Origin: Vicinamibacteria bacterium
GTDB taxonomy: Bacteria; Acidobacteriota; Vicinamibacteria; Marinacidobacterales; Marinacidobacteraceae
Length of the DNA: 64,000 nucleotides
Direction: 5' to 3'
NCBI GenBank assembly: GCA_963668695.2
Contig: CAXXLQ010000001.1
Span: 80,505 to 144,504 of the forward strand
The notes under the pieces: model-generated
Database searches by the model: none
What the model was told of the DNA's origin: nothing
Seen by the model: only the letters and a program-made list of their open reading frames with translations
Position numbers and translations under genes: made by a program
Part shown: positions 1-64,000 of the stretch, in pieces
Layout: each line of letters begins with the position of its first letter
How positions within the stretch are numbered: the first letter of the stretch is position 1

Positions 1-105
1 GCAACCATCCCGACGAGGATCCACCAGGCAAGCGAGACTCTGGGGAGGCGGGGCACCGAAGCGAGACGGGCGTTCCAGCCTACCAGCGGTGACTCCCCGG
101 TGGCC

Positions 106-347
106 CTAGCAGCCTGTGGTGGAACCCGGGTGAGCGCCGAGGCCGGCCAGTCCTCCCGGTGGGGGCGAGGCCCAGTTCTCCCGGTGGGGCCAGTCCTCCC
201 GGTGGGGGCCCGGCTGACAAGGCGCGTGAGGGAGGAGTACCGGGTGTATTTCGACCGAAACGCAATGCAGAACGAAGCGAAGCGGAGTGGTTCAGCCGGG
301 ATGCATCGCCGGGCGAACGCCGCCTGGGTTCCACCACAGGCTGCTAG
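106..347. mobile_element. MITE-like modular repeat, copy 1 (inverted termini CAGCCTGTGGTGGAACC...GGTTCCACCACAGGCTG, CTAG at both ends)
   Basis: 17-bp terminal inverted repeat flanked by CTAG at 106-109 and 344-347. Internal modules recur at many loci, including three copies of the CCAGT(T/C)CTCCCGGTGGGG motif. Confidence 0.8.
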
Positions 348-358
348 GCGCGTTTAGC

Positions 359-1558
359 TCAGCGGAGCGTCGCCACTACCTTTCCGAGGGCCGTCAGGGA
401 GAGCTCCGACAGGTTCAGCTCGTCGCCGCCCACGTTCCGGAGCAGAATCACCGCGGCGTCGGTCCCGGGCTCGATCCAGGCAGCCCCCCGGTATCCGGCC
501 ACGCTGCCCCCGTGGCCATAGGCCGTGAAACTGTTGCCGTCGCTGTCGTCCGCGCGCCGCGCCATGAAGCCGAAGCCATAGCCACTCGAAAGATCTCCGG
601 TCGCGAACGCCTTGGTCAGGTTGTCCTGCCGGACATCTGCGGGAATGACCCCGTCGAAAGGGGTCCCGGGGGCTCCGGTCAGGAACCGCAGGAACACCCC
701 CAGGTCCTCGACCGTCGAATAGAGGGCGCCGTTCGGCACCTTGTAGCCGCGCCCCGCGTGTTCCCTCGCCGGCGTTTCGGCGTCGAGGCTTCCGTCGTCC
801 TCTACGGTGAGTCCTTCCGCGATGCGGTCCTCAAGACTCGGTGTGGGGAAAAAGGTGCTCGAGTCCATCCCGAGCGGAGCCAGGAGGTTCTCCGCCACGT
901 GCGCCATGAACGGCTCGCCGGCGGCCCGCTCCACGGCGGCGCCGAGCATCGCGTAGCCGATGTTCGAATACTGGTAGCGGGTACCGGGTTCGTACTCGAA
1001 GGAGGTCGCCTCGAGCGCCCGGAAGGCGGTATCGAGCCAATCTTCGGGGGCCCCCACCAGGTAGCGCGGGAGGTCCTGCGGTTCGCGGGCGAGCCCGCTG
1101 GTCATGGTTCCGAGCTGGAAAATGCTTGGTCCGGGGGTCCACGCATAGGGGTTGTCGACCTGCTCGAGTTCCGGCACCAGAATGGCGACCGGATCCCCCA
1201 GGCGCGCCTTCCCCTGGTGGACGAGCCGCAGCAGCGCCATGGCGGTGAACGGCTTCGTGATCGACCCGATGCGGAACAGGTGATCGGCCCGGGCAGGAAT
1301 CTCGCCCTCGGTGTCCGCGAACCCGAATCCTTCCGCGAACAGCATTTCTCCGCCGACGAAGACCCCGAAGGCGGCGCCGCCGCGTCCGTCATCCTCGATG
1401 ACGCGGCGGATCTGTTCGGCGGCCGCAGCGGCGGCCTCCGGCAGCGACTGCGCCACCTCCGGTTCGGATCCAGGCCCACAGGTGAGGGTGGCGATCCCGA
1501 GTAGCAGGGAAGCCGCCAGCGGGCGGCTCGTGAGCGGAAAACGAACGTGGTGACGCAT
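359..1558 (-). CDS. Serine hydrolase, beta-lactamase class C/AmpC-like family, probably a lipoprotein
   Basis: SxxK (FRIGSITK), YxN (YQYSNIGY) and HGG motifs; hydrophobic N-terminus ending LTC. Start chosen at MRHHV. Confidence 0.85.
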   Translation of the reverse strand: MRHHVRFPLTSRPLAASLLLGIATLTCGPGSEPEVAQSLPEAAAAAAEQIRRVIEDDGRGGAAFGVFVGGEMLFAEGFGFADTEGEIPARADHLFRIGSITKPFTAMALLRLVHQGKARLGDPVAILVPELEQVDNPYAWTPGPSIFQLGTMTSGLAREPQDLPRYLVGAPEDWLDTAFRALEATSFEYEPGTRYQYSNIGYAMLGAAVERAAGEPFMAHVAENLLAPLGMDSSTFFPTPSLEDRIAEGLTVEDDGSLDAETPAREHAGRGYKVPNGALYSTVEDLGVFLRFLTGAPGTPFDGVIPADVRQDNLTKAFATGDLSSGYGFGFMARRADDSDGNSFTAYGHGGSVAGYRGAAWIEPGTDAAVILLRNVGGDELNLSELSLTALGKVVATLR

Positions 1559-1678
1559 GTCGAAGGGAACGATACCCGGAGGCCGGGGACGGCGTATTGG
1601 GCGTTTCGCCCCAGGTGGGCTCGGTTGACAACGGGTCATTCAGGGAGCGGCGAAGGGAGTTCGCTGCGCTGGCGCGCA

Positions 1679-1707
1679 GCGATGCCGGTCTGGAGACCGG
1701 CGGTCCC
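1679..1707. repeat. REP-like palindrome GCGATGCCGGTCTGGAGACCGGCGGTCCC
   Basis: Hairpin GCCGGTCT/AGACCGGC. Related copies at about 40650-40678, 53244-53270, 56330-56340, 57572-57599 and 58658-58705. Confidence 0.7.
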
Positions 1708-1752
1708 TGAACCGCGTCCCGTCCGGCCGCAGGGCGTTCCCCGGCGCGCTGA

Positions 1753-2531
1753 TAGCAGCCTGTAGTGAAACCCGCGCGGCCCAGTTCTCCCGGTGGGGGC
1801 TCGGCCGGCGATCCATCCCGGCCAAACAACCGGCAGTGAAACCCACGCGGCCCAGTTCTCCCGGTGGGGGCTCGGCCGGCGATCCATCCCGGCCAAACAG
1901 CCGGTGATGAAACCCACGCGGCCCAGTTCTCCCGGTGGGGGCTCGGCCGGCGATCCATCCCGGCCAAACAGCCGGTGATGAAACCCGCGCGGCCCAGTTC
2001 TCCCGGTGGGGGCTCGGCCGGCGATCCATGACCGGCTGTTCACCGCGTCGCTACGCGCCGCTCATCGTTGCGTTTCGGTCGGAATACACTCGGTATTCCT
2101 CCCTCACGCGCCTTGTCAGCCGGGCCCCCACCGGGAGGACTGGCCCCACCGGGAGAACTGGGCCTCGCCCCCACCGGGAGAACTGGCCAGCCTCGGCGCT
2201 CACGTGGGTTCCACCACCGGCTGTTCACCGCGTCGCTACGCGCCGCTCATCGTTGCGTTTCGGTCGGAATACACCCGGTATTCCTTCCTCACGCGCCTTG
2301 TCAGCCGGGCGCCTCGCCCCCACCGGGAGAACTGGGCCTCGCCCCCACCGGGAGAACTGGCCGGCCTCGGCGCTCACGTGGGTTCCACCACCGGCTGTTC
2401 ACCGCGTCGCTACGCGCCGCTCATCGTTGCGTTTCGGTCGAAATACGCCAGGTATTCCTCCCTCACGCGCCTTGTCAGCCGGGCTCCTCGCCGGCCTCGG
2501 CGCTCACCCGGGCTCCACCACAGACTGCTAG
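1753..2531. mobile_element. Expanded MITE-like modular repeat with four tandem 71-bp units and three roughly 180-bp units
   Basis: Starts TAGCAGCCTGT and ends ACAGACTGCTAG; 71-bp units begin at about 1771, 1842, 1913 and 1984. Confidence 0.8.
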
Positions 2532-2542
2532 GATCGTCGCCG

Positions 2543-5500
2543 ATGCGTCGGCTTTCGCTCCCCTTGCTGTTGATGGGCGTCGCCGCCCTCGCCAGTGGGC
2601 AGGACACCGGGGAGCGGTTGGTTCGGGTGACCGAGGGCACGAACTTCGCCGTCGCGGCGTCCCCGGACGGCGAGCGGCTCGTCCTGGATCTGCAGGGCAC
2701 GCTGTGGTTGCTGCCGGCGACCGGGGGTTCGGCTGCGGCGCTCACCGATGGCCTGGGAGACGACCGGTTGCCCGACTTCCACCCCGAAGGCGACCGGGTG
2801 GCCTACCAGTCGTTCCGGGGTGGAACCTGGGACATCTGGCAGTTGGCCCTCCCCGGAGGGGAGCCCGAGCAGCTCACCGATAGCGAGTTCGACGACCGGG
2901 AACCCACCTGGTCTCCCGACGGTAGCCGGATCGCCTTTTCCTCGGACCGCTCGGGGAGCTACGACATCTGGATTCTGGATGTCGCAACGGGTGACACGAG
3001 TCCGGTTACGAGCAGCCTCGGCAACGAATCGCAACCGGCATGGACCCCGGACGGCGACGGCGTCGTCTTCGTGGCCACTGCCGAGGGCGATGCGGACAGC
3101 ACCCTCCAGTGGCTCTCTCTCGCGCCGGACGGCGATTCCTCGGTGATTCCGGGGTCGGCGGGGAACATCGCGGCCCCGGCGGTCAACCCGGAGGGGACTC
3201 AGGTCGTCTTTCGGCGTCTCCAGTACGAGGGACTCACCCAGATGGGTACCCGTTTCGACATCGGGACCGCGAGCGAGTGGGTGCTGGTGCCCCTTTCCGA
3301 AGAAACGGACGCCTCCGACGGAAGTGAAGGTGCGACCGCGCCGCGAGTCCTCGCGGGAGCGGGGGAGGATCTGTTCCCCTTCCGGCCCCAGTGGCTCGAC
3401 GCCCGGACCCTGCTCTATACCGCCGACGGTGGACTCCGGCGACTCGACGTGGGGTCTTCGCCGAGCGATGCCGAAGCGGAGCCTGCCGCTTCCGCGGAGA
3501 CGGCCGCCGAGGTCATACCCATGTCCGCCGAGTTGGGCGTTCGCCGGCCTCCCGAACGTCGCGGCCGGATCCGTACCGATTCGGAAGGGGCGCTCCCGGT
3601 GCGGGGCATCATCCGTCCGAGCGTCAGTCCGGACGGGACGCGGCTCCTCTACGCCGCGCTCGGCGACATCTGGACCGCCCCGCTTGACGGTTCGGAGGCC
3701 CCCCTGCCGGTAACCCGCGACACCTGGCTCGACACCGACCCGGTGTGGTTGCCCGATGGGGAGAGCGTCCTCTTCGCGAGCGACCGCGGCGGGACGATGG
3801 ACCTCTGGGAGAAACGGTTGGACTCGGGACCCGGCGCCGGGCTTGTCCAGCTCACCACCCGGCTCGGGGCCGAGGTGAGTCCGGCCGTGACCCGCGATGG
3901 CTCCCGGATCGCCTGGCTGGACGAACGCGGAAACCTGCGGGTCACGAGCCGGGACCTTGATTCCGGTCCGGACTCCGAGCGGGAGGAGGAAACCGTCTAT
4001 ACGGCGCGGCGGGGCGCCGGCATGCCGAGTTGGTCCGCGGACGGCGAAACGGTCGCGCTCGCCAGCCTGGTGCCGTACTCCTCACGCTACCGGGAGGGGC
4101 GGAACCGGATCGCGCTGATCGCCGCGACAACCGGAGAAGCACGGCTCCTCGAAGAACCGGCGGGCAGCTTCGGGACGCGCGATTCGGATGGCCCGGTGTT
4201 CTCGCCGGACGGAGGACGGCTGGCGTTCGCGCTGGGGGGAGGACTCGCGATCCTGCGGCTCAGCGCCGACGGCGTCCCCGAGGGGCCACCCGAGACCGTC
4301 TTCGAGGGGCCCGTGGACTTTCCCTCCTGGACTCCCGACGGGACGGCGATCGTCGCTCTTTCGGGTGCGTCGCTGCTGCGTATCGAGGCCGACGGCAGCG
4401 GTTCCGAGACCATCAGGTTGCGGCACGAGTTCCCGCTCGCGGCTCGTGCGGGAACGCTGCTCATTCATGACGTCGGAGTGCTCGATGTCGAAGCGGGCGA
4501 GGTTCTGGCAGGGCAGGATGTCCTGATCGAGGCCGGCCGCATCGTTTCGGTAACCCCGGTCGGCGAGCCGCCGCCCGAAGAGATGCGGGTCGTCAACGGT
4601 GAAGGGGCAACCCTGATCCCCGGGCTCATCGAGATGCACACCCATCCGATGACTCCGGCCTTCGGCAACCGCTTCGGGCGCGCGCATCTCGCCTACGGCG
4701 TGACGTCGGTCCGGATTCCCGCTGCCGCTACCTACCGGGTTCTGGAGGAGCGGGAGTCCATTCTGGCCGGACTCCGGGTAGGTCCCCGGATCTTCCTGAC
4801 GGGCCTCACCCTCGACGGAAGCCGCATCTACTACCCCGGCGCCGCCGCGCTCTCGAGCGGGCAGGGAATGGACGCGGCGCTGCAGCTCGCGCGGGAACTG
4901 GACTACGACGTCGTCAAGACGTATGTCCGGCTCGACGACGAGTCCCAGCGGCAGGCCATCCGCCGCGCCCAGCGTCTCGGCGCCTTCGTGACTTCCCACG
5001 AGTTGTATCCGGCGGTCCGGTATGGGGTGAACGGGCTGGAGCACGTCAAGGGCACCTCGCGCCGGGGCTTTTCGCCGAAGATGACGGACCTCGGCCGCTC
5101 TTACCAGGATGTCCGGACCCTGATTACCGAATCGGGAGTGTTCTTCACCCCGACCATGCTCATCTACGGCGGGTGGGAATTGGCGCTCGCCCGCGAACCC
5201 GATCTCGTCTCGTCCGACCGCCGCATCCAGGCGTTCCCGGCGTGGCTCGCTTCCTCGCTTACCGCCCCGCGGGAACCGAGCGGGAACCGCGAGGCGCAGA
5301 TTTCACGCAACCTCGCGCTGATGCGTCCCATGTGGGAGACCGTCAGTTCCATCGCGGCCGCCGGAGGCCGCGTCATCGCCGGAACCGATACGCCGATCGT
5401 GCCTTACGGACTCGGCCTCATCGTGGAGATCGAACAGTTGGCAGAGGCGGGACTTGGCCCTGCCGGAGCTCTTCGGGCGGCCACCCTCACGGCCGCCGCA

Positions 5501-5665
5501 GCCCTCGGGCTGGAAGGGGAACTGGGCGTCATTGCGCCGGGGGCCCTCGCCGATCTGGTGCTGCTCGACGGCAATCCCCTCGATGACATCTCGAACCTCC
5601 GCCGCGTGCGCGCCGTGCTCGCAAACGGGCGGTTGGCGACGCTGGATCAGCTTCTCAGCTTCTGA
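2543..5665 (+). CDS. Secreted amidohydrolase with TolB/PD40 beta-propeller repeats
   Basis: Signal peptide MRRLSLPLLL; repeated WSPDG/SPDG motifs; C-terminal amidohydrolase motifs PGLIEMHTH, GTD and GALADLVLLDGNP. Confidence 0.88.
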   Translation: MRRLSLPLLLMGVAALASGQDTGERLVRVTEGTNFAVAASPDGERLVLDLQGTLWLLPATGGSAAALTDGLGDDRLPDFHPEGDRVAYQSFRGGTWDIWQLALPGGEPEQLTDSEFDDREPTWSPDGSRIAFSSDRSGSYDIWILDVATGDTSPVTSSLGNESQPAWTPDGDGVVFVATAEGDADSTLQWLSLAPDGDSSVIPGSAGNIAAPAVNPEGTQVVFRRLQYEGLTQMGTRFDIGTASEWVLVPLSEETDASDGSEGATAPRVLAGAGEDLFPFRPQWLDARTLLYTADGGLRRLDVGSSPSDAEAEPAASAETAAEVIPMSAELGVRRPPERRGRIRTDSEGALPVRGIIRPSVSPDGTRLLYAALGDIWTAPLDGSEAPLPVTRDTWLDTDPVWLPDGESVLFASDRGGTMDLWEKRLDSGPGAGLVQLTTRLGAEVSPAVTRDGSRIAWLDERGNLRVTSRDLDSGPDSEREEETVYTARRGAGMPSWSADGETVALASLVPYSSRYREGRNRIALIAATTGEARLLEEPAGSFGTRDSDGPVFSPDGGRLAFALGGGLAILRLSADGVPEGPPETVFEGPVDFPSWTPDGTAIVALSGASLLRIEADGSGSETIRLRHEFPLAARAGTLLIHDVGVLDVEAGEVLAGQDVLIEAGRIVSVTPVGEPPPEEMRVVNGEGATLIPGLIEMHTHPMTPAFGNRFGRAHLAYGVTSVRIPAAATYRVLEERESILAGLRVGPRIFLTGLTLDGSRIYYPGAAALSSGQGMDAALQLARELDYDVVKTYVRLDDESQRQAIRRAQRLGAFVTSHELYPAVRYGVNGLEHVKGTSRRGFSPKMTDLGRSYQDVRTLITESGVFFTPTMLIYGGWELALAREPDLVSSDRRIQAFPAWLASSLTAPREPSGNREAQISRNLALMRPMWETVSSIAAAGGRVIAGTDTPIVPYGLGLIVEIEQLAEAGLGPAGALRAATLTAAAALGLEGELGVIAPGALADLVLLDGNPLDDISNLRRVRAVLANGRLATLDQLLSF

Positions 5666-5821
5666 CCGTTAGCACAAGAAAGCCGTTGGGAGTGCACATA
5701 TTTTTGGGGTATCGCGTTGGATCCCTGTGATACATTGCCGTCCCTCGCGCACCGTGTTCTCCGGGACTTAGTGGCCCACCGCGCCACACCGCCTGGACCA
5801 AAGAAAGGAATCAGATCGAGC

Positions 5822-6097
5822 ATGACCAAGGTGGAACTCGTAACGACATTGTCAGAGTTTGCTGGAATCAGTCGTCGCGAAACCGCCGCGGTTCTCGACG
5901 GACTGCGTGACCTGGCGATTGAGGAACTCAAGGCTGGCAACGGCTTCATGCTTCCGGGAATCGCCAAGTTTTCGGTTGCGCACCGGGAAGCGAGAATGGG
6001 CCGCAACGTCCGCACGGGGGAAGCCATTGAGATCCCGGCGCGGAATGTGGTGAAATGTAAAGTTTCACGCCCCTTCCAATCCGACTCCTGCGACTAG
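5822..6097 (+). CDS. HU family DNA-binding protein
   Basis: MTKVEL...GIAKFSV...REARMGRNVRTGEAIEIPA, the HU/IHF signature. Confidence 0.9.
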   Translation: MTKVELVTTLSEFAGISRRETAAVLDGLRDLAIEELKAGNGFMLPGIAKFSVAHREARMGRNVRTGEAIEIPARNVVKCKVSRPFQSDSCD

Positions 6098-6279
6098 CAG
6101 CCCGTAGACAAAGTCGCGCGGCGTTCGACCGGCGATGCATCCCGGCTGAACCGCGCCGCTACGCGTCGCTCATCGTTGCGCTTGGTCGAAATACACTCGG
6201 TATTCCTCCCTCGCGCGCCTTGTCAGCCGGGCGCCTCACCGCTCTCGGCGCTCGTGCCACTTTATCCACGAGCTGCTAG
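6094..6279. mobile_element. Minimal MITE-like repeat lacking the 18-bp motif, beginning at the HU stop codon
   Basis: CTAG-CAGCCCGTAGACAAAGT...ACTTTATCCACGAGCTG-CTAG. Confidence 0.75.
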
Positions 6280-6424
6280 CCTCCCGTTCGGAGGCCCGCC
6301 GCCGCGGTGGACCCGGCGCCACTTTGCCGAGGTCCCGAAGCGCCCAATCCGAAGCGCCCAATCCGAAGCGCCCGGTTGCGCGGATTCCCCTGAAACGGAT
6401 ATGCCTTAGCGGTTCACTTCATCT

Positions 6425-8062
6425 GTGGATTGCCAAAGGGAGGGCTTCGATTCGTTGACCACCGGCCGGGCTGAGCGCGTATCCGGGGCGTCGCCCCCGC
6501 TTTATCCGGCGACCGACCTTTCGGGGTATCGGGACGATGCGGCGCTCTGGCGCAGCGTGCCGATGGAGTTGGTGCGGCGCCACCGTTTCGTTCCGCTGGC
6601 TGAAGACGGCGAGCGGCTCTCCATCGTGGTGGTGCCTCCGGTAGTCGAATCCGAGGTGGACCGGCTCGAGTTGCTGCTCCGGCGTCCGGTCGTCGTACAT
6701 GTGGGGGATCCGGCACAGATCGATGCGATCATCGACCGGAACACCAACTCCAGCTTCCTGCTGGACCGGGCGTCCGAGGATCTGCGGATCGAGAGGCTCG
6801 AACGCGGCGACGGAGGTTCCGGCCCGCCGGTCATTTCACTCGACACGCTGGAAGACGGTCAGACCGGTAGCCCCGTGGTCCGACTGGTGGATTCGCTGCT
6901 CGTGAACGCCATCGAGCGGCGCGCCACCGACATCCACATCGAGACCAAGTCCGGGGAGGTCGTTCTGAAGTATCGGGTGGACGGCATTCTCTATCCGGCG
7001 ATGGAGCCGGTGGACCGGGCGCACCATCAGACGATCGTGGCCCGGCTCAAGGTGATGGCGGAACTCGACGTCGCCGAGCGCCGGGTACCGCAGGATGGAC
7101 GGTTCCGGGCGGCGCTTTCCGGCGGAGGCGATCGCGATCCCCGCACCGTGGACTTCCGGGTTTCGGTCATGCCGAGCGTGCACGGTGAAGACGTCGTGAT
7201 CCGGGTGCTCGACAAGCGCAGTCTCGGGAGCCGCTTCGAGGCGCTTTCGCTGGAAGCGCTCGGGTTTTCGGGCCGGGAGCTCGGGCTCCTCCGCGAACAC
7301 GCGCGTCGACCCTTCGGGATGCTGCTCGCCACGGGCCCCACCGGAAGCGGCAAGACGACGACCCTCTACGCCGTGCTCTCCGAGATCGCGACCCCGGAGG
7401 AAAAGATCGTGACCGTCGAGGATCCCGTCGAGTACGAGATCGCGGGAGTCACCCAGGTTCCGGTGAACGAGAAGAAGGGCCTCACTTTCGCTCGCGGCCT
7501 ACGGTCCATCCTGCGGCACGACCCGGACACGATCATGGTGGGCGAGGTTCGCGATCCGGAGACGGCCTCGATCGCGGTCCAGGCAGCGCTGACCGGGCAT
7601 CTGGTCCTCACCACGGTGCACGCCAACCACGCGCTCGACGTGGTGGGGCGCTTCCTGCACATGGGGGCGGACCCTCACAATTTCGTTTCCGCGCTGAACT
7701 GCATCGTCGCTCAGCGGCTGGTCCGAGTGCTGTGCCCGGCCTGCCGCCAGCCGGGGCAACCCGATGCGGCCGAGCGGGAGGCTCTGATGGATCTCGCATC
7801 GCGACCGGACCGGCTCTTCCGGCCGCGGGGCTGCCGGAAATGCGACGGAGCGGGGTACCGGGGACGAACGGTGGTAGCCGAGATTCTGTCGCTCAGCTCT
7901 CGGGTTCGGGAACTCATCCTGGCGCGGCAGGGAGGTCCCGCGATCCGGGCGCAGGCCGAAGGGGAAGGGATGGTTTCGCTGCGCCGGAATGCTCTCGAAC
8001 TCGTAGCGCGCGGAGTGACGACTCTCTCCGAGGTCGATCGGGTAACGGCCCGTGAGACCTGA
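6425..8062 (+). CDS. GspE/PilB family secretion or pilus assembly ATPase
   Basis: ATDIHIE, PQDGRF, Walker A GPTGSGKTTT, TVEDPVEY, LRHDPDTIMVGEVRD, and tetracysteine CPAC...CRKC. Confidence 0.92.
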   Translation: MDCQREGFDSLTTGRAERVSGASPPLYPATDLSGYRDDAALWRSVPMELVRRHRFVPLAEDGERLSIVVVPPVVESEVDRLELLLRRPVVVHVGDPAQIDAIIDRNTNSSFLLDRASEDLRIERLERGDGGSGPPVISLDTLEDGQTGSPVVRLVDSLLVNAIERRATDIHIETKSGEVVLKYRVDGILYPAMEPVDRAHHQTIVARLKVMAELDVAERRVPQDGRFRAALSGGGDRDPRTVDFRVSVMPSVHGEDVVIRVLDKRSLGSRFEALSLEALGFSGRELGLLREHARRPFGMLLATGPTGSGKTTTLYAVLSEIATPEEKIVTVEDPVEYEIAGVTQVPVNEKKGLTFARGLRSILRHDPDTIMVGEVRDPETASIAVQAALTGHLVLTTVHANHALDVVGRFLHMGADPHNFVSALNCIVAQRLVRVLCPACRQPGQPDAAEREALMDLASRPDRLFRPRGCRKCDGAGYRGRTVVAEILSLSSRVRELILARQGGPAIRAQAEGEGMVSLRRNALELVARGVTTLSEVDRVTARET

Positions 8063-8089
8063 CACGCCTGCCGGACCGGGAGGTCACGG

Positions 8090-8932
8090 GTGACCCTTTC
8101 CAGCGACTCCCTCGCCCGGCCGGACCCACCGCCGCGGGCGGATCTCGCCGCGCGGCTCCTGGCCCGGGACCAACTCTCTCCCGATGCCCAGCTGCTCCGC
8201 TTCGAAAGTGAGGCGCCGCTTCGGGCTCTGCCGGGCCAGTTCACGATGGTGCGGGTCGAAGGCGGAGGGCTGCTGCGGCGGCCCTATTCCTTCTGCGACC
8301 TGCTGGAGGACGGTGCGTTCACCCTGCTGGTCAAGGAAGTCGGGATCGGGACCCGCGCGCTCATGAAGATGCCGGTCGGCGGAGCCATATCCAGTCTGGG
8401 CCCGCTCGGGACCACGTTCGATCCGCCCCCTCCGGACCTGACGCCGGTCATCGTCGCCGGCGGGGTGGGAATCGCGCCCTTCGTGCTCTTTTGCCGCCGC
8501 CTGGCCGAAACCGGGCGCCGCGGGATTGTGCTGCTCGGGGGCCGGCGTCGTCCCGACCTCTATCTCCGGGACACCTTCGAGGGTTTCGGGATGGACGTGC
8601 GGGTTGCGAGCGAGGACGGAAGCGCCGGCCACCATGGGCGCGTGACGGAGTTGCTCGACGCCGCCCTCGCGGACGCGGGTCGGCCGCAGCTCTACTCCTG
8701 TGGTCCGACCGGAATGCTGCTTCGCGTCGCGGAGGCCGGGGCCGACGCCGGCGTTCCTCATCAGGTCTCGATCGAGCGCCGGATGGGCTGCGGGATGGGA
8801 TGCTGTTTGGGCTGCGTCGTCTGGGCCCGGCCGCCTTCCGGCGGCCCGGAGGAATACCTTCGGAGTTGCACCGAAGGACCGGTGTTCGACGCCGGAACAA
8901 TCGCTTGGGACCAGGATCCCCACCCTCTCTAG
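8090..8932 (+). CDS. pyrK: Dihydroorotate dehydrogenase electron transfer subunit
   Basis: PGQF, LRRPYS, AGGVGIAP, SCGP, ERRMGCGMGCCLGC, and CTEGPVF. Confidence 0.92.
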   Translation: MTLSSDSLARPDPPPRADLAARLLARDQLSPDAQLLRFESEAPLRALPGQFTMVRVEGGGLLRRPYSFCDLLEDGAFTLLVKEVGIGTRALMKMPVGGAISSLGPLGTTFDPPPPDLTPVIVAGGVGIAPFVLFCRRLAETGRRGIVLLGGRRRPDLYLRDTFEGFGMDVRVASEDGSAGHHGRVTELLDAALADAGRPQLYSCGPTGMLLRVAEAGADAGVPHQVSIERRMGCGMGCCLGCVVWARPPSGGPEEYLRSCTEGPVFDAGTIAWDQDPHPL

Positions 8933-9606
8933 CAGCCCATGGAAGAAGCACCCCGGATGGCCGCCGCCGCGCGAGACGCGCGAAATCTACGGATTTCTCC
9001 GAATGCGGAGCGCTTTTCCCTCGGGCGAGCAGCCTGTGGACAAAGTCACGCGGCATTCCCGAGCCAAGAGGGATGGGAGCCGGGTATCCCCGTCCCCCAT
9101 CCCTCTCGCTCCGGGGTCTCCGCGGTGCTGGCGCCCCGCTCCGGAAGCCCGAGCCAGAAGGGATGGGGGTCGGGTGGCCCCGCCCCCCGTCCCTTCCGCT
9201 CCGGGGTCTCCGCGGTGCTTGCGCCCCGCTCCGGAAGCCCGAGCCAGAAGGGATGGGGGTCGGGTGGCCCCGCCCCCCGTCCCTTCCGCTCCGGGGTCTC
9301 CGCGGTGCTGGCGCCCCGCTCCGGAAGCCCGAGCCAGAAGGGATGGGGGTCGGGTGGCCCCGCCCCCCGTCCCTTCCGCTCCGGGGTCTCCGCGGTGCTG
9401 GCGCCCCGCTCCGGAAGCGAGCGGCGATGCACCCCGACTGGCCCCCACCGGGAGAACTGGCCGCCCCGCTTCGCGTGGCTCATCGTTGCGCTTCGGTCGA
9501 AATACACTCGGGCCAGTTCTCCCGGTGGGGGCTCCTCCCTCGCGCGCCTTGTCAGCCGGGCGCCTCACCACTCTCGGTGCTCACGTCACTTTGTTTACAG
9601 GCTGCC
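8929..9606. mobile_element. Composite repeat between pyrK and pyrD: MITE ends enclosing four 90-bp tandem units (9061-9418)
   Basis: Starts at CTAG (the pyrK stop); inner CAGCCTGTGGACAAAGT...ACTTTGTTTACAGGCTG; 90-bp unit GAGCCAGAAGGGATGGGGGTC...CGGAAGCCC. Confidence 0.8.
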
Positions 9607-9735
9607 TGCGGCGCGAATCGCTACGCGATTCACACCACGGTTTTTCGTGGGCAGGGGAAACCCCTCCCTATACCCCGCCCCTGCGGCGCTCCGCGCCGCT
9701 GGTTCACGATGGGCGACTTTCGCCACCGGTCTTCG

Positions 9736-10686
9736 ATGACTCCCGTCGCCTTGCCGTCCGTCGATATGGGAGTGGAAATCGCTGGTCTGAAGTTGCCCAC
9801 GCCCCTGATTGCCGCCAGTGGAACCTTCGGCTACGGCGACGAGTACCAGCAGGTGGCGGACTACGACTGCATCGGAGCGATCTCGGTCAAGGGGCTGTAC
9901 CTCGAACCCCGAAAGGGATGTCCGCCTCCGCGAATCTGGGAGACGCCGTCCGGTATGCTGAACGCCATCGGACTTCAGGAGGTCGGAATCCGGCGTTTCC
10001 TGGCCGAGAAGCTTCCGGTCGTCCGGGCCCTCGGCAAGATCGTCATTGCCAACATCTGCGGCAGTTCGCTCGCCGAGTACGGCGAGTTGGCCAGGATCCT
10101 CGACCAGGCGGAGGGGGTTGCCGGCATCGAAGTGAACATTTCGTGTCCCAACGTTGCCGAGGGAGGGATCGAGTTCGGATGTGACCCGGACATGGCGGCG
10201 CGCGCCACTGAGGTGGTGCGCCGGGGGACCCGACTGCCGGTGATTCCGAAACTCAGTCCCAGCGCCAGCGACCTGGCCGCGGTGGCTCGCCGGGTTGCGG
10301 AGGCAGGAGCCGATGCGGTGTCCCTCATCAACACCATCCCCGCGATGGCAGTGGATGTGGAGACGCGCCGGCCGCGGCTCGCCAACGTAGTGGGGGGGTT
10401 GTCGGGCCCTGCGATTCGTCCGATTGCAGTCCGCATGGTGTGGGAGGTGGCGCGGGGCAGCCGGCTGCCGGTGATCGGCATGGGCGGAATCGCGAACGCC
10501 GAGGACGCCCTTGAATTCCTGCTCGTCGGGGCCGCGGCGGTGCAGATCGGCACCATGAACTTCGTGGACCCCGGGGTCTGGCGGCGCACTCTCGACGGCC
10601 TTGCCGCGTACTGCCGGCGGCACGAGGTTCCGGCGGTGCGCACGCTGACCGGCGCGATGCTCCCGGCTGCGGGGTCTCGGGCGTGA
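9736..10686 (+). CDS. pyrD: Dihydroorotate dehydrogenase, family 1B catalytic subunit
   Basis: ASGTFGYG, ETPSGMLNAIGLQ, EVNISCPN, KLSP, INT and GGLSGPAIRP motifs. Confidence 0.93.
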   Translation: MTPVALPSVDMGVEIAGLKLPTPLIAASGTFGYGDEYQQVADYDCIGAISVKGLYLEPRKGCPPPRIWETPSGMLNAIGLQEVGIRRFLAEKLPVVRALGKIVIANICGSSLAEYGELARILDQAEGVAGIEVNISCPNVAEGGIEFGCDPDMAARATEVVRRGTRLPVIPKLSPSASDLAAVARRVAEAGADAVSLINTIPAMAVDVETRRPRLANVVGGLSGPAIRPIAVRMVWEVARGSRLPVIGMGGIANAEDALEFLLVGAAAVQIGTMNFVDPGVWRRTLDGLAAYCRRHEVPAVRTLTGAMLPAAGSRA

Positions 10687-11444
10687 CGGTTTCTTCCGCC
10701 CCGGGCTCTGGCTCCGCCCCCCCCGCAATACCCGGATGGGTGGCTCCTCCCGGCGCCGGGGAGCTGGTGGTTGCCGTCGACACCGCGTCCCTCGACGAGG
10801 CGATGCGTCTTCGGGACACCCTGGCGGGCGCCGCCTCGTTCTACAAGGTGGGGAAGGAACTCTTCACCGCGGCCGGACCGCGCGCGGTCTCCGAGTTTGC
10901 CTCGGCAGGGCGCGTGTTCCTGGACCTCAAGTTCCACGACATTCCGGCAACGGTCGCGGGCGCGGTGCGAGCGTCGGCGGGGTTGGGAGCCAGCATCGTG
11001 GATGTCCATGCCTCCGGGGGAAGGCCGATGCTCGAGGCGGCTGTCCGAGCCGCCTGGTCCACCCCGGCGCCGCCCCTGCTGCTCGGAGTAACCGTGCTGA
11101 CCCACTTCGACCGGGAGAGCGCCGCTGAGGTCTATCCCGGGATTTCCATTGCGGACCAGGTTCTGAATCTCGCCCGGCTCACCCGGGCGGCCGGGCTGGG
11201 GGGAGTGGTCGCGTCCGCCTCGGAGGCGGAAGAACTTCGCAGCACTTTCGGCGACGATTTCGTGCTGCTCGTGCCGGGAGTCCGTCCCCGCTGGGCGGCC
11301 GAAGCGCACGACCAGCGCCGGGTCGCCACCCCGGGCGAGGCAGCGCGGCGAGGGGCGAACTACATCGTCGTCGGCCGGGCCATCACCAGGCACGCCGACC
11401 CCCGGACGGCGGCGCTTCGGATCGTCGAAGAAATCCGCGGCTGA
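10683..11444 (+). CDS. pyrF: Orotidine-5'-phosphate decarboxylase
   Basis: FLDLKFHDIPATV, VPGVRP, DQRRVATP, YIVVGRAI. Confidence 0.95.
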   Translation: MTVSSAPGSGSAPPAIPGWVAPPGAGELVVAVDTASLDEAMRLRDTLAGAASFYKVGKELFTAAGPRAVSEFASAGRVFLDLKFHDIPATVAGAVRASAGLGASIVDVHASGGRPMLEAAVRAAWSTPAPPLLLGVTVLTHFDRESAAEVYPGISIADQVLNLARLTRAAGLGGVVASASEAEELRSTFGDDFVLLVPGVRPRWAAEAHDQRRVATPGEAARRGANYIVVGRAITRHADPRTAALRIVEEIRG

Positions 11445-11571
11445 CAGGCGTCTGGTGCGATCCGAAATAGCCAGCGCGGACCGAAAATCGCAGGTCTAAC
11501 GTTGACTCGCAGAGAGCGTTCCGATAGCCTCCCAAGTGGCTGTTATTTCGCTGTCCCCGGAGGTTTTCCTT

Positions 11572-12138
11572 GTGAGAAAAGCTATCGCCACCTTGCTGTT
11601 GCTCTCTCTCGCGACGGTTGCTCTTGGGTTCGCCTTGTCCGCGTGCTCCAAGGCGCCTCCGCCTCCGCCTCCGCCGCCGGAGGAGCCGCCTCCTCCGCCG
11701 CCTCCGCCACCGCCGCCTCCGCCACCGCCACCACCACCGCCGCCACCGCCGCCGACGGAGCGGGACATGTATCTGGACACCGACATGATGGAGCTCCAGA
11801 GGAACCTCTCGGACGTTCACTTCGCCTATGACGAGTCGGAGTTGACCGATGCCTCGCGAAGCGCGCTTCAAGCCAACTCGGCTTGGTTGCAGCAGCCCTA
11901 TGTCTCGGCGCAGATCCAGATCGAGGGCCATTGCGACGAGCGCGGCACCGTGGAATACAACCAGGCGCTCGGTGAGCGGCGGGGGCGCGCAGCCTACGAC
12001 TACCTCGTTTCGCTGGGGGTGCCGGACAGCCGGATCGAGATGGTGAGCTACGGGAAGGAGCGCCCGCAGTGCACCGAGAGCGACGAAGACTGCTGGCAGC
12101 GGAACCGTCGCGCCCACTTCAAGATCACGACCAAGTAG
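11572..12138 (+). CDS. pal: Peptidoglycan-associated lipoprotein (OmpA family) with a long polyproline linker
   Basis: GGAGG RBS then GTG; lipobox LSAC; HFAYD, IEGHCDERGTVEYNQALGERR, SYGKERP, NRRA. Confidence 0.92.
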   Translation: MRKAIATLLLLSLATVALGFALSACSKAPPPPPPPPEEPPPPPPPPPPPPPPPPPPPPPPPTERDMYLDTDMMELQRNLSDVHFAYDESELTDASRSALQANSAWLQQPYVSAQIQIEGHCDERGTVEYNQALGERRGRAAYDYLVSLGVPDSRIEMVSYGKERPQCTESDEDCWQRNRRAHFKITTK

Positions 12139-12152
12139 CGACTTCCGCTTCC

Positions 12153-12192
12153 GAAAGCGCTCCGGTCGAAAGACCGGGGCGCTTTCTTCTTT
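12153..12192 (+). terminator. Rho-independent terminator after pal
   Basis: GAAAGCGCTCCGGTC-GAAA-GACCGGGGCGCTTTC followed by TTCTTT. Confidence 0.8.
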
Positions 12193-12296
12193 GTGCCCGG
12201 ATTTGTGCCCGGACGCGGTCCGAAGCCTCTTCCGGGCCCGCGCCCGGCCACGACACGGCCCGCGAGAGGATCAGCCGGGCATCAACCCCGTTTGGG

Positions 12297-13733
12297 TTAC
12301 GCGCTTCCGACCCGACGTCGCGCGGTTTCGGGTAGTTCGGGATCCCTCATGGGCTTTTGCAAAATCCCGTGACGTTTCATTTTTTCGTGGAGCGTCGTGG
12401 GGTTCATCTGCAGTGCCTGAGCGGCGCGTTTCTGGTTACCCCGGGTCCGCCGGAGCGCCCGCTCGATGAGCGTCTTCTCGATTTCGGCGATCACTTCCTT
12501 GAGAGGGCGGGAACCGATGTTCTCGGCGCGCGGCGCCGGCCCCTCCGGCGGCGAGCAGAGCGCTTCGGGCAGGACGGTGCCGGAGAACCGGGACACCCGG
12601 GCGGTTGCCACCGCGCGCTCCACCCACATGCGGAGTTCCGCGGTGTTGCCGGGCCAGTGGTACCCGCCGTAAGCCTCGACCGTGGCTCCGGAGACCCCGA
12701 AAGGAGGCTCTCCGGAGGTCTTGCAAGCCTGCTTCAGGAAATGCAGGAGGAGGGCCGGGATGTCCTCCCGGCGCTGTCGTAGCGGGGGGATCCGGATGGT
12801 GGCCGTCTCCAGACGTTTGAACAGTGTTCGCGAGAACGCGCCGGACTGCACTCTGGCTCGGAGGTCGGGGGTAGCGGAAACGAGCAGCCGGAATGGGGGC
12901 GGCCGGCGAACGGCGTCGTCGAGAGTGGCCTGATCTCCAGCGTGGAGGTGCTCCACGCCACTCAGATAGAGACTCCCCGGCCGGTAGAGACCCTCCGCCC
13001 GGGTCTGGAGACTCCTCGATCCGGATTCCCGGTCGTCTCGTCTCAGCCTCGCGAGGATCGTTCCCAGTCCTCCCGCCGGAAGGCTCGCCGCTTGAAGCGG
13101 GAGGAACGGCAGCGACGACTGGCGGCCGAGTCGATGAACGAGTTCAGCGGCCAGACGCCGGCCACTACCCGGTTCGCCGACGACCAGCACGGGCCCGTCC
13201 GAGAAGGCGGTCGTGGTGATGGCGCTGCGGATCTCCGCGGCCTCGTCCGAGCAGCCGATCCAGTCTTCAAGCCGGGTCGCGGAGCGGAGCTCGTCCCGCA
13301 GAATCCGGTTCTCTCGCAGCAGGCTCCGATATCCGAGTTCGGCCTCCAGGGAGGTGAGCAACGCTTCCCGGCGGACTGGAGCGGGCACGAGCCGCGGGCG
13401 TCCGGGTCCGAGTCCGGCGAAATCCGGCTTGGCCGTCTCAGCGTCGGCGAGCACGATGGTCGCCGCTTCGGGGCAGATCGCGTGCAAGCGATCCAGCGTT
13501 GCACGCACGGGCACCGGACTCGCCGTCGCGTCCACGACCACTACCGAGGCTCGATGGAGCCGCTCCTCCGCCGTTTCGTCCAGTACCGAAGGGTACCGTT
13601 CCACCTGCCACGACTCCTCGGTAAGGAACTGGACGGCGTCGCGCGCTGGCCGGCTGTCCCCGACCACGACAGCGACGCGGTCGGTGGCGGCGATTGGCGC
13701 CTTCGGGATGAGAGCGGGCGCGGCGAGGGACAT
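12297..13733 (-). CDS. NtrC-like regulator (receiver, degenerate AAA+, Fis HTH)
   Basis: GEPGSGR, IPPLRQRREDIP, WPGNTAEL and HTH ALRRTRGNQKRAAQAL are present; no GAFTGA loop. Confidence 0.82.
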   Translation of the reverse strand: MSLAAPALIPKAPIAATDRVAVVVGDSRPARDAVQFLTEESWQVERYPSVLDETAEERLHRASVVVVDATASPVPVRATLDRLHAICPEAATIVLADAETAKPDFAGLGPGRPRLVPAPVRREALLTSLEAELGYRSLLRENRILRDELRSATRLEDWIGCSDEAAEIRSAITTTAFSDGPVLVVGEPGSGRRLAAELVHRLGRQSSLPFLPLQAASLPAGGLGTILARLRRDDRESGSRSLQTRAEGLYRPGSLYLSGVEHLHAGDQATLDDAVRRPPPFRLLVSATPDLRARVQSGAFSRTLFKRLETATIRIPPLRQRREDIPALLLHFLKQACKTSGEPPFGVSGATVEAYGGYHWPGNTAELRMWVERAVATARVSRFSGTVLPEALCSPPEGPAPRAENIGSRPLKEVIAEIEKTLIERALRRTRGNQKRAAQALQMNPTTLHEKMKRHGILQKPMRDPELPETARRRVGSA

Positions 13734-13849
13734 GGATAGGCGAGGGGAGCCCGGGCCTCCTCCCTTCACGATTCCCTCGCCCGCTGGAATTCCGAAGCTC
13801 GGAGAGGTTCCGAACAAAGAGAACGATGTCAGCGGGGAATGGTTCCGCC

Positions 13850-14010
13850 TAACAGCCGGTGGTGGAACCCGCGTGAGCGCCGAGGCCGGCCAGTTCTCCC
13901 GGTGGGGGCGAGGCCCAGTTCTCCCGGTGGGGGTCCGGCTGACAAGGCGCGTGAGGGAGGAGCCCCCACCGGGAGAACTGGGCCGTGTGGGTTCCACTAC
14001 CGGCTGTTGA
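13850..14010. mobile_element. MITE-like modular repeat
   Basis: TAACAGCCGGTGGTGGAACC...GGTTCCACTACCGGCTGTT, with three copies of the 18-bp motif. Confidence 0.75.
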
Positions 14011-14047
14011 GCTCCCCGATCCGGAGATTACCGGGGATTACCGGGGA

Positions 14048-14677
14048 TTACCGGGATTGCCGGATCTGGGCCGCAACTTCCAGGAAATAGGCATGGATGC
14101 GCGTATCGGTCGTCAGTTCCGGATGAAAGGTTGTCGCAAGCACCCGCCCTTCCCGGACGAAAGCCGACTGCCCGCGCCATTTCGCGAGCACGTGCACGTC
14201 CGCACCGGCGGCGCTGATGATTGGGGCGCGGATCATCACCAGAGGCAGGTCCGGCTCACCCAGCTCGGGACAGGGCGTCGCCCCGAGGTGGCTCTCCAAC
14301 TGCCGGCCGTAACCGTTTCGCTGGATCTCGATGTCAAGCAGTGCAAGCGACTGCTGCGCCGGATTCTGGACGGCGCGGGCCAGGAGAATGGCTCCGGCGC
14401 AGGTCCCGTAGAGTGCGCCTCCCCGTTGATGGAAGGTTCTGAGGGGCTCGAAGAGTTCCTCCTCGAGGAGAAACTTCAGCATCGTCGAGCTTTCTCCGCC
14501 GGGGATGATGAGTCCATCGAGCCCGTCGAGGGCCGGAGTCCTGCGGACCTCTACCGCTTCGATGCCGAGTCGCTGCAGTATGGCCGTGTGCAGAGCGAAG
14601 CTCCCCTGAAGTGCGAGCACCCCGATGCGCGGCGAGGAAGGGGACCGGACAGGCTCCAACCGGGTCGGCGCTGTCAT
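14048..14677 (-). CDS. pdxT: Pyridoxal 5'-phosphate synthase glutaminase subunit
   Basis: IGVLALQG, PGGESST, GTCAG, RNGYGRQLES, TFHPELT. Confidence 0.95.
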   Translation of the reverse strand: MTAPTRLEPVRSPSSPRIGVLALQGSFALHTAILQRLGIEAVEVRRTPALDGLDGLIIPGGESSTMLKFLLEEELFEPLRTFHQRGGALYGTCAGAILLARAVQNPAQQSLALLDIEIQRNGYGRQLESHLGATPCPELGEPDLPLVMIRAPIISAAGADVHVLAKWRGQSAFVREGRVLATTFHPELTTDTRIHAYFLEVAAQIRQSR

Positions 14678-14823
14678 CTTTGGCGAATCTCTCCCATCTT
14701 CACGTAAGCACGGCGTTTCGAGGCTCCGTCCTGCCGAACTGCGCCTGCGGCGGACGAACCTCCGGAAGCGGAACGCTGAGAAGCGTCACCACGGACCCGG
14801 GACCCCACCCCGGCTAGTAGCGT

Positions 14824-15702
14824 TTAGTTGCCGCGCGTCTGCAGCAACTCCGCCTCTGGGATCGAGGCGATGTCCAGGCCTCGCATCGGTTCGCCGAGGC
14901 CCATGGAAACCTCGACCAGCATGGCCGGGTCGCGGTAGTGGGTCACCGCTTTCACGATGGCCTTGGCCCGCTGTGCCGGATCCGTCGACTTGAAGATCCC
15001 GGACCCGACGAAAACCGATTCCGCCCCGAGTTGCATGCACAGCGCCGCGTCGGCCGGGGTTGCTACCCCTCCCGCCGCGAAGTTGGGTACGGGCAAGCGC
15101 CCGTCGCGCGCCACGATCCGCACCAGTTCGTAGGGGGCGCGGAGTTCCTTGGCGGCGGACATCAGTTCGTCATCGGTAAGGATCGTGAGGCGGCGGAGCG
15201 CGTTTCCGATATGGCGCAAGTGCCGGACAGCTTCCACGATGTTGCCGGAACCGGCTTCGCCCTTGGTACGAATGAGCGCCGCCCCTTCCCCAATCCGGCG
15301 GAGCGCCTCCCCGAGGTTGCGGCAGCCGCACACGAAAGGCACCTCGAAGGCGTGCTTGTCGATGTGGTTTTCTTCGTCGGCCGGTGTCAGCACTTCACTC
15401 TCGTCAACGAAGTCCACCCCCATCTCCTGAAGAATCTGGGCCTCGACGAAGTGGCCGATGCGCACCTTGGCCATCACCGGGATGCTTACCGTTTCAATGA
15501 TTTCCCGGATCTTCTCCGGGGAGGACATCCGGGCCACCCCGCCGTCCCTGCGGATATCGGCCGGCACCCGCTCGAGAGCCATCACGCTCACCGCGCCGGC
15601 GTCTTCGGCAATGCGCGCCTGTTCGGCGTTGGTGACGTCCATGATCGCGCCGCCCTTCAGCATGTCGGCAAGACCTGTCTTCAGTCGGAATTCCGTGCTC
15701 AT
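14824..15702 (-). CDS. pdxS: Pyridoxal 5'-phosphate synthase lyase subunit
   Basis: [41 protein letters not shown]. Confidence 0.97.
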
Positions 15703-15771
15703 TGCATTCTCCTGAACGGACTTGCTGTCCGTCGCAACCGGCGTGGGCCGAACTCTTCGTTGACGGCCTGC

Positions 15772-16710
15772 TCAGGCCGTCGCCCGACCCGGAACTCTAC
15801 TCGCCCACGCCGGGTGTATGCGGGCGAAAGCTATCCCCGCGATGATCAGAATTGCCCCGCCGATCTGGGCGGCCTCCAGAGCCTCTCCGAGCCACAGCCA
15901 GGAGATCAGTATTGACGGTATGGGAAGGACACTCGAATAGACGCCCGTGAGCGTGGGCCCCACCCGCGCGGTCGCGTACATCCACAGCATGTTCCCCAGA
16001 CCGATCGCGGTAATCCCGGACAAGAGTGCGGCAGCCCACCACTCCACGGGGGGGCGCCCGAAGTCGGAGAGCGTGAGGAGGAAGGGGCTGGGCAACAGCA
16101 GCAGGACCGATGCGACCGCCGAACTCCACGCCGTTACCCGCAGGGCGCCGTACTTGTGGACGAGGGACTTTCCCCGGACGGTGTACACGGCCCACCCGAT
16201 CATCGCGGCGAAGAGCGCGAGATTGCCGAGGTGCGCGGTCAGGCTGGATTCCGCCGCGGAGATGAAGACGATCCCGACCATCGCGAGAATGAGCCCGATA
16301 GCGGCGGGTTGGCAGAAGCGCTCGACCCGGGTCACCCAGGCCAGGACCGCGATGGCCACCGGGGTCAGAGCCAGGATGAGGGCCGAACTGGTCGCCGACG
16401 ACGCATGGGTTCCGTGAATGAATCCGACCTGGAAGACGACATGCCCGGCGACGCCCAACACGAAAACAGACCAGGCGTCGCGCCACTCGAACTTCCTGAG
16501 AGCCGGGGTCCTCGCCACGGCGAAGAGGAGGACCAGGGACGCCGGGACGAGGCGCGCGAGGTTGAAGGCGTAGGGATTTCCCATGTCCACCCCATACTTG
16601 ACCATGCTCGGGCTCGCCGCCCAGACGAGAACGACGATCGCGAGCGCCGCCTCCGCCCGTCGCGCGGTCCGGGCGCGGGGGGATGCCGCGGGAACGGGCT
16701 GGATCACCAC
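15772..16710 (-). CDS. DMT/EamA family transporter
   Basis: About ten hydrophobic helices in two repeats; WAVYTV and WLWLGE motifs. Start uncertain. Confidence 0.85.
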   Translation of the reverse strand: MVIQPVPAASPRARTARRAEAALAIVVLVWAASPSMVKYGVDMGNPYAFNLARLVPASLVLLFAVARTPALRKFEWRDAWSVFVLGVAGHVVFQVGFIHGTHASSATSSALILALTPVAIAVLAWVTRVERFCQPAAIGLILAMVGIVFISAAESSLTAHLGNLALFAAMIGWAVYTVRGKSLVHKYGALRVTAWSSAVASVLLLLPSPFLLTLSDFGRPPVEWWAAALLSGITAIGLGNMLWMYATARVGPTLTGVYSSVLPIPSILISWLWLGEALEAAQIGGAILIIAGIAFARIHPAWASRVPGRATA

Positions 16711-16760
16711 GGGTACTGAATTCGGCCCCCCGCGCCCGAACCGCGCGGCGCTGCGCGCCG

Positions 16761-17031
16761 GGCTTCCGAAGTGCGGCGGGAGCCGCACGGAGACCCCGGA
16801 GCGGGAGGGGGTGGGGTCGGGAGACCCGACTCCCAGGCTCGGGCTTCCGAAGTGCGGCGGGAGCCGCACGGAGACCCCGGAGCGGGAGGGGGTGGGGTCG
16901 GGAGACCCGACTCCCAGCCGCTCCTGGCTCGGGAATCGCAACTCCCTTGCCCGCTGTTGGCGGGCGGCGGCGAGTTTCGATTCACGTTGTCTTCTTGTGA
17001 AAGGGGAGGGCCCCTTTCACACTTTCCCCCG
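16761..17031. repeat. Two tandem CGGAGACCCCGGAGC units (about 80 bp) plus a GTGAAAGGGG...CCCCTTTCAC hairpin
   Basis: The same module combination recurs at about 39100-39222, 40520-40595 and 41180-41398. Confidence 0.75.
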
Positions 17032-17179
17032 AACTGACGACTGCGAGCCATGTTCGCCGTCGTCAGTGCGTCGCCCGGTCCGGGGGAGCGCCGCCGGAAC
17101 GGTCCGGATTACGGCGGGTACGGTATTGGGCCGCGGCATCGGGTCGGTGGGTGCGGCGCGCCGGCCCCGCACGCCACGC

Positions 17180-18076
17180 CTACATCATCCGCTGGACGAT
17201 GCGGTCCCGCTGCTCTTGGGTGATGGCTTCCGAAACGTGGGAAACCGGCAGCGCCCCGCCGTCCAGAATCGGCTCGAGCGCGTGCAGCGGCGGGACCGCC
17301 TGATCCTGATAGAAGAGCCCGGTGTAGATCTTCTCGTCCCACTCCATTGCCCGTTCGCACGCGGTTTTCCAATCCGAGGGATCGTGGTTCTCATCCTCGA
17401 GCAGTGAGATCCGCTGGCGGAAGAAGTCGTAGGTGTTGTCGCGGTTGAAGGTGACACACGGACTGAAGACATCAATCACCGCGAATCCCCGATGCTCGAT
17501 GGCGCCCTTGATCAGCCGGACCAGCTGCTTCATGTTGCCGGAGAACCCGCGCGCCACATAGGTGGCTCCGTTCATGATGGCCGAGGTGATCGGATTCACC
17601 GGTCGCTCGATGTTCCCGAACGGCGTGCTCTTGGTCTTCATTCCCAGGCTGCTGCTCGGGGAGATCTGTCCGGTGGTGAGCCCGTAGATCTGATTGTTCA
17701 TCACCAGGTAAGTGAGATCCACGTTGCGGCGGGCCGTGTGGGTGAAGTGGTTGCCGCCGATGCCATAGCCGTCTCCATCGCCGCCGGTGACCAGGACGGT
17801 GAGCGTCTGGTTGGCCATCTTCACCCCGGTGGCTACCGCGAGCGACCGCCCGTGGAGGGTGTGCATACCGTAGGAGTTGAAGTAACCGGGGAAGTTCGAG
17901 GAACAACCGATCCCGCTCACGCACACGATCTGGTGCGGGGAAAGGCCCAGATCGGCCACGGACACCTGGGTGGCCCGCAACAGAGCGAAGTCGCCGCAGC
18001 CTGGACACCAGTCCGGGTCGACCTTCCCCTTGAAGTCTTTGGCGGTCAGTGGCTTTTCCCTGAGTTCGATAGTCAT
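17180..18076 (-). CDS. 2-oxoacid:ferredoxin oxidoreductase beta subunit
   Basis: WCPGCGDF, SGIGCSS, TLHGR, GGDGD, NNQIYGLTTGQ, SPCVTFN. Confidence 0.95.
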   Translation of the reverse strand: MTIELREKPLTAKDFKGKVDPDWCPGCGDFALLRATQVSVADLGLSPHQIVCVSGIGCSSNFPGYFNSYGMHTLHGRSLAVATGVKMANQTLTVLVTGGDGDGYGIGGNHFTHTARRNVDLTYLVMNNQIYGLTTGQISPSSSLGMKTKSTPFGNIERPVNPITSAIMNGATYVARGFSGNMKQLVRLIKGAIEHRGFAVIDVFSPCVTFNRDNTYDFFRQRISLLEDENHDPSDWKTACERAMEWDEKIYTGLFYQDQAVPPLHALEPILDGGALPVSHVSEAITQEQRDRIVQRMM

Positions 18077-18128
18077 TGGGTCTCCTGTTGGTGTCTCCGG
18101 CGGGGTGGGGGTGCTAAACGATCATTTC

Positions 18129-19916
18129 CTAGACAATTATTTCCTGGTCCGGCACGAACACGCCGCCGGGGACTGCGTCTTCGAGATGCGCCCGGACACC
18201 GTCGGCGATGTGATGCGGCATGAACGGCTCGCCATCGTACTTGCGGATGTGTCCGTCGGCGGTAATACCCGTCTCACTCCGCAGGAACCGGTGGAACTGT
18301 CCCGAGTAGTTGTTTTCGATGATGAGCGTCTTCCGAGCACCGGAGAGCGCCTTGATGATGGCTTCGGCGTGGAAAGGCAGAATCCACTTCACGGCGACCC
18401 GGTTTACCTTCACTCCGTCCGCTTGGAGCTGTTCCATCGCTTCGCTGATGACTCCGGCCGTGGAACCCCAGCCCACCAGAGTGACCTCCGCGTCCTTCTC
18501 CCCTTCGAGTTCGGGGGCGGGAACGCGTGAGAGGTAGTCGTCCATCTTCCGAGCCCGCTTCTCCACCATCTGGCGGCGCTTGATCGGGTTCGTGAACTCG
18601 TCCGAAATGAGGATGCCTTCCTCGTCGTGTTCGTCGGTGGCGACCACATGGACATGGCCCGGAACCCCGGGTACGGCCCGCGGGGAGATACCGTCGCTGG
18701 TATCCAGGTAGCGGTTGTAGGGCCCCGCAGCACCATTCGCCTCGCGGATCAGCTGCCCGCGATCGATGGGCGGGAACATGTCGATGTCGCCCGGCGGAAC
18801 GCTGAAGGTTCCTTCGGAAATGAGCAGATCGGAGAGGACGATGGCCGGACACTGGTAGCGATCGATGAGGTTGAACACCTCACCGATCGTGGTGAAAGCA
18901 TCGTGAGCACTCTGGGGCGCCACCACAATCCGTTCGAAGTCGCCCTGGCTGGCTCCCAGCGCCTGCCAGAGATCTCCCTGCTCGGTCTTCGTGGGAACTC
19001 CGGTCGAAGGCCCGGCGCGCATTACGTTGATGAAGACCACCGGGATCTCCATCATGGCCGCCGATCCGATGGCTTCGGTCATGAGCGCGAAACCGCCGCC
19101 CGAGGTGGCGCACATCGTGCGGGCGCCGGTATGGGCGGCGCCTATCGCCATGTTGGCGACTCCGATCTCGTCCTCGACCTGGCGCACCATGATCCCGAGC
19201 TCGCGGGCGTTCTTGGCCATCCAGTGGAGCACTCCGGTCGCGGGGCTCATGGGATAGGCGCAATAGAACTTGACCCCCGCGGCCGCCCCTCCCATCGCCA
19301 GGGCGTCGTTCCCGGTCCACACCGCGAGCGGCTCCGGGTTCTTGGGCAGGGGGTTCGCCAGCGCCGTGAAGTGGGCGCTCGCGTACTCGTAACCGGCGCG
19401 GGCTACGGCGACGTTCGAAGAAACCACCGCCTCGCCTTTTCTCGCGAACTGAAGGACGAGCGCGCCCTCGAGCACCTCGAAATCGAGTCCGAGCACATGG
19501 GCCATTACGCCCAGCGCGGCAGTGTTCTGCGCCAGCTTGTTCTTGGCGTCCCCGGTGAACTCGCTCACCGGCATGCCACAGAGATGAACGCCGGCCTGGT
19601 GCTCTCCGGGGGTGATGGTGTCGGCGTTGTACACCGCGTGGGCACCGGGGCCCAGATGGCGCAGATGGCGCGTCATGGTGTCCTGGTTCAGGCAAAGGAG
19701 CAGGTCGATCCGATCACCGTGCGAGAGCGCCTCCTGTTCCCGAACCCGCATGGTCAGGAGAATGTGTCCACCCCGGATGATGGACTGATACGCGTTGTAA
19801 GCGTTCAGGTGGAGCCCCCGGCGAACGAACATCCGGGCAAGGATGTTGCCGGGCGTGGCAATTCCCTGCCCGGCAGCACCTCCAATGGCGATGGCGAAAT
19901 CGAAACCTTGTGACAT
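18129..19916 (-). CDS. 2-oxoacid:ferredoxin oxidoreductase alpha subunit (gamma-alpha fusion)
   Basis: GGAAGQG, IRGGH, YPMSP, EDEIG, TSGGGF, RAGPSTGVPTKTEQGD. Confidence 0.95.
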   Translation of the reverse strand: MSQGFDFAIAIGGAAGQGIATPGNILARMFVRRGLHLNAYNAYQSIIRGGHILLTMRVREQEALSHGDRIDLLLCLNQDTMTRHLRHLGPGAHAVYNADTITPGEHQAGVHLCGMPVSEFTGDAKNKLAQNTAALGVMAHVLGLDFEVLEGALVLQFARKGEAVVSSNVAVARAGYEYASAHFTALANPLPKNPEPLAVWTGNDALAMGGAAAGVKFYCAYPMSPATGVLHWMAKNARELGIMVRQVEDEIGVANMAIGAAHTGARTMCATSGGGFALMTEAIGSAAMMEIPVVFINVMRAGPSTGVPTKTEQGDLWQALGASQGDFERIVVAPQSAHDAFTTIGEVFNLIDRYQCPAIVLSDLLISEGTFSVPPGDIDMFPPIDRGQLIREANGAAGPYNRYLDTSDGISPRAVPGVPGHVHVVATDEHDEEGILISDEFTNPIKRRQMVEKRARKMDDYLSRVPAPELEGEKDAEVTLVGWGSTAGVISEAMEQLQADGVKVNRVAVKWILPFHAEAIIKALSGARKTLIIENNYSGQFHRFLRSETGITADGHIRKYDGEPFMPHHIADGVRAHLEDAVPGGVFVPDQEIIV

Positions 19917-20346
19917 GTGCGAGTGCGTGACCTTCTTTGACGGATGAACCCTGACGGAGTTCCTTGACCGGACGCGCCGGTCCTGCGGAGTCCGCTCTTT
20001 CCCAAAAGCGAGCGGGCGACGCAAAGTAAGCCGGAAAATTCTATCACCCGGGGAAAGTCGGCCTCCGGACGGAAAACCGGAGGCGGAGTGCCGTGCGCCC
20101 CCGCGCTCGCCCGGTAGTGTCTTTTCAAAGCGAGACACTACCCCTCGCCCCGCTCCGTTGACAAGCGGTCGTGTGCGCGCCTACTATGGGCGACTCCCCG
20201 CGTCACTACGGCGTTCGCCGCCGGGCCTGAAGGTTCATGGAGAGTGTCTGAGCGGGGTAAGAGGGGTCTTCGGCGCGGATGGGTTCCCCCGTACGCCCGA
20301 ACTCCCCCGCTTAACCAAGAGGTTTTTTTGTTCAATGAGAGAGGGT

Positions 20347-22209
20347 ATGCCCGAAACGGATGAGGGAGCGGCCGCCGTGGCGGTCGGTAGTGAGTTGGCC
20401 GGGGAGCAGACTCCCGCGGCTATCGCCGGGGACGCGACGGAATCCCTGGCTGAAGAGGCGGTTGCGGGCCCCGAAGCGGTAGCCGAGGTTGCGGAATCCG
20501 CGAACTCGACGGGAAACGGCTCCGCCCCTGCTCAGGATGGCGCCCCATCGGTGGTGTCAGTGGAGGAGGCTGCCGAATTCGAGGCCTTCCTGGACCAGTA
20601 CCAAACCCACATGGTGGAAGGAGACATCGTCACGGGCACGGTCCTCCACATGACGGATTCGGACGTGATCGTGGATGTCGGCTACAAGTCGGAGGGCATC
20701 ATCTCGCTTGACGAATTCCGGGATGTCGATGGAAATGTCCGGATTCGCGAAGGGGACGAGATCGATGTGCTCGTCCAGCGGGCCGACAACCGTCGCGGCC
20801 ACCTCGTGCTTTCCCATCGGAAAGCCGAGAAGATGAAGGTCTGGAACCAGATCGAGGACGCCTTCGAGAAGCAGACGCCGGTGCGGGGGCGGGTCGTTGA
20901 CCGGATCCGGGGCGGACTGGAGGTCGATATCGGGGAAATCGGGGTGCGCGGCTTTCTCCCCGGTTCGCAGGTGGATCTGCGTCCCGTACGGAACCTCGGC
21001 AGCTACAAGGGTCGCGAACTCGAACTGCGCGTCATCAAGCTGAACAAGCGTCGCGGCAACATCGTGCTCTCGCGCCGGGTGGTTCTCGAAGAGGAAAAGA
21101 CGAAGACCCTCGCGGCGCTCGAAGTCGGGCGGGTGTTCCGGGGCGAAGTGCGCGATCTCACCGAGTACGGAGCGTTTGTGGACATCGGTGGCATTTGCGG
21201 CCTTCTCCACATTCGGGAGATGTCCTTCCGCCGGCTTGAGCATCCTTCGGAGCTCATGAAGGTGGGTGACCAGATCGAGGTGGTCATCCTCCGGTTCGAT
21301 GCGGAGGCGGAGCGGGTCTCCCTCGGCTACAAGCAGCTCAACGTGGATCCCTGGACGACCGCCCACGAGCGCTATGCGGTGGGAACCCGGGTCCGTGGGA
21401 AGGTAGTCAGCATCACCGACTACGGCGCTTTCATCGAGATGGAGCCCGGAGTTGAGGGACTCATCCATGTGAGCGAGATGAGCTGGAGCAGCCGGACCAA
21501 ACATCCTTCCAAGCTGCTTGCCAAGGGCGACTTCGTCGAAGCCATGGTGCTCCGGGTCGACTTCAAGTCCCGGCGGATCAGCCTCGGTCTCAAGCAGGTG
21601 GAACCGAATCCGTGGCCGCGGCTTGCCGAGCAGTACCCCATCGGTTCGCGGCTCACCGGGACGGTACGAAAGTTCACTGACTTCGGCGCCTTCGTCGAAG
21701 TGGACAGCTCAATTGATGGCCTGATACACATTTCCGACCTCAGTTGGAACAAGCGGGTGAACCATCCTTCCGAAGTCCTCAACGTCGGCGACGAGGTGGA
21801 GACCGTGGTGCTGAGCATCGATCCCGAGAACCGCCGCCTGTCGCTCGGACTCAAGCAGCTTTCGGATGATGCCTGGGAGGGCTTCTTCACCCGGCATCAG
21901 GAAGGCGATCTGGTGGACGGGACCGTGATCCGCTTCGCGGATTTCGGAGCCTTCGTCCAGATCGAGGAAGGGATCGAAGGCCTGTTGCGCCTGAACGACA
22001 TTGACGAGCCACCGCCATCCAAGGCGGAGGAACGGCTGCACCTGGGGCAGCCGCTCAAGTTGCGGATCGTGCGGCTCAGCCGTGATGATCGTAAAGTGGG
22101 ACTCTCGCTCAGGGCTGCCGAGGAGGGATATTCCGGACACGGCGATTCCGGACACGGCGAATCGGGTGGTGAGGTGTCCGTCAAGATCGGAGACGTTTGG
22201 AAGAGGTGA
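20347..22209 (+). CDS. rpsA: 30S ribosomal protein S1
   Basis: Six S1 repeats (DVGYKSEG, FLPGSQVD, YGAFV..GLLH/GLIH); acidic N-terminal extension. Confidence 0.96.
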   Translation: MPETDEGAAAVAVGSELAGEQTPAAIAGDATESLAEEAVAGPEAVAEVAESANSTGNGSAPAQDGAPSVVSVEEAAEFEAFLDQYQTHMVEGDIVTGTVLHMTDSDVIVDVGYKSEGIISLDEFRDVDGNVRIREGDEIDVLVQRADNRRGHLVLSHRKAEKMKVWNQIEDAFEKQTPVRGRVVDRIRGGLEVDIGEIGVRGFLPGSQVDLRPVRNLGSYKGRELELRVIKLNKRRGNIVLSRRVVLEEEKTKTLAALEVGRVFRGEVRDLTEYGAFVDIGGICGLLHIREMSFRRLEHPSELMKVGDQIEVVILRFDAEAERVSLGYKQLNVDPWTTAHERYAVGTRVRGKVVSITDYGAFIEMEPGVEGLIHVSEMSWSSRTKHPSKLLAKGDFVEAMVLRVDFKSRRISLGLKQVEPNPWPRLAEQYPIGSRLTGTVRKFTDFGAFVEVDSSIDGLIHISDLSWNKRVNHPSEVLNVGDEVETVVLSIDPENRRLSLGLKQLSDDAWEGFFTRHQEGDLVDGTVIRFADFGAFVQIEEGIEGLLRLNDIDEPPPSKAEERLHLGQPLKLRIVRLSRDDRKVGLSLRAAEEGYSGHGDSGHGESGGEVSVKIGDVWKR

Positions 22210-22526
22210 ACGACACAGCGATCACCCGCGCCCGCCTGGCTGCGGAGGTGTCGGAGGCCACGGGGATTACGCGTCGCGAAGCTGACCTCATCGTGGAGGC
22301 GGTTTTCGGCGCGATCGCCGGGGCTCTTCGTTCCGGAGACGAGGTGGAGATTCGCGGATTCGGCAGTTTCCGTTTACGAAGCCGAAAGGCGCGCCTCACG
22401 CGCAATCCGCGAACGGGTGAACAGATTACGGTGCCTCCGAAACGGGTGCCGTTCTTTCGAGCCGGAAAGGCTCTCCGCGACCGCCTCAATCGGGAGCCGA
22501 GCGAAGAGCCGTTGGGGGCGACCTAG
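22206..22526 (+). CDS. ihfB: Integration host factor beta / HU family protein
   Basis: VEIRGFGSF, RNPRTGE, KRVPFFRAGK; conserved position after rpsA; GTGA overlap. Confidence 0.88.
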   Translation: MNDTAITRARLAAEVSEATGITRREADLIVEAVFGAIAGALRSGDEVEIRGFGSFRLRSRKARLTRNPRTGEQITVPPKRVPFFRAGKALRDRLNREPSEEPLGAT

Positions 22527-22781
22527 CAGCCCGTGGCAAAACCCACGCGGCCCAGTTCTCCCGGTGGGGGCTCGGCTGGCGATCCATCCCGCCCGAACCA
22601 CTCCGCTTCGCTCCGTTCTTCGTTGCGTTTCGGTCGGAATACACCCGGGCCAGTTCTCCCGGTGGGGGCTCCTCCCTCACGCGCCTTGTCGGCCGGGCCC
22701 CCACCGGGAGGACTGGCCCCACCGGGAGAACTGGGCCTCACCGACCTCGGCGCTCACGTGGGTTTCACCACAGGCTGCTAG
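22523..22781. mobile_element. MITE-like modular repeat starting at the ihfB stop codon
   Basis: CTAG-CAGCCCGTGG...CCACAGGCTG-CTAG, with four copies of the 18-bp motif. Confidence 0.8.
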
Positions 22782-22900
22782 CCCGCTGCGGTTCGTGGCC
22801 TCCGGGCCGGTGGGAGAAGGCCGCGGCCTCGGCTGGAGTGCTACGGTCCGGTAAGCGCCGTTTCCAGCCGTCATCGCGGCGCGGCAGTGCTATTGGAAAC

Positions 22901-23160
22901 TGAACAGCCCGTGAATGAAGTCAAGTGGCCCGGTTCTCCCGGTGGGGGCTCGGCCGGCGATGCATCCCGGCTGAACCGCCCCCCCACCGGGAGAACTGGC
23001 GCTTCGCGTCGCTCATCGTTGCGCTTCAGTCGAAATACGCTGGGTATTCCTCCTTCGCGCGCCCTGTCAGCCGGGCCCCCACCGGGAGGACTGGCCCCAC
23101 CGGGAGAACTGGGCCTCCCCGGTCTCGGCCCTCACATCACTCCATCCACGGGCTGTTGAG
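22901..23160. mobile_element. MITE-like modular repeat directly upstream of icmF
   Basis: AACAGCCCGTG...CACGGGCTGTT termini and the shared internal modules. Confidence 0.75.
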
Positions 23161-26100
23161 TTGAGCACGTCCGTCACCCTGTCCCCGGCCGGATCTCCGG
23201 CCTCCCGGGCCCCTTTCGATCCGCTCGCCGAGCTTCCGCTCCGCTTCATCACGGGGACCGCGCTGTTTGACGGTCACGATGCCTCGATCCATGTATTCCG
23301 ACGGTTGTTGCAGCGGAGTGGCGCCGAGGTCGTTCATCTTGGGCACAACCGAGCCGCCGGGGAGATAGCCGCCGCGGCGCTCGAGGAGGACGCGGACGCC
23401 ATCGCCGTGTCCTCCTACCAGGGGGGGCACAACGAGTTCTTCCGCTATCTGGTTGATCTGTTGCGGGAGGCGGGACGAGGCAACATCCGGGTCTTCGGTG
23501 GCGGCGGAGGAGTGATCCGCCCCGAAGAAGCGGCTGCCCTCGAGGCGTACGGGGTGGCGCGGATCTACTCGCCTGGGGACGATCGGGTGGACGGCATCGA
23601 AGGCATCGTGGCCGACATGTTGGGAGACGCCGGCGAGGCCCGTGCCGCCCGTCCGCGGGCCTCCTTCGCTTCGCTCAGCGAGGATCTCGCGGGTGAGGAT
23701 CCGCTTCGCCGGAACGGCGCGGCTGCCCGGCTGATCAGTTTGGCGGAAAGTGAGGGGCTTGACGCCGCCGACCGAGCCGCGCTCCCGGGGCACATTCGGT
23801 CGTCCGCTCCCGTACTGGGGATCACCGGTACGGGAGGCGCGGGAAAGAGTTCGGTCCTCGACGAATTACTCGTCAGATTCCGGACTGAACGACCGGATCT
23901 GGGATCGGGGTCGGTGAGCCGGATCGGCGTGCTCGCGGTCGACCCTTCGAAGCGGCGAACCGGCGGTGCATTACTGGGAGACCGCATTCGGCTCAACGCG
24001 ATCGGGGGTACGGAGGTGTTCGTCCGGAGTCTGGCCACCCGCCACTCGGGGACGGAACTCGCCACCGTCGTGGACGACGCGCTGCTGATTCTGCGGGCTG
24101 CGGGCTGCGGTCTGCTGGTCGTGGAAACCGGGGGAATCGGGCAGGGCGATTCGCGAATCGTGGATATCAGCGATTTCTCCCTCTACGTGATGACCTCCGA
24201 CTACGGCGCCGAGAGTCAGCTCGAAAAGATCGACATGCTGGACCTGGCGGACGCGGTGGCGCTGAACAAGGCCGATCATCCGGGCGCCGAGGATGCGCTC
24301 TTCGCGGTGCGGCGCGCCTTCCAGCGGGCTCGCTCACTTCCGCGCCACGCCCCGGCGCCCGTTCTGGCGACGGTGGCGAGCCGGTTTGCGGACCCGGGTC
24401 TCGACCGGCTCTACGCCGTCGTCCGGGAGGGACTGGCCGGAAGGGATACGGCGCTGCCGTCTCACGTCAGTGATCGTCCCGACGATCTGCTCGCCGACGT
24501 GCGCCTCATCCCTCCGGCGCGGGCCGGCTACCTGGCCGAGATTGCCGATACGCTGCGAGGCGAGAGGGACCGGGTTGCCGCCGAGGCGGATCGGGCTGCG
24601 AGAATCGAGCACCTCGAGGCGGCACTCGATGAACTGCGCGCCGGCGGCGGCGCCGAGGAGGCCGTGCCGGCTTTGGAGGCACGCCTGCGGGAGGTCCGCG
24701 CCGAACTCGACCCCGAGAGCCGGGAGCTGCTGGCCGGGTGGTCCGATCTGGCGGCTCGCTATCGGGCGCCCCGCTACCGAACTCAGGTTCGGGACCGGGT
24801 GCGCGAGTTCGGTACCCACCGGGAAACTCTCTCCGGAACCCGGCTTCCGCGGGTCGCTCTTCCGGGCTTTACGGGCAATCGGGACAGGTTGCGCTTCCTT
24901 CTCGAAGAGAACCTGCCGGGCCACTACCCGTTTACCGCCGGAGTCTTCCCGTTCCGAAGAGAGGAAGAGAGTCCGCGGCGTCAATTCGCCGGGGAAGGCG
25001 GCCCGGGGCGCACCAACCGGAGGTTCCACCTGCTGGCCGATTCCGAAGCGGCGACGCGGCTCTCGGTCGCCTTCGACAGCGTGACCCTCTACGGAGACGA
25101 TCCTGCCCGGCGGCCGGACATCTTCGGAAAAATCGGCGAAGGGGGCGTGTCGATCGCCACCCTCGACGACATGTGCGAACTGTTCCGGGGGTTCCGCCTC
25201 ACCGATCCGGCGACCAGCGTTTCCATGACCATCAACGGTCCGGCTCCGCTGATCCTCGCAATGTTCCTGAACGCCGCGGTACGGCAGGAGCTTCAGGCCT
25301 TCGAGGACGAGCACGAACGCCCGCCTTCCGCGGACGAGTCCGCAGAACTGAAAGCCGCGACCCTGAAGACGGTGCGCGGGACGGTGCAGGCCGACATCCT
25401 CAAGGAGGACCAGGCTCAGAACACCTGCATCTTTTCCACCGGCTTCGCGCTTCGGCTGATGGGCGACGTCCAGGAGTTCTTCATCCGGAACGAGGTCCGC
25501 AACTTCTATTCGGTTTCCATTTCCGGGTACCACATCGCCGAGGCGGGGGCGAATCCCATCACGCAGCTCGCCTTCACCCTGGCCAACGGCTTCACCTACG
25601 TCGAGTACTACCTCGCCCGGGGTCTGCCGATCGACGCCTTCGCGCCGAACCTTTCCTTCTTCTTCAGCAACGGTCTCGATGCCGAGTACGCCGTCATGGC
25701 CCGCGTGGCCCGGCGGATCTGGGCGCGCGCCATGAAGCTCCGCTACCGCGCCGGAGAGCGGAGCCAGAAATTCAAGGTCCACATCCAGACTTCGGGCCGT
25801 TCGCTCCACGCCCAGGAGGTGCAGTTCAACGACATCCGGACGACGCTTCAGGCGCTCGTCGCGACGAATGACAACTGCAACTCGCTCCATACCAACGCCT
25901 ACGACGAGGCCATCACCACTCCCACTCCGGAATCGGTGCGGCGGGCGGTGGCCATCCAGAAAATCATCCGCAACGAGTTCGGTATGGCCTGGAACGAGAA
26001 TCCCTTGTCGGGTTCGTTCGTCGTCGCTCAGCTCACGGATCTCGTGGAGGAAGCGGTACTCGCGGAATTCGATCGTCTCAATGCCCGTGGCGGAGTGCTG

Positions 26101-26475
26101 GCGGCGATGGAGCGCCAGTACCAGCGAAACCGGATCCAGGAAGAGTCGCTCTTGTACGAGACCCGGAAAGACTCCGGCGAGATTCCGATCATCGGAGTGA
26201 ACACCTTCCTGGCGGAGCCGGATTCCGGGTCTCCCGAACAGGTTCCGCTCGCGCGCTCCACACCGGAGGAGAAAGAGGACCAGGTGGCGCGGGTGGAGGC
26301 GTTTCGGCGACGCCACGGGGCGGCGGCGCCGGAAGCGCTCCGGAGGCTCAAGGAAGTGGCGCGTACCGGCGGCGATGTCTTCGCTGAACTGATGGAGACC
26401 GTACAGGTCACGAGCCTGGGTCAGATCACACAAGCGCTTTACGAGGTCGGCGGTCGCTACCGCCGGGCGATGTGA
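23161..26475 (+). CDS. icmF: Fused isobutyryl-CoA mutase / MeaB-type GTPase
   Basis: N-terminal B12 domain FDGHD; GTPase [17 protein letters not shown]; mutase domain [26 protein letters not shown]. Confidence 0.93.
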
Positions 26476-26942
26476 GCGGCGTCTCGGGGCGTTCCACCGG
26501 TGGTACGGCGGCCAACCCGCCGTACCGGATTCTGGTGGCGAAACCAGGCCTCGACGGGCACGACCGGGGTGCGCTGGTGGTCGCGAGGGCGCTCCGCGAC
26601 GCGGGCTTTGAGGTCATCTACACCGGGCTGCGGAGAACACCCGAAGAAATTGTCGAAGCCGCGCTTCAGGAAGATGTGGAGGCGGTCGGTGTCTCCATTC
26701 TCTCGGGTGCTCATCGCCCGCTGGTCCGTCGGATCCTCGAGGGACTCGCGCAGCACGGACTCGCGGACGTACCGGTCTTCGTCGGCGGCCTCATTCCGGA
26801 TCGCGACGTGGCATATCTCCGCGAGATCGGAGTCGCGGAGGTGTTCGGACCCGATACCCCGACTTCCGAGGCGGCCCGGGCCCTCGGTTTGCGGCTCGCC
26901 GAGCTTCGCCTCCGTCGGGCCGTGCCGGGCTCCGATTCCTGA
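26472..26942 (+). CDS. Stand-alone cobalamin-binding subunit (acyl-CoA mutase C-terminal domain)
   Basis: [27 protein letters not shown]. Confidence 0.92.
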
Positions 26943-26961
26943 CGGCCCGTTGCCCACCGGA

Positions 26962-27906
26962 GTGACCGAGCCCGCTTCCGCAGTGTCGAAACCGACCGCC
27001 GCGTCCTTTCCTTCAGAAGTCACACCCAAACGGTGGCGGGAAGCCATCCTTGACGCCACGGGAAGGCGGCCGGCGCCGTTTTTGGGCATCTGGCGGCGCG
27101 CTTCGTCCACGAACGAGCTCGCAAAGGCGGTGGCCCTCGACGCCGGAGCGGTTCGCTGTGCCGGGAGCGTGCTGATCGCCGAATCGCAGACCCACGGGAA
27201 GGGACGTTTTGGCCGAACCTGGGTGTCGCCACCCGGCGGGCTCTATCTGAGCGTACTCGTCGAGCCCCCCGTTCTTTCGGGCGGGGATCCGGCGTACCCG
27301 CTGACCTTGCTGCCGCTCGCGGCCGGAGTCGCGCTGGCGCAGGCGGTGCGGCGGGTTGCGGGAGTCTCCGCCGCGCTTCGGTGGCCGAATGATCTGGATT
27401 GGAAGGACAGGAAGGTCGCCGGGGTCCTCGCCGAGGTCGGCTTCCGGCGGGACTGCCCGCACCTTGCGGTCATCGGTTTCGGGGTCAATCTGACTCCGGT
27501 CTCGCTTTCCGAGTCCGGGGACCGGAAAGTCGCGCGCCCGGCCCCCCGGTCCGCAGCCCGACCTCCGGGTTGGCTTCCCGAAGGTGTGGATAAGGTGGAG
27601 CTGGCCCACGCTCTGGTGACCTCATTGCGACACAGCATCAACGTGCTCGAGGAGGATCCGGGGTCGCTCCGGGCGGCCTGGGAGTCGCTCAGCCCGACCG
27701 CGAGGGGGTGCCGCTGTGAGGTTCGGCTCGGTGGTCCCCGAGGCGTGCTGGGGGAGACAGACGGGCTGGCCCCGGAAGGAGGTCTGCGGGTCAGGACCGA
27801 CGGCGGGGCTGTCCGGGTGGTAACCGCGAGCGAAGCGCTCCGGATCCTCCATGGCCCCTCAGGCGGTTCGTGCCGCGAATCCCAACTTCCCACGTCCGGC
27901 TGCTGA
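26962..27906 (+). CDS. birA: Biotin--protein ligase
   Basis: SSTN, AESQTHGKGRFGRTW, RWPND, KVAGVL, GFGVN. Start uncertain. Confidence 0.88.
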   Translation: MTEPASAVSKPTAASFPSEVTPKRWREAILDATGRRPAPFLGIWRRASSTNELAKAVALDAGAVRCAGSVLIAESQTHGKGRFGRTWVSPPGGLYLSVLVEPPVLSGGDPAYPLTLLPLAAGVALAQAVRRVAGVSAALRWPNDLDWKDRKVAGVLAEVGFRRDCPHLAVIGFGVNLTPVSLSESGDRKVARPAPRSAARPPGWLPEGVDKVELAHALVTSLRHSINVLEEDPGSLRAAWESLSPTARGCRCEVRLGGPRGVLGETDGLAPEGGLRVRTDGGAVRVVTASEALRILHGPSGGSCRESQLPTSGC

Positions 27907-27907
27907 A

Positions 27908-28588
27908 GTGACCCCGCGGGCCTCTCCCGACTACTTTCGGGCCGTCGAACGAACTTTCCTCGACCATAAAGGAGGCGGGATGTTCATCGCCCCGGCCGAT
28001 TGGGATGTCGTGCGCGGCTGGGAAGAGCGGGGGATTCCCCTGGATGTCGTGCTCTTGGGGATCCGCACCGCGTTTTCGGGGTGGACTCGCGCGCCTTCCC
28101 GGATGTCGCTCGGGGAGTGCTCCGCGGCCGTAGAGGCCGGGTTTGACGCGCTGCGCATGCGGCGCTCCGGCGCTGGCAGCCGCTCCCGGGAGGACAACAC
28201 CGAGGTCCGGCATCGCCTCGCGCAACTCGCGGATCAGCTTCGGAAATGGTCTCCCGCGCCAGGGGCCCTCCCGGATGAGAAGACCGCCGCCGAACTGGTC
28301 GCCGCGGCTTGCGAAGCCGCGGCGGAACTCGATCGTCTCGGGAGGGACGAGGGCGCTTCGGCCGGAGCCGAGCGAGCGCTCGACGGGATTCAAGACGCTC
28401 TTCTGATCCGGCTGCAGGCGGCGCTTCCGGACGCCACCCTCGGGGAGATCGAGAGCGCGGTGCGCAACAAACTCGAGCCGTATCGGAGACGCATGCCGGA
28501 ATCCACCTGGCGGGAGACTTACGAACAGGCGGTCCGTCGACGGGTGGGACAGGTCTTGGGCTTCGGACCGCTGACCCTCTTCGAATAG
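27908..28588 (+). CDS. Conserved hypothetical protein
   Basis: ORF fills the gap within the operon; YFRAVE...PADW...WEERGIPLDVVL and a C-terminal LTLF look like a real protein. Confidence 0.7.
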   Translation: MTPRASPDYFRAVERTFLDHKGGGMFIAPADWDVVRGWEERGIPLDVVLLGIRTAFSGWTRAPSRMSLGECSAAVEAGFDALRMRRSGAGSRSREDNTEVRHRLAQLADQLRKWSPAPGALPDEKTAAELVAAACEAAAELDRLGRDEGASAGAERALDGIQDALLIRLQAALPDATLGEIESAVRNKLEPYRRRMPESTWRETYEQAVRRRVGQVLGFGPLTLFE

Positions 28589-28602
28589 GGGACGGGCGTC
28601 CG

Positions 28603-31167
28603 GTGGAGATCAGCAATCCCCACCTTCCCGAAACCCGGACCGAACCCCCGGCCGGCCCTTCCGAGGGAGCGCCCACCGCCCGAACCGCGCCCACCGCCCG
28701 AACCGCGCCTGCCCCGCTGCTCCTGCTGGCCGCCTCTTTCTGGGCAGGGGTCGCTGCTTCTGCGGTGATGCCCGGACCGCCGGTGTGGCCGCGATTCCTG
28801 CTGGGCGCACTGTTTGTGCTCGGGGCCGGCCTGCTCGCCCCGAGTCTGCTGGCTGAGAACCCACTTCGGCGGCGCCGGGGAGGCCGGCTCTCCGGGGCCC
28901 CCGCCGGCATCAAGACGGGGCTCCTGCTGGTAGCGGCATTTGTGGCTGGCGCCCTCAATCGTCCCGCTCCCGGAGCGGTGTCGCCCCTCGCCGAGACCGT
29001 CCGCGCTCTGGGTGCCGAACGCCTGGCACGCCCCGTCCGGCTCGAGGGAGTCCTGCTGTACGACGCGGAAGATTCCGGTCGTCGCACCTCGATCGCTCTG
29101 AAGGTGGATCGGCTGGCCGCCAACCGCCAGGAATGGCCGGTGCGCGGGGAGGCGCGGATCACCGTGGACGGCAATCACCGGGAGCACCTCCGAAGGCTTT
29201 CCCGAGGCACGCGAATCTCCATCTGGTCGCGGGTTTCCGAACCGCGCCCGCGGGGAAACCCGGGGGGGCGCGAGATTCGGGGGCCGGTCGCCCTCTTCGG
29301 CTCCACCAAGAGCGGAGTGCTGGTCCGGGAAGTCGCACCGGGGCCGGCGCCCTGGCGAGCATTGCAGGTTCTCAGAGCCCGGAGCCGGGAGCGCCTCCAG
29401 AGTGGAGGCTTCCCCGACGACGTGCTGGCGGTCGTGGCAGCGATGCTCATCGGAGATCGCACCCTGGCTCCGCCGGAGACGGAGCGGGCCTTCCGGGACG
29501 CGGGAACGCTTCACCTGATGGCGGTCAGCGGGCTCCACGTGGGACTGCTCAGCCTGCTGATCTATGGAATGGCGGTACTGGTCGGCGTACCGCGCCGGAA
29601 GGCGCTCGCGATTCTGTTGTTCGCGCTTCCGCTCTACGCCGCGCTCTGCGGAGCGCGCCCTTCGGTGGTGCGCGCTGTCCTGATGGCGACGGTCGTGATC
29701 CTGGGGTTGCGCCGCGGACTCTTTGGAGAGGCCATGAACGGGCTGGGGCTGGCCGCCTTGGTTTTGCTCGCCTGGTCGCCGTGGAACGCACTCGACGCGG
29801 GGTTCCAGCTCAGCTTCGCCGCCACCCTGGGGATCATCGCCGCCTTCCGTCCGGAAGACCCCGCCGAAGTCTCGTGGGAACGCCCGGGCCGCTGGCGCGC
29901 CTGGATTCTGGTTCCGTTGGGTGTCACGGTCGCGGCGCAGCTCGCTACCTTCCCCATCCTCGCCTGGCATTTCGGCCGGGTCGTGTTCGGCGGGCTGCTG
30001 ATCGCCGTTCCGGCCGGTCTGTTGGCGGGACCGGTTCTCGGTCTTGGGTTCGCCTGGCTGGCGCTTGCCGGGACCGGACTTCCGGCGGACGCCGTGGGCG
30101 CGCTTCTCACGATTGCCACCGAGGCTCTCATCGGGCTGAGCGAATGGGGCGCCGGGCTTTCGTTCGGCGCCTTTCCCGTGGCCCGCCCGGCGTTTATCTG
30201 GCTCCTGGCATGGCTGGGAACGGCGATCGTCGTCCTGACGCTCCGCGGTAGGCGAAGAATCCTGCCGGCCGCGCTCATCGTTCTCCTTGGTCTGGCCACG
30301 CTGCCGCTCTCGGAGCCTGCGGACGGGACACTTCGGCTCACCGCGCTGGATGTGGGGATGGGTGACGCGCTGGTTCTTGGCCTCCCCGCCGGCGGTGCGG
30401 TACTCCTCGACGCGGGTACTGCATTCGATGGATGGAGCGCCGGCGAGGCGATCGTTACTCCGTTCCTGGCCGAAATGGGCTACCGGCGTCTCCGGGCCGC
30501 CGTTCCCACCCACGGGGATCTGGATCACGTTGGTGGTTTCCCGGCAGTGTTCCGCAACTTCAGAGTGGACGAACTCTGGGAAGGCGGAGGGACCGTGGAG
30601 GATCGTCGCACCGCGGTCGGGCAGATACACCGCGAGCGGGTGCGGCGGGGGATTCCGCTGCGGCGCCTTAGAGCCGGGGAGCGTTTCGAGTTGGGCGGCG
30701 CCCGGTTCTCGGTGCTTGCCTCCGGCGACCACCGGCCCGGGCCGCGAGAGCGGTCCAACGAGCGCTCGGTCGTGCTGGCCGTGGACTACGCCGGAAAGCG
30801 GCTTCTTCTCACCGGCGACGCCGGGGAGGCAACCGAGCGGGTTTTGCTGGACCGCTATGGCGCGGCTCTGCGTTCGGATGTGCTCAAGGTCGGTCATCAC
30901 GGCAGCCGCTCTTCCACGACGCCGGAGTTCCTCGCCGCGGTAGCCCCCCAGGTGGCGCTCGTTTCGGTCCGCGCCGATCCCAGACGGCGTCTTCCGGATG
31001 ACGGCGTGCTGGAGCGCCTCAGCAGAAGCGGCGCCCAGATCTACCGGACCGATCTATCCGGTGCGGTGACCGTCGCCATCGGCGCGGACGGCCGCATTTC
31101 CGTGAGCACGTTCCGTCCCGAAGGAGCGCCAGGAGCGCCGGTCCGCAGACCGGCATCGCGGCCGTAG
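28603..31167 (+). CDS. comEC: DNA internalization competence protein ComEC/Rec2
   Basis: HLMAVSGLHVG, PSVVRA, GFQLSF; metallo-beta-lactamase domain LDVGMGD, THGDLDH, KVGHHGS. Confidence 0.92.
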   Translation: MEISNPHLPETRTEPPAGPSEGAPTARTAPTARTAPAPLLLLAASFWAGVAASAVMPGPPVWPRFLLGALFVLGAGLLAPSLLAENPLRRRRGGRLSGAPAGIKTGLLLVAAFVAGALNRPAPGAVSPLAETVRALGAERLARPVRLEGVLLYDAEDSGRRTSIALKVDRLAANRQEWPVRGEARITVDGNHREHLRRLSRGTRISIWSRVSEPRPRGNPGGREIRGPVALFGSTKSGVLVREVAPGPAPWRALQVLRARSRERLQSGGFPDDVLAVVAAMLIGDRTLAPPETERAFRDAGTLHLMAVSGLHVGLLSLLIYGMAVLVGVPRRKALAILLFALPLYAALCGARPSVVRAVLMATVVILGLRRGLFGEAMNGLGLAALVLLAWSPWNALDAGFQLSFAATLGIIAAFRPEDPAEVSWERPGRWRAWILVPLGVTVAAQLATFPILAWHFGRVVFGGLLIAVPAGLLAGPVLGLGFAWLALAGTGLPADAVGALLTIATEALIGLSEWGAGLSFGAFPVARPAFIWLLAWLGTAIVVLTLRGRRRILPAALIVLLGLATLPLSEPADGTLRLTALDVGMGDALVLGLPAGGAVLLDAGTAFDGWSAGEAIVTPFLAEMGYRRLRAAVPTHGDLDHVGGFPAVFRNFRVDELWEGGGTVEDRRTAVGQIHRERVRRGIPLRRLRAGERFELGGARFSVLASGDHRPGPRERSNERSVVLAVDYAGKRLLLTGDAGEATERVLLDRYGAALRSDVLKVGHHGSRSSTTPEFLAAVAPQVALVSVRADPRRRLPDDGVLERLSRSGAQIYRTDLSGAVTVAIGADGRISVSTFRPEGAPGAPVRRPASRP

Positions 31168-31331
31168 GCCGCGAGACTCACACCACCACCCTCGCCCATT
31201 GCCCGGATCCGTCCGGGGACGGCGAAGCGAACCCCGTGTTTCCTCCCGGTGGGGGCTCCTCCCTCGCCGTTGCCAGCGGGACGCCTCGCCCCCACCGGGA
31301 GAACTGGCCGCTGATGTCACATTGTCCACCC

Positions 31332-32036
31332 TCAGGGCATGCGGCGAACCGCGTTCCGGAGAGCCGATTCGGGATCCAATCCATCCTGCCGGGCTCCCCG
31401 CGCGACCGCCAGCAGGAGGTCGCCGAGGGCCGTCTCGACTGCGTCTCGATCTTCGGCCCGCCGCGCGGCCTTCATCTTCGTGAGTGCGGCGAGAATGGCG
31501 TCCTGGTCCGGCCCGTCCCCCTGGCTGGAGGCCGCTGTGCGTTCGATGGCCTTCATAGCAAGCAACAGCGCCGGAAGACCCCGGGGCAGGGGACCTCGTT
31601 CCGCGGGGCGTCCGGACTTTTCGGAGGCCTTGATCGCTTCCCAGCTCGCGAGTGCTTCGTCCGCATTCGAGGCGCGCTCCTGCCCTCCGAAGACGTGGGG
31701 GTGGCGGCGGATCAACTTGCGCGTGATCCCGCGGGCCACCTCCGCCATGCCGAAACGGCCCTCCTCATGGGCGATCTGAGCCATGAAGACCACCTCGAGC
31801 AGCAGGTCACCACACTCCTCGAGGACGGCAGACGGATCCTCGCGGTCCACGGCGTCCACCAATTCGTGTGCTTCCTCAAGCACATAGCGGCGCAGGGATT
31901 GCCAGGTCTGCTCCCGGTCCCAGGGGCAGCCCTCCTGGGCCCGCAGCTTCGCCATCACTTCGATCAGGCCGGCAACCTCGGCGGCGCCGGCGGCTGCGGG
32001 TTCAGGGACTCGGGAGATGTCTCTTGGATTCTTCAT
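31332..32036 (-). CDS. mazG: Nucleoside triphosphate pyrophosphohydrolase MazG (second domain degenerate)
   Basis: GCPWDREQT, EEAHEL, EECGDLL, KLIRRHPHVF. Confidence 0.9.
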   Translation of the reverse strand: MKNPRDISRVPEPAAAGAAEVAGLIEVMAKLRAQEGCPWDREQTWQSLRRYVLEEAHELVDAVDREDPSAVLEECGDLLLEVVFMAQIAHEEGRFGMAEVARGITRKLIRRHPHVFGGQERASNADEALASWEAIKASEKSGRPAERGPLPRGLPALLLAMKAIERTAASSQGDGPDQDAILAALTKMKAARRAEDRDAVETALGDLLLAVARGARQDGLDPESALRNAVRRMP

Positions 32037-32039
32037 GAG

Positions 32040-32335
32040 GGGGCCCGAGTGTATTGCGAGCGAAGCGCAACGATGAGCCACGCGAAGCCGGGCGGTTCAG
32101 CCGGGATGCATCGCCGCTCGGGCTTCCGTAGCGGGGCGCGAGCACCGCGGAGACCCCGGAGCGGAAGGGACGGGTGGCGGGGCTACCCGACCCCCATCCC
32201 TTCTGGCTCGGGCTTCCGTAGCGGGGCGCGAGCACCGCGGAGACCCCGGAGCGAGAGGGATGGGGGACGGGGACACCCGGCCCCGATCCCTCTTGACTCG
32301 GGAATGCCGCCGGACTTTGTTCACCGGCTGTTCAC
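32040..32335. mobile_element. Modular repeat with two 90-bp units, upstream of mazG
   Basis: Reverse-complement counterpart of 9030-9510; ends ACTTTGTTCACCGGCTGTT. Confidence 0.7.
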
Positions 32336-32435
32336 CGCCAACTGCCGTTTCAAGACGGCAATCGGCTCGCAGACCGCGTGACGGGACTAGGATTCCCGTA
32401 GGCGAGCCGCTTTTTCACCGCGGCCCCGACACCGG

Positions 32436-32912
32436 ATGAGTGAAGAGGAGAGATCTCCGCGAATTGTTGTCAGGGACCGCCGTGCCTTTGCGCCCGACGG
32501 TTCCCGCCGCGCGGATGCGGATCCGCGGAACGAGACGCCTGCTTCCACCCCCTTGCTTGGGGCTCAACCGGGCGCCTCGACCGGGCCTCCCTCCGGGCCC
32601 GCCGGGTCGGCTGCGGACCCGGGTCCCGCACCCGAGGAAGACCCTCGGTTCAAACAACTCATATCCCTGCTCTTTTCCCAGGCCGCGGTGCTTCTGGAGG
32701 AGACTTCCGGGGCAGGCGGCAAGTCCGGATCGGCGACCGGCCCGCAGCAAGCCGAAGCGCTGCAGGGACTCCAGGCGGTGATCGGCCTGCTGGAGGTACT
32801 CGAAGAAAAAACCAGAGGTCGCCTCGCTCCCGGTGACGCCCGTCTGGTTTCTCAGGCCCTCTACCAGTTGCGGATCGCCTACATGGAACGCGCGAAGGCG
32901 CCCGGCGCATGA
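32436..32912 (+). CDS. DUF1844-like conserved protein
   Basis: IVVRDRRAF and IGLLEVLEEKTRGRL...LYQLRIAY pattern; coupled to ribF by an ATGA overlap. Confidence 0.7.
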   Translation: MSEEERSPRIVVRDRRAFAPDGSRRADADPRNETPASTPLLGAQPGASTGPPSGPAGSAADPGPAPEEDPRFKQLISLLFSQAAVLLEETSGAGGKSGSATGPQQAEALQGLQAVIGLLEVLEEKTRGRLAPGDARLVSQALYQLRIAYMERAKAPGA

Positions 32913-33910
32913 GAATCGAGCGGCTTCACGAACTGCCAACTGCGTCTCGTCACTCCAGTGAGGGCAGGGGCGGCGGTGCGGCGGGATCAGCGGTGGTTAC
33001 CGTTGGGAACTTTGACGGAGTCCACCGCGGTCACCAGGCGGGCCTTGACCTGGCCCGACAGGAAGCGCGGAGACACCGCGCCGAGTGCGTCGCGGTTACT
33101 TTCGATCCTCATCCTGCTCGCCTGCTGCGGCCAGACCGGGCGCCCAGAACAATCACCAGTCTTCCCCTGAAGGCCGAGCGGCTGGCCGCCGCCGGCGTCG
33201 AACGTCTGGTGGTGCTCGAGTTCGGCGAGGCGATGGCGCGGACGTCGCCCGCCGACTTCGTAAATCGACTTCTGATCGGCCGGCTCGGAGCCGCCGCCGT
33301 GGTCCAGGGGGCGAACTTCCGGTTCGGCCGCGGCCGGACCGGGAGTCTGGAGACGCTTCGTGACCTTGGTGAGCGCCACGGCTTCTCGGTGATCGAAGCG
33401 CCGTCGGTGACGTGGGAAAGGGAGATCGTTTCGTCGACCAGGATTCGTCGGGCGCTTACTGCCGGTGAGCTCGATTTGGCGACGAACCTCCTGGGTTGGT
33501 CGTATGAGATCGAGGGCTCGGTGGTTCCGGGACGGGGGCGGGGTCGCGGCCTCGGTTTCCCGACCGCGAACATTTCCGCCGACAGCGACGTGCTGCTGCC
33601 TCACGGGGTGTACGCCGCGGATGCCGTAACCGCTCCCGAGGGGCATCTCTTCCGGGCGGTGGTCCACTACGGCCCGCGGCCCACCTTCGACGATTCTCCT
33701 TCGCTGGAGGTGCACATGATGGGATTCTCCGGTGGGGTGTCCCGCCTCCGGGTGCGCTTCCTGTCCCATCTGCGAGAGGTCCGGGGTTTCGCCGGGCCGG
33801 AAGCCCTGCGGAGACAACTTGAACGCGATGTGGCGCGAGCTCGTGATCTGGTCGCGTTGCCTGCGCCCGAGGCGTTGCCTCGGGCTGCGGAGGCGGTACT
33901 TGCCGGGTAG
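32909..33910 (+). CDS. ribF: Riboflavin kinase / FAD synthetase
   Basis: GNFDGVHRGHQ, TFDPHP, FRFG, SSTRIR, GRGLGFPTAN. Confidence 0.95.
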   Translation: MRIERLHELPTASRHSSEGRGGGAAGSAVVTVGNFDGVHRGHQAGLDLARQEARRHRAECVAVTFDPHPARLLRPDRAPRTITSLPLKAERLAAAGVERLVVLEFGEAMARTSPADFVNRLLIGRLGAAAVVQGANFRFGRGRTGSLETLRDLGERHGFSVIEAPSVTWEREIVSSTRIRRALTAGELDLATNLLGWSYEIEGSVVPGRGRGRGLGFPTANISADSDVLLPHGVYAADAVTAPEGHLFRAVVHYGPRPTFDDSPSLEVHMMGFSGGVSRLRVRFLSHLREVRGFAGPEALRRQLERDVARARDLVALPAPEALPRAAEAVLAG

Positions 33911-33939
33911 ACGCGCCCCTGCGTCGGAGATGCTTTCCC

Positions 33940-34290
33940 ATGCCTGATCTGAAAGTCGCCACCCGCCGCGCCGCCGAGGCGGTCGTGGTGGAGCCGCGGG
34001 GCTTCATCAATGCGCACACCGTGGCCGAGTTCGAAAGGGTGCTGAACGCGCTCGTCGAGGCCGGGGACGTGCGGATCGTGATCAGTGGCGCCCATCTTTC
34101 TTATGTGGCCAGTGCCGGCTTCGGGGCGATCATGGGCCTCATCGAAGAAGCCCGGGCGGGTGGCGGAGACATCCGCGTGGCCGCGCTTACCGAGACCGTC
34201 GCCCATATTTTCCGGGTGCTGGGCTTCGACCGCCTGTGCCGTACCTTCGAGACCGAGGAGGAAGCGGTTCTCAGCTTTGGAGGCTACTGA
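33940..34290 (+). CDS. STAS-domain anti-sigma factor antagonist
   Basis: LSYVASAGFG (phosphorylatable Ser region) and IFRVLGFD. Confidence 0.85.
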   Translation: MPDLKVATRRAAEAVVVEPRGFINAHTVAEFERVLNALVEAGDVRIVISGAHLSYVASAGFGAIMGLIEEARAGGGDIRVAALTETVAHIFRVLGFDRLCRTFETEEEAVLSFGGY

Positions 34291-34765
34291 GCTGTCGAAC
34301 GGGGAAAGGGCGCCGCTCCAGATCGACGTTCCGGCAACCTGCGAGTGCCTGAGCCTGGTGCACGAGGCGACGCGGCGGATGGCGATTGCTGAAGGTTTCG
34401 ATCCGGCTGCCGCGGAGGAGATCGCGGTGGCGGTCGGAGAGGCGATGACCAACGTCGTCAAACATGCATACCGCGGCAAACCGGGTCATGCGATTCGGCT
34501 GCGCTTTCTGCCGAGGCCCGAGACGCTGCGGATCGAACTGGAACACCGCGGCGATGCGCCACGGCGCCTTCCGACCGGGGTGGATCTCGGACGGTTGGCG
34601 CGCGAGCGGCGCCGGGGCGGGTTGGGGGTTCATCTCATGCGTCGGCTCATGGACCGCGTGGTTCACGAACAGCTGGGAGCTGGTCTCGGATGCTGGGTGC
34701 TCGAACGCAATCGGCGCGATTCTGGTTGCGGTTCATCGGGTCCCACGTCCGGGCGGGAGTCCTGA
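34277..34765 (+). CDS. RsbW-like anti-sigma factor / Ser kinase
   Basis: AVGEAMTNVVKHAY and RGGLGVHLMRRLMD. Start uncertain. Confidence 0.85.
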   Translation: MEATELSNGERAPLQIDVPATCECLSLVHEATRRMAIAEGFDPAAAEEIAVAVGEAMTNVVKHAYRGKPGHAIRLRFLPRPETLRIELEHRGDAPRRLPTGVDLGRLARERRRGGLGVHLMRRLMDRVVHEQLGAGLGCWVLERNRRDSGCGSSGPTSGRES

Positions 34766-34858
34766 TCCGGTGAAGACGGGCCCAGACTGCCGCTCCCGCT
34801 GGTCCGTATCGGCGCGATCTCCTCTACCGCACGGGACGACGCTGCGGGCGTGCCCCTT

Positions 34859-36673
34859 ATGACCACGCGTACCGCTCGCAGGATCGAACCGGACCGGCCT
34901 TCGTCCTCCGGGGCGCGATACCAGCGGTTGTTCGCGCAGCATCTCGGGGAGATGAACCCCGCGGTGGAACGCCGGGTGTCGGAACTGCTGGCCCTCACCG
35001 ACTTCACGGCGGCGGCCTTCGAGCGGTTGAACGCAGCTGAGGTGGCGTCTCTCATTGTGCTGGTGGCGCTCGGCGAGACCGGAGCCCGCTGGGCAGGCAT
35101 GCTGTTGCCCGATGAGGCAGGACAGTTGTGTCCGGCAGGCCGCCGGGGTGCCGGAACCCCTGGCTGGGAAGATCTGAGACTGGAAGTGCCCGACCGCCTC
35201 CCGGAATCCCTCGTACTTCGGGCCGGCGGCGAGCATGCGGAAGAGGAACCTGCCGCTGCTCCTTTTCGCCAGCTGATGCGCGACGCGGGGGCGTCATCCG
35301 CGACGCTTCTTCAGACCCGGGACGGCCTCCGCGGAGTACTTCTGCTGGGCGCGCCCCATCCCGAGTTGGCGGGGTCGCAGAGCGATTTCCTCGAGGTGTT
35401 TGCGGCTTCCGCGGCGGCCGCGCTTGAAAAATGCCGCCGGGACGAGGAACTGCGGGTGGCGAACCGCCGACTCTCGCTTCATGTCTACCAGCTTCGTTCG
35501 CTGATGGACCTGACTGCCGGGCTGCATCGGGCTCGTGATGAGGCGGCGGTTTGGGATCTGCTGCTCCACGGTGCGATGGGTCATGTGTTGGCCAGCCGGG
35601 CGGCCGTAGTGGTCGGCGGGAGGGTTGCCGCTGCCAAGGGGCCGAGACGTCCCGACGAGGACGGGGCTCCGCTCGTGCGCGCCGCCGAGATCCTGGCCGG
35701 CGAGCACAAGATTCGTCCGACCGCTGATATTTCCCACTGGAGCACGTCCTGCGAATTGGCGAGACTGGAGATCGGCTGGATTGTGCCGTTCAGCTCCGGA
35801 GCGGTGCAGGGGACATTGTTCCTGGGCGCGGCCGGGTTCGGTCGGGAACTCTCGTCGGCGGACCGGGCCTTCCTGACGTCTCTCGCCGGACAGGCGTCAG
35901 CCGCGGTCGAAAGCCTGCGCCTCACCCGCGCCTCCATTCAGAAAGAGAAGGAACTCGAGGTGGCGCGCCAGATTCAGACCCGCTTTCTGCCAGCGGAGGC
36001 TCCGGAATATCCCGGGTGGGATCTGTGGGGGATCAACATTCCCTGTCTTGCCGTCGGGGGTGACTACTACGATTACCTCACCCTGGATGGAGCCATATTC
36101 GTCACGATCGCTGACGTGTCGGGGAAGGGAGCCGGGCCGGCTCTCATCATGGCTTCGGTTCAGGCGTCGCTGCGCGCTTTCTTCCGGCACGGTCGGTCCG
36201 GAATCGCCAGCGCCGCGGAAGAACTGAATCACCATCTGCACCGGAACACGGAAGACAACCGCTACATGACCGCCATCCTGGCCCGGCTCGAACCCTCGAC
36301 CGGCCGGCTCGACTACCTGAACGCCGGGCATGTCCATCCGGTGTTGGTCCGGGCCGACGGTTCGGTCGAGCGTCTTGATCGGGGTTCGACGGTGCTCGGC
36401 CTGTTTCCCGACATCGACACCGAAGTCGGCACCTGCGAACTTGCTCCCGGGGATCTGGTCGCCATGTTCACCGACGGACTCAGCGAGGCTGAGGATCCGG
36501 CGGGCGGCCTCTTCGATGACGCCCGCATCGTGGACGCGTTGATCGCCGCTCGCTCGCTGAGTGCGCGCGACATTTGCGGGGACCTGCTTTCGCGGGCTCG
36601 GGCCTTCTCCGGACCAAACCCGCTCCGCGATGACCTCACCCTGGTCGTCCTGAAGCGTGGTCCACGCGAGTAG
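34859..36673 (+). CDS. SpoIIE/RsbU-type PP2C phosphatase with GAF-like domains
   Basis: ELEVARQIQ, VGGDYYD, ADVSGKG, NAGH, FTDGLSE, DDLT. Confidence 0.9.
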   Translation: MTTRTARRIEPDRPSSSGARYQRLFAQHLGEMNPAVERRVSELLALTDFTAAAFERLNAAEVASLIVLVALGETGARWAGMLLPDEAGQLCPAGRRGAGTPGWEDLRLEVPDRLPESLVLRAGGEHAEEEPAAAPFRQLMRDAGASSATLLQTRDGLRGVLLLGAPHPELAGSQSDFLEVFAASAAAALEKCRRDEELRVANRRLSLHVYQLRSLMDLTAGLHRARDEAAVWDLLLHGAMGHVLASRAAVVVGGRVAAAKGPRRPDEDGAPLVRAAEILAGEHKIRPTADISHWSTSCELARLEIGWIVPFSSGAVQGTLFLGAAGFGRELSSADRAFLTSLAGQASAAVESLRLTRASIQKEKELEVARQIQTRFLPAEAPEYPGWDLWGINIPCLAVGGDYYDYLTLDGAIFVTIADVSGKGAGPALIMASVQASLRAFFRHGRSGIASAAEELNHHLHRNTEDNRYMTAILARLEPSTGRLDYLNAGHVHPVLVRADGSVERLDRGSTVLGLFPDIDTEVGTCELAPGDLVAMFTDGLSEAEDPAGGLFDDARIVDALIAARSLSARDICGDLLSRARAFSGPNPLRDDLTLVVLKRGPRE

Positions 36674-36686
36674 TCACGAGTAGTCG

Positions 36687-38144
36687 ATGTCCGGGAAAAG
36701 CACCTTCCGGCTCCGCAACACCCTCGGCGGCCGCATTCAGCCCTTCCAGCCGAAACGTACGGACGAGGTCCGGATGTACACGTGCGGACTCACGGTGTAC
36801 GCCCGGGGACATATCGGGAACTTCCGTACCTTTGTGGCCCAGGACGTCCTTCGCCGCTTCCTTCGTTTCAAGGGCTACCGGGTCCTTCAGGCGATGAACT
36901 TCACGGACGTCGATGACAAGACCATCCGGGGTGCGGGGGAGGCGGGCGAGCCGCTGCGCGATTACACGACCCGCTACATCGAAGAGTTCTTCGACGATGC
37001 CGACGCTCTGGGCATCGAGCGCGCCGAGCACTATCCGCGAGCCACCGACCCCGAGTACATCAAGGCGATGATTCGGCTGGTGACGCAACTACTGGAGGGC
37101 GGGGTCGCCTACGAGTCCGACGGCTCCATCTATTTCCGGGTTGCGAGCTTCCCCCGCTACGGGCAGCTCTCCGGCGCGGCGGCCTCCGACCGCCTCGCCG
37201 GCGCCCGCGTGGACTCCGACGAGTACGACAAGGAAGACGCGCAGGACTTCGTCCTCTGGAAGGTGGCGAAACCGGGTGACCCGGTCTGGGATGCGCCTTT
37301 CGGCGCCGGCCGTCCGGGTTGGCATCTGGAATGTTCAGCAATGGGATTGGAACTTCTCGGCTCGGGTTTCGACCTGCACTGCGGCGGCGTGGATCTCGTG
37401 TTCCCGCACCACGAGAACGAGATCGCCCAGAGCGAGGCCGCGACCGGGAGCCCCTTCGTTCGTCACTGGTTCCACTGCGAACACCTGCTGGTGGACGGCC
37501 GGAAAATGTCCAAATCGCTCGGCAATCAATTCACCGTGCGCGAGTTGATCGACGAGGGTTTTGCGCCAGCCACGATCCGTCACCTGCTGGCCGGGGTGCA
37601 CTACCGCCAGCAACTGAACTTCACGAAGGGCGGCCTCCGGCAGGCGGAAGTCGCTATCGGCCGGGTCAACGAGTTCCTGCGCCGTTCGGACGAGGCGGCC
37701 CGCCGCGAGGGAGACCCCGCGAATGAGGGCACGGCGTCTCCCGGCGGCGCCGCGACCAGGGTTGCCGAAGCCCTTGTTCGTTTCGAGGCAGCTCTGGATG
37801 ACGATCTGAACACGTCGAAGGCGCTCAGCGAGGTGTTCACCGCTCTGAGGGAAGGGAACCGGGCGCTCCATGCACCCGGAGGAGCCTCCGAGGCGGGAGT
37901 CTGGGCAGCGGCGATCCGCAGGATGAACACGGTCTTCGGCAGCTTCGAGATGGCCCCCGACTCGGAGACCGGCGAGCGCGTCGACGAGCCAGCCGACCTG
38001 GTCGAGTTGATCCGTGAGCGACGGGAGGCGCGCCAACGAAGGGACTTCGCTCGCGCCGATGAGATCCGGGACGATTTGGCCGCTCGCGGGATCCTTCTCG
38101 AGGATTCTTCGTCGGGCACCATTTGGCGGCGGCGCGAGGACTGA
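36687..38144 (+). CDS. cysS: Cysteine--tRNA ligase
   Basis: YTCGLTVY, HIGN, TDVDDK, GRPGWHLECS, FPHHENE, KMSKS. Confidence 0.97.
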   Translation: MSGKSTFRLRNTLGGRIQPFQPKRTDEVRMYTCGLTVYARGHIGNFRTFVAQDVLRRFLRFKGYRVLQAMNFTDVDDKTIRGAGEAGEPLRDYTTRYIEEFFDDADALGIERAEHYPRATDPEYIKAMIRLVTQLLEGGVAYESDGSIYFRVASFPRYGQLSGAAASDRLAGARVDSDEYDKEDAQDFVLWKVAKPGDPVWDAPFGAGRPGWHLECSAMGLELLGSGFDLHCGGVDLVFPHHENEIAQSEAATGSPFVRHWFHCEHLLVDGRKMSKSLGNQFTVRELIDEGFAPATIRHLLAGVHYRQQLNFTKGGLRQAEVAIGRVNEFLRRSDEAARREGDPANEGTASPGGAATRVAEALVRFEAALDDDLNTSKALSEVFTALREGNRALHAPGGASEAGVWAAAIRRMNTVFGSFEMAPDSETGERVDEPADLVELIRERREARQRRDFARADEIRDDLAARGILLEDSSSGTIWRRRED

Positions 38145-38158
38145 GCGCCCGAGCGGCC

Positions 38159-38617
38159 ATGGTCCGGCGGTGCGTTGCTTGCTGGCCATTCCGGCGACGA
38201 GCGCCACATTTGAGGCTCGGAGCCCGTGGCGAGCGGATCGCCGCCCGGGTTCTTCGCCGGTCCGGGTACCGGGTAGTGGCGAGGAACTATCGTCCCGGCC
38301 GCCGGCGAAGCGATGCGGAACTGGACATCGTGGCATGGGAGGGAGACACCCTCGCCGTCGTCGAGGTCAAGACCCGTCGGGGCGGCTTCGGAGATCCGGC
38401 GGAGCGCGTCGACCGCGAAAAGCGCCGCCGGATCCGGCGCTCTGCAGCGCGGATGTGGCGGCGGGAAACGTCCCGAAAAAGGATCCCCCCGGGATCGCAC
38501 CTCCGCATGGATGTGGTGGAAGTCTGGTTTCCTGCTACGCGGCCCCGGCGCCTCCTGGCTCGCCTCCGGGAGGTGTTTCGCCGCCCCACCGTACGGATCC
38601 GGCGCGGCGCGTTCTGA
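38159..38617 (+). CDS. yraN: YraN family (UPF0102) putative endonuclease
   Basis: LGARGERIAA, RNY, ELDIVA, VEVKTR. Confidence 0.85.
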   Translation: MVRRCVACWPFRRRAPHLRLGARGERIAARVLRRSGYRVVARNYRPGRRRSDAELDIVAWEGDTLAVVEVKTRRGGFGDPAERVDREKRRRIRRSAARMWRRETSRKRIPPGSHLRMDVVEVWFPATRPRRLLARLREVFRRPTVRIRRGAF

Positions 38618-38671
38618 GCCGGGTCGGGCTCGGACGGGGCGGTATACTCGCTCGCCTTTCTCCAAGGCCGG

Positions 38672-38746
<75 letters not shown>

Positions 38747-38762
38747 GTTATGGGTAGGTCAG

Positions 38763-38835
38763 GGCGGCGTAGCCAAGTGGCCAAGGCGGAGGTCTGCAAA
38801 ACCTCTATTCGGCGGTTCGAATCCGCCCGCCGCCT
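38763..38835 (+). tRNA. tRNA-Cys(GCA)
   Basis: GGCGGCG/CGCCGCC acceptor stem, anticodon loop CTGCAAA, GGTTCGAATCC. Confidence 0.95.
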
Positions 38836-38927
38836 CCGCCACTTATCCTGACCGGATGCGCCGCTGACGGCGTGTCCGGTGCGTGTATCCGTCTTTGCGG
38901 CGATGGGAATCGCCGCCAGACAGGCCG

Positions 38928-39013
38928 GCCGGGATGGCGAAATCGGCAGACGCGGGAGACTTAAAATCTCTTGTCCCCAACGGGACGTGCGGGTTCGAGC
39001 CCCGCTCCCGGCA
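38928..39013 (+). tRNA. tRNA-Leu(TAA)
   Basis: GCCGGGA/TCCCGGC acceptor stem, anticodon loop CTTAAAA, long variable arm, GGTTCGAGCCC. Confidence 0.95.
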
Positions 39014-39479
39014 GGCCGAAGCGGACGGGGCGGGGGGCGCACTTGATCGGGGTGGTAGCGAGCGGTGAAGTTGTTGGGAATCGCGCCCCCCGTCCCGTCC
39101 GCCCCGGCGCTTCGCGCCGGCAATCGAAACTTCCTTGCTCGCCTCCGGCGGGCTGCGGCAAGTTCCGATTGGTCGTTACTGATTGTGAAAGGGGGGGGTG
39201 CCCCCCTTTCACACTTTCCCCCCGGAGCCGCGTTCGGCTGCGCCGTGCGGATCCCCCATCCCATCCTGTTCTTGCCGCTCGGGATCCGCCTAGAGCGCCG
39301 CGGCGACGCGCCCCGGTTCCGCATCGCCATGATCGAGTCAGTGGTGCGATCCGTGTCCTGCTAGGTCGTCCACGCGTCCTTGCCGTTTTCTGTTCGCCGC
39401 GAGCTCATGCCATCGCGGACTGGGTAACGAAACACGACCGTGCGGCATTACCCAGCGAGTTCCGATCCCCGACCTTCGG

Positions 39480-39605
39480 TCCGGCCAAGAACGCGGCCCA
39501 CTGCTCCATGAGCGCCCGCCGCCGACAACCAGGTCGGTGCGCCGGGAGGGCACCTCGATTCTGTGTGTTCGCATGGGCCAGCGCCAGCTCCCAGACCGCC
39601 CTGAG
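39480..39605 (-). pseudogene. Tyrosine integrase C-terminal remnant (P4/IntA-like), copy 1
   Basis: ELALAHAN...RRRALMEQWAAFL. Confidence 0.65.
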
Positions 39606-39650
39606 AGTGACCACCAAACCTCCCGGCATCGCTTTCAACGGGGAGTTGAG

Positions 39651-39944
39651 TCATCTGCCCGGCGAATCGCACCCAATTGATCTCGTGGGCTCGTAGCGAC
39701 CTCGCCCCGTTCTGGAAACGCGCCCCGCCCTAACGAGTCTCGCCAAGATTCCGGTAGTAATGCTGTCGTAGATCGCTTTGTCCTTGCCGAATCCAACGTC
39801 CCGATCGATTCCAGCGCGTCTGCTGATTTCGGCGGGGCCGAGAACTTCCCCTACCTGATGAGCGTTGACGATTACCGCCATCACGGCCTCGTCCAAACAG
39901 TGCATTCCAATGCGAGCGAGTACGGCTGCTAGTTGGTGGGCCAT
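39651..39944 (-). CDS. Small hypothetical protein, possibly winged-helix
   Basis: 97-aa ORF with lower GC than its neighbours; LGPAEISRRAGI...ILARLVRAGRVSRTGRGRY. Confidence 0.5.
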   Translation of the reverse strand: MAHQLAAVLARIGMHCLDEAVMAVIVNAHQVGEVLGPAEISRRAGIDRDVGFGKDKAIYDSITTGILARLVRAGRVSRTGRGRYEPTRSIGCDSPGR

Positions 39945-40064
39945 GAGCGCTGCTTTCCTGTGGGTTGATTTGAGACTGATGGGGCCAGCTTCGGGCGGAC
40001 ATTGTCCATCACCCTCCCCGCCGCGACCGACCGGCGGGCGAACCCGGATCCCGCGCTCCCTGTC

Positions 40065-40185
40065 CTGATCAGGAACGCGGCCCACTGCTCCATGAGCGCC
40101 CGGCCGCCGCTCGAACAGGTCTTTCTGTCGGTACGCGGCCTCGATACGGTTCGTGTTCACGTGCGCCGGGGCCAGCTCTCGGTCG
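40065..40185 (-). pseudogene. Tyrosine integrase C-terminal remnant (P4/IntA-like), copy 2
   Basis: ELAPAHVNTNRIEAAYRQKDLFERR, then a frameshift to ALMEQWAAFL; includes the catalytic His and Tyr region. Confidence 0.72.
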
Positions 40186-41542
40186 CGCACGCTGGGCGCG
40201 GTTGCAGAAAGCTCGGCCCGGCCCGCTACTCGTTTAGTGCGTCAATGTTCCCGCGCAGGCTGAAAACTGCCTGCAAGACGCCATCCGCGCGGGGGGCCGC
40301 GCCGGGGGCCAGCGCAGCGGATCGATTCCCGGAAACGCAAGGGAGTCAACGGGTTTCGGGTGCGACGGTGGCGGACCTCCTTTCACACTTTCCCCCCGGA
40401 CACGCTGGCGTCAAACCCTGCGGGTTCGCCGCCGTGAGTTTTTCCTCGTTTGGCGCACCGCAGTCTCACGCCGCCATCCATCCGGCAGGTCGAACGAACC
40501 CCGGAGGGGGTCGTCCGGCGCTTCGCGCCGGGCTTCCGAAGTGCGGCGAGATCCGCGCGGAGACCCCGGAGCAGGAGGGATTGGGGTCGGGGGCGCGACG
40601 CGCAGCGAGATCGCGCATCGCCGACCGCGAAGAAGCGCGGGGACGGCTTGGAACGCCGGTTTCCGACCGGCATCGCGCGGGAGCGCGAAACCAGCGCCGA
40701 TGACGCTGCGCTGTGCCAACGTGAGGGCCGCACCACCTTTGAGTCCCGGAGGGCGCGACCGATCGCTGCTCCCGCTACCCGGGACGCGCCGTTTTCATGA
40801 CGCGCGAGGGTGTGGAGGAGGACCCGATCGTGAGGGTTTCTCCCGGTGGGGGCCGGCACCGCCAGCCGGAGGCTGGTGAAGGTTGTGCTACCGAACGCCG
40901 GGGGGTTTACAATCCGAAATGAACCCGAGTGGTCCACTGCGCTCCGGCTTATGGAACCGAACGGGAGTCACCACTGCCGGGTGGGACGCGCCTCCCGCGA
41001 GCGGCGCCAATCGGCGCCGGGCGGGAAGCCCGAGCCTGGCACGCGACGCCCACCTACGACATCGTAGGACGGAACCAGAGGACCGCCGGGTTCACCTTCG
41101 GGTCGAGCGGTCCGGAAGGGGGGCTGCCCAGTTCGGATAGTGATGCGTAGTCGGTTTGCTACCGGTTGCGCCCCCCTTCCGAACCGCCCGGCGCTTCGCG
41201 CCGGCCTTCCGAAGTGCGGCGGGAGCCGCACGGAGACCCCGGAGCAGGAGGGGCTGGGGTCGGGAGACCCGACTCCCAGCCGCTCCTGGCTCGGGAATCG
41301 AAACTTCCTTGCCCGCTTCGGGCGGGCTACGGCAAGTTCCGATTGGTCGTAGTCAATTTGTGAAAGGGGGAGGTGCCCCCCTTTCACACTTTCCCCCCTC
41401 GGGTCGAGCGGTCAGGGAGGGGGGGTGTCAGGCGCCAGAAAAGAGGGGAGCCCTCCGCGTTTCGTCGCGCTCGCGCGCGACGAGGCCGGTCGGAGGCCGG
41501 AGGCCCCTATAGGGCGCTATCCGGCGGGTGAGCGGAGAGTCG

Positions 41543-42676
41543 TCATCCCAGGGCTTGGTCCAGATCGGCGATCAGATCGGCCGGATGCTCCAATCCGACG
41601 GACACCCGAATGAGATCGCGGGGGGTCTTGGTGTCCGGTCCCTCGACGAGCGCGCGGTGCTCTACCAGGCTTTCGACGCCGCCCAGGCTCGTTGCCCGCG
41701 TGAAGAGTTTGATGCGCGAGAGCACGCCCTTCGCGTGATCCTCTCCTCCGAGGGCCCGGAAGGAGAGCATGGCGCCGTAACCGTCTCCCTGGCGGGTCTG
41801 GACTGCGTGTCCGGGATCCGAAGCGAGCCCCGGATAGAAAGTCGCCGCCACGCGGGGATGGCCGCTCAGGAACTCCGCGAGCTTTCCCGCCGTCTCCGAC
41901 TGGGCCCGGATCCGGACGGGCAGGGTTCTCATCCCTCGGCGGAGCAGCCAGGCGTCGAACGGAGATGGCACCGGGCCGGTCTCGGTTTGCACGAAACGCA
42001 GCCGTGAGGCGAGTTCGAGACCTTCCCGCAGCACGACCGCTCCGCCGGTTACGTCGCTGTGCCCGCCGAAGTACTTCGTGGTGGCGTGGATCACGATGTC
42101 CGCGCCGAGAGCCAGTGGCCGCTGAAGAACCGGTGTCATCCAGGTGTTGTCCACGGCGACCAGCGCTCCCACGGCGCGGCAGCGGGCGGCGACGGCCGCG
42201 ATGTCGGTGATTCGCAGGGTGGGGTTCGAGGGGGTCTCCAGGATGGCGAGCGCGGGCCGTTCGTCAAGGCCGGCGGTTACGTCCTCCGGGTCCAGGAAAT
42301 CGGTGAAGCGGGTCCGGAGCCCCCAGCGAGCGAGAGACTCCTTCGCGAGGCGCACGGTCCCGTGATAGGCGTCCTGCGGCGCCAGGACGAGATCTCCGGG
42401 CGAGAGGGTCAGGAGAAGCGAATGAACGGCGGCGAGTCCCGAGGCAAAGCTCACGCACTCCGCGCCTCCCTCCAGGTCGGCGACCGCCTGCTCGAGCGCC
42501 GTCCGATCCGGATTGCCGCTGCGTCCGTAGATGAAGTCCGAAGCGAGGTTCCCCTCGGGATCTCGCCGGAACGTGGTCGAGAGGTGGATCGGCGGCGCCA
42601 CGGCCCCCGCCAGGTTCTCGGAGGAGCCGGCGTGCACGCTCCGGGTCTCGATCCGGTAATTCTTCTTGTCGTCCAT
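41543..42676 (-). CDS. Cys/Met metabolism PLP enzyme (cystathionine gamma-synthase/lyase family)
   Basis: PIHLSTTF, YGRSGNP, FASG, ETPSNP, VDNT, HATTKYFGGHSD, SLGGVESL, RVSVGLE. Confidence 0.93.
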   Translation of the reverse strand: MDDKKNYRIETRSVHAGSSENLAGAVAPPIHLSTTFRRDPEGNLASDFIYGRSGNPDRTALEQAVADLEGGAECVSFASGLAAVHSLLLTLSPGDLVLAPQDAYHGTVRLAKESLARWGLRTRFTDFLDPEDVTAGLDERPALAILETPSNPTLRITDIAAVAARCRAVGALVAVDNTWMTPVLQRPLALGADIVIHATTKYFGGHSDVTGGAVVLREGLELASRLRFVQTETGPVPSPFDAWLLRRGMRTLPVRIRAQSETAGKLAEFLSGHPRVAATFYPGLASDPGHAVQTRQGDGYGAMLSFRALGGEDHAKGVLSRIKLFTRATSLGGVESLVEHRALVEGPDTKTPRDLIRVSVGLEHPADLIADLDQALG

Positions 42677-42723
42677 GCGGCGCATTATGCGGTTCGGACC
42701 CGGCCACGGCGTCCACCGGAGCA

Positions 42724-42946
42724 CTAGCAGCCTGTGGATAAAGTGGCGTGAGCGCCGAGAGTGGCGAGGCGCCCGGCTGACAAGGCGCGCGAGGGAGGAG
42801 CCCCCACCGGGAGAACTGGCCCGAGTGTATTTCGACCGAAGCGCAACGATGAGCGAGGCGAAGCGCCAGTTCTCCCGGTGGGGGGGCGGTTCAGCCGGGA
42901 TGGATCGCCGGTCGAACGCCGCGTGACTTTGTTCACAGGCTGCTAG
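42724..42946. mobile_element. MITE-like modular repeat
   Basis: CTAG-CAGCCTGTGGATAAAGT...ACTTTGTTCACAGGCTG-CTAG. Confidence 0.8.
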
Positions 42947-42990
42947 GCTGCCGCCCACTGTTGCGCGACGCGAACAAACGGGCAGGTCCA

Positions 42991-43605
42991 GTGCGTCTTT
43001 CTTCCGAGGAGTCGAAGGATGCGCCGGTTGATCCACTTCGGGAGGAACGAGCCCTGGAGGATGCAGAGGAGCGCCGCCTGTTTCAAAGGTTTCGGGAGGC
43101 GGGAGACCTGTCCGCCTTCGACGAACTCGTTCGCCGCACCGAGAGTCGAGTTCGTTCGGTGGCCCTCGCCATCCTCCGGGATCGGGCCGAGGCCGAAGAC
43201 GCGGCCCAGGAGGCCTTTCTCCGGGCCTTCAGGCGCGCTTCCAGCTATCGGGGAGAGGGGCCGGTGGGCGCCTGGCTGTGCCGGATCGCGGTCCGTTCGG
43301 CCCACGACGCGCTCCGGCGGGCCGGCAGGCAGCGGCGACTCATCGAAGTGGCGAAGCAGCCCGGAGATGTGCAGGCGGAAGCCGGAAGCGTTGATCCGGA
43401 GGAAGAACTGCACCGCCGCACGGAGGTGGAGTCAGCGCTTCGGACGCTGCCCGCAGACGAGCGCGAGGCGCTGGTGCTGAAGGAAGTAGCAGGAATGACC
43501 TACCGGGAAATCTCCGAGTCGTGCGGCGTTCCGCTCGGGACCGTACAGTCCCGGATTCATCGGGCGCGCCAGCGCCTGGCCGACGCCCTTCGTCCGAGGG
43601 CTTGA
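42991..43605 (+). CDS. ECF RNA polymerase sigma factor
   Basis: AEDAAQEAFLRA, AWLCRIA, GMTYREI...PLGTVQSRIHRAR. Start uncertain. Confidence 0.9.
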   Translation: MRLSSEESKDAPVDPLREERALEDAEERRLFQRFREAGDLSAFDELVRRTESRVRSVALAILRDRAEAEDAAQEAFLRAFRRASSYRGEGPVGAWLCRIAVRSAHDALRRAGRQRRLIEVAKQPGDVQAEAGSVDPEEELHRRTEVESALRTLPADEREALVLKEVAGMTYREISESCGVPLGTVQSRIHRARQRLADALRPRA

Positions 43606-43649
43606 ACCGAGGGCTTGATCCGAGGGGTTGAACCGCGGAGCCGAACGAA

Positions 43650-44195
43650 ATGACCGATCAAGAAGTTCTCTCGGCGTATCTGGACGGCGAGCTCCCGCCG
43701 GCCGTGGCCCGGCGAGTCGAGGAGCGCCTCGACACCGATCCGGGGCTCCGCCCGGGGCTCAGGCAGGAGTACCACCGTCTCCAGCAGGTTTCCGCAGTCC
43801 TCCAGGTCCGCTGCGAGGCCGATCCCGGATTCCTCGTTCGGCATCGTCAGCGGCGTGATGATCTGTCACCGATCCGGCAATGGACCTGGAGGCAGTTGGG
43901 ATACCGGCTGACCGGGGTGGCCGCCGGAATGTTGATTGCCGCCGGTCTCAGCGTCTGGCAGGCCGAATGGCAGGCAGTGGACACGCCCGCGAACGCCACT
44001 GCGGAAGCCGAGGAGCTGGATTTGCTCGACTTCGAGGGCCAGATCCTGGCCGCGCCGGATTTCGGATCTCCGGATTTCGGATCCCCGGATTTCGAATCCC
44101 CGGTTTTCGAATCCCTGGCCATGGAAGGCCCGACTGACGAGCCGGTACTCCTGATTGTGCTTGGGGCCGGTTTTTCGCCGTCCGGGGAACGCTGA
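43650..44195 (+). CDS. Putative anti-sigma factor
   Basis: LSAYLDGEL N-terminus, a single TM helix, directly after the ECF sigma; contains a PDFGS tandem repeat. Confidence 0.75.
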   Translation: MTDQEVLSAYLDGELPPAVARRVEERLDTDPGLRPGLRQEYHRLQQVSAVLQVRCEADPGFLVRHRQRRDDLSPIRQWTWRQLGYRLTGVAAGMLIAAGLSVWQAEWQAVDTPANATAEAEELDLLDFEGQILAAPDFGSPDFGSPDFESPVFESLAMEGPTDEPVLLIVLGAGFSPSGER

Positions 44196-44758
44196 TGCCC
44201 GAAGCGAACCTGACCCCGCCGTCCGAGTCGGCGAACCGACGCTGGAAGCGGTTGATGCCGCTGCTCCTGGTGCTTGTCGGCTTCGGCGCCGGAGTGCTGG
44301 CGAGCCACCTCGCGCCGTCCGTCAGAAGGCATCGGGGCGCGGGCGGCGAGCATCGCATGGGCCATTTGAACGACTCCGACTCCCGGTCGGGGCGGCGCGC
44401 CGGCGAGGGGGCCGAACGAGGCCGTTCCCGCAGCCGCGAGGCTCGGGAAGGCGAGGAGCGAAGTCGCCGGTTCCGCGAACAACTCGCCCGCCGCCTCGGT
44501 CTCGACGAGGACCAACAGGCGCGGATGGAAGCCTTCATCGAGTTGAACCGCGCCGAAGCCAGTGAATTTTGGGATGACACCTACGCTCGCTACCGCGAAC
44601 TGCGGCTGCGGTTCCGCGAGCAGATCCGCGAGATCCTCAATGAGTCGCAGCGTCAGACCTTCGACGCCTGGATGCGCGAGAGAGGACGAAACGACGGGTC
44701 CCCCGATTCCGTAGAGGATTCCGCGGAAGGGGCGACCCCCGGAGGGAGAGCACGATGA
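44195..44758 (+). CDS. Periplasmic Spy/CpxP-like helical protein
   Basis: N-terminal TM helix; LGLDEDQQ and ILNESQRQTF (LTxxQ-like). Confidence 0.65.
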   Translation: MPEANLTPPSESANRRWKRLMPLLLVLVGFGAGVLASHLAPSVRRHRGAGGEHRMGHLNDSDSRSGRRAGEGAERGRSRSREAREGEERSRRFREQLARRLGLDEDQQARMEAFIELNRAEASEFWDDTYARYRELRLRFREQIREILNESQRQTFDAWMRERGRNDGSPDSVEDSAEGATPGGRAR

Positions 44759-44789
44759 CGGGAGAGAGCACGATGACGGGAGAAAGAAG

Positions 44790-47700
44790 ATGAGCGCGCC
44801 GGACCAGCACCGACACTCACACAGTCAGGAAGAGGTCAAGGAACGCGGCAACGCGCTGGCGCGCTTCGCCGTGGATCGCCGGGTCACGATCAGCATGATC
44901 GCCGTGGGGCTGATCGTGCTCGGATACGTCTCGCTCACCCGGCTCCCCCTCGAATTCCTCCCCTCGTTCGGGGCCAACAGCCTCTGGGTGAGTGTCGATT
45001 ACGAGTCCTCCTCCCCCGAGGAAACGGAGCGGCTGGTGGTTCGGCCGCTTGAGGAGAGTCTCGGGACCATCCCGGGCATCACCGTCCTCACCGCCACCGC
45101 GAACGCCAACAGCGGCAACGTGAGTATCGAGTTCAACGAAGCGGCGGACATGGATCTGATGGTCGTGGAGGCCCGCGACCGGGTGGACCGGGTCCGTCAT
45201 CTCCTTCCCGACGACATCGAACGCATCAACATCCGGCGCTTCCAGAGCAGCGACATCCCCATCCTCCAGTTCCACCTGGGGGCTCCCTGGGAACGGGAAC
45301 GCCTCTTCGACTTCGCCGAAGACTTCGTGCAGCCCCGGCTCGAGCGCCTTGAAGGCGTGGCCAGCGTGGACGTACGGGGCGTCCGCCGACGGGAATTGCG
45401 GGTGAGCATGGATCAGCGGCGGATGGCGGCGCTGAACGTGGATGTCCGGGATATTTCGACGGTTCTGTCCCAGAACAACGTCAATGTTTCCGGCGGCACC
45501 ATCATCGACGGATCCCGAAAGTTCATCGTCAGGACGGTCGGAGAGTTCCGCCGCCCGGAGGAGATCCGCGAAACCCCGATCGGCGATAGCGGACTGCGGC
45601 TGAGCGACGTCGCCGACGTCACCTATGAGTTCCCCACCCAGACTTCGTTCGACTATCTGAACGGCGAAGAAGCGGTCACCTTCCGCGTCTACAAGGCGTC
45701 CAACGCCAACGTGCTCGATGTCGCCGACGGCGTCAAGGCGGAGATGGCGGAGATCGCGTCGATATCCCGGTACGAGGATATCGACGTCCGGTACATCCAT
45801 GACTCTTCGGTCGACGTTCGCGGGGGGCTGTCGCAGCTCGCCCTTGCCGGGCTCTTTGGCGGAGGGCTCGCCATCCTCATCCTGCTCCTGTTCCTGCAGA
45901 AGGTCCGGACCACCCTGCTGGTCGCGGTGGCGATCCCGCTCTCGATCATCACCACGTTCGTGATCATGTACCTGGGCCGGCAGACGGGCCTCGTCGACAC
46001 CACCCTGAACGTGATCAGCCTCTTCGGGTTGATGGTGGCCGTCGGCATGCTCGCCGATCCCGCGATCGTGGTCATCGACTCGATCTCGCGCCACTTCACC
46101 GAATACCAGGAAGACTCCCGCACGGCGGCGATCCGCGGCGTCTCCGCCGTGACCATGCCGATCGTCGCCGGTGCGGCGACCACCATGTGCGTGTTCCTTC
46201 CGCTCGTTTTCCTCGGGGCGACGATGGGGGGCTTCTTCCGCATCTTCACCGACTTCGGGTTCACCCTGAGCGTGGTGATCGTGGCTTCCCTGCTCGTGGC
46301 GCTCACGGTCGTGCCCATGATGGCGGGCGTTGTCCTCCGCAACGAGCGGCGTGTCTATTCCCGGACGATGCGCCTCCTCGGCCGTCTCCACGGAAGGATC
46401 GTCCGGCGCACGCTCCAGCATCGGTTCGTTTCGCTCGGCGTCGCGATCGGTCTGTTGGGACTGGCCTGGATCCTCTACCAGAACACCGAGCGGTCCAGCT
46501 TCAGTTCGACGGTGGAACGACAGGTGACCGTCAACGTGGATGTGCCCCGGGCCTACTCGATTGACGAAACCCGCGAGGTGATGGAGTCGGTAGCGGCGCT
46601 TATCGAAGAGCGGCGCGATGAACTCGAGATCACCGACGTGGTTTACGAGTTCCGCCGCGGCGGCGGACGGTCGCGGGGCGGCTACGGCGGCGGCGGCCGT
46701 CGGTTCGAGCTCTACCTGGTGGATGAAATGGAGTCCGAGCGGAGCGTCCAGGAGATCACGGACGAGATCCGGGAGATGCTCCCGACGGTCGCCGGGGTTG
46801 ACTTCCGGATCGCCGAGAGCCGGGGGCACGGTCCCGGTGGGGGCAGCGGAATCCGGCTGGACCTGAAGGGCGACGACATGGACGTGCTCGAACTGATTTC
46901 GGGCCGCGTGGTTGAACGGCTCGCGTCGCTTCCCTGGATCCGGGATGTGGACACTTCGCTCGAGAGCGGAACCGAAGAGCTCCATATCACCCCGCACGCG
47001 GAACGGGCGCTCGCTTCCGGTTCCGGGACCAATGCGGTGGCCCAGACCGTTCGCAGTGCATTGACTTCGCGACCGGTGGGGACCATCGAGAGCGACCAAC
47101 GGGAAGTGGACATCGTGGTTCAGTTCCCCGAGGAACAGCGCGAGCGGCTTGATCACCTCCGCAGCATGCCGGTCTTCGTGGCCGGCGCCCGGGTGCCCGT
47201 GGGGGCGATGGCCGACTTCGAGGTGGTGAGCGGGCCGCGCAGCATCGAGCGCGAAGATCGCCGTCCCAAGCTGACCATCAGCGCCAACACCACGGTTCCG
47301 GGAGCTTCTTTCCGGCTCATGGGGCAGGTGCGGGAACAGCTCGCCGACATCGCGCTACCGCCGGGTTACGAGTGGAGCTTCGACCGGTGGAGCCGCATGG
47401 GCCAGGCGGATTTCTCCGCCGCGGGGTTCGCCTTCGCCTTCGCACTTCTCCTGATCTACCTGATCATGGTGGCGCTTTTCGAGAGCTTCCTCCATCCGGC
47501 GGTGATCATGTTCTCGATCCCGTTCTCTTTCATCGGAGTGGCGGTAACGCTCAAGCTCACCGGACAGACGCTCGGCAACACCGCGATGCTGGGTCTGGTA
47601 CTGCTCGCCGGGATCGTCGTGAACAACGCCATCGTGTTGATCGCGCACGTCAACACCCTCCGCCGCGAGGGCATGTCCCGGGACGAGGCGCTCGTTCTTG

Positions 47701-48023
47701 GGAGCGAGCACCGGCTACGGCCGGTCATGATGACCGCCCTGACTACCTTCTGCGGCCTGATGCCGCTCGCGGCGCCCTACTTCCTGCCGGGGCTCTTCGG
47801 GTCGGTGGATGGGCGCGCCGGACAATGGGCGCCGATCGGCCTCGTGCTGGCCGGAGGACTGCCTGCCTCCACCCTGCTCACCCTGCTTCTCGTTCCCACG
47901 ATCTATGCCGTGACCGACGACCTCAAGCGGCTGGTCTGGCCCTACACCACCGCCCCGGAGGTCCGTGCGGCGATTGAGCCCGCAGCGACCGGTGCGCCGG
48001 CTCTGAACCCAGTCACGCAGTGA
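44790..48023 (+). CDS. RND efflux permease (AcrB family)
   Basis: VGMLADPAIVV, ALFESFLHP, GIVVNNAIVL, RLRPVMMT. Confidence 0.92.
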   Translation: MSAPDQHRHSHSQEEVKERGNALARFAVDRRVTISMIAVGLIVLGYVSLTRLPLEFLPSFGANSLWVSVDYESSSPEETERLVVRPLEESLGTIPGITVLTATANANSGNVSIEFNEAADMDLMVVEARDRVDRVRHLLPDDIERINIRRFQSSDIPILQFHLGAPWERERLFDFAEDFVQPRLERLEGVASVDVRGVRRRELRVSMDQRRMAALNVDVRDISTVLSQNNVNVSGGTIIDGSRKFIVRTVGEFRRPEEIRETPIGDSGLRLSDVADVTYEFPTQTSFDYLNGEEAVTFRVYKASNANVLDVADGVKAEMAEIASISRYEDIDVRYIHDSSVDVRGGLSQLALAGLFGGGLAILILLLFLQKVRTTLLVAVAIPLSIITTFVIMYLGRQTGLVDTTLNVISLFGLMVAVGMLADPAIVVIDSISRHFTEYQEDSRTAAIRGVSAVTMPIVAGAATTMCVFLPLVFLGATMGGFFRIFTDFGFTLSVVIVASLLVALTVVPMMAGVVLRNERRVYSRTMRLLGRLHGRIVRRTLQHRFVSLGVAIGLLGLAWILYQNTERSSFSSTVERQVTVNVDVPRAYSIDETREVMESVAALIEERRDELEITDVVYEFRRGGGRSRGGYGGGGRRFELYLVDEMESERSVQEITDEIREMLPTVAGVDFRIAESRGHGPGGGSGIRLDLKGDDMDVLELISGRVVERLASLPWIRDVDTSLESGTEELHITPHAERALASGSGTNAVAQTVRSALTSRPVGTIESDQREVDIVVQFPEEQRERLDHLRSMPVFVAGARVPVGAMADFEVVSGPRSIEREDRRPKLTISANTTVPGASFRLMGQVREQLADIALPPGYEWSFDRWSRMGQADFSAAGFAFAFALLLIYLIMVALFESFLHPAVIMFSIPFSFIGVAVTLKLTGQTLGNTAMLGLVLLAGIVVNNAIVLIAHVNTLRREGMSRDEALVLGSEHRLRPVMMTALTTFCGLMPLAAPYFLPGLFGSVDGRAGQWAPIGLVLAGGLPASTLLTLLLVPTIYAVTDDLKRLVWPYTTAPEVRAAIEPAATGAPALNPVTQ

Positions 48024-50005
48024 GGGAATTCGTGCCCCAGACAAAGACAACGACACGCTCGCCGCGGGGCTGGAAAATCCCCGGACGAAAGCTTCTCCAG
48101 GCGCTGATCCTGGTCGGTTTGGCCGGCGCCTTGGCGTGCGGATCCTCCGAAGAGGAAGGGGCTGCTCCGGGCCGTTCCGGCGGGGGCGGCGGCGGCAGGC
48201 CGGGAGGTGGTCCACCGGGCGGATTCGGCGGGGGAGAGAGTGCGGGCACGGAAGTACCCGTCGAAGTCGTCGAAATCCTGCCCGGCGAGATCTCGGCGTT
48301 CATCGAGACGAACGGCACCCTGGAAGCGGAGCGCGAGGTGGACATCGTGGCCCGCGCCGGCGGCCCGCTGGTGGCTCTCAATACCGAAGAGGGAATGCAG
48401 GTGAAGGCGGGCGAGTTGCTTGCCCAGATTGATGAAGCTGAGGCGCGCGCGCAGGTGGAGATCGCCAAGGTAGCGCTGCAGGACGCGGAACTTGTCCACA
48501 ACCGGGCGAAGGCGTCGCTCGAGAATGCGGTCGTGAGCCAGGAGGTGTACGACAGCGCGCGCTCTGGTCTGGAATCGGCGCGGGCGCAGTTGGTCGGAAA
48601 CGAGATCCAGCTGAGTTATACCCAAATCGCGGCGCCCTTCGACGGGCTGATCATCCAGCGCGCCGTGAAGTTTGGGGAAACAGTGGCGGTGGGGCAGCAA
48701 CTCTTCCGCATCTCCGACTTCGATCCACTCCTCTGCACCATCGGAGTGCCCGAGCGGGACCTGACCCGGCTCTCGATCGGCCAGCCGGCGATTCTGGAAG
48801 TGGAAGCTTTTCCGGGCGAGCTGTTCCGGGGCCGGGTGCTGCGAATCAGCCCGGTGGTGGACTCCGCGACCGGGACGATCCGGGTGACCCTGGAAGTGGA
48901 CCGGCGCGGACGGCTCAGCCCCGGGATGTTCGCCGGAGTGCGGCTCGTGACCGACGTGCGCCAGAACGCGCTGATCATGCCCAAACGCGCCCTCTCCCTG
49001 GAGAGCCTCGCCGACTCGGTCTTCGTCGTGGAGGACGGGGTTGCCTACCGCCGCAACGTGACCCTCGGCTATGAAGAGGATGATCGGGTTGAGGTGACCG
49101 CCGGGCTCAGCGCGAACGACCGGGTGATCGTGGTCGGCCAGGACGGTTTGACCGATGCCACCCCGGTTCAGATCCTCGTCGGCCCGGGGGCGGAGGAGCC
49201 CAGGAGCCGCACGGCGGACGCCGGGAGCCCGCCGGGTGGATCCGGAATGTCCGAGGAGCGTCGCGCTGCGATGCGCGAGCGGATGCGTGAGCGCGGTATG
49301 ACCGACGAGCAAATCGACACCCGGCTCGCGGCCATGGAAACGGGCGGAGGCCCTCCGGGGGGAGGCGTCCCGTCGCGTGGTGCCCAATCGCGTGGCGGAG
49401 GGGCGCCTACCGCTTCCCCGGCCGAAGAGCGGCCGGCAGCGGACCAAACCCCGGCGGACCAAACGTCCCGGGAAGCTCCCGCAACACCGCCGGGTTCGAC
49501 CACCCCGGACCGAGCCCCGAGGGCAACTCCCGCTCCGGCAGACAGCGAGGAGCCCTCGGCACCGGCGGCGCCCGCTCCGGCGGCCGCGCCGGTGACTGCG
49601 GCGGAACCGCCAGGATCGCCAGGACCGCCGGGATCGCCAGGATCGGGCGCGGCGTCCACCTCACCGCGGCGGACGGGTCGTGCTGCCGGTTCACGGGCCG
49701 GGCGCGCCGGGACCGCGACGGCCGCCGGGCCGGGAGAAGGCACTGCACCGGATTCCTTCGAGAGCCTCCCGCCCGAAACGCAGGAAGCGATTCGCGCTCG
49801 CCTGCGTTCCATGGGCTTGACCGACGAACAGATCGAGGAGCGGGTCCGCCGCGGTTGGGGGTTGCCCTCAGCTGAGGGAGCGTCCCGGGACGCGGAACCA
49901 ACACCCGAGCAGCTTGAAGCTTTGCGCGAACAACTCCGTAGCCGGGGAATGACGGAAGAACAGATCGAGGAGATCATCGCCCGGCGCCGCCGTCCGCCGC
50001 GTTAG
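48020..50005 (+). CDS. RND membrane fusion protein with a long C-terminal extension
   Basis: Lipobox LAC; VKAGELLAQID, IAAPFDG, ISPVVDSATGT, LSPGMFA. Confidence 0.88.
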   Translation: MREFVPQTKTTTRSPRGWKIPGRKLLQALILVGLAGALACGSSEEEGAAPGRSGGGGGGRPGGGPPGGFGGGESAGTEVPVEVVEILPGEISAFIETNGTLEAEREVDIVARAGGPLVALNTEEGMQVKAGELLAQIDEAEARAQVEIAKVALQDAELVHNRAKASLENAVVSQEVYDSARSGLESARAQLVGNEIQLSYTQIAAPFDGLIIQRAVKFGETVAVGQQLFRISDFDPLLCTIGVPERDLTRLSIGQPAILEVEAFPGELFRGRVLRISPVVDSATGTIRVTLEVDRRGRLSPGMFAGVRLVTDVRQNALIMPKRALSLESLADSVFVVEDGVAYRRNVTLGYEEDDRVEVTAGLSANDRVIVVGQDGLTDATPVQILVGPGAEEPRSRTADAGSPPGGSGMSEERRAAMRERMRERGMTDEQIDTRLAAMETGGGPPGGGVPSRGAQSRGGGAPTASPAEERPAADQTPADQTSREAPATPPGSTTPDRAPRATPAPADSEEPSAPAAPAPAAAPVTAAEPPGSPGPPGSPGSGAASTSPRRTGRAAGSRAGRAGTATAAGPGEGTAPDSFESLPPETQEAIRARLRSMGLTDEQIEERVRRGWGLPSAEGASRDAEPTPEQLEALREQLRSRGMTEEQIEEIIARRRRPPR

Positions 50006-50039
50006 CCCAGCCGCACCTCCTCACGGACAGCCCCGACCG

Positions 50040-53000
50040 ATGCGCATCGTCGACTTTTCCATCCGGCGGCCCGTCACCGTCGTGGTGCTGTTCATCGCCA
50101 TCGTGGTGTTCGGGGTGGTCGGTTTCGACCGCCTGTCCGTGGATCTGCTGCCGGACATTACCTACCCGTCGCTGAACGTCCGCACCGAGTACGAGGGCGC
50201 CGCGCCCAGCGAGATCGAAAACCTGATCACCAGGCCCATCGAAAACGCGGTCGGGGTGGTCAACAACGTGAATCGGGTCGTTTCTTCCTCCCGGCCCGAC
50301 GTCAGCGAAGTCACTTTGGAGTTCGGTTGGGGAACGGACATGGACATGGCCGCGCTGGACGTGCGCGAACGGCTCGACGTGGTGCGGCTCCCGCTTGACG
50401 CGCCGCGACCGACGCTCCTGCGTTTCGATCCTTCGCTGGACCCGATCCTCCGCTTCGGGCTGACCGGAAGCGAGGACCTCGTCCGACTCAGGCTCATTGC
50501 GGAACAGGAGATCCAGCGCAACCTCGAGCGCGTCGAAGGGGTGGCGGCGGTGCTCGTCAGCGGCGGCCTGGAAGAGGAAATCCACGTCGAAATCGACGAG
50601 CGGAAGGTGGCGAGCCTCGGGCTCTCGATTCCCGCAGTGGTGAACCGGCTCGCTCAGGAGAATGTCAACCTGACCGCCGGGCGCCTGCTCGACGGTGGAA
50701 CCGAGTACCTGGTCCGAACGATCAACGAATTCGAGCGTCCCGAGGACATGCGGGACATCGTGGTGGATGCCGAGCGCACCGTGATCCGGCTCGACGACAT
50801 AGCCACCATTAGCCGGGGCGCCAAGGAACGGGAGGTCATCACCCGCATCGACGGCCTCGAATCGATCGAGATCGCCGTGTACAAGGAGGGGGGGACGAAC
50901 ACCGTCACCGTGGCGGACGACGTCATGGCCCGCGTCGAAGAACTTCAGGAGCGCCTGGGCCGGGTGGGCGAGGATCTCGCGCTGACCCTGGTCACCGACC
51001 AGGCGCGCTACATCCGCCAGTCGGTGTCCGAGGTGCTCCAGACCGCGGTGTTCGGGGGCATTCTCGCGATCCTGGTACTGATCCTCTTCCTCGGGGAACT
51101 GCGGTCTACTGCGATCATCGGGATCTCCATTCCGATTTCGGTCATCGGAACCTTCTTCCTGATGTATGTGTCGGGCGTCTCGCTCAACATCATGTCGCTC
51201 GGCGGCATCACCCTGGGCATCGGGCTGCTGGTGGACAACTCGATCGTGGTGCTCGAAGCGATCAAGCGGAAACGGCATGAGGGACTTGGTCTCGTCGAGG
51301 CTTCCCGGGCCGGAACCGGCGAGGTCGGACAGGCGGTGATCGCCAGCACGATGACGACGGTCTGCGTTTTCGTGCCGATCGTGTTCGTCGAGGGGATCGC
51401 GGGGCAGTTGTTCGGAGACCAGGCGCTCACGGTGACCTTCTCGCTCGCGGTTTCGCTGCTCGTCGCGCTCACGCTGATCCCGATGCTCGCCTCGCGCGAA
51501 TTCCGTCCGGCCCCCGCGACGGAAGCCGCGATTTTCAGGACCGCGGCCGGCCGCCTTTTCGGGCGGGTCGTTTCAGCGGTGAGCCGGGGTGTGATGTGGG
51601 TCGTCTTCGGGATCTTCAAGGGTGTCGATCTCGTCATCAAGGGGATCCTCTGGCTGCCGAGCCGGCTCTTCCAGTTGGCGTACAACGGCGTCGTCCGCGC
51701 CTATCCGCCGGTTCTGAACGGGGCCCTCAATCATCCGTTCCGGGTGGGAACCCCTGCCATCGTGCTCTTCGCCGGGGCGCTCTACGTGGTCCCTTCGCTC
51801 GGGACGGAACTCGTGCCCGAGTTGGTCCAGGGAGAGTTCTTCGTGGACACCGAGCTTCCCGCCGGCACCCACCTGGATCTCAATTCCCGGCGCCTTATGC
51901 ATCTTGAGCAAGCGGCCCGTGAGATCCCCGGAGTACGCACGGTCTACGCAACGGTGGGGACCAGCAGCCAGCAGGGCGGGGCAGCCGGAGAACTCCGGGA
52001 GAACATCGGCCAGATTACCGTGGTGCTGGATCCTCCGGTGGACCGCGACCGGGAAGAGGCGGCGATTGCGGAGCTCCGCCCGCAGCTCGAGGCAGACCCG
52101 GATTTGCTCTACATCTTCGGGCGGCCGTCCTACTTCAGCTTCCGAACCCCGGTGGAACTCGAGATCCGCGGCTTCAACCTCACTCAGCTGGAACGGACCG
52201 CCGACGAGGCGGTCGCCGGCCTCCGGCAGATTCCGGGGCTCGTGGACGTCAAGTCGTCCACCGAGGGTGGGAACCCCGAACTACAGATCCGGTTCCACCG
52301 CGACCGGGTGGCGTCGCTTGGATACAACGTGAACCAGCTCGGCAACCTCATCCGCACCAAGGTGCTTGGCGATGTAGCCACCGACATCCAGCGGGACGAC
52401 CGTTCCATCGACATCCGTCTCCGCAGCGACGAATCCTTCCGCGACAGCATTGAGGATCTGCGGAATCTGAACATCTCCGACGATGCCGCCGCCACGATCC
52501 CGCTTTCGAGCGTGGCCGATGTGGACGAAGTGATCGGCCCCGCGGAAATCCGCCGCGCCGACGGCGAGCGGGTGGCCACGATCACCGCGAACATCCTCGG
52601 GCGGGATCTCGGAAGCGTGGCCACCGACATCGAGGCCCTGATGGCGGGCATTGGGATGCCCGCCAGCTTCAGTTGGCGGCTCGGCGGCCAGCAGGAGGAG
52701 ATGGAGACCTCCTTTGCGAGCATGCAGTTCGCGATCCTGCTCGCGGTGTTCATGGTCTACCTGGTGATGGCCTCGCAGTTCGAGTCGCTGCTCCATCCGT
52801 TCGTGATCCTTTTCTCCGTTCCGTTTTCCCTCGTCGGGGTGATCTTCGCCCTCAAGCTGTTCTCGGTGACGGTGAGTGTGGTGGTGCTGATCGGGGTCAT
52901 CATGCTGGCGGGCATCGTGGTGAACAACGCCATCCTGCTGCTCGACACCACCAACCGCCTCCGTCGCGGCGGCATGGCGAAGTTGGACGCGCTGCGGGAG

Positions 53001-53198
53001 GCGGGGAAGGTCCGACTCCGACCGATCCTGATGACCACCTCGACCACCGTCCTGGGTCTTCTTCCCATGGCTATCGGCCTCGGGGAGGGCAGCGAGCTGC
53101 GGACTCCGATGGCGATCGCGGTGATCGGCGGCCTGGTCCTTTCCACCGCTCTGACCCTGCTCGTTATCCCGGCCGTCTATCGCGTCATCGGAAGGTAG
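50040..53198 (+). CDS. RND efflux permease (AcrB family)
   Basis: IRRPVT, IGLLVDNSIVVLE, ASQFES, GIVVNNAILL, RLRPILMT. Confidence 0.93.
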   Translation: MRIVDFSIRRPVTVVVLFIAIVVFGVVGFDRLSVDLLPDITYPSLNVRTEYEGAAPSEIENLITRPIENAVGVVNNVNRVVSSSRPDVSEVTLEFGWGTDMDMAALDVRERLDVVRLPLDAPRPTLLRFDPSLDPILRFGLTGSEDLVRLRLIAEQEIQRNLERVEGVAAVLVSGGLEEEIHVEIDERKVASLGLSIPAVVNRLAQENVNLTAGRLLDGGTEYLVRTINEFERPEDMRDIVVDAERTVIRLDDIATISRGAKEREVITRIDGLESIEIAVYKEGGTNTVTVADDVMARVEELQERLGRVGEDLALTLVTDQARYIRQSVSEVLQTAVFGGILAILVLILFLGELRSTAIIGISIPISVIGTFFLMYVSGVSLNIMSLGGITLGIGLLVDNSIVVLEAIKRKRHEGLGLVEASRAGTGEVGQAVIASTMTTVCVFVPIVFVEGIAGQLFGDQALTVTFSLAVSLLVALTLIPMLASREFRPAPATEAAIFRTAAGRLFGRVVSAVSRGVMWVVFGIFKGVDLVIKGILWLPSRLFQLAYNGVVRAYPPVLNGALNHPFRVGTPAIVLFAGALYVVPSLGTELVPELVQGEFFVDTELPAGTHLDLNSRRLMHLEQAAREIPGVRTVYATVGTSSQQGGAAGELRENIGQITVVLDPPVDRDREEAAIAELRPQLEADPDLLYIFGRPSYFSFRTPVELEIRGFNLTQLERTADEAVAGLRQIPGLVDVKSSTEGGNPELQIRFHRDRVASLGYNVNQLGNLIRTKVLGDVATDIQRDDRSIDIRLRSDESFRDSIEDLRNLNISDDAAATIPLSSVADVDEVIGPAEIRRADGERVATITANILGRDLGSVATDIEALMAGIGMPASFSWRLGGQQEEMETSFASMQFAILLAVFMVYLVMASQFESLLHPFVILFSVPFSLVGVIFALKLFSVTVSVVVLIGVIMLAGIVVNNAILLLDTTNRLRRGGMAKLDALREAGKVRLRPILMTTSTTVLGLLPMAIGLGEGSELRTPMAIAVIGGLVLSTALTLLVIPAVYRVIGR

Positions 53199-53342
53199 TC
53201 CCGCTCGGGGAACGCAGCTCGCGGAGCGCGGCGCGGCAGGACAGGGAACGCTGGCATCCGGCCGGCATCGCGGCGCGAGAGGACAGCGAGAGGGACGATG
53301 CTGAACCTTCGGAATGATGGCTGCCTTCCGATGATCGATATG

Positions 53343-53380
53343 TTGCAATAACTCAGCATTACCGTATATTTACGGCAATG
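53343..53380 (+). promoter_or_regulatory. Sigma70-type promoter with an overlapping inverted-repeat operator for the AbiE operon
   Basis: TTGCAA-N16-TATATT; inverted repeat CATTACCGTA-tatt-TACGGCAATG covers the -10 box and the ATG. Confidence 0.7.
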
Positions 53381-54022
53381 TCATTCGAGGAGCTTCTCCA
53401 GATCGTCGGCGACGAACCGGTGTTCGAGACCGGCCTGCTCGCGGCCGACGAGCGGCGACGGTTCAGCCTCGCCGGGCAGCTCGACCGCTGGCGGCGGAGC
53501 GGCAAAATCCTTCAACTCCGCCGGGGGCTCTACGCGCTCGCGCCCCCGTACCAAAAGGCGCATCCCGAGCCTTTCCTCGTCGCCAACCGGATCTCTCCCG
53601 GCAGCTATGTCAGCGGGGTGGCGGCGCTCGCCCACTACGGCGCAATCCCCGAGGCCGTCTTCGAGGTCACCAGTTGCGGCCCGGGCAGGCCCTGCCTCCG
53701 CGAGACCCCTCTCGGGCGTTTCTCCTTCCGGTTCCTGAAGCCTTCGCTGCGGACCGGCTATCGTCGGCTGGAGTTCGTTCGGGACCAATGGGCGTTCGTC
53801 GCCACCCCGGAAAAGGCGTTCCTGGATCTCGCCTGGTTCCACCCCGACGGCGATGACCCGGCCTGGATTGACGAACTCCGGCTGGATCTGGAGGCGTTTT
53901 CCTCCGTAGAGTTGATGCGGCTCGCGAACGCTGCCGGGAGTCCGAAACTCGGGAGAGCGGCCCGGGTGCTGGGCTCGCGGGTTGACGATCCCGCCCTGAA
54001 GTTTCGGGAATTGCGTCTGTGA
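53378..54022 (+). CDS. AbiEi-like antitoxin (type IV TA)
   Basis: ILQLRRGLY, PGSYVS..ALAHYGAIPE, ATPEKAFLD. Confidence 0.82.
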   Translation: MSFEELLQIVGDEPVFETGLLAADERRRFSLAGQLDRWRRSGKILQLRRGLYALAPPYQKAHPEPFLVANRISPGSYVSGVAALAHYGAIPEAVFEVTSCGPGRPCLRETPLGRFSFRFLKPSLRTGYRRLEFVRDQWAFVATPEKAFLDLAWFHPDGDDPAWIDELRLDLEAFSSVELMRLANAAGSPKLGRAARVLGSRVDDPALKFRELRL

Positions 54023-54822
54023 AGGACCACGCGCTCCAGCTTGCGCGCGAAGCGGGACTGGCCCACGGCCGCAACGTAATGCGCGAATACCTGCAGGCCC
54101 GCGTCCTGGAGACGTTGCAGCGCCTCGGCGCGACCGGCCCGCTCGCCTTCTGCGGCGGTACCGCCCTCCGTTTCCTCTTCCGGCTTCCGCGCTACTCCGA
54201 GGATCTCGACTTCGCGCTCGAGGGTGACCGCGATGCCTATGACATCGAGGGCTGGCAGACGGAGGTCGCTCGCCAATTCCGCCGCGAGGGCTATGAGGTC
54301 GAAGCCGCACTCCGCGACCGCGGCGCGGTCCATGCCGCCTGGCTGCGCTTCCCGGGTCTCTTGTATGAGGCGCGCCTCGCTCCGCATCCCACCCAGAAGC
54401 TGGCGATCAAGATGGAAGTGGACACGAATCCGCCAGCGGGCGCGGTCACCGAGACGCGAACGATCCGGCGGCACGTCAGCCTCCGGCTCCGTCACCACGA
54501 TCGAGCATCGCTCCTTGCGGGCAAACTGCATGCGATCCTGTGCCGCCCCTACGCGAAGGGGCGGGATGTCTACGACCTTGCCTGGTACCTGGCGGATCCG
54601 GAATGGCCCGCGCCCAACTTTGCGTTGCTCGATGCGGCGCTGCGCCGGAGTTGCGCCTCCCGGGGTCTTCAGCCGACGGCCAAAGCATGGCGCGATGACG
54701 CGGCGCGCCGTCTGGAAACCGTTGCCTGGGAACAGGTCGTGAAGGATGTGCTTCCCTTTCTGGAGGAAGGCCGGACGATCGTCACCCGCGATGAAATACT
54801 CGCGCTTCTCCGCCAGCGCTGA
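54019..54822 (+). CDS. AbiEii-like nucleotidyltransferase toxin
   Basis: FCGGTALR...RYSEDLDF, GKLHA, KGRDVYDL; GTGA coupling with the antitoxin. Confidence 0.88.
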   Translation: MKDHALQLAREAGLAHGRNVMREYLQARVLETLQRLGATGPLAFCGGTALRFLFRLPRYSEDLDFALEGDRDAYDIEGWQTEVARQFRREGYEVEAALRDRGAVHAAWLRFPGLLYEARLAPHPTQKLAIKMEVDTNPPAGAVTETRTIRRHVSLRLRHHDRASLLAGKLHAILCRPYAKGRDVYDLAWYLADPEWPAPNFALLDAALRRSCASRGLQPTAKAWRDDAARRLETVAWEQVVKDVLPFLEEGRTIVTRDEILALLRQR

Positions 54823-54910
54823 CACCCGGAGGCGCCGAACCGTTCCGGCGGCAACGCGCCGTGATAGCCGCCGAAGAGCGGCTCTCGGTCGCCCTATACT
54901 CCGCGCCCAA

Positions 54911-56308
54911 GTGACGAAACCCGGCACCCCCGAACACCCGCTGCGGGTCGCGGTCTTCGGATCCGGCCCGACCGGCTTCTACGCAACCGATCATCTCTTC
55001 AAGGCCGCTGGGGTCACCGTGGAGGTGGACCTCTACGACCGCCTGCCGACCCCCTACGGTCTGGTGCGCGGCGGGGTGGCTCCCGATCACCAGAAGATCA
55101 AGTCGGTGACCCGCGCCTACGAGCGCACCGCGCAGAACCCGCGCTTCCGCTTCTACGGGGGCGTCGAGTTCGGGAGCGACATCCGGCTGGCCGATGTCCG
55201 GCGCCACTACCACGCGGTCCTCTATTGCGTGGGGGCGCAGGTGGACCGGGCCATGCGGATTCCCGGCGAGTCCCTCGGCAGGAGCCACGCGGCGACCGAG
55301 TTCGTGGCCTGGTACAACGGTCACCCGGACTACCGGGATCGGGAGTTCGACCTTTCCCAGGAATCGGTCGCGGTCGTCGGGGTCGGCAATGTGGCAGTGG
55401 ATGTCTGCCGGGTGCTGGCCCGTTCCGTGGACGAGCTGAAAACGACCGACATCGCTGATTACGCGCTGGAGCAGCTCGCGGAGAGCCGGATTCGCGAGAT
55501 CCACATGCTCGGCCGGCGGGGTCCGGCGCAGGCTGCGTTCAGCAATCCCGAGATCAAGGAGCTCGGGGAACTCGCGGGCGCCGACATCCGGGTCTTCGAA
55601 GAAGAAGCGGCGCTTGATGCGGTGAGCCAGGAATGGGTGGATTCCGGCGCCGACAGGTCGGCCCCGAGGAAGGTCGAGATCCTCCAGCAGTACGCCGCCG
55701 AAACACGGTCCGGCAAACTGCGAACGCTGACCGTCCGGTTCCTCGTTTCCCCAGTGGAACTGATTGCCGGCGAAGATGGTGCGGTTACCCGGGTCAAGCT
55801 CGTGAAGAACGAGCTCTACCGCAACGAACGGGGCACGGTCCGCCCGCGCGCCACCGATCATTTCGAGGATCTCGCTGCCGGTCTGGTGTTCCGTTCGGTC
55901 GGCTACCGGGGGGTCGCGCTACCCGACGTGCCGTTCCGCGATGACTGGGGAGTCATCCCGCACGCGGTCGGCCGGGTGCTCGACTCCCCGGACGGGGAGC
56001 ACCAGGAAGGCCAGTACTGCGCCGGTTGGATCAAGCGCGGTCCCACCGGGGTGATCGGCACCAACAAGCCCGACGCCCTGGAGACCGTGCGGGTGCTGCT
56101 CGAGGACGTCGCGGCCGGCAAGCACTGGCACCCGGAATCCCCGTCCGCCGAGTCGGCGGAGCGCTTCGTGGCCGAGCGCGTTCCCACCTACTTCTCGTTC
56201 GCCGACTGGAAGGCGCTGGACGCCCTCGAGGTGGCGCGCGGCAAGGCCGAGGGCCGTCCGCGGGTGAAGTTCGTGAGCGTCGAGGAGATGCAGGCCGCGA
56301 TTCGCTAG
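54911..56308 (+). CDS. Ferredoxin--NADP reductase (FprA/adrenodoxin reductase type)
   Basis: GSGPTGFY, PYGLVRGGVAPDH, GVGNVAVD, GRRGPAQ, GWIKRGPTGVIGTNK. Confidence 0.92.
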   Translation: MTKPGTPEHPLRVAVFGSGPTGFYATDHLFKAAGVTVEVDLYDRLPTPYGLVRGGVAPDHQKIKSVTRAYERTAQNPRFRFYGGVEFGSDIRLADVRRHYHAVLYCVGAQVDRAMRIPGESLGRSHAATEFVAWYNGHPDYRDREFDLSQESVAVVGVGNVAVDVCRVLARSVDELKTTDIADYALEQLAESRIREIHMLGRRGPAQAAFSNPEIKELGELAGADIRVFEEEAALDAVSQEWVDSGADRSAPRKVEILQQYAAETRSGKLRTLTVRFLVSPVELIAGEDGAVTRVKLVKNELYRNERGTVRPRATDHFEDLAAGLVFRSVGYRGVALPDVPFRDDWGVIPHAVGRVLDSPDGEHQEGQYCAGWIKRGPTGVIGTNKPDALETVRVLLEDVAAGKHWHPESPSAESAERFVAERVPTYFSFADWKALDALEVARGKAEGRPRVKFVSVEEMQAAIR

Positions 56309-56389
56309 GCGCCGAGGATCCGTCCGGCAGGGACCGCCGGCCAGTTCTCCCGGTGGACTCTCCTGGAGAATGCAAGGAGGAAGGGAGGG

Positions 56390-56576
56390 TTAACAGCCTG
56401 TGGTGGAACCCGCGTGAGCGCCGAGGCCGGTGAGGCGCCCGGCTGACAAGGCGCGTGAGGGAGGAATACCGGGTGTATTTCGACCGAAACGCAACGCAGA
56501 ACGCAGCGAAGCGGAGTGGTTCAGCCGGGATGGATCGCCGGTTGAACGCCGCGTGGGTTTCGCCACAGGCTGTTAA
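56390..56576. mobile_element. MITE-like repeat nested in the IS110 right end, TTAA at both ends
   Basis: TTAA-CAGCCTGTGG...CCACAGGCTG-TTAA. Confidence 0.8.
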
Positions 56577-56577
56577 G

Positions 56578-57273
56578 TCAGGCGGCGGATTTTGGGCTCC
56601 TGGCGGCGAAGTCCGGGTCGAAGAAGGTGCGGTGTCGCGCCATCGCGCATAACACCCGGAACTGCTGGTCGGCGATGGCGCGATGCCGCCGGGCCGTCGT
56701 CTTCCCCGCGTCCTTCAGCTTCCGGCTGTATGCCTTCACGTCCTCGTCCCAGCGCAACACCCCGCGTGCCAGGAGGTAGGCGGCCTGCTGCAGCGAGTAG
56801 GGCACCGCACGCCGCATCCGGGCCGTGTCGCGCTCTCCGGACTGCACCCGGACGGGGGCCGCCCCGGAGGCCGCTCGCAACCGGCCGTGGTCCCCGGCGC
56901 ACACCGCCTCGAATCCCCAGGCGAACAGCCGCGCCAGCGCCTTGTCTCCCAACCCCTTCCGAGACCGCAGGATGGTGACCGGATCCGGAGCCGTCGCGCC
57001 CGCGCCGCCTCCCACCGCTTCCGTCTCCGACAGCGCATCCAGGAACTGCGTCATCTGCTTCTCCGCACGCGCGATCTCCGCGTTCACAACCTCCAGCAGG
57101 GCCAACGCCGTCCGAATCGTCTCCACCGCCGCGGCGGTGGCCCCGGGCGCCACCGTCAGCGCCTCCTCACGAAACAACGCAACCACCCGGTCCGCGCTGA
57201 TCCGGGTCACCCCGTAGTGCCGCAGCAGCTTCTCCCAGGTGGAGCACCGCACCTTCCGCGCCGTCGCCGGTGT
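56578..57273 (-). pseudogene. IS110 transposase, C-terminal half only (RuvC-like DEDD domain deleted)
   Basis: ILRSRKGLG...SGAAPVRVQSG...RAIAD...AM....FDP matches the IS110 C-terminal domain. There is no N-terminal GxD motif or credible start. Confidence 0.82.
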
Positions 57274-57291
57274 CGAGCGGTCCGCCTTGCC

Positions 57292-57478
57292 GCGATGGCA
57301 GTCAAGCCCTATATTGGTGCTCGATCGGCACAACTCTCCACAGGGTGTCCCATCACGGCCATCCGTCGGGGTACTGGTCCACCACAGGTGCTTGCGGCAC
57401 CGGGGCCTCTTGGTACTCCCGGCGGATCGGCCAACCGAAGTTGATGAAGTAGGAGGCGAAACCGCCTCCTACACAACG
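57292..57478 (-). ncRNA. Putative IS110 bridge RNA
   Basis: 5' hairpin 57449-57472; stem/internal loop/hairpin 57357-57432 (target loop); second loop 57292-57356 (donor loop). Loop sequences match the element's own target and donor junctions. Confidence 0.75.
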
Positions 57479-57681
57479 CCCGTGATCCTATAGGGGGCCT
57501 GAAGACCGGCACTGCCAGCCGAAGGCTGGTGAAAGGCGGAGTGCTGAACGGCGGCAAGCGCGGGGAGTGAGGGGACCGCCGACCTCCGGTCGGCATCGCG
57601 GCCCGCAGGGCCGCGAAACGCGCAGCGGTGATGGGCTTGGTCCGACCGGGCGGCTTCCCGTAGGGGCGCACCCGTCCGCCG

Positions 57682-57994
57682 GAGGAAGAACCACGAGCTG
57701 CCCCGGGTGGCGATCACGTTCGAGTGCTTGCCGATCCATCCCAGGCCAGCCCGTTCCGCGAACGCCTTCTCAAGCAGCGGTCCGTGATCCACGAGGGTCG
57801 GGATGCGCCGGCGCGCGCCCGGCGAGCGCTCGGGCAGCAGGCCGGCTTTGATGGCGCGGGCTTGGGCGAACGCCGCAAGGGCGCGGAGCTTCGAATCCAG
57901 CACCCGGTGGTAGTCCTCGCGAGAACCCGAGACGGAATCCCTCTTCCCGGATCGCGCCCCGCAGCTCTGCCCGCTGTCTCCCGTCGTCGGCCAC
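57682..57994 (-). pseudogene. queG: Epoxyqueuosine reductase remnant
   Basis: N-terminal IREEGFRLGFS is joined out of frame to EDYHRVL...VDHGPLLEKAFAERAGLGWIGKHSNVI...SWFFL, then truncated. Confidence 0.78.
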
Positions 57995-58046
57995 GGCGAC
58001 AGCCTACCGGAGCCCCCCGAGATTTCGAATCAGGGTTTGTCGAATC

Positions 58047-58638
58047 GCTAGAGCGACATGTTCGCCCGGCAGATCCGGCTACTGCGACATGTTGGCGTCC
58101 CGCTGATCCCGGTAGTGCGACATGTTCGCGCGGCAGATCCGGCTAGTGCGACATGTTCGCGTTCCGCCGACCCTGCTATTGCGACATGTTCGCGCGGCAG
58201 ATCCGGCTAGTGCGACATGTTGGCGTCCTGCCGGTCCTGCTAGGCCGACATGTTCGCCCGGCGGAACCGGCTAGTGCGACATGTTGGCGTCCCGCCGATC
58301 CCGCTAGTGCGACATGTACATCCGGCGGAACCGGCTAGTGCGACATGTTGGCGTCCCGCCGATCCCGCTAGTGCGACATGTACATCCGGCGGAACCGGCT
58401 AGTGCGACATGTTGGCGTCCCGCCGATCCCGCTAGTGCGACATGTTCGCCCGGCAGATCCGGCTAGTGCGACATGTTCGCGTTCCGCCGATCCCGCTAGT
58501 GCGACATGTTCGCCCGGCAGATCCGGCTAGTGCGACATGTTGGCGTCCCGCCGATCCCGCTAGTGCGACATGTATATCCGGCGGAACCGGCTAGTGCGAC
58601 ATGTTGGCGTCCCGCCAGTCCTGCTACTGCGACCTGAG
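58047..58638. repeat. Tandem array of 18 units alternating 31 and 33 bp (9 x 64 bp) plus a degenerate 19th core; core GCTAGTGCGACATGT
   Basis: Cores at 58047, 58078, 58111, 58142, 58175, 58206, 58239, 58270, 58303 and so on to 58590, then 58623. Confidence 0.92.
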
Positions 58639-58810
58639 TTTCGCGGCCCGGCGGGCCGCGATGCCGGTCTGGACTCCCCCACCGGGAGAACTGGCCGGCG
58701 GTCCCTGGCCGATGCGCCGCCGTCCCTGGCCGGCGGTCCCTGGTCGGCGCGTCGCCCTCCCTGACGCCGCCTGCCACCGGATAGAGTCTCGCCCCCGAGG
58801 AATCATGCCC

Positions 58811-59995
58811 ATGAACGCTGAAGTCCTTTCTTCCATCCGCGGCGAGGTGACCGCGATCCAGGACGCGGGTCTGGAGAAACGGGAACGCCTGATCGCCTCC
58901 CCTCAGGGAGCCCTGATCCGGGTCGGGGGACGTGAAGTCCTCAACTTCTGCGCCAACAACTACCTCGGTCTCGGGAACGATCCGCGGGTGCTCGCCGCCG
59001 CCCGCCGGGGGCTCGACGAGCGCGGGTTCGGGCTCAGCTCGGTCCGCTTCATCTGCGGCACCCAGGACATTCACCGCGAGTTGGAGCGGCGGATTGCCGA
59101 GTTTCTGGGCACCGAGGACACCATCCTCTACAGCTCGTGCTTTGATGCGAACGGTGGCCTCTTCGAGACCATTCTCGGTCCCGATGACGCCATCCTCAGC
59201 GACGAACTGAACCACGCCAGCATCATCGACGGCGTGCGCCTTTGCCGGGCCCAGCGCTTCCGCTACCGGAACCGCGACATGGACGACCTCGCCGCCAAAC
59301 TCGATGAGTGCTCCGGCGCGCGGCGCAAACTGATCGCGACCGACGGGGTCTTCAGCATGGACGGAACCCTGGCGCCGCTCGATGCGATCTGCGACCTCGC
59401 CGACCGTCACCAGGCGCTCGTCATGGTGGACGACTCGCACGCCACCGGCTTCATCGGAGAAACCGGGCGCGGAACGCCGGAGCGGTTCGGGGTCTCCGAG
59501 CGGGTGGACATCATCACCTCCACGCTCGGGAAGGCCCTCGGCGGAGCTGCTGGCGGGTTCACGTCGGGACGCGGCGAGATCGTCGCGCTGCTCCGCCAGC
59601 GGAGCCGCCCCTATCTCTTCTCGAACACCCTGGCCCCGGCCATCGTCTCGGCTGCGATCGAGGTCGTTTCGCTCCTTTCGGCCACCGAAGAGCCCAGACA
59701 GCGGCTCCGTCGGAACACCCGGCGGTTTCGCGAAGCCATGACGGCCGCCGGGTTCACAATTCCGGCGGGCGAGCACCCCATCGTCCCCGTCATGCTCGGC
59801 GACGCCCGTCTCGCGAGCGGCATGGCGGACGATCTGCTCGAACGCGGGATCTACGTCATCGGGTTCAGCTTTCCCGTGGTCGCGCGCGGAAAGGCCCGGA
59901 TCCGGGTGCAGTTGTCTGCCGCCCATGACGACGAGCAGGTGGACCGGGCGGTCGCCGCGTTTGCGGAATGCGGCCGGGCCCGCGGCATCATCTGA
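58811..59995 (+). CDS. kbl: Glycine C-acetyltransferase (2-amino-3-ketobutyrate CoA ligase)
   Basis: [49 protein letters not shown]. Confidence 0.95.
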
Positions 59996-60017
59996 GCGGC
60001 TGCGTCGGGAAGGGGGG

Positions 60018-60248
60018 ATGAGCCAGCCGCGCGAACCGGTCGTGTCTGCGGGCCATCTCGCCGGGCTCTGCGAGACCTGCTGCCACGCCCGGATCGTGGC
60101 GTCGCGCCGCACCCGTTTCACCCTTTGCGAGCGTTCGTTCTCGGACGCGCGCTATCCCCGCTACCCGCGCCTGCCGGTCCTGACCTGTTCTGGTTTCGTC
60201 GGTGCGTCCGGACGCGAGGGTCCCGAAACAGCCGGTTGTGAAACCTAG
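60018..60248 (+). CDS. Small Cys-rich hypothetical protein
   Basis: G-rich RBS; GLCETCCH...FTLCERS..D.RYPRYPRLPVLTCSGF. Confidence 0.65.
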   Translation: MSQPREPVVSAGHLAGLCETCCHARIVASRRTRFTLCERSFSDARYPRYPRLPVLTCSGFVGASGREGPETAGCET

Positions 60249-60785
60249 GCGGCGTTCGGCCGGCGATCCATCCCGGCGAAACAGCCTGTAATGAAACCCG
60301 CGCGGCGTTCGGCCGGCGATCCATCCCGGCGAAACAGCCTGTAATGAAACTCGCGCGGCGTTCGACCGGCGATCCATCCCGGCGAAACAGCCTGTAATGA
60401 AACTCGCGCGGCGTTCGACCGGCGATCCATCCCGGCGAAACAGCTGAAACTCGCGCGGCGTTCGACCGGCGATCCATCCCGGCTGAACCGCGCGTCGCGT
60501 CGCTCAGCGTTGCGTTGCGTTTCGGTCGAAATACACTCGGTATTCCTCCCTCACGCGCCTTGTCAGCCGGACCCCCACCGGGAGAACTGGGCCTCGCCGG
60601 CCTCGGCGCTCACGCGGGTTCCACCACCGGCTGTTGACCGCGTCGCTGCGTGCCGCTCATCGTTGCGTTTCGGTCGAAATACACCCGGTATTCCTTCCTC
60701 ACGCGCCTTGTCAGCCGGACCCCCACCGGGAGAACTGGGCCTCGCCGGCCTCGGCGCTCACCCGGGTTCCACCACCGGCTGTTAG
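60227..60785. mobile_element. MITE-like modular repeat with tandem 53-bp units
   Basis: Unit GCGGCGTTCG(G/A)CCGGCGATCCATCCCGGCGAAACAGCCTGTAATGAAAC(C/T)CGC repeated 4-5 times; ends CCACCGGCTGTTAG. Confidence 0.8.
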
Positions 60786-60947
60786 CGCCTGGCCGTTAGC
60801 CCCCGCCACCCGGCTGGAGTGCCCCAGCGAGCGGAGCCGGCGCGCCGGGGCGAGCCCGCCGGTCCTTGTTCCCTCGGTTCTGTGTGCTTTGTCAGGAGAA
60901 TCGGCTATACTACACATCAGATTTAATGAGTATGGAGTAGATAGATC

Positions 60948-63569
60948 ATGTCTCTTTCCGCTACCGAACGTGCTGGCGCTGCACTGTCGCGGGCTGCAAG
61001 CCTCGCAGGAGGGCGCCCAAACCCGGAAACCACTCCCGAGCACCTGCTCGCCGCCTTGCTCGACGATGCGCCCGATGGGCTTGCTCTCCGGCTCCTTCGC
61101 CGGCTGGACGTCGAACCCTCCGCTCTGGGTCGCAACCTGGACACGGCCCTTGGTGCGCTGCCGGTGCAGCACTACGCAGCCGAGGGCTCGCCTTCCGCAT
61201 CCCAGGGGCTCGCCAAGGTGATTCACACCGCGTCGGAGGAGGCGCGAAGGCTCGGGGACGAGTTCCTGAGCGTGGAACATCTCCTCCTCGCTCTGGTCTT
61301 GCAGAAGTCGGCGGCCAGCCATGCTCTCCGCGCCGTCGGAGTGGACCGGAAGAGGCTCGAAGGAGCGATCAAGGCGGTGCGCGGTCCCGCACGCGCCTCA
61401 AGCCCCAACCCCGAGAGCGCCTACGAGCCACTCCAGAAATACGGGCGGGACCTGACGTCCCTCGCCCGTGCCGACAAACTGGACCCGGTCATCGGTCGTG
61501 ACGATGAGATCCGGCGGGTCATGCAGATCCTGTCTCGGCGTACCAAGAACAACCCGGTGCTGCTCGGGGAACCGGGAGTCGGCAAGACGGCCATCGCGGA
61601 GGGGCTGGCGCTCCGGATCGTGAAGGGTGACGTACCCGAAGGGCTCCGCGACCGGCAGGTCGTGGCGCTCGATATGGGGGCGCTCATCGCCGGTGCGAAG
61701 TTCCGGGGCGAGTTCGAAGAGCGGCTCAGGGCGGTGCTTGGCGCCGTGCAGGAGTCGGACGGAAGGGTCATTCTCTTCGTCGACGAGTTGCATACCGTCG
61801 TCGGCGCCGGCCGAACCGACGGCGCGATGGATGCCTCCAACCTGCTGAAGCCGGCGCTCGCCCGGGGGGACCTGCACTGCATCGGGGCGACCACCCTGGA
61901 CGAATACCGCCAGTACATCGAAAAGGATGCCGCGCTCGAACGGCGGTTCCAGACCGTGGTGGTTGATGAGCCCTCCGTCCCGGACACCGTGACCATCCTG
62001 CGCGGCCTCAAGGAGCGCTACGAGGTCCACCACGGCGTCCGGATCCAGGACGGCGCGCTCCTGGCCGCGGCGTCCATGTCCAGCCGTTACATCTCCGGCC
62101 GCTTCCTGCCCGACAAGGCCATCGATCTGGTGGACGAGGCGGGCGCCCGCCTGCGGACCGAGATGGACAGTGTTCCCACCAGTCTCGACGAGGTGGAGCG
62201 GAGGCTCCTGTCGCTTCAGATCGAGCGTGAGGCGCTGAAGAAGGAAAAGGACGACGCTTCGCGCAAGCGACTCACGGAACTCGAACGGCGGATCGCCGAC
62301 CTCGAAGAGGAGGCGCGAGCCCTCCGCACCCAGTGGCAGGGCGAGAAAGCGCAGCTCCTTGGGGTGCGGAGGCTTCGCGAGCGGATCGAAGAGGCGAACC
62401 TCCAGATGGAGCGGGCTGAACGCGAGCAGGACCTCGGCCGGGCGGCCGAACTCCGGTACGGGACCATCGAGGAACTGAAACGCGAACTGACGGCCGCGGA
62501 GACGCGGCTCGGTGGGCAGGACGGTCGTCTCCTTCGTGAGGAGGTGGACGCCTCCGACGTAGCCTCGGTGGTTGCGCGGTCGACGGGTATCCCGGTGGAC
62601 CGGCTGCTCGAAGGCGAGCGGGAAAAACTGCTGCGGCTGGGAGACCTGCTCCACCGCCGGGTCATCGGACAGGACGAAGGGGTACGGGCGGTGGCCGACG
62701 CGGTGGTCCGCGCTCGCGCCGGCGTCCAGGATCCGGATCGGCCGCTCGGCGCCTTCCTGTTCGCCGGCCCCACCGGGGTGGGGAAGACCGAACTCGCCCG
62801 CGCGCTCGCCGCCGAACTCTTCGATGACGAGCACGCCGTGGTGCGCCTGGACATGTCCGAGTACACCGAGAAGCACTCGGTGTCCCGGCTGACCGGGGCG
62901 CCCCCCGGATATGTCGGCTTCGAAGAGGGTGGCCAGTTGACGGAGGCGGTGCGCCGCCGGCCGTTCGCGGTTGTCCTGCTGGATGAAATCGAAAAGGCCC
63001 ACCCACAGGTGCGGACCGTGCTGCTTCAGGTGCTCGACGACGGCCGGCTCACCGACTCGCACGGCCGGCTGGTCAACTTCCGCAACACGGTACTCATCAT
63101 GACGTCGAACGTCGGGAGTGAGCGGGTGCTGGCGCTTGCCGAGGCGGGACGCGGATATGACGAGATGAAGCGCGAAGTGATTTCGGAGCTTCGGCGCGAG
63201 TTCCCGCCCGAGTTCCTGAACCGGGTGGACGAAACCGTCGTGTTCCGGAGCCTCACCCGGGACCAGGTGACCGAAATCGTGAACCTCCAGCTGGACCGGC
63301 TCCGTGAACGGGTCCGCGAGCAAGACCTCACGCTCGAGGTGACCGAGGACGCCCTCAGAGTCCTTGCCGCCGAGGGGTACGACCCGCTCTATGGCGCCCG
63401 TCCCGTTCGGCGGGTCATCCAGCACCGGGTCGAGACACCGGTCGCGCGGATGATCGTTGGCGGGGTGCTTCCGCCCGGAGCCTTGGTCGAGGTGCGGAGC
63501 GATGCCGGCGGAACGATTGAGGTCGCTCCGCGCGGGGTGGCGGACAGAGCCGAGCTGGTTCCGGCCTGA
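60948..63569 (+). CDS. clpB: ATP-dependent chaperone ClpB
   Basis: [21 protein letters not shown], coiled-coil middle domain, [20 protein letters not shown]. Confidence 0.97.
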
Positions 63570-63580
63570 GGGGGCTGCCG

Positions 63581-64000
63581 GCAGCCGGTGGTGGAACCCA
63601 CGCGGCCCAGTTCTCCCGGTGGGGGCTCGCCCGGCGATCCATCCCGGCGAAACAGCCTGTAATGAAACTCGCGCGGCCCAGTTCTCCCGGTGGGGGCTCG
63701 ACCGGCGATCCATCCCGGCGAAACAGCCTGTAATGAAACTCGCGCGGCCCAGTTCTCCCGGTGGGGGCTCGCCCGGCGATCCATCCCGGCCAAACAACCG
63801 GTAGTGAAACCCACGCGGCCCAGTTCTCCCGGTGGGGGCTCGGCCGGCGATCCATCCCGGCTGAACCGCGTCGCTGCGCGCCGCTCATCGTTGCGTTTCG
63901 GTCGGAGTACACCCGGGCCAGTTCTCCCGGTGGGGGCTCCTCCCTCACGCGCCTTGTCAGCCGGACCCCCACCGGGAGAACTGGGCCTCGCCCCCACCGG
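63581..64000. mobile_element. MITE-like modular repeat with four 71-bp units, running off the window end
   Basis: GCAGCCGGTGGTGGAACC start; the same units as 1757-2040. Confidence 0.8.

Follow-up and report, generated by a model that had tools for sequence, protein, structure and literature searches.

An 18-base repeat in a sponge-type acidobacterial genome as the probable attachment site of bridge-RNA-type IS110 elements

The dRS3 element of Neisseria is a 20-bp inverted repeat, present in hundreds of copies, which flanks the 50-150-bp units of NIME arrays and is an integration site for IS110-like (Piv/Irg) recombinases. SDR1-8 of the Nostocaceae, repeats of ~20 nt (21-27 nt), were reportedly found by Elhai et al. 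in 2008 to be nested in mini-transposons and other repeats, and their mobility is said to have been inferred from filled and empty orthologous sites, the mechanism not being known. One-line descriptions of the Nostocaceae SDRs are given in PMC3116915 and PMC5861425, and the latter reports that HIP1-rich cyanobacteria outside the Nostocaceae have no SDR-like repeat. Bridge-RNA (seekRNA) elements of the IS110 family are described as targeting repeated intergenic sequences, with IS621 directed to the REPs of E. coli and ISPpu9 and ISPpu10 to those of P. putida (PMC11208160; 10.64898/2026.08.31.748434; 10.64898/2026.03.19.712850; PMC1525189; PMC11187229; PMC12288879); the right half recognised by the IS621 RTG is given there as very short, at 4 nt.

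The window analysed here is a 64-kb stretch of a sponge-type acidobacterial genome (G000), and it holds 38 matches to the 18-base motif CCCCACCGGGAGAACTGG, hereafter M, on both strands at up to two mismatches (28 exact), the initial annotation having counted about 40 by eye in both orientations. Over 100 shuffles the mean was 0.01 and none reached 38. The whole 4.1-Mb genome carries 1,631 copies, spread evenly along the chromosome with no strand polarity. None had been noticed inside coding sequence, which holds for the window (0/38, with gene calls spanning 77% of it) but not for the genome, where ~98% of copies lie outside our own gene calls and 30 of the 1,631 inside, mostly as ORF-end artefacts and once as a genuine in-frame insertion. 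The sequence logo drops steeply at both edges of a unit of 18-20 nt, and rare variants are 5-11 times fewer in M than in the adjoining MITE sequence. Like the repeats of the REP, BIME and REPIN-RAYT systems, M is short, intergenic, present in hundreds to thousands of copies, arranged in mosaics and inverted pairs (140 at 49-bp spacing) and a target of insertion sequences; unlike REPs and REPINs, it is non-palindromic, with a stem of 3-4 bp at most on direct reading, and it coexists with true palindromic REPs, in whose loops it is hosted. Competence-type genes, encoding ComEC and a PilB-like ATPase, also lie in the window.

When the left and right flanks of an IS110-family element are put together around a central AA, the result is M: CCCCACCGGGAG-AA-CTGG, the parts being labelled LT, core and RT, respectively. 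The element, termed IS-M, is ~1.78 kb long, and its non-autonomous derivatives of 150-380 bp are termed E. Full-length copies in G001 and G004 read gc/CCCCACCGGGAGAA/ATGCCCATGATCGG ... GTTACACAGGAA/CTGG/gcc (slashes mark the boundaries), with an ORF matching DEDD_Tnp_IS110 (1.4e-25) and Transposase_20 (3.7e-19). No full-length IS-M, that is, no complete AA-core element, was found in G000, where left junctions of the form ...CCCCACCGGGAGAA/ACCC(T/C)CATGATCGGG... occur at 19 places (16 after removal of haplotig copies) and right ends read ...TTTTCACAGCAA/CTGG, located at the MITE positions S1 and S2 and in REP loops, which are M's own sites. Full-length copies, too, occupy sites of M. The non-redundant G000 sequence contains 24 left, 10 right and no RD-AA-LD junctions beside 1,528 free copies of M; RD-AA-LD junctions were found at 3 places among 16 congeners. 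A partial E in the window (40640..40851, -), of which the left end only is present, reads gtgccggc/CCCCACCGGGAGAA/ACCCTCACGATCGGGTCC... on the minus strand, and thus the left half of M adjoins the left end of the IS.

An internal loop in the left non-coding end of IS-M repeats the left flank in sense orientation, and the two covary in 3/3 copies, the 3' side of the loop matching the left junction at 8/8 nt each time (GGAGAAAT against GGGAG.AA.AT in copy 1, CAGCAAAC against ACAGC.AA.AC in copy 2 and CCCTAAAC against GCCCT.AA.AC in copy 3). On its 5' side the loop reads GCCAGTT or GCCAGATT, which is AA.CTGGC reverse-complemented, and the polarity of the loop agrees with the LTG and RTG rules set out in PMC11208160. 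As judged from these alignments, the covarying copy behaves as the target guide of a predicted bridge RNA should; the match to the guide does not extend to CCCCAC, the leftmost 6 nt of M. Four results count against the guide reading: the right-guide check was out of register in the third copy (G001:C13), no donor-binding loop was identified, single-sequence folds of both non-coding ends did not surpass those of shuffled sequences (z +1.2 and +1.3), and Rfam had no match.

In line with IS621, ISPpu9 and ISPpu10, the IS-M recombinase combines DEDD and Transposase_20 domains, the element has neither TIR nor TSD, and one dinucleotide stands at both junctions. The long left non-coding end, with a loop carrying sense left-target and antisense right-target copies, the multi-copy intergenic repeat as target and the right half of 4 nt are likewise of the IS621 type, and an RD-side insertion in G008 resembles the half-match events described for such elements. 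The core, however, is AA where theirs is CT, and the target, instead of a palindromic REP, is an 18-nt non-palindromic unit that has itself the look of an insertion in REP loops, at several MITE positions and in one gene. G000 also has ~1,500 free against 24 occupied targets, and each of two IS110 lineages has a core of its own within one 18-mer.

The second of these lineages, IS-W, enters M at the C-run, as read from flanks that are ...gaaggCCCCC on the left and ACCGGGAGAACTGGccggcggtccctg on the right in 3/3 copies. It includes the IS110-family relic of the window (56359..58045, -), whose ORF at 56578-57249 matches Transposase_20, with a MITE nested in it at 56390-56580 and its left end lost in a 64-bp tandem array. 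The relic is flanked on its right by an M remnant (56341..56358, -), GTCC/ACCGGGAGAACTGG, followed by the 3' arm of a REP, and this right-flank junction recurs in two G004 copies. Joined flanks, guide-like loop copies and the entry of a second lineage tie M to IS110, and the initial annotation was therefore right to see in it a landing pad; a docking role for IS110 elements, predicted to be RNA-guided, is supported by these alignments.

The copy number of M comes from amplification of its carriers. The principal one is a TA-flanked MITE of ~800 copies with M at five or six fixed positions, and the 7 biggest context clusters, all of them MITE sites, account for 1,093 of the 1,528 copies. MITE lengths step by 18 bp, and 30 of 32 fill combinations were seen among 359 MITEs. 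MITE passengers make up at least about three quarters of the copies in G000, and most others lie in REP hairpin loops. The reference empty MITE (6098..6282, +; ~183 bp, TA-flanked, TIR (T)A(G/A)CAGCCTGTGG), the minus-strand RNA of which is predicted to fold as a long rod, is absent from G001 and from the run X11 strain, and its G004 orthologue carries M and an S1-S2 deletion. A MITE inserted at a TA specifically in G000 (42730..42950; M at 42802, +, S2, and 42866, -, S4) faces the empty site gcacTAgactgcc in G001, G004 and G008, and a truncated MITE remnant with a single M (31290..31307, +) is absent from G001 and G004.

At no fewer than 10 non-homologous positions, the filled allele is longer than the empty one by 18 or 19 bp, and all five of the pairs on which a net gain of this size had been proposed are present; the gain is not always a clean insertion, because 1-3 bases of the adjoining target are frequently exchanged as well (e.g. 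ATA for GC+M+C, or CG for GC+M). Tandem repeat analysis with TRF sets the M-free array of five 53-bp units at 60224..60483 (+) against two 71-bp arrays in which every 53-bp unit is extended by one M: 3.9 units at 1756..2029 (-; M at 1781, 1852, 1923 and 1994) and a second array at 63601-63861 (M at 63607, 63678, 63749 and 63820, -), beside which the feature 63601..63984 has M at S2 (63918, -) and S3a (63967, +). The sequence ...cggtattcctccct at 60531 is paired with cgggCCAG..GGGGgctcctccct at 9513 and 22650, position 2302 with 60564, position 6146 with 22971, and the empty REP hairpin GCCGGTCTGGAGACCGGC (1679..1707, +), with no M in its loop, with the hairpin at 58658..58705 (+), which has M at 58677-58694. 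Doublets with an 18-bp period, as initially described, were recovered by TRF at 172-207, 2126-2161, 22699-22743 and 23077-23112. The first lies in the right part of a MITE (147..207, -), with M at 147-164 (variant GGACTGG), 172-189 and 190-207 (variant), and the second occupies S3a, followed by a single M at S3b (2169-2186; feature 2126..2186, +). Two further copies 25 bp apart, in the unit gcctcgc+M, lie at S3b (2318..2360, +), and two single copies flanked by AC lie at S3a, at 60573-60590 and 60721-60738 (60573..60738, +).

Filled, empty and doublet states vary among strains and species, as the haplotigs and the orthologous MITEs both show. Haplotigs of the G000 assembly, 97.6-99.7% identical, differ in having or lacking M as a clean 18-bp block, haplotig C4 having one extra copy at window position ~13926. 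Strain-level polymorphism occurs in G000 despite its having no full IS-M. The MITE with M at S5 (9443-9460, +) and S2 (9513-9530, -) is filled at S5 with an S3a doublet in G004, and at S5 with a degenerate S3b in G008. At 13890..13981, a MITE without the S2-to-S1 segment (M at 13890, -, 13915, -, and 13964, +) has kept both M copies and the DNA between them in G001. Deletions between direct copies of M do occur. MITE A (22552..22734; M at S1, 22552, -, S2, 22650, -, and an S3a doublet, 22699 and 22717, +) differs at three sites from its G001 orthologue, and MITE B (22930..23112; S1, 22930, -, with 1 mismatch, S4, 22982, +, and an S3a doublet, 23077 and 23095, +) has an identical fill in G004 and an S1-S2 deletion in G001. 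To judge from the changes themselves, they would have arisen among the 1,500-plus copies through slippage, gene conversion and recombination. A wholly new site is exemplified by an RND transporter gene, in which M is an in-frame insertion of 6 codons, carried by G000 and G001 (2/14), while the other 12 congeners have the empty allele.

M predates IS-M and E and has a wider distribution. Left junctions of the two are confined to one genus (13/28 family genomes), whereas M is strictly conserved over five genera; in different genera it stands in either orientation at a nearly identical MITE position. Since a variant motif, CCCTACCGGGAGAACCGG, occupies the corresponding MITE sites S1 and S2 in another genus (G025), the MITE had the motif before the genus-restricted IS-M arose. 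Genomes G009, G018, G019 and G025 hold 83, 220, 36 and 10 copies, with 0, 1, 2 and 0 sites at which the base after LT-AA is not C; G009, G018 and G019 count as relatives in which the AA site is nowhere occupied, and the IS110 domain PF01548 had no match in G019 and G025. The numbers of IS110 and M do not follow each other (one IS110 and 1,288 M in G000; 10 IS110 and 45 M in G014). All this speaks against a simple dependence of M on the IS and, together with the polymorphism in G000 and the exchange of target bases at new insertions, against IS110-assisted seeding.

Taken together, M probably serves bridge-RNA-type IS110 elements as an attachment site of 18 nt, as read from its junctions, and is an old family-wide micro-repeat amplified by MITE and REP carriers. 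The alternative that M is passive, copied with 1-3 flanking bases by rare microhomology or template-switch patch repair, the rest being carrier amplification, ectopic gene conversion and slippage, with conversion keeping it uniform, is rather doubtful. The net gains of 18 or 19 bp with replaced target bases often bring the donor's usual GC 5' and C 3', and gains of this base-replacing kind are more suggestive of patch-type templated repair than of precise recombination at the core; the polymorphic site C1:44540, where 6 SNPs fall in 150 nt against an overall divergence of ~0.4% for the haplotig pair, bears a conversion signature, and doublet-to-singlet changes, a 15-bp partial deletion between short direct repeats and the deletions between direct copies of M point the same way. 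Against this, random template switching should leave ragged edges where those of the logo are sharp, the S2 events in C3 have no flanking SNPs across ~90 nt, no usable microhomology was seen by eye at the RND site, and the paucity of rare variants is left unexplained unless conversion is very frequent.

It is unlikely that M is itself a very small mobile element copied by trans-acting machinery, against which the IS110 lineages would simply have evolved guides, as other IS110 elements did for REPs, although its presence in genera and genomes lacking the AA-core element or any IS110 domain, its sharp boundaries, its insertion in either orientation at nearly one MITE position across genera, the variant subfamily of G025 and a uniformity far above that of the host MITE would all fit. 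As is said of the SDRs, M is very short, nested in repeats, down to a mini-transposon, and has filled and empty orthologous sites; unlike them, it occurs in Acidobacteriota, measures 18-20 nt, has no shared hairpin that could be found and has an identified user in the predicted IS110 guides. From dRS3, which it recalls in lying beside repeat units in the 71-bp arrays and as a recombinase target, it differs in not being an inverted repeat, and no sign of phage integration was seen here. We agree with the initial annotation that an 18-mer is too short to encode its own mobility, and no candidate enzyme was found (no RVT_1 or Y1_Tnp in G000; no Y1_Tnp in G004), nor has M a convincing hairpin; with a few tens of independent contexts only, dedicated machinery is therefore not required.

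Maintenance by host selection as a functional site, protein-binding or for DNA uptake, with the insertions incidental, is improbable: strict conservation, few rare variants, even spread without polarity and the ComEC and PilB-like ATPase genes could be cited for it, but insertions of 18 bp are not something that selection creates, ~98% of copies fall in non-coding sequence, and an essential host site fits poorly with a range of 6 to 1,288 copies in complete congeners. Spread as a REP-type element by a RAYT (Y1 transposase) is close to refuted: abundance, intergenic location and the inverted pairs resemble REPs and REPINs, and weak partial Y1_Tnp matches occur in 13/15 congeners, but M is not palindromic, two of the M-richest genomes, G000 and G004, lack Y1_Tnp, and separate palindromic REPs carry M in their loops. 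An assembly or library artefact, which the redundant assembly, its 9.3% contamination estimate and its haplotigs might suggest, is refuted by the exact 18-mer in 22 of 61 separately assembled related genomes, single-contig ones included, and by the conserved orthologous contexts that embed M.

Under the preferred reading, that of an IS110 attachment site, IS-M and E would recombine at the AA of M, and a given site would therefore be either a free M or split into two element junctions, while IS-W would use the C-run. Wholly new sites, such as that in the RND gene, would arise rarely, and for these an IS110-assisted route is preferred, if tentatively, in which an element flanked by M would first integrate by recombination of a relaxed kind (half-match or shifted-boundary) and later be lost at its AA cores; self-seeding by the IS is plausible on this account. 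M would be an old micro-repeat of the family that in G000 has been amplified mostly as a passenger of MITEs and REPs.

The 18-nt motif M (CCCCACCGGGAGAACTGG) occurs 38 times in the window on both strands at up to two mismatches, against 0.01 copies expected. The assembly of its own genome, G000 (four contigs, C1 to C4; 4.10 Mb, 67% GC), holds 1,631 copies shared evenly between the strands, of which 1,288 are exact, with 156 belonging to the commonest variant (...GGACTGG). In a logo over all copies the 18 nt are almost invariant; the bases leading into the block are G (88%) then C (86%), those after it are C/G, C (92%), then C (72%), and the information collapses further out. Genes were called using our own codon-model caller (3,160 genes, 81% of the genome), and 1,601 of the 1,631 copies lie outside them and 30 inside. 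The initial annotation had noticed no copy of M inside coding sequence, which is borne out in the window by all 38 copies (0/38 in called genes), and its five pairs of sites without and with M (empty and filled), as well as its head-to-tail doublets of M, were each recovered in the sequence. The assembly itself is partly redundant. The window lies on C1, which repeats C4:304-421 kb in reverse at 99.3-99.7% identity; C3 resembles C4:3505-3538 kb, and the head of C4 (13-148 kb) resembles its tail (3783-3914 kb). This redundancy, with which a contamination estimate of 9.3% is in keeping, probably reflects co-assembled strains, and the redundant haplotig parts were removed for context analysis, leaving 1,528 copies of M.

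Read directly, M can form a stem of 3-4 bp at most, none of 5 bp or more being found on either strand. An origin from tRNA 3' ends was rejected, as none of the 57 tRNAs and one tmRNA predicted by ARAGORN matches TCCCGGTGGGGGC with fewer than three mismatches. Phage carriage was similarly dismissed, the one match in a viral contig collection having an unrelated context, and replichore polarity or clustering was ruled out by a density of 37-127 copies per 200 kb with balanced strands. A search of the window against Rfam returned three tRNAs and nothing else.

Grouping the 1,528 copies by their flanks gave 166 contexts. The seven largest, comprising 1,093 copies, all lie within a TA-flanked MITE of about 183 bp; cluster counts are given here, a regex classifier having put 382 of the 1,528 copies in an undefined class. 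The MITE bears the terminal inverted repeat (TIR) (T)A(G/A)CAGCCTGTGG, of which 1,609 ends were counted (or about 800 copies), and comes in length classes separated by 18-bp steps (about 183, 201, 219, 237, and 255). Its TA duplication is seen in a G000-specific copy (window 42730-42950), for which three relatives have the unoccupied sequence gcacTAgactgcc, and its minus strand is predicted to fold as RNA into a rod (-101.5 kcal/mol, z = -6.4). Across the 23 public sequencing runs listed, all stored as contigs, the contigs are interrupted at every MITE. One contig of run X11 joins position 6093 directly to 6276, so that the MITE at 6094-6275 is missing in that strain, and a contig from an RNA library (run X15) covers 5615-6146, starting in the HU gene and reaching 50 nt into this same MITE.

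When 359 oriented MITE copies were aligned to the empty consensus, M was placed at five sites, namely S1 (consensus position 27, 150 copies), S4 (59, 45 copies), S2 (101-109, 160 copies), S3a (136-138, 98 copies), and S3b (143-148, 123 copies), with other sites being rare. All five were empty in 95 of the 359, and 30 of the 32 combinations of filling were seen. Mirror-image insertion on the arms of the rod was rejected: S3a faces a further position, S6, S3b lies near S1, and co-filling is weak (odds ratios of 1.6 for S1-S3b, 1.35 for S2-S4, and 0.5 for S3a-S3b). The contexts outside the MITE, including most “singletons”, are chiefly the loops of REP hairpins (GCCGGTCTGAAGGC-M-CCGGCG). Amplification of these carriers is almost certainly the source of the copy number of M. 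As to the parentage of the MITE, an autonomous element was rejected because no transposase lies between paired TIRs, and so were the IS630 copies, whose TIRs differ and share only TGTGGTG. At G000:C4:667100-668200 and, in the closest relative G001, in the orthologue of window 8930-9765, the TA of MITE ends is occupied by IS630-family (DDE_3) elements whose TIR is TAGTGTGGTGTCCCGCAAAT; judging from the common TGTGGTG, these elements are possible mobilisers of the MITE. A second repeat family, of 81-90-bp tandem units rich in GGGATGGGGGTCGGG and CCCCGCCCCCCGTCCC, occupies window 9058-9418, 16759-16917, and 32116-32302; one array is nested within a MITE, and unit numbers vary between species.

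That M arrives as an insertion is seen most plainly in an RND transporter gene beyond the window (G000:C1:38077-41196), which carries an exact in-frame copy encoding PHRENW. This copy is present in G000 and G001, and the 18 bp are missing in twelve other congeners, the event being gagcccgCGcggg to gagcccgGC+M+cggg. Among 30 gaps of at least 6 bp between the haplotigs of G000, realignment revealed three differences at S3a by a clean 18 bp, two at S2 (GC+M+C in the filled form, ATA in the empty one), two between a doublet and a singlet, and a 15-bp partial deletion within one M. Among related genomes, the orthologous MITE at window 9400-9600 has S2 filled in G000, a doublet at S3a in G004, and a degenerate S3b in G008; MITE A (window 22524-22790) is unlike its G001 counterpart at three sites, and comparison of orthologous MITEs disclosed recurrent deletions between two direct copies of M. 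Clean-empty forms were found at S1 (33 copies) and S4 (10) and at none of S2, S3b, and the REP site REP1, which indicates that some events are clean insertions of 18 or 19 nt and others replace one to three bases.

The inserted sequence is conserved well beyond its surroundings at sites found by their flanks alone, a procedure that avoids ascertainment bias. At S1, 229 of 235 18-nt inserts are exact M and rare-variant bases amount to 6/4,230 within M versus 221/14,100 in the outer MITE flanks, with S2 giving 262 of 279 inserts and 18/5,022 versus 311/16,740, although the copies are kin and Fisher P values thus overstate the difference.

A search with half-motifs led to an element, E, that begins at CCCCACCGGGAGAA/ACCC(T/C)CATGATCGGGTCC... 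and ends at ...TTTTCACAGCAA/CTGG. It is located exactly at MITE S1, MITE S2, and REP loops (19 places in G000, 16 without haplotig copies), and in 7 of 24 cases the right junction lies within 700 nt of the left, giving lengths of 150-380 bp. E is a miniature derivative of an IS110 lineage that we name IS-M, full-length copies of which (~1.78 kb), with ends as in E, were found in G001, G004, and G008, with another copy on contig C13 of G001; G000 has none. The IS-M reading frame (L245) matches DEDD_Tnp_IS110 (PF01548, 1.4e-25) and Transposase_20 (PF02371, 3.7e-19), and the element has neither terminal inverted repeats nor a target duplication, with an AA core at both junctions (left ...GGGAG-AA-ACCC/ATGC..., right ...CAGC/CAGG-AA-CTGG). 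Since the flanks joined without the element give exactly M, M can be written as LT-AA-RT, the left and right target halves around the core. On the minus strand of the window lies a left-end fragment of E (40851 to about 40640). The syntenic regions of G001, G004, and G008 contain nothing that matches the surrounding 2.3 kb (39227-41496), which adjoins tRNA-Leu and holds ORFs without a Pfam match; hairpin repeats gtgaaagggggg..cccccctttcacactttcccccc flank this stretch, inside which the partial E element lies.

In non-redundant G000, 24 left and 10 right junctions stand beside 1,528 free sites, and RD-AA-LD, the joint of the element's own right and left ends at the core, is absent. The 16 congeners together have RD-AA-LD at three places, all chromosomal as far as contig-level data go, and two of them lie directly left of both G008 copies of IS-M, beside non-identical RE-like segments. 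This G008 arrangement, in which one variant has entered an RD-AA site, is similar to insertions of IS621 termed “RD-only half-match” in a recent preprint (10.64898/2026.08.31.748434). The same preprint gives the native IS621 right guide as 4 bp, with which the short 4-nt right half of M fits in its use as an IS110 target. M is very likely an IS110 attachment site. At G010:C1:648700-650250 (L260), a whole REP hairpin with E is duplicated as three tandem 383-bp units; this array is followed by an empty REP, GCCGGTCTGGAGACTGGCG, the loop of which resembles the AA-core region of M.

IS-M shares with IS110 bridge-RNA systems the DEDD/RuvC-like and Tnp domains, the core at both junctions, and a loop resembling a left guide. 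Its left non-coding end has an internal loop closed by a stem (GGACG...GTCCC), and the 3' side of this loop is a sense repeat of the left junction of the very same copy in 3/3 copies and at 8/8 nt: GGAGAAAT with GGGAG.AA.AT (copy G001a), CAGCAAAC with ACAGC.AA.AC (G008), and CCCTAAAC with GCCCT.AA.AC (G001:C13). The candidate left guide hence covaries with three different left flanks. The 5' side of the loop, GCCAGTT in G008 or GCCAGATT in G001a, is the reverse complement of AA.CTGGC, and in the candidate right guide of G001:C13 CCTTT alone matches AA.AGG, out of register. The polarity of the loop is that of the bridge RNA, in which, according to PMC11208160, the two guides pair with opposite strands, the left one with the bottom and the right one with the top, core included. 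No donor-binding loop matching the element's own ends was identified in IS-M, single-sequence folds of its left and right ends were no better than shuffles, and Rfam gave no credible match on IS-M loci. Guide searches by simple pattern matching did no better than chance, so the aligned loop carries the evidence for guides.

A second IS110 lineage, here named IS-W, enters the same target at a different core. The IS110 relic of the window (56578-57249), for which the only match is Transposase_20 (PF02371, 1.6e-4), belongs to this lineage, its DNA being 82-83% identical to three copies in G004. The left flank reads ...gaaggCCCCC/TATAGG in both aligned G004 copies and the right junction ...GGAGAGTCC/ACCGGGAGAACTGGccggcggtccctg in 3/3 (two G004 copies and the window relic), from which it follows that IS-W enters M, in the REP loop, at the C-run. 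Between the relic and the hairpin of a REP with M lies a 64-bp tandem array (58046-58633, 9.2 units, ...CTAGTGCGACATGTTCGC...), and related arrays are present in G001. Window 54019-54819 encodes an AbiEii-type nucleotidyltransferase toxin domain (type IV toxin-antitoxin), with an unannotated 214-aa ORF just upstream (53378-54019). The only intact IS110 of G000 is a third one beside IS-M and IS-W (C4:482375-483625, 417 aa); it sits (L114, C4:482051-483900) in a second REP type as GCCGACCGG/AGGTC...AGGTC/CGGCG, with AGGTC on both sides, and copies of its left end of ~100 nt occur alone elsewhere.

The exact 18-mer was found in 22 of 61 related genomes, among them all 15 congeners and 6 of the 12 remaining family members; none of the 33 genomes from outside the family has it. 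Exact counts in the complete or near-complete genomes are 1,288 (own), 631, 564, 525, 220 (another genus), 83, 45, 36, 10, 6, and 1, and a scan of sequence collections returned Candidatus Marinacidobacterium, Vicinamibacteria, and Acidobacteria MAGs, with single matches in unrelated taxa. In other genera M lies in diverged copies of the MITE, at differing positions and sometimes in the opposite orientation, and S1 and S2 of G025 hold the variant CCCTACCGGGAGAACCGG, which argues that M in the MITE predates the split of the genera.

An attachment-site role explains the use of M but not by itself its arrival at ten or more unrelated positions. The leading account, tentative and unproven as it is, is that IS110 activity assists the seeding of new M sites. 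It is favoured by the occurrence of E and M at the same sites, by right junctions outnumbering exact free M in G010 (35 versus 6), G006 (76 versus 28), G005 (19 versus 8), and G012 (14 versus 6), and by two preprints, one reporting that boundaries are flexible and that partial circles and reintegration occur (10.64898/2026.08.14.744561) and the other reporting copy-out pathways (10.1101/2025.10.25.684509). In its fuller form, somewhat more doubtful still, IS110 bridge recombinases would propagate their own 18-nt attachment site as a self-seeding target system: an element would occasionally carry the target halves along by half-match or shifted-boundary recombination and then exit by normal core recombination, leaving a fresh landing pad that MITEs and REPs would amplify to more than 1,500 copies. 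Against IS110-assisted seeding stands the finding of left junctions in 13 of 28 family genomes, all of them within the genus, M being borne also by G009, G018, G019, and G025, where LT-AA followed by a non-C base occurs at 0, 1, 2, and 0 sites, respectively. The expectation that motif abundance would track IS110 fared badly, as IS110 numbers do not follow M numbers across genomes, G019 and G025 carry M without any IS110 domain, and G000 lacks IS-M. The replaced flank bases at new M sites also speak against it.

Spread of M by passive patch repair or conversion is a live rival of about the same low probability as the self-seeding system. Independent mobility akin to that of the small dispersed repeats (SDRs), repeats of ~20-27 nt with conserved secondary structure in SDR4-6, is another, slightly less probable: M resembles them in that comparison of filled with empty sites, orthologous or paralogous, shows it to be mobile, and in its nesting within repeats, its unit being 18-20 nt, but it has no stem of 5 bp or more. 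Mobilisation by a RAYT was rejected, there being no Y1_Tnp (PF01797) in G000 (91.7% complete) or G004, as was a reverse transcriptase route, with no RVT_1 in G000. M also departs from other known classes of short repeat. A REP is an imperfect palindrome with a stable hairpin, whereas M is no such palindrome and the real REPs of this genome (GCCGGTCTGGAGACCGGC) differ in sequence; a MITE has TIRs and a target-site duplication, both possessed by the carrier and neither by M; and a DNA uptake sequence is over-represented in coding and non-coding DNA alike, arises by point mutation, and biases uptake, whereas M is mostly non-coding and arrives as an insertion.

REP-targeting IS110 elements are well known (IS621, ISPpu9, ISPpu10), and Tobes and Pareja reportedly described IS110 elements targeting REPs in 2006. 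Very small “mobile” repeats nested in mini-transposons are said to have been described by Elhai et al. in 2008 in Nostocaceae, reportedly the sole such description. Among the literature matches listed, the text available for them contains no description of M or of an IS110 target itself acting as a micro-insertion, and the literature search found no paper on Marinacidobacterium. What is new here is the combination of an IS110 target that is an 18-nt unit acting as a micro-insertion with its conservation across genera, its ~1,500 free copies, and its use by two lineages at two cores.

IS110 bridge recombinases are under development as programmable genome-writing tools, and the origin and upkeep of their natural targets have been little studied. 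G000 provides a useful natural case, with ~1,500 free versus 24 occupied copies of one 18-nt target and relatives that hold from 6 to 1,288. The covariation of the left guide with three left flanks bears on guide evolution, and the G008 insertion at RD-AA on relaxed recombination. There is also the older question of how repeats too short to encode anything insert at unrelated sites; M ties one such repeat to a defined recombinase system, making the question directly testable, and the self-seeding of a target, if true, would explain for the first time the spread of very small “mobile” repeats.

Follow-up and report, generated by a model that had tools for sequence, protein, structure and literature searches.

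Insertion sequences of the IS110 family that use a bridge RNA and target REP sequences are already known: IS621, ISPpu9 and ISPpu10. In the account of the bridge-RNA mechanism by Durrant et al. 2024 (PMC11208160), all four guides of IS621 include the core, and the IS110 group is distinguished from the IS1111 group by the lengths of the element's ends. Here we describe a related locus in a 64,000-nucleotide stretch of a Vicinamibacteria genome (the window). We conclude that positions 56355-57492 of the window, read on the minus strand, are very probably a dead copy of a bridge-RNA-guided insertion sequence from the IS110 group.

On the minus strand, the left flank ends in GTGCCGGTCTTCAGGCCCCC and is followed by TATAGGATCACGGG, which starts at 57492; the element terminates in CTTGCATTCTCCAGGAGAGTCC at 56355, and ACCGGGAGAACTGGCCGGCGGTCCC comes next. 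These junctions read exactly as a preliminary description of the locus had given them, and they delimit an element of 1138 bp whose CC core sits inside GCCCCC^ACCGGGAGAACTGG. As that description also held, the DNA belongs to the IS110 family, has no terminal inverted repeats and has CC common to the end of the left flank and the right end: the test for inverted repeats was negative, the left end beginning TATAGG and the right flank ACCGGG, with no common prefix. The features of the insertion site are as follows.

57493 to 57510, minus strand: left target half, REP stem and 5' part of the motif (GCCGGTCTTCAGGCCCCC)
57493-57494, minus strand: left copy of the CC core
56355 to 56390, minus strand: right end, 36 bp, conserved in relatives
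56355-56356, minus strand: copy of the CC core within the right end
56370-56375, minus strand: -35-like TTGCAT within the right end, as read from the sequence
56330 to 56354, minus strand: right target half, 3' part of the motif and REP stem (ACCGGGAGAACTGGCCGGCGGTCCC)
58663 to 58705, plus strand: uninterrupted REP of the same type with the motif (GCCGGTCTGGACTCCCCCACCGGGAGAACTGGCCGGCGGTCCC), used for comparison

The last of these is the nearly identical, uninterrupted copy that had been reported close by. The interrupted motif is itself abundant. Allowing up to 3 mismatches, we found 38 matches to GCCCCCACCGGGAGAACTGG in the window, including the interrupted half-site, where 0.03 were expected; none of 100 shuffles reached 38 matches, and the earlier estimate of about 40 copies in 64 kb is borne out. 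In addition, words of the motif were the most frequent k-mers of the window at k = 12, 14, 16, 18 and 20, and the 18-mer CCCCACCGGGAGAACTGG alone occurs 31 times. Together, the junctions and the k-mer counts confirm that the element lies in the commonest short motif of the window.

Evidence on the occupied and empty sites came from a further genome (G008) and from sequencing runs X1, X8, X13 and X15, for which assembled contigs, not raw reads, were used. The orthologous REP in G008 reads GCCGGTCTGGAGACCGGCGGTCCC and represents the ancestral site, with neither motif nor insertion sequence. One contig of run X13 connects 56338 to 57496 with 71 letters on its shorter side; the 1157 bp that it skips equal the insertion sequence (1138 bp) plus a 19-bp motif. 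Contigs of run X8 and of the RNA-library run X15 span the occupied left junction with at least 31 letters on each side. Left-junction contigs of X1 and X13 fell short of 31 letters on one side and are not part of this count. Among the contigs searched, none was listed with a joint of exactly 1138 bp or with an empty site that keeps the motif and lacks only the insertion sequence, and no listed contig spans the right-end junction by at least 31 letters. Joints from 56355/6 to 57591-57598, whose sides are 18-26 letters long, probably stem from other repeat copies and were disregarded.

The preliminary description implied an intact insertion sequence. We found instead that the element in the window is defective. 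Compared with the relative L022 (1988 bp), positions 1-217 of the element are 93% identical and the remaining open reading frame (ORF) 82%, with a gap of 606 bp between them. Lost with these 606 bp are the ribosome-binding site, the start codon and the codons of about 190 residues, including the DEDD domain; the true start of the relatives' protein, M..FVGIDWGE, falls within the missing stretch. The changes to the coding region are these.

57269 to 57286, minus strand: deletion junction, between 57276 and 57275, from the comparison with L022
56578 to 57275, minus strand: recombinase gene remnant, C-terminal 231 codons and stop
56391 to 56575, minus strand: nested MITE with two flanking TA copies (MITE proper 56393-56573, 181 bp)

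The remnant protein is 76% identical to that of L022 over their common part and aligns with residues 192-409 of the 415-aa protein of another IS110-family locus of this genome, L011. It keeps the Transposase_20 domain with its conserved QSG serine and the invariant S-G column (PF02371 in Pfam, 22 bits against a cut-off of 21.3, residues 120-203). PF01548, the DEDD or RuvC-like domain, had no match in the window ORF at E up to 0.1, and NF033542, an NCBIfam equivalog profile of the whole protein, reached 37.2 bits, short of its cut-off of 140, over profile positions 177-342 of 343. The frame is open for 251 codons, of which the first ~23 translate what is really the 3' part of the bridge RNA. 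The word NIGLDCH in this stretch might have been taken for what remains of the first DEDD aspartate, a reading that we rejected: it belongs to the conserved 3' part of the RNA, and the relatives start downstream of it. In the duplicate allele on contig C4 and in a contig of run X1, a 2-bp GG insertion breaks the otherwise open frame. For annotation, the 251-codon ORF should count as a fragment of a pseudogene that begins with RNA-gene rather than protein-coding sequence.

The MITE has terminal inverted repeats ACAGCCTGTGG...CCACAGGCTGT (consensus (A/G)CAGCCTGTGG), flanking TA, high copy number and no coding capacity. Its 199 near-full-length copies in the genome have TA on each side, and the first base of the inverted repeat covaries with its partner (A..T or G..C). 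In the window copy it follows the stop codon and precedes the 36-bp right end; it is not in the 3' regions of the relatives, and the same MITE is present in a truncated second copy, L003. The 3' non-coding stretch had also been considered as a guide RNA of the IS1111 type, a reading rejected on the identity, copy number and absence from relatives of this 181-bp MITE. The missing catalytic half of the recombinase and the nested MITE had both escaped the preliminary description.

How many copies does the genome hold? Searches with a left-end 14-mer (up to 1 mismatch) found two, the window locus and a duplicate on contig C4, and searches with a right-end 22-mer (up to 2 mismatches) found three: the same two and C4:793858. 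The right flank of this third site is again CC followed by ACCGGGAGAACCGG. The C4 duplicate (C4:310815-312017) was rejected as a separate insertion event: C4:304-421 kb and contig C1 are collinear, with about 99.5% identity, matches of at least 98% identity cover 78.6% of C1, and the copy at 310.8 kb on C4 lies on a redundant haplotig. The only other locus is L003, a 5'-truncated remnant with an in-frame stop and a frameshift, and only two bridge-RNA scaffolds are present in the genome. No intact recombinase of the clade of the window element was found in the assembly, which is 91.7% complete with 9.3% contamination, so that an unassembled intact copy stays possible. The single full-length IS110-family gene of the genome, L011, encodes a protein (PF01548 at 97 bits, PF02371 at 52 bits) with ~36% identity and is directed at another class of REP.

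Intact relatives are found elsewhere. Three sister genomes carry 14 full-length relatives of 1538-1999 bp, with DEDD and Transposase_20 domains, in the same motif. Our comparison covered 17 distinct elements: the window copy, the L003 remnant, three elements in G004, five in G009, six in G014 and the L015 remnant. Across four genomes, the left junction lies in the motif in 15 of 15 cases and the right junction in 17 of 17. More precisely, all 15 left ends follow ...CCCC and 14 of them GCCCCC, while all 17 right ends precede ACC... and 14 of them exactly ACCGGGAGAAC. The relatives' right end is conserved as CTTGC(A/G)TTCTC..GGA(G/A)AGTCC, and the left flank of the window copy, GCCGGTCTTCAGGCCCCC followed by TATAGG, is found again at L022. 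These data demonstrate that the lineage is specific for the motif, as had been proposed; neither copies at unrelated sites nor full-length relatives with different ends were found.

Both Pfam domains were detected in L016, L024 and L011 (PF01548 at 95-104 bits, PF02371 at 31-49 bits), and L016, the one relative run against NF033542, scored 141.6 bits, over the cut-off of 140. In L016, 249 nt lead from the element start (679) to the ATG (928). At the other end, 25 to ~470 bp separate the stop codon from the right end, with only ~25 nt after the stop codon in the G009 elements. A long, RNA-bearing left end and a short right end place these elements in the IS110 group rather than the IS1111 group. 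G009 contains five near-identical intact copies of 1538 bp and G014 six of 1726 bp; these would be the relatives of choice if a CC-core bridge recombinase were sought.

The left end of the window copy has the organization of a bridge RNA, with two loops that contain words of the target and of the element's own ends.

57276 to 57492, minus strand: left end, 217 nt, bridge RNA, 93% identical to the left end of L022
57472-57449, minus strand: 5' hairpin of the bridge RNA
57432-57413 and 57374-57357, minus strand: closing stem of the target-binding loop
57356-57350 and 57298-57292, minus strand: closing stem of the donor-binding loop
57402 to 57408, minus strand: putative left target guide AGGCCCC, same sequence as the left target's top strand, ...CAGGCCC-C
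57377 to 57384, minus strand: putative right target guide TGGTGGAC
57333 to 57339, minus strand: putative left donor guide GGAGAGT, identical to the 7 nt that precede the core in the right end
57308 to 57314, minus strand: putative right donor guide ATATAGG, in which TATAGG is the reverse complement of CC-TATA (core and start of the left end)

Folding supports this organization. RNAalifold gave a two-loop consensus of 32 pairs for 10 left ends; compensatory changes occur in 6 of these pairs, although most of the pairs are uninformative because both outer stems are nearly invariant. The window RNA has a minimum free energy of -96.3 kcal/mol (z = -2.78), and the scaffold is conserved at 16 of the 17 loci scanned. 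Left ends of L001, L003 and L011 returned no match in Rfam 15 at E up to 1. An RNA-library contig of depth 5 covers 57331-57774, for which carry-over of DNA is possible, and run X15 has no cover across most of 56613-57330. The hexamers TTGCAT in the right end and TATAGG/TAGGAT in the left end, as read from the sequence, would join across a circle junction.

We found that the loop words match both target halves and both donor halves and change along with them. Across clades, the left target guide covaries with the left flank (GAGCCCC, ACCGGAGG and GGCGTTCC). The right target guide of the relatives is CGGTGGAC, the reverse complement of GTCC-ACCG; that of the window copy differs by one C-to-T change from all 5 of the close relatives aligned. 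In word matrices comparing four target classes, the longest words common to a guide and its cognate target measured 6-8 for the left guide and 5-8 for the right, against mostly 3-5 (left) and 3-4 (right), with a few higher values, for non-cognate classes. The core register differs from that of IS621, and it is assigned rather than measured, since the left target guide reaches the first core base only: it has G where the second core base is C, and the left donor guide ends before the core. These results uphold the proposal that the lineage is programmed for the motif, with the guide words located in a 5' bridge RNA. Within one genus, the left target guides of sister sub-lineages differ exactly as their insertion sites differ, and such co-variation of guide and site underlies the bridge-RNA model.

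From these observations, a probable history of the locus can be proposed. An ancestor of ~1.56 kb would have recombined at its CC core into the motif ...GCCCCC^ACCGGGAGAACTGG, leaving no terminal repeats and duplicating the core alone. The 217-nt left end would still encode a two-loop bridge RNA that, if made, would guide recombination as in IS621: its target loop would present AGGCCCC, in the sense of the left target, and UGGUGGAC, complementary to the core and right target, and its donor loop GGAGAGU, the tip of the right end, and AUAUAGG, complementary to the core and the left-end tip. Later, the loss of 606 bp would have deprived the gene of its ribosome-binding site and start codon and of its entire DEDD/RuvC-like domain, and a TA-duplicating MITE of 181 bp would have inserted downstream of the stop codon, ahead of the 36-bp right end; a change would also have arisen both in the right target guide and in the right end. 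Because the genome assembly holds no intact recombinase of the clade, the window copy is presumably immobile on its own. It is best read as a fossil, which corrects the earlier reading of the locus.

We considered whether the shortened copy might instead be a non-autonomous "mini-IS110", moved in trans by the L011 recombinase or supplying an RNA that redirects the L011 enzyme to the motif. The window copy keeps its left end, its right end and all four guide words, and its bridge-RNA scaffold is common with that of L011, including the invariant GCCGATCCGCCGGGAG and GGCCGTGATGG; moreover, the IS621 bridge RNA acts in trans in the account given in PMC11208160, and ISPpu10 is described as trans-acting. 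This explanation is nonetheless unlikely. The L011 protein is just ~36% identical over the common part, the deletion form exists at one locus only, and L003 retains ORF sequence that the window copy lacks and so is not its transposed copy. Furthermore, the right target guide and right end are altered relative to active-looking relatives, and of the 84 genome sites that match both target guides, none is occupied besides the window site itself.

Considerably less probable is that the remnant is a domesticated, Transposase_20-only protein kept with its RNA for a host function. Such a role would fit the open frame of the window allele, the retained QSG serine region and the left-end junction, which is bridged in runs from two studies, but the frame is broken by the 2-bp insertion in the C4 allele and the X1 contig, a stop and a frameshift interrupt the paralogous remnant L003, and neither a ribosome-binding site nor a native start codon is left. 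Finally, an intact autonomous IS110 element, to which the 251-codon frame covering most of the element and the canonical-looking ends and flanks might point, is hardly credible given the 606 bp absent, the lack of a PF01548 match in the window ORF, an NF033542 score of 37 bits against 140 over profile positions 177-342 only, a frame whose first ~23 codons are bridge RNA while relatives start further downstream, and the report in PMC11208160 that alanine substitution of conserved catalytic residues abolishes IS621 recombination.

The motif itself is an 18-19-bp addition in the loop of the REP hairpin and is found in REP loops and also inside MITEs. The genome contains 1288 exact copies of the 18-mer, and to that extent the earlier statement that it is dense with landing sites stands; it does not extend to the guides of the window copy, as AGGCCCCCACCG, the word set by both of its target guides, occurs at only 84 sites. 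Nor does the copy number of the insertion sequence track that of the motif: the 1288 motifs of this genome go with no intact copy at all, the 45 of G014 with 6. With some 1300 target motifs and yet no working element, target abundance is not predictive of insertion-sequence load.

The 18-bp motif looks like an inserted unit, an impression drawn from its presence or absence at homologous positions. We tentatively suggest, as a possibility and little firmer than that, that CCCCACCGGGAGAACTGG is a spreading micro-insertion and that the IS110 clade has retuned its guides by sub-lineage, tracking variants of the motif. The 18-bp unit would then have spread into REP loops and, at 8 positions or more, into one MITE family, in both orientations, while staying confined to one bacterial family, and AGGCCCC, GAGCCCC and GGCCCC would be the retuned left guides. 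If so, an RNA-guided transposon lands on another mobile repeat, and the locus would comprise four nested layers, from REP to motif to IS110 to MITE. Comparison of two haplotigs, whose divergence is small, revealed no recent movement: of 23 gaps of at least 8 bp, 0 were a clean motif unit, both 18-bp gaps being unrelated in sequence and one 15-bp gap overlapping part of a motif. That the motif might be an IS110 excision footprint was rejected by inspection, the unit resembling neither element end.

For the motif, as distinct from the insertion sequence, the nearest likeness is to the small dispersed repeats of cyanobacteria, reportedly treated by Elhai and colleagues in 2008. Those repeats are said to be units of ~20 bp that sit within other repeats and within one another and for which no mechanism of spread is known. 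The 18-bp motif belongs to another phylum and has another sequence.

For the insertion sequence, the closest described system is IS621 of Escherichia coli. In the account of PMC11208160, IS621 has a recombinase with DEDD and Transposase_20 domains, as do the intact relatives described here; a 2-bp core and no terminal inverted repeats; a long left end with a two-loop RNA whose loop words match target and donor halves; and -35-like and -10-like hexamers that would meet across the junction of right and left ends. It likewise inserts into REP sequences. As IS621 is described there, our elements differ in having the core CC rather than CT, in targeting an 18-19-bp motif in the REP loop (and in MITEs) rather than the REP stem, and in left guides that appear to end at or before the first core base. 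In addition, the left ends here lack a sequence-level Rfam match, and no DEDD domain is left in the window copy.

ISPpu9 and ISPpu10, IS110-family elements of Pseudomonas putida, are similarly described as having multiple copies, every one of them in a single repetitive extragenic class. A stem-loop adjoining the paired target is described as part of the recognition of ISPpu10, a possible parallel to the REP stem around the motif here, and copies of ISPpu9 are described as carrying an additional module after the transposase gene, comparable to the 25 to ~470 bp that follow the stop codon in the relatives. Unlike either, the lineage described here belongs to another phylum and uses another target and another core; it offers a natural case of bridge-RNA programming outside Proteobacteria.

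On the minus strand, the left flank of the IS110-family element reads ...GTGCCGGTCTTCAGGCCCCC and is followed by TATAGGATCACGGG from 57492; the element terminates ...CTTGCATTCTCCAGGAGAGTCC at 56355, after which the flank continues as ACCGGGAGAACTGGCCGGCGGTCCC. We found that CC comprises the sole letters common to the left flank and the right end, and that the left end and the right flank have no common prefix. Excision of the 1138 bp, one CC included, restored GCCGGTCTTCAGGCCCCCACCGGGAGAACTGGCCGGCGGTCCC, and an undisturbed unit of the same type as this target lies nearby. The junctions agree with the preliminary description, which had placed the element at CC inside the 18-19-bp motif of a REP-like hairpin. 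The features of the region are as follows.

54746-56308, plus strand: downstream gene
57492-56355, minus strand: IS110-family element, 1138 bp
56393-56573: MITE, 181 bp, lying after the stop codon and before the final 36 bp of the element
56578-57333: long frame within the element, 251 aa
57691-57903, minus strand: tRNA epoxyqueuosine reductase gene fragment (QueG, TIGR00276), beside the IS
~58046-58636: tandem array with a ~64-bp period
58663-58705: undisturbed unit of the target type

The QueG fragment matches TIGR00276 over profile positions 118-159 of 337 with 42.7 bits (cut-off 200). Since its frame continues into REP sequence, the fragment probably represents a truncated pseudogene. Self-matches in the tandem array are shifted by 64 bp; comparable arrays lie at C4:2554-2556 kb, 2887-2888 kb and 977 kb, C4 being another contig of the same genome (G000).

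Full-length relatives much closer than L011, the locus with the only full-length IS110-family gene of G000, were present in three other genomes of the genus (G004, G009 and G014). These close relatives carry PF01548 and PF02371 domains, and one locus, L016, scores above the cut-off of NF033542, the NCBIfam model for the IS110 family RNA-guided transposase. We tabulated the junctions of 17 distinct close-clade elements from four genomes. All 15 left junctions were preceded by ...CCCC (GCCCCC in 14 of them); similarly, ACC... followed all 17 right junctions, exactly as ACCGGGAGAAC in 14, with the remaining three one letter off. No copy sat at a site unrelated to the motif and none had differing ends. 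These data support the earlier proposal that the lineage is aimed at this motif.

The left ends of the close and more distant clades have in common a near-invariant scaffold, GCCGATCCGCCGGGAG ... CGACGGATGGCCGTGATGG, which we recovered in 16 of the 17 loci scanned. For 10 left ends, RNAalifold yielded two internal loops, each with a conserved closing stem and an inner hairpin (32 pairs, 6 with compensatory changes), the architecture described for IS621 by Durrant et al. 2024 (PMC11208160). On its own, the window RNA has a folding energy of -96.3 kcal/mol (z = -2.78). A search of Rfam with the window locus, L011 and the remnant L003 returned no matching family. Guides were defined as in PMC11208160, left guides in top-strand sense and right guides complementary to the top strand.

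Putative guides of the window element
Left target guide: AGGCCCC, against the left target ...CAGGCCC-C
Right target guide: TGGTGGAC; in relatives CGGTGGAC, which is complementary to GTCC-ACCG (right-end tip, core, right target)
Left donor guide: GGAGAGT, equal to the right-end tip
Right donor guide: ATATAGG, complementary to CC-TATA

Unlike those of IS621, the left guides here appear not to extend past the first core base, so that the pairing register is an assignment and not a measurement. Across clades, the guide words varied along with the insertion sites: GAGCCCC accompanies insertion after ..GGAGCCCCC in G009 and G014; ACCGGAGG and ACGCCGGA accompany insertion between GACCGGAGGTC and CGGCGT in L011; and GGCGTTCC and GCTTGG accompany insertion between CCGGCGTTCC and AAGCCG in loci L018 and L019. 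In word-length matrices, cognate pairs scored 6-8 for the left target guide and 5-8 for the right, whereas pairs from different target classes scored mostly 3-5 and 3-4, respectively, with a few higher values. Compared with active-looking relatives, the window copy differs by C to T in its right target guide and by one base in its right end, and both differences fit the decay of this copy.

The motif was indeed the commonest short word of the window, supplying its most frequent k-mers at k = 12 to 20, and its abundance is far above chance: the 20-mer GCCCCCACCGGGAGAACTGG had 38 matches at no more than three mismatches, against 0.03 expected. The 4.10-Mb genome contains 962 exact copies of this 20-mer (1646 at no more than three mismatches) and 1288 of the 18-mer CCCCACCGGGAGAACTGG. 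The suggestion that the genome is dense with landing sites requires qualification: just 84 sites carry AGGCCCCCACCG, the 12-mer set jointly by the window copy's two target guides; the variant GAGCCCCC occurs 669 times and CCCCCACCG 1549 times. Every one of the 15 additional genus members searched contained the exact 18-mer (5 to 631 copies each, probably under-counted in fragmented assemblies), as did 5 of the 9 further genomes searched in the family, but it was absent from all 16 genomes representing two additional families of the same order; its reversed control pattern gave 0 in every genome searched. Across the genomes searched, the 18-bp unit occurs within a single bacterial family. The number of IS copies does not track motif number in the genomes compared.

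Exact 18-mer copies and close-clade elements, with amino-acid identity
G000: 1288 copies; 0 intact elements
G004: 631 copies; 3 elements (75-77%)
G001: 564 copies; none found with the window-clade query
G008: 525 copies; none found with the window-clade query
G009: 83 copies; 5 elements (68-69%)
G014: 45 copies; 6 elements (65%) and one broken copy (70%)

The window copy itself is a fossil. Its 251-aa frame has Transposase_20 as its sole Pfam match (22 bits; cut-off 21.3), reaches 37 bits against NF033542 (cut-off 140) over profile positions 177-342 of 343 only, and aligns with residues 192-409 of L011 at ~36% identity. Positions 1-217 of the element, its left end, match the 1988-bp L022 of G004 at 93% and the remaining ORF matches at 82%, with 606 bp of L022 missing after position 217. 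The true start of the relatives (M..FVGIDWGE) and all four DEDD positions fall within the missing segment, and together with the L022 alignment this start position places the deletion junction between 57276 and 57275. At its start, ...NIGLDCHRGKAD, the frame translates the conserved 3' portion of the left-end RNA. The ribosome-binding site, start codon and catalytic RuvC-like domain have been lost. Substitution of conserved catalytic residues abolished IS621 recombination, according to PMC11208160.

Query positions 955-1141 (of 1201 nt) gave dozens of genome matches, corresponding to the nested MITE. Its inverted termini read (A/G)CAGCCTGTGG, the first terminal base covarying between both ends, with TA on either side, and G000 holds 199 near-full-length copies. 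These copies often abut head to tail, sharing ...GGCTGTTAACAGCC... The MITE was absent from the 3' regions of the relatives examined, and without it, with the 606 bp restored, the ancestor would have measured ~1561 bp, near the 1538 bp of the G009 copies. Passenger DNA from the recombinase stop to the right end spans ~25 nt in G009, ~210 in G014 and ~340-470 in G004, where (L014, L022, L030) it contains inverted GTGGGAAGGGTGGGAAGGG...CTTTCCACGCTTTCCACA modules. This stretch seems to tolerate nested repeats.

A match at C4:310.8 kb, 100% identical to the window element, was rejected as an independent copy: C1, the contig holding the window, is collinear with C4:304-421 kb at ~99.5% identity, and matches with a minimum length of 2 kb and a minimum identity of 98% cover 78.6% of C1. 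The duplicate is probably a second haplotype or strain retained in the assembly (stated contamination, 9.3%), and G000 copy counts are thus inflated. In the C4 allele a 2-bp insertion breaks the recombinase frame; the same GG insertion is present in a contig from sequencing run X1 and absent from those of X8 and X13. The only other locus, L003 (C4:792.7-793.9 kb), is without the left end and first ~123 codons, contains an in-frame stop and a frameshift, and has the right junction ...GGAGAGTCC|ACCGGGAGAACCGG. Because L003 keeps ORF sequence missing from the window copy and has the same MITE, both loci derive from a longer ancestor already carrying the MITE. A scan of G000 for the conserved RNA scaffold picked out the window locus, its duplicate and L011, and nothing else. 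L011 (C4:482.1-483.9 kb; 415 aa; PF01548 and PF02371) is the only intact IS110-family element of G000, has its own bridge RNA, and occupies a REP of a different class, flanked by GCCGACCGGAGGTC and CGGCGTTCCC. Its relatives are multi-copy, with 8 matches in G008 and 6 in G004.

The 18-bp unit behaves like an inserted module. MITE length classes lie ~18 bp apart (about 186, 205, 223, 241, 258 and 278), and the unit occupies at least 8 distinct internal positions of MITE copies, in both orientations and sometimes in tandem or doubled. It is absent from the orthologous REP in G008 and from the X13 contig; comparison of the C1 and C4 haplotigs revealed no clean recent gain or loss. Window examples lie at 147-209, 1781-2360, 22552-23112 and 63607-63984. 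Four motif copies spaced 71 bp apart lie in each of the stretches 1781-2013 and 63607-63839, so the motif is also found inside longer tandem units. Among possible precedents, small dispersed repeats reportedly occur in cyanobacteria.

Of the 15 further genus genomes searched, 14 contain an orthologue of the downstream gene. The corresponding intergenic REP of G008 has the sequence GCCGGTCTGGAGACCGGCGGTCCC and lacks both motif and IS. Similarly, the contig of public run X13, which shares ~95% identity with the flank, connects 56338 to 57496 with 71 letters on the shorter side, omitting 1157 bp, that is, the 1138-bp IS and 19 bp of motif. Because both lack motif and IS, we propose that a REP hairpin would have received the motif in its loop, the motif the IS110 element, and the element the MITE and the deletion. 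In X8 and in the RNA-library run X15, the occupied left junction is bridged with 31 or more letters to either side, the X15 contig being at most a weak hint of transcription.

In PMC11208160, which lists Choi et al. 2003 and Tobes and Pareja 2006 among its references, IS110 elements are described as lacking terminal inverted repeats, recombining at a short core, rebuilding a promoter on the circle junction and encoding a bridge RNA in the left end, with REP sequences as frequent targets. Two more REP-type cases are ISPpu10 and ISPpu9. REP-targeting, bridge-RNA IS110 elements are already known, and given these precedents the window element belongs to that kind, differing from the described members in its phylum and its CC core.

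Follow-up and report, generated by a model that had tools for sequence, protein, structure and literature searches.

A predicted bridge RNA gene in the left end of a probably immobile, CC-core IS110-group element inserted in a REP-like repeat

Results

An IS110-group element interrupts a REP-like repeat

The window, by which we mean the whole 64,000-nucleotide stretch of Vicinamibacteria DNA analysed here, carries on its minus strand an IS110-group element of 1136 bp that spans 57492 to 56357 and lies inside a REP-like repeat of the form ...AGGCCC-CC-ACCGGGAGAACTGG. Read on the minus strand from 57500, the left junction is AGGCCCCC|TATAGGATCACGG..., with ...AGGCCCCC|TATAGG occupying 57500-57487. 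The left target flank AGGCCC (57500-57495) and the left core copy CC (57494-57493), together minus-strand 57493-57500, are followed by the left end of the element (57485-57492, minus strand), the first bases of which, TATAGGAT, constitute the right-donor sequence and include TAGGAT (57490-57485), the -10-like half of a junction promoter. At the other extremity, the right end (56357-56388, minus strand) contains a -35-like TTGCAT (56375-56370) and the left-donor sequence GGAGAGT (56363-56357), and is followed by the right core copy CC (56356-56355) and the right target flank ACCGGGAGAACTGG, which together fill 56341-56356 on the same strand. The right junction thus reads, on the minus strand, GGAGAGT|CCACC at 56363-56352, and from 56363 onward GGAGAGT|CCACCGGGAGAACTGG.

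The run of C at the left junction consists of five residues (57497-57493), one more than the four counted in the initial annotation; the junction strings given there are otherwise present. Uninterrupted copies of the target repeat elsewhere in the genome read AGGCCCCCACCGGGAGAACTGG, with CCCCC, and the occupied site has CCCCC on the left and CC on the right, which indicates that the insertion duplicated CC. The previously proposed core CC is therefore borne out by the uninterrupted copies.

In the 4.1-Mb genome, the REP-like target 22-mer nnnCCCCCACCGGGAGAACTGG occurs 609+605 times (~1,214) when up to 2 mismatches are allowed, and its reversed control 0 times. The nnnCCCCCACCGGGAGAACTGG repeats often stand in tandem arrays with a period of 18, 25 or 71, in the window for example at 1792-2014, 22563-23101 and 63618-63938.

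A search of the same genome with a 1171-nt query finds one full twin of the element, at C4:310835-312007. Over more than 4 kb around the element, the window's contig (C1) and G000:C4:309335-313507 are 99.9% identical, and owing to these common flanks the twin is regarded as the same locus, duplicated or assembled twice. The genome has a 'contamination' of 9.3%, so that contig C1 may represent part of C4 a second time, as a redundant strain variant. In the twin, the remnant open reading frame is longer by 2 bases, and a 64-bp tandem repeat (9.2 copies, window 58046-58633) differs in copy number between the C1 locus and the twin. A joint from 56353 to 57493 in a DNA run (depth 10.2, with one other letter between) was considered as an empty site or an excision product and rejected: with a differing letter and repeats on either side, it most likely represents a paralogous repeat copy.

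A truncated recombinase gene and a mosaic repeat fill the body of the element

The recombinase gene of the window copy is reduced to a remnant at 56578-57276 (minus strand), which comprises the C-terminal 232 codons and the stop codon and retains PF02371 only, as delimited by domain search and by alignment with the sister element L064. The open reading frame at 56578-57333 scores 22 bits for PF02371 and has no PF01548, and the remnant is 76% identical to L064 residues 268-502. Relative to L064, an internal deletion of 606 bp (L064 positions 1759-2364), with its junction at 57275-57276 on the minus strand, has taken the ribosome-binding region, the ATG, about 200 codons and the whole DEDD_Tnp_IS110 domain. 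The remnant reaches 36.8 bits against NF033542, below the cut-off of 140. In the full-length relatives, PF01548 (DEDD) is present in both open reading frames examined; that of genome G009 (420 aa, L054:1788-3050) carries PF01548 and PF02371 and scores 141.6 bits against NF033542, 'IS110 family RNA-guided transposase', vs the cut-off of 140, and the relatives' recombinase matches the IS621 transposase chain 8wt6_A with E = 2.4e-6. The intact DEDD + Tnp recombinase that marks an autonomous IS110 element is thus missing from the window copy. The initial annotation had hinted at this in speaking of a full-length cognate transposase, and the window copy is indeed a deletion derivative without the DEDD domain.

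A protein query from the same lineage, hereafter lineage A, returns three 5'-truncated remnants from the window's own genome (G000), together with one intact recombinase of another lineage, B (37% identity). In this genome, which is 91.7% complete, no full-length cognate recombinase was detected. The lineage-B recombinase has 415 aa (G000:C4:482375-483622) and belongs to an element with its own RNA at C4:482.1-483.9 kb. The third remnant, C4:792954-793893, has no left end, and its gene is truncated at a different point. This remnant (L003) and a lineage-A remnant in genome G001 (L067) carry different deletions in which the DEDD domain is also gone, and one of the two is also cut into the 3' strand of the donor loop. 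As the remnants in G000 and G001 are without the DEDD domain, lineage A appears to survive in these two genomes only as relics.

Between the stop codon and the right end lies a ~187-bp mosaic repeat of the genome (56389-56577, minus strand); 70 further genome matches fall on this segment of the element only. Members of the same family also occur at window 60224-60783, 1756-2492 and 63601-63861, and the family dominates three RNA libraries (X16 and X17 from one study, X18 from another), with a depth of up to ~2,600 in X16. A hot spot for additional DNA lies past the recombinase stop codon and before the -35-like hexamer (L054, L056, L063, L064 and the window): it holds a few nt in G009, the 187-bp repeat in the window, ~190 nt of unrelated sequence in G014 and ~450 nt with GCGCTTTCCAC repeats in G004.

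The left end encodes a predicted bridge RNA

Upstream of the remnant, the minus-strand segment 57478-57289 is identified, with strong support, as a bridge RNA gene located in the left end of the element. The predicted RNA consists of a 5' hairpin, a target-binding module and a donor-binding module, in this order. The 5' stem-loop (57449-57472, minus strand) is a perfect 10-bp helix, GTAGGAGGCG/CGCCTCCTAC, closed by a GTTT loop; it is seen in the sequence and by RNAfold, and 8/10 of its pairs show two-sided changes across relatives. The target-binding module (57361-57427, minus strand) has an interrupted outer stem that pairs 57427-57413 with 57374-57361. Its loop carries the left target guide AGGCCCC (57408-57402, minus strand) on the 5' strand and the right target guide GGTGG (57383-57379, minus strand) on the 3' strand, on either side of a GGTGC/GCACC hairpin (57401-57387, minus strand). 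The donor-binding module (57289-57359, minus strand) is enclosed by the outer stem GCCGTGATGG/CCATCGCGGC, in which 57359-57350 pairs with 57298-57289. In its loop, the left donor guide GGAGAGT (57339-57333, minus strand), on the 5' strand, matches the right end of the element, and the right donor guide TATAGG (57313-57308, minus strand) is complementary to CC+TATA of the left end, the two being separated by a GTGC/GCAC hairpin (57331-57317, minus strand). In both the target loop and the donor loop, GG sits 8-9 nt past GCAC. The 10-bp hairpin, the two loops, their stems and guide strings and this GG spacing had all been recognised in the initial annotation and were recovered here at the same positions.

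The earlier reading had taken the whole of AGGCCCC as the left target flank. The match at 57408-57402 stands, and only AGGCCC is flank, the last C belonging to the core. With five C at the junction and the core CC at 57494-57493, the left target guide covers the flank and a single core base, the first, after which it continues with G. In the donor loop, similarly, GGAGAGT is followed by U and then G. The left guides of both loops therefore stop one base short of the hairpin, and the 1-nt difference in register between them that had been noted disappears once the C-run is counted as five. More generally, the right guides hold GG opposite CC, and the left guides of lineage A match the first core base only (C and then G in the target loop, U or C and then G in the donor loop). 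In lineage D, described below, the left target guide matches both core bases.

Folding with RNAfold, the check suggested initially, yields both the 5' hairpin and the module of the target loop; the z-score is -2.83, and 3/200 shuffles fold as well. An alternative in which GGCC (57432-57429) pairs with GGCC (57360-57357), instead of the latter lengthening the donor stem, was set aside; the RNAalifold version of the donor stem was kept because A1 position 174/239 shows U.G, U-A and C-G. The search of Rfam 15 over 55500-58500, with E up to 10, gave two unrelated weak matches, one of them on the opposite strand just downstream of the RNA, and none on the minus-strand RNA.

The guide matches of the window copy are 7, 5, 7 and 6 nt long, in keeping with the initial caveat that they are short (5-7 nt). 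Among all 12-mers of the locus, those that match at least as well make up a share of 0.020 (left target guide), 0.118 (right target guide), 0.018 (left donor guide) and 0.027 (right donor guide). Taken singly, these matches are weak; jointly, they are unlikely to be fortuitous, and the decisive evidence is the covariation found in relatives.

Compensatory changes back the predicted fold

Pairing was evaluated on a 27-sequence alignment (A2) made by, and fitted to, a covariance model. On this alignment 86.2% of the cells are paired, vs 31.5-52.1% with the partners slid, and 29/42 pairs show two-sided changes; the observed values are reached by 0/500 shuffles, and these pairing figures flatter the model, given the kinship of the sequences and an alignment fitted to the structure. 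Both outer stems are also given independently by RNAalifold on a plain MAFFT alignment. The compensatory changes thus support the predicted bridge RNA fold. In the donor hairpin, the differences between the window (GTGC/GCAC) and G004 (GCGC/GCGC) are likewise compensatory.

Guides vary with flanks and ends within lineage A

Full-length elements with the same left end are present in three genomes of the same genus, with 3 copies in G004 (84-94% identity across the left end), 5 in G009, and 6 intact copies and one interrupted copy in G014. The RNA occupies positions ~20-230 of these full-length elements and is followed within ~25 nt by the ATG.

The left target guide of lineage A exists in four variants, each matching its own flank: AGGCCCC in the window and in G004 copies a and b, GAGCCCC in G009 and G014, AGGGCCC in the interrupted G014 copy, and CGGCCCC in G004 copy c. 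The variants track sub-variants of the REP-like repeat, and a version of the target repeat with the GAGCCC flank reads GAGCCC-CC-ACCGGGAG. Among the 17 lineage-A copies, guide and flank agree at 7/7 positions in 14, at 6/7 in two and at 5/7 in the degenerate G001 remnant. The left donor guide tracks the right end in a similar manner, being GGAGAGT in the window (7 nt), TGGAGAGT in G004 (8 nt) and CGTGGAAAGT in G014 (10 nt). The G009 left donor guide places a single G opposite A, a pair that would amount to a G.T wobble. The initial annotation had proposed covariation among homologues as the test of its reading; guides do vary with their own flanks and ends among these relatives.

Other lineages keep the scaffold and carry different guides

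In three to four further lineages the scaffold is kept and the guides are different, each set agreeing with its own flanks and ends. The nearly invariant scaffold common to the lineages reads GCC[GA]ATCCGCCGGGAG ... CGACGGAT ... GGCCG.GATGG ... TATAGG ... C.TC.CGG. Lineage B, with the core TC, carries the guides ACCGGAGG, CGCCGGA and GGTAGAAGG for the target GCCGACCGGAGG-TC-CGGCG; lineage D carries GGCGTTCC, GCTTGG and AGAGAGTC for the target GGCGTT-CC-AAGC; and lineage E carries ATGGAGCGC, GAGUCCGG, GTGAAGA and TTATAGG for the target ATGGAGCG-CC-GGACTC. In the relatives, matches are 6-9 nt long in the target loop and up to 10 nt in the donor loop.

Cognate and non-cognate pairings were compared for the left target, right target and left donor guides of lineages A (window), B, D and E. 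The longest match has a mean of 7.5 for cognate pairings (n=12) vs 3.9 for non-cognate pairings (n=36, maximum 7), where the lineages are kin and their covariation counts are not independent. The right donor guide is uninformative in this comparison, because all of those left ends start with TATA. Junctions are defined independently of the guides in lineage A, by empty sites, and at the left end of lineage F (below) only; the flanks of B, D and E are themselves repeats, and their junctions were placed with the guides and the conserved TATA start in view, which makes the agreement in these three lineages partly circular. For lineage B, a left end at TTTTCTGGGCCC was rejected and the start moved 26 bp upstream, because the shared flank GCCGACCGGAGGTC precedes TATACC in 10/14 copies examined. 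Lineages B and D divide one repeat between them (L068/L074; L080/L085), B inserting at GCCGACCGGAGG-TC-CGGCGTTCC and D at GGCGTT-CC-AAGC, 7 bp further.

The covariance model, built from 14 left ends, finds matches in 16/55 genomes of the order and in 4/151 genomes drawn evenly from the phylum, G000 being included in both counts; it gives no further match in the rest of the window. Lineage F, found by the covariance model only (47-50 bits), resides in a genome (G037) from another family of the same order, and its recombinase is 27% identical to the window remnant. Here the right end, ...GCGTGGGGAGT|CC, is identical to the left donor guide GTGGGGAGT. CC+ATTCC, to which the right target guide GGAATGG is complementary, forms the right flank in 3/5 copies, the others having CCATCCC and CCATATC. 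The right donor guide is GTACAGG, not TATAGG, and predicted a left end CC|TGTAC; CCTGTAC occurs once in each of the 5 lineage-F copies, within a few bases of where identity between copies starts, ~1.1 kb upstream of the RNA. The G037 copies have varied left flanks, which agree with the left target guide near the core only (4-8 of 9, by eye). At the lineage-F loci of G037 (L116-L128), the bridge RNA thus lies ~1.1 kb inside the left end and not at the end, so that the two are separated by ~1 kb of other sequence that moves with the element.

A split promoter is predicted across the joined ends

The pattern TTGnnn-N16/17-TAnnnT extends across the junction of right end, core and left end (RE-core-LE) in 10/10 elements examined at the sequence level. 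TAnnnT begins at base 3 of the left end, and the core lies between the promoter halves. In the window copy the halves are TTGCAT (56375-56370, right end) and TAGGAT (57490-57485, left end), 17 nt apart once joined. A promoter formed at the RE-LE junction, as in IS621, is accordingly predicted from these motifs. In a simple scan for sigma-70-like promoters, the integrated locus showed none ahead of the RNA on the minus strand, and its one plus-strand match, lying antisense inside the donor loop, is taken as chance.

The sequencing runs that hold the stretch include sponge metagenome runs and runs labelled as metatranscriptome. Contigs from RNA libraries of one study cover part of the RNA region, an X16 contig over 57331-57560 with 1 difference and an X17 variant over 57331-57511 with 10 differences. 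As the contigs carry neither strand nor ends and the X16 contig runs upstream of the element, they are not counted as a discrete RNA or as transcription. RNA-library cover is absent over 56601-57116 and is not used as evidence.

Discussion

Comparison with known IS110 systems

As set out in Durrant 2024 (PMC11208160), the IS621 bridge RNA is ordered as hairpin, target loop and donor loop; the 5' strands of the loops match the left target or donor, the 3' strands are complementary to the core and the right target or donor, and all four guides include the core. The IS621 bridge RNA is also treated in Hiraizumi et al. 2024 (PMC11208158). The RNA described here resembles that of IS621 in several respects: it is encoded in the left end, upstream of the DEDD recombinase of the full-length relatives; it combines a 5' stem-loop, a target-binding loop and a donor-binding loop under the same strand rule; and its promoter is split, with the -35 in the right end and the -10 in the left end. 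It departs from IS621, which has the core CT, in having the core CC here and TC in lineage B, and in a scaffold sequence unrelated enough to give no match in Rfam 15; the window copy, moreover, is without a DEDD domain. Unlike the IS621 guides, the left guides of lineage A match the first core base only, with G, not C, at the second position.

Insertion into repetitive extragenic sequences is a trait held in common with Pseudomonas putida ISPpu9 (PMC12288879) and ISPpu10 (bioRxiv 10.64898/2026.03.19.712850), and Durrant 2024 (PMC11208160) refers to earlier work on REP targeting; the host group, repeat and guides of ISPpu9 and ISPpu10 differ from those described above. The ISPpu9 report (PMC12288879) also describes an extra small-RNA module downstream of the transposase gene and elsewhere in the genome, which resembles the 187-bp repeat and is offered as a lead only. 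Selection of the target by a non-coding RNA encoded in the insertion sequence is equally the principle of the seekRNA of IS1111/IS110 (Siddiquee et al. 2024, PMC11187229). In the IS1111 group, according to Durrant 2024 (PMC11208160), the RNA lies in the right end and the element has subterminal inverted repeats, whereas the RNA here lies in the left end.

A probable immobile relic with an intact RNA gene

On these grounds, the locus is very probably a bridge RNA gene of an IS110-group element with a CC core and a repeat as target, in a copy that is now an immobile relic with its RNA gene and ends intact. The initial bridge RNA interpretation is sustained by a geometry equal to the published one and by the covariation among relatives. 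The relic reading of the window copy follows from the deletion of the start codon and the DEDD domain, the lack of a cognate recombinase among those found in the genome, and the single locus. By analogy with IS621, excision of an intact element to a circle would join the right-end TTGCAT to the left-end TAGGAT; the joined promoter of the circle would drive the bridge RNA, which would in turn span the circle junction and a copy of the repeat for the DEDD recombinase.

It is very improbable that the structured region serves solely as a cis-acting leader for recombinase mRNA, controlling its translation or stability, with the matches due to chance or to insertion into repeats. This reading would account for the position of the region immediately ahead of the recombinase start codon in full-length relatives, and it could draw on the brevity of each window match, at only 5-7 nt. 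A leader would not, however, explain why the loop strands change with flanks and ends across six lineages in which the stems stay constant, nor why the strand rule is always the published one, nor does it predict that GTACAGG should foretell the left end CCTGTAC ~1.1 kb away.

The relic status of the window copy can be questioned from another side: the deleted element might not be dead, and might be a non-autonomous, bridge-RNA-bearing element mobilised in trans by a related IS110 recombinase, for example that of lineage B. The preservation of the RNA gene, both ends, the four guide matches and both promoter halves is consistent with this, as are the compensatory nature of the donor-hairpin differences between the window and G004, the near-invariance of scaffold segments between lineages A and B, the intact 415-aa lineage-B recombinase in the same genome, and the cover of the region by RNA-library contigs (which give no strand and no ends). 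Mobility of this kind is nevertheless unlikely, since the element occupies one locus only, the copy at C4:310835-312007 being the same locus (>4 kb of shared flanks), and since the third remnant has no left end. The lineage-B enzyme, besides having its own RNA, is only 37% identical over the comparable part, and the remnant open reading frames of the C4 copies are split over two frames, which fits decay. We likewise give a small chance to the view that the element, though it has lost its recombinase, is retained as a functional orphan bridge RNA that the co-resident lineage-B recombinase employs in trans. Were that so, it would be a MITE-like, RNA-guided hitch-hiker able to recombine copies of a repeat present ~1,200 times and to drive rearrangements. 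With a similarly small chance, left guides that read the first core base alone would imply a core-recognition rule unlike that of IS621.

A natural series of bridge RNAs

The window copy cannot move on its own, and the finding opens no new question. Bridge RNAs are already established as a family-wide property of IS110 elements, to which the window RNA adds a further member: in Durrant 2024 (PMC11208160), bridge RNAs are predicted in 85.7% of IS110 elements, and junction promoters are predicted too. The CC-core elements, or the scaffold of the window, may already be among the supplementary bridge RNA predictions of that study. In conclusion, the present set adds a natural series of bridge RNAs from high-G+C genomes in which one scaffold carries reprogrammed guides. 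The series comprises four variants of the left target guide that track sub-variants of a single repeat, together with lineages that have other targets and, in one case, a TC core. It documents how guides have been reprogrammed in nature and could be a source of orthologues for engineering.
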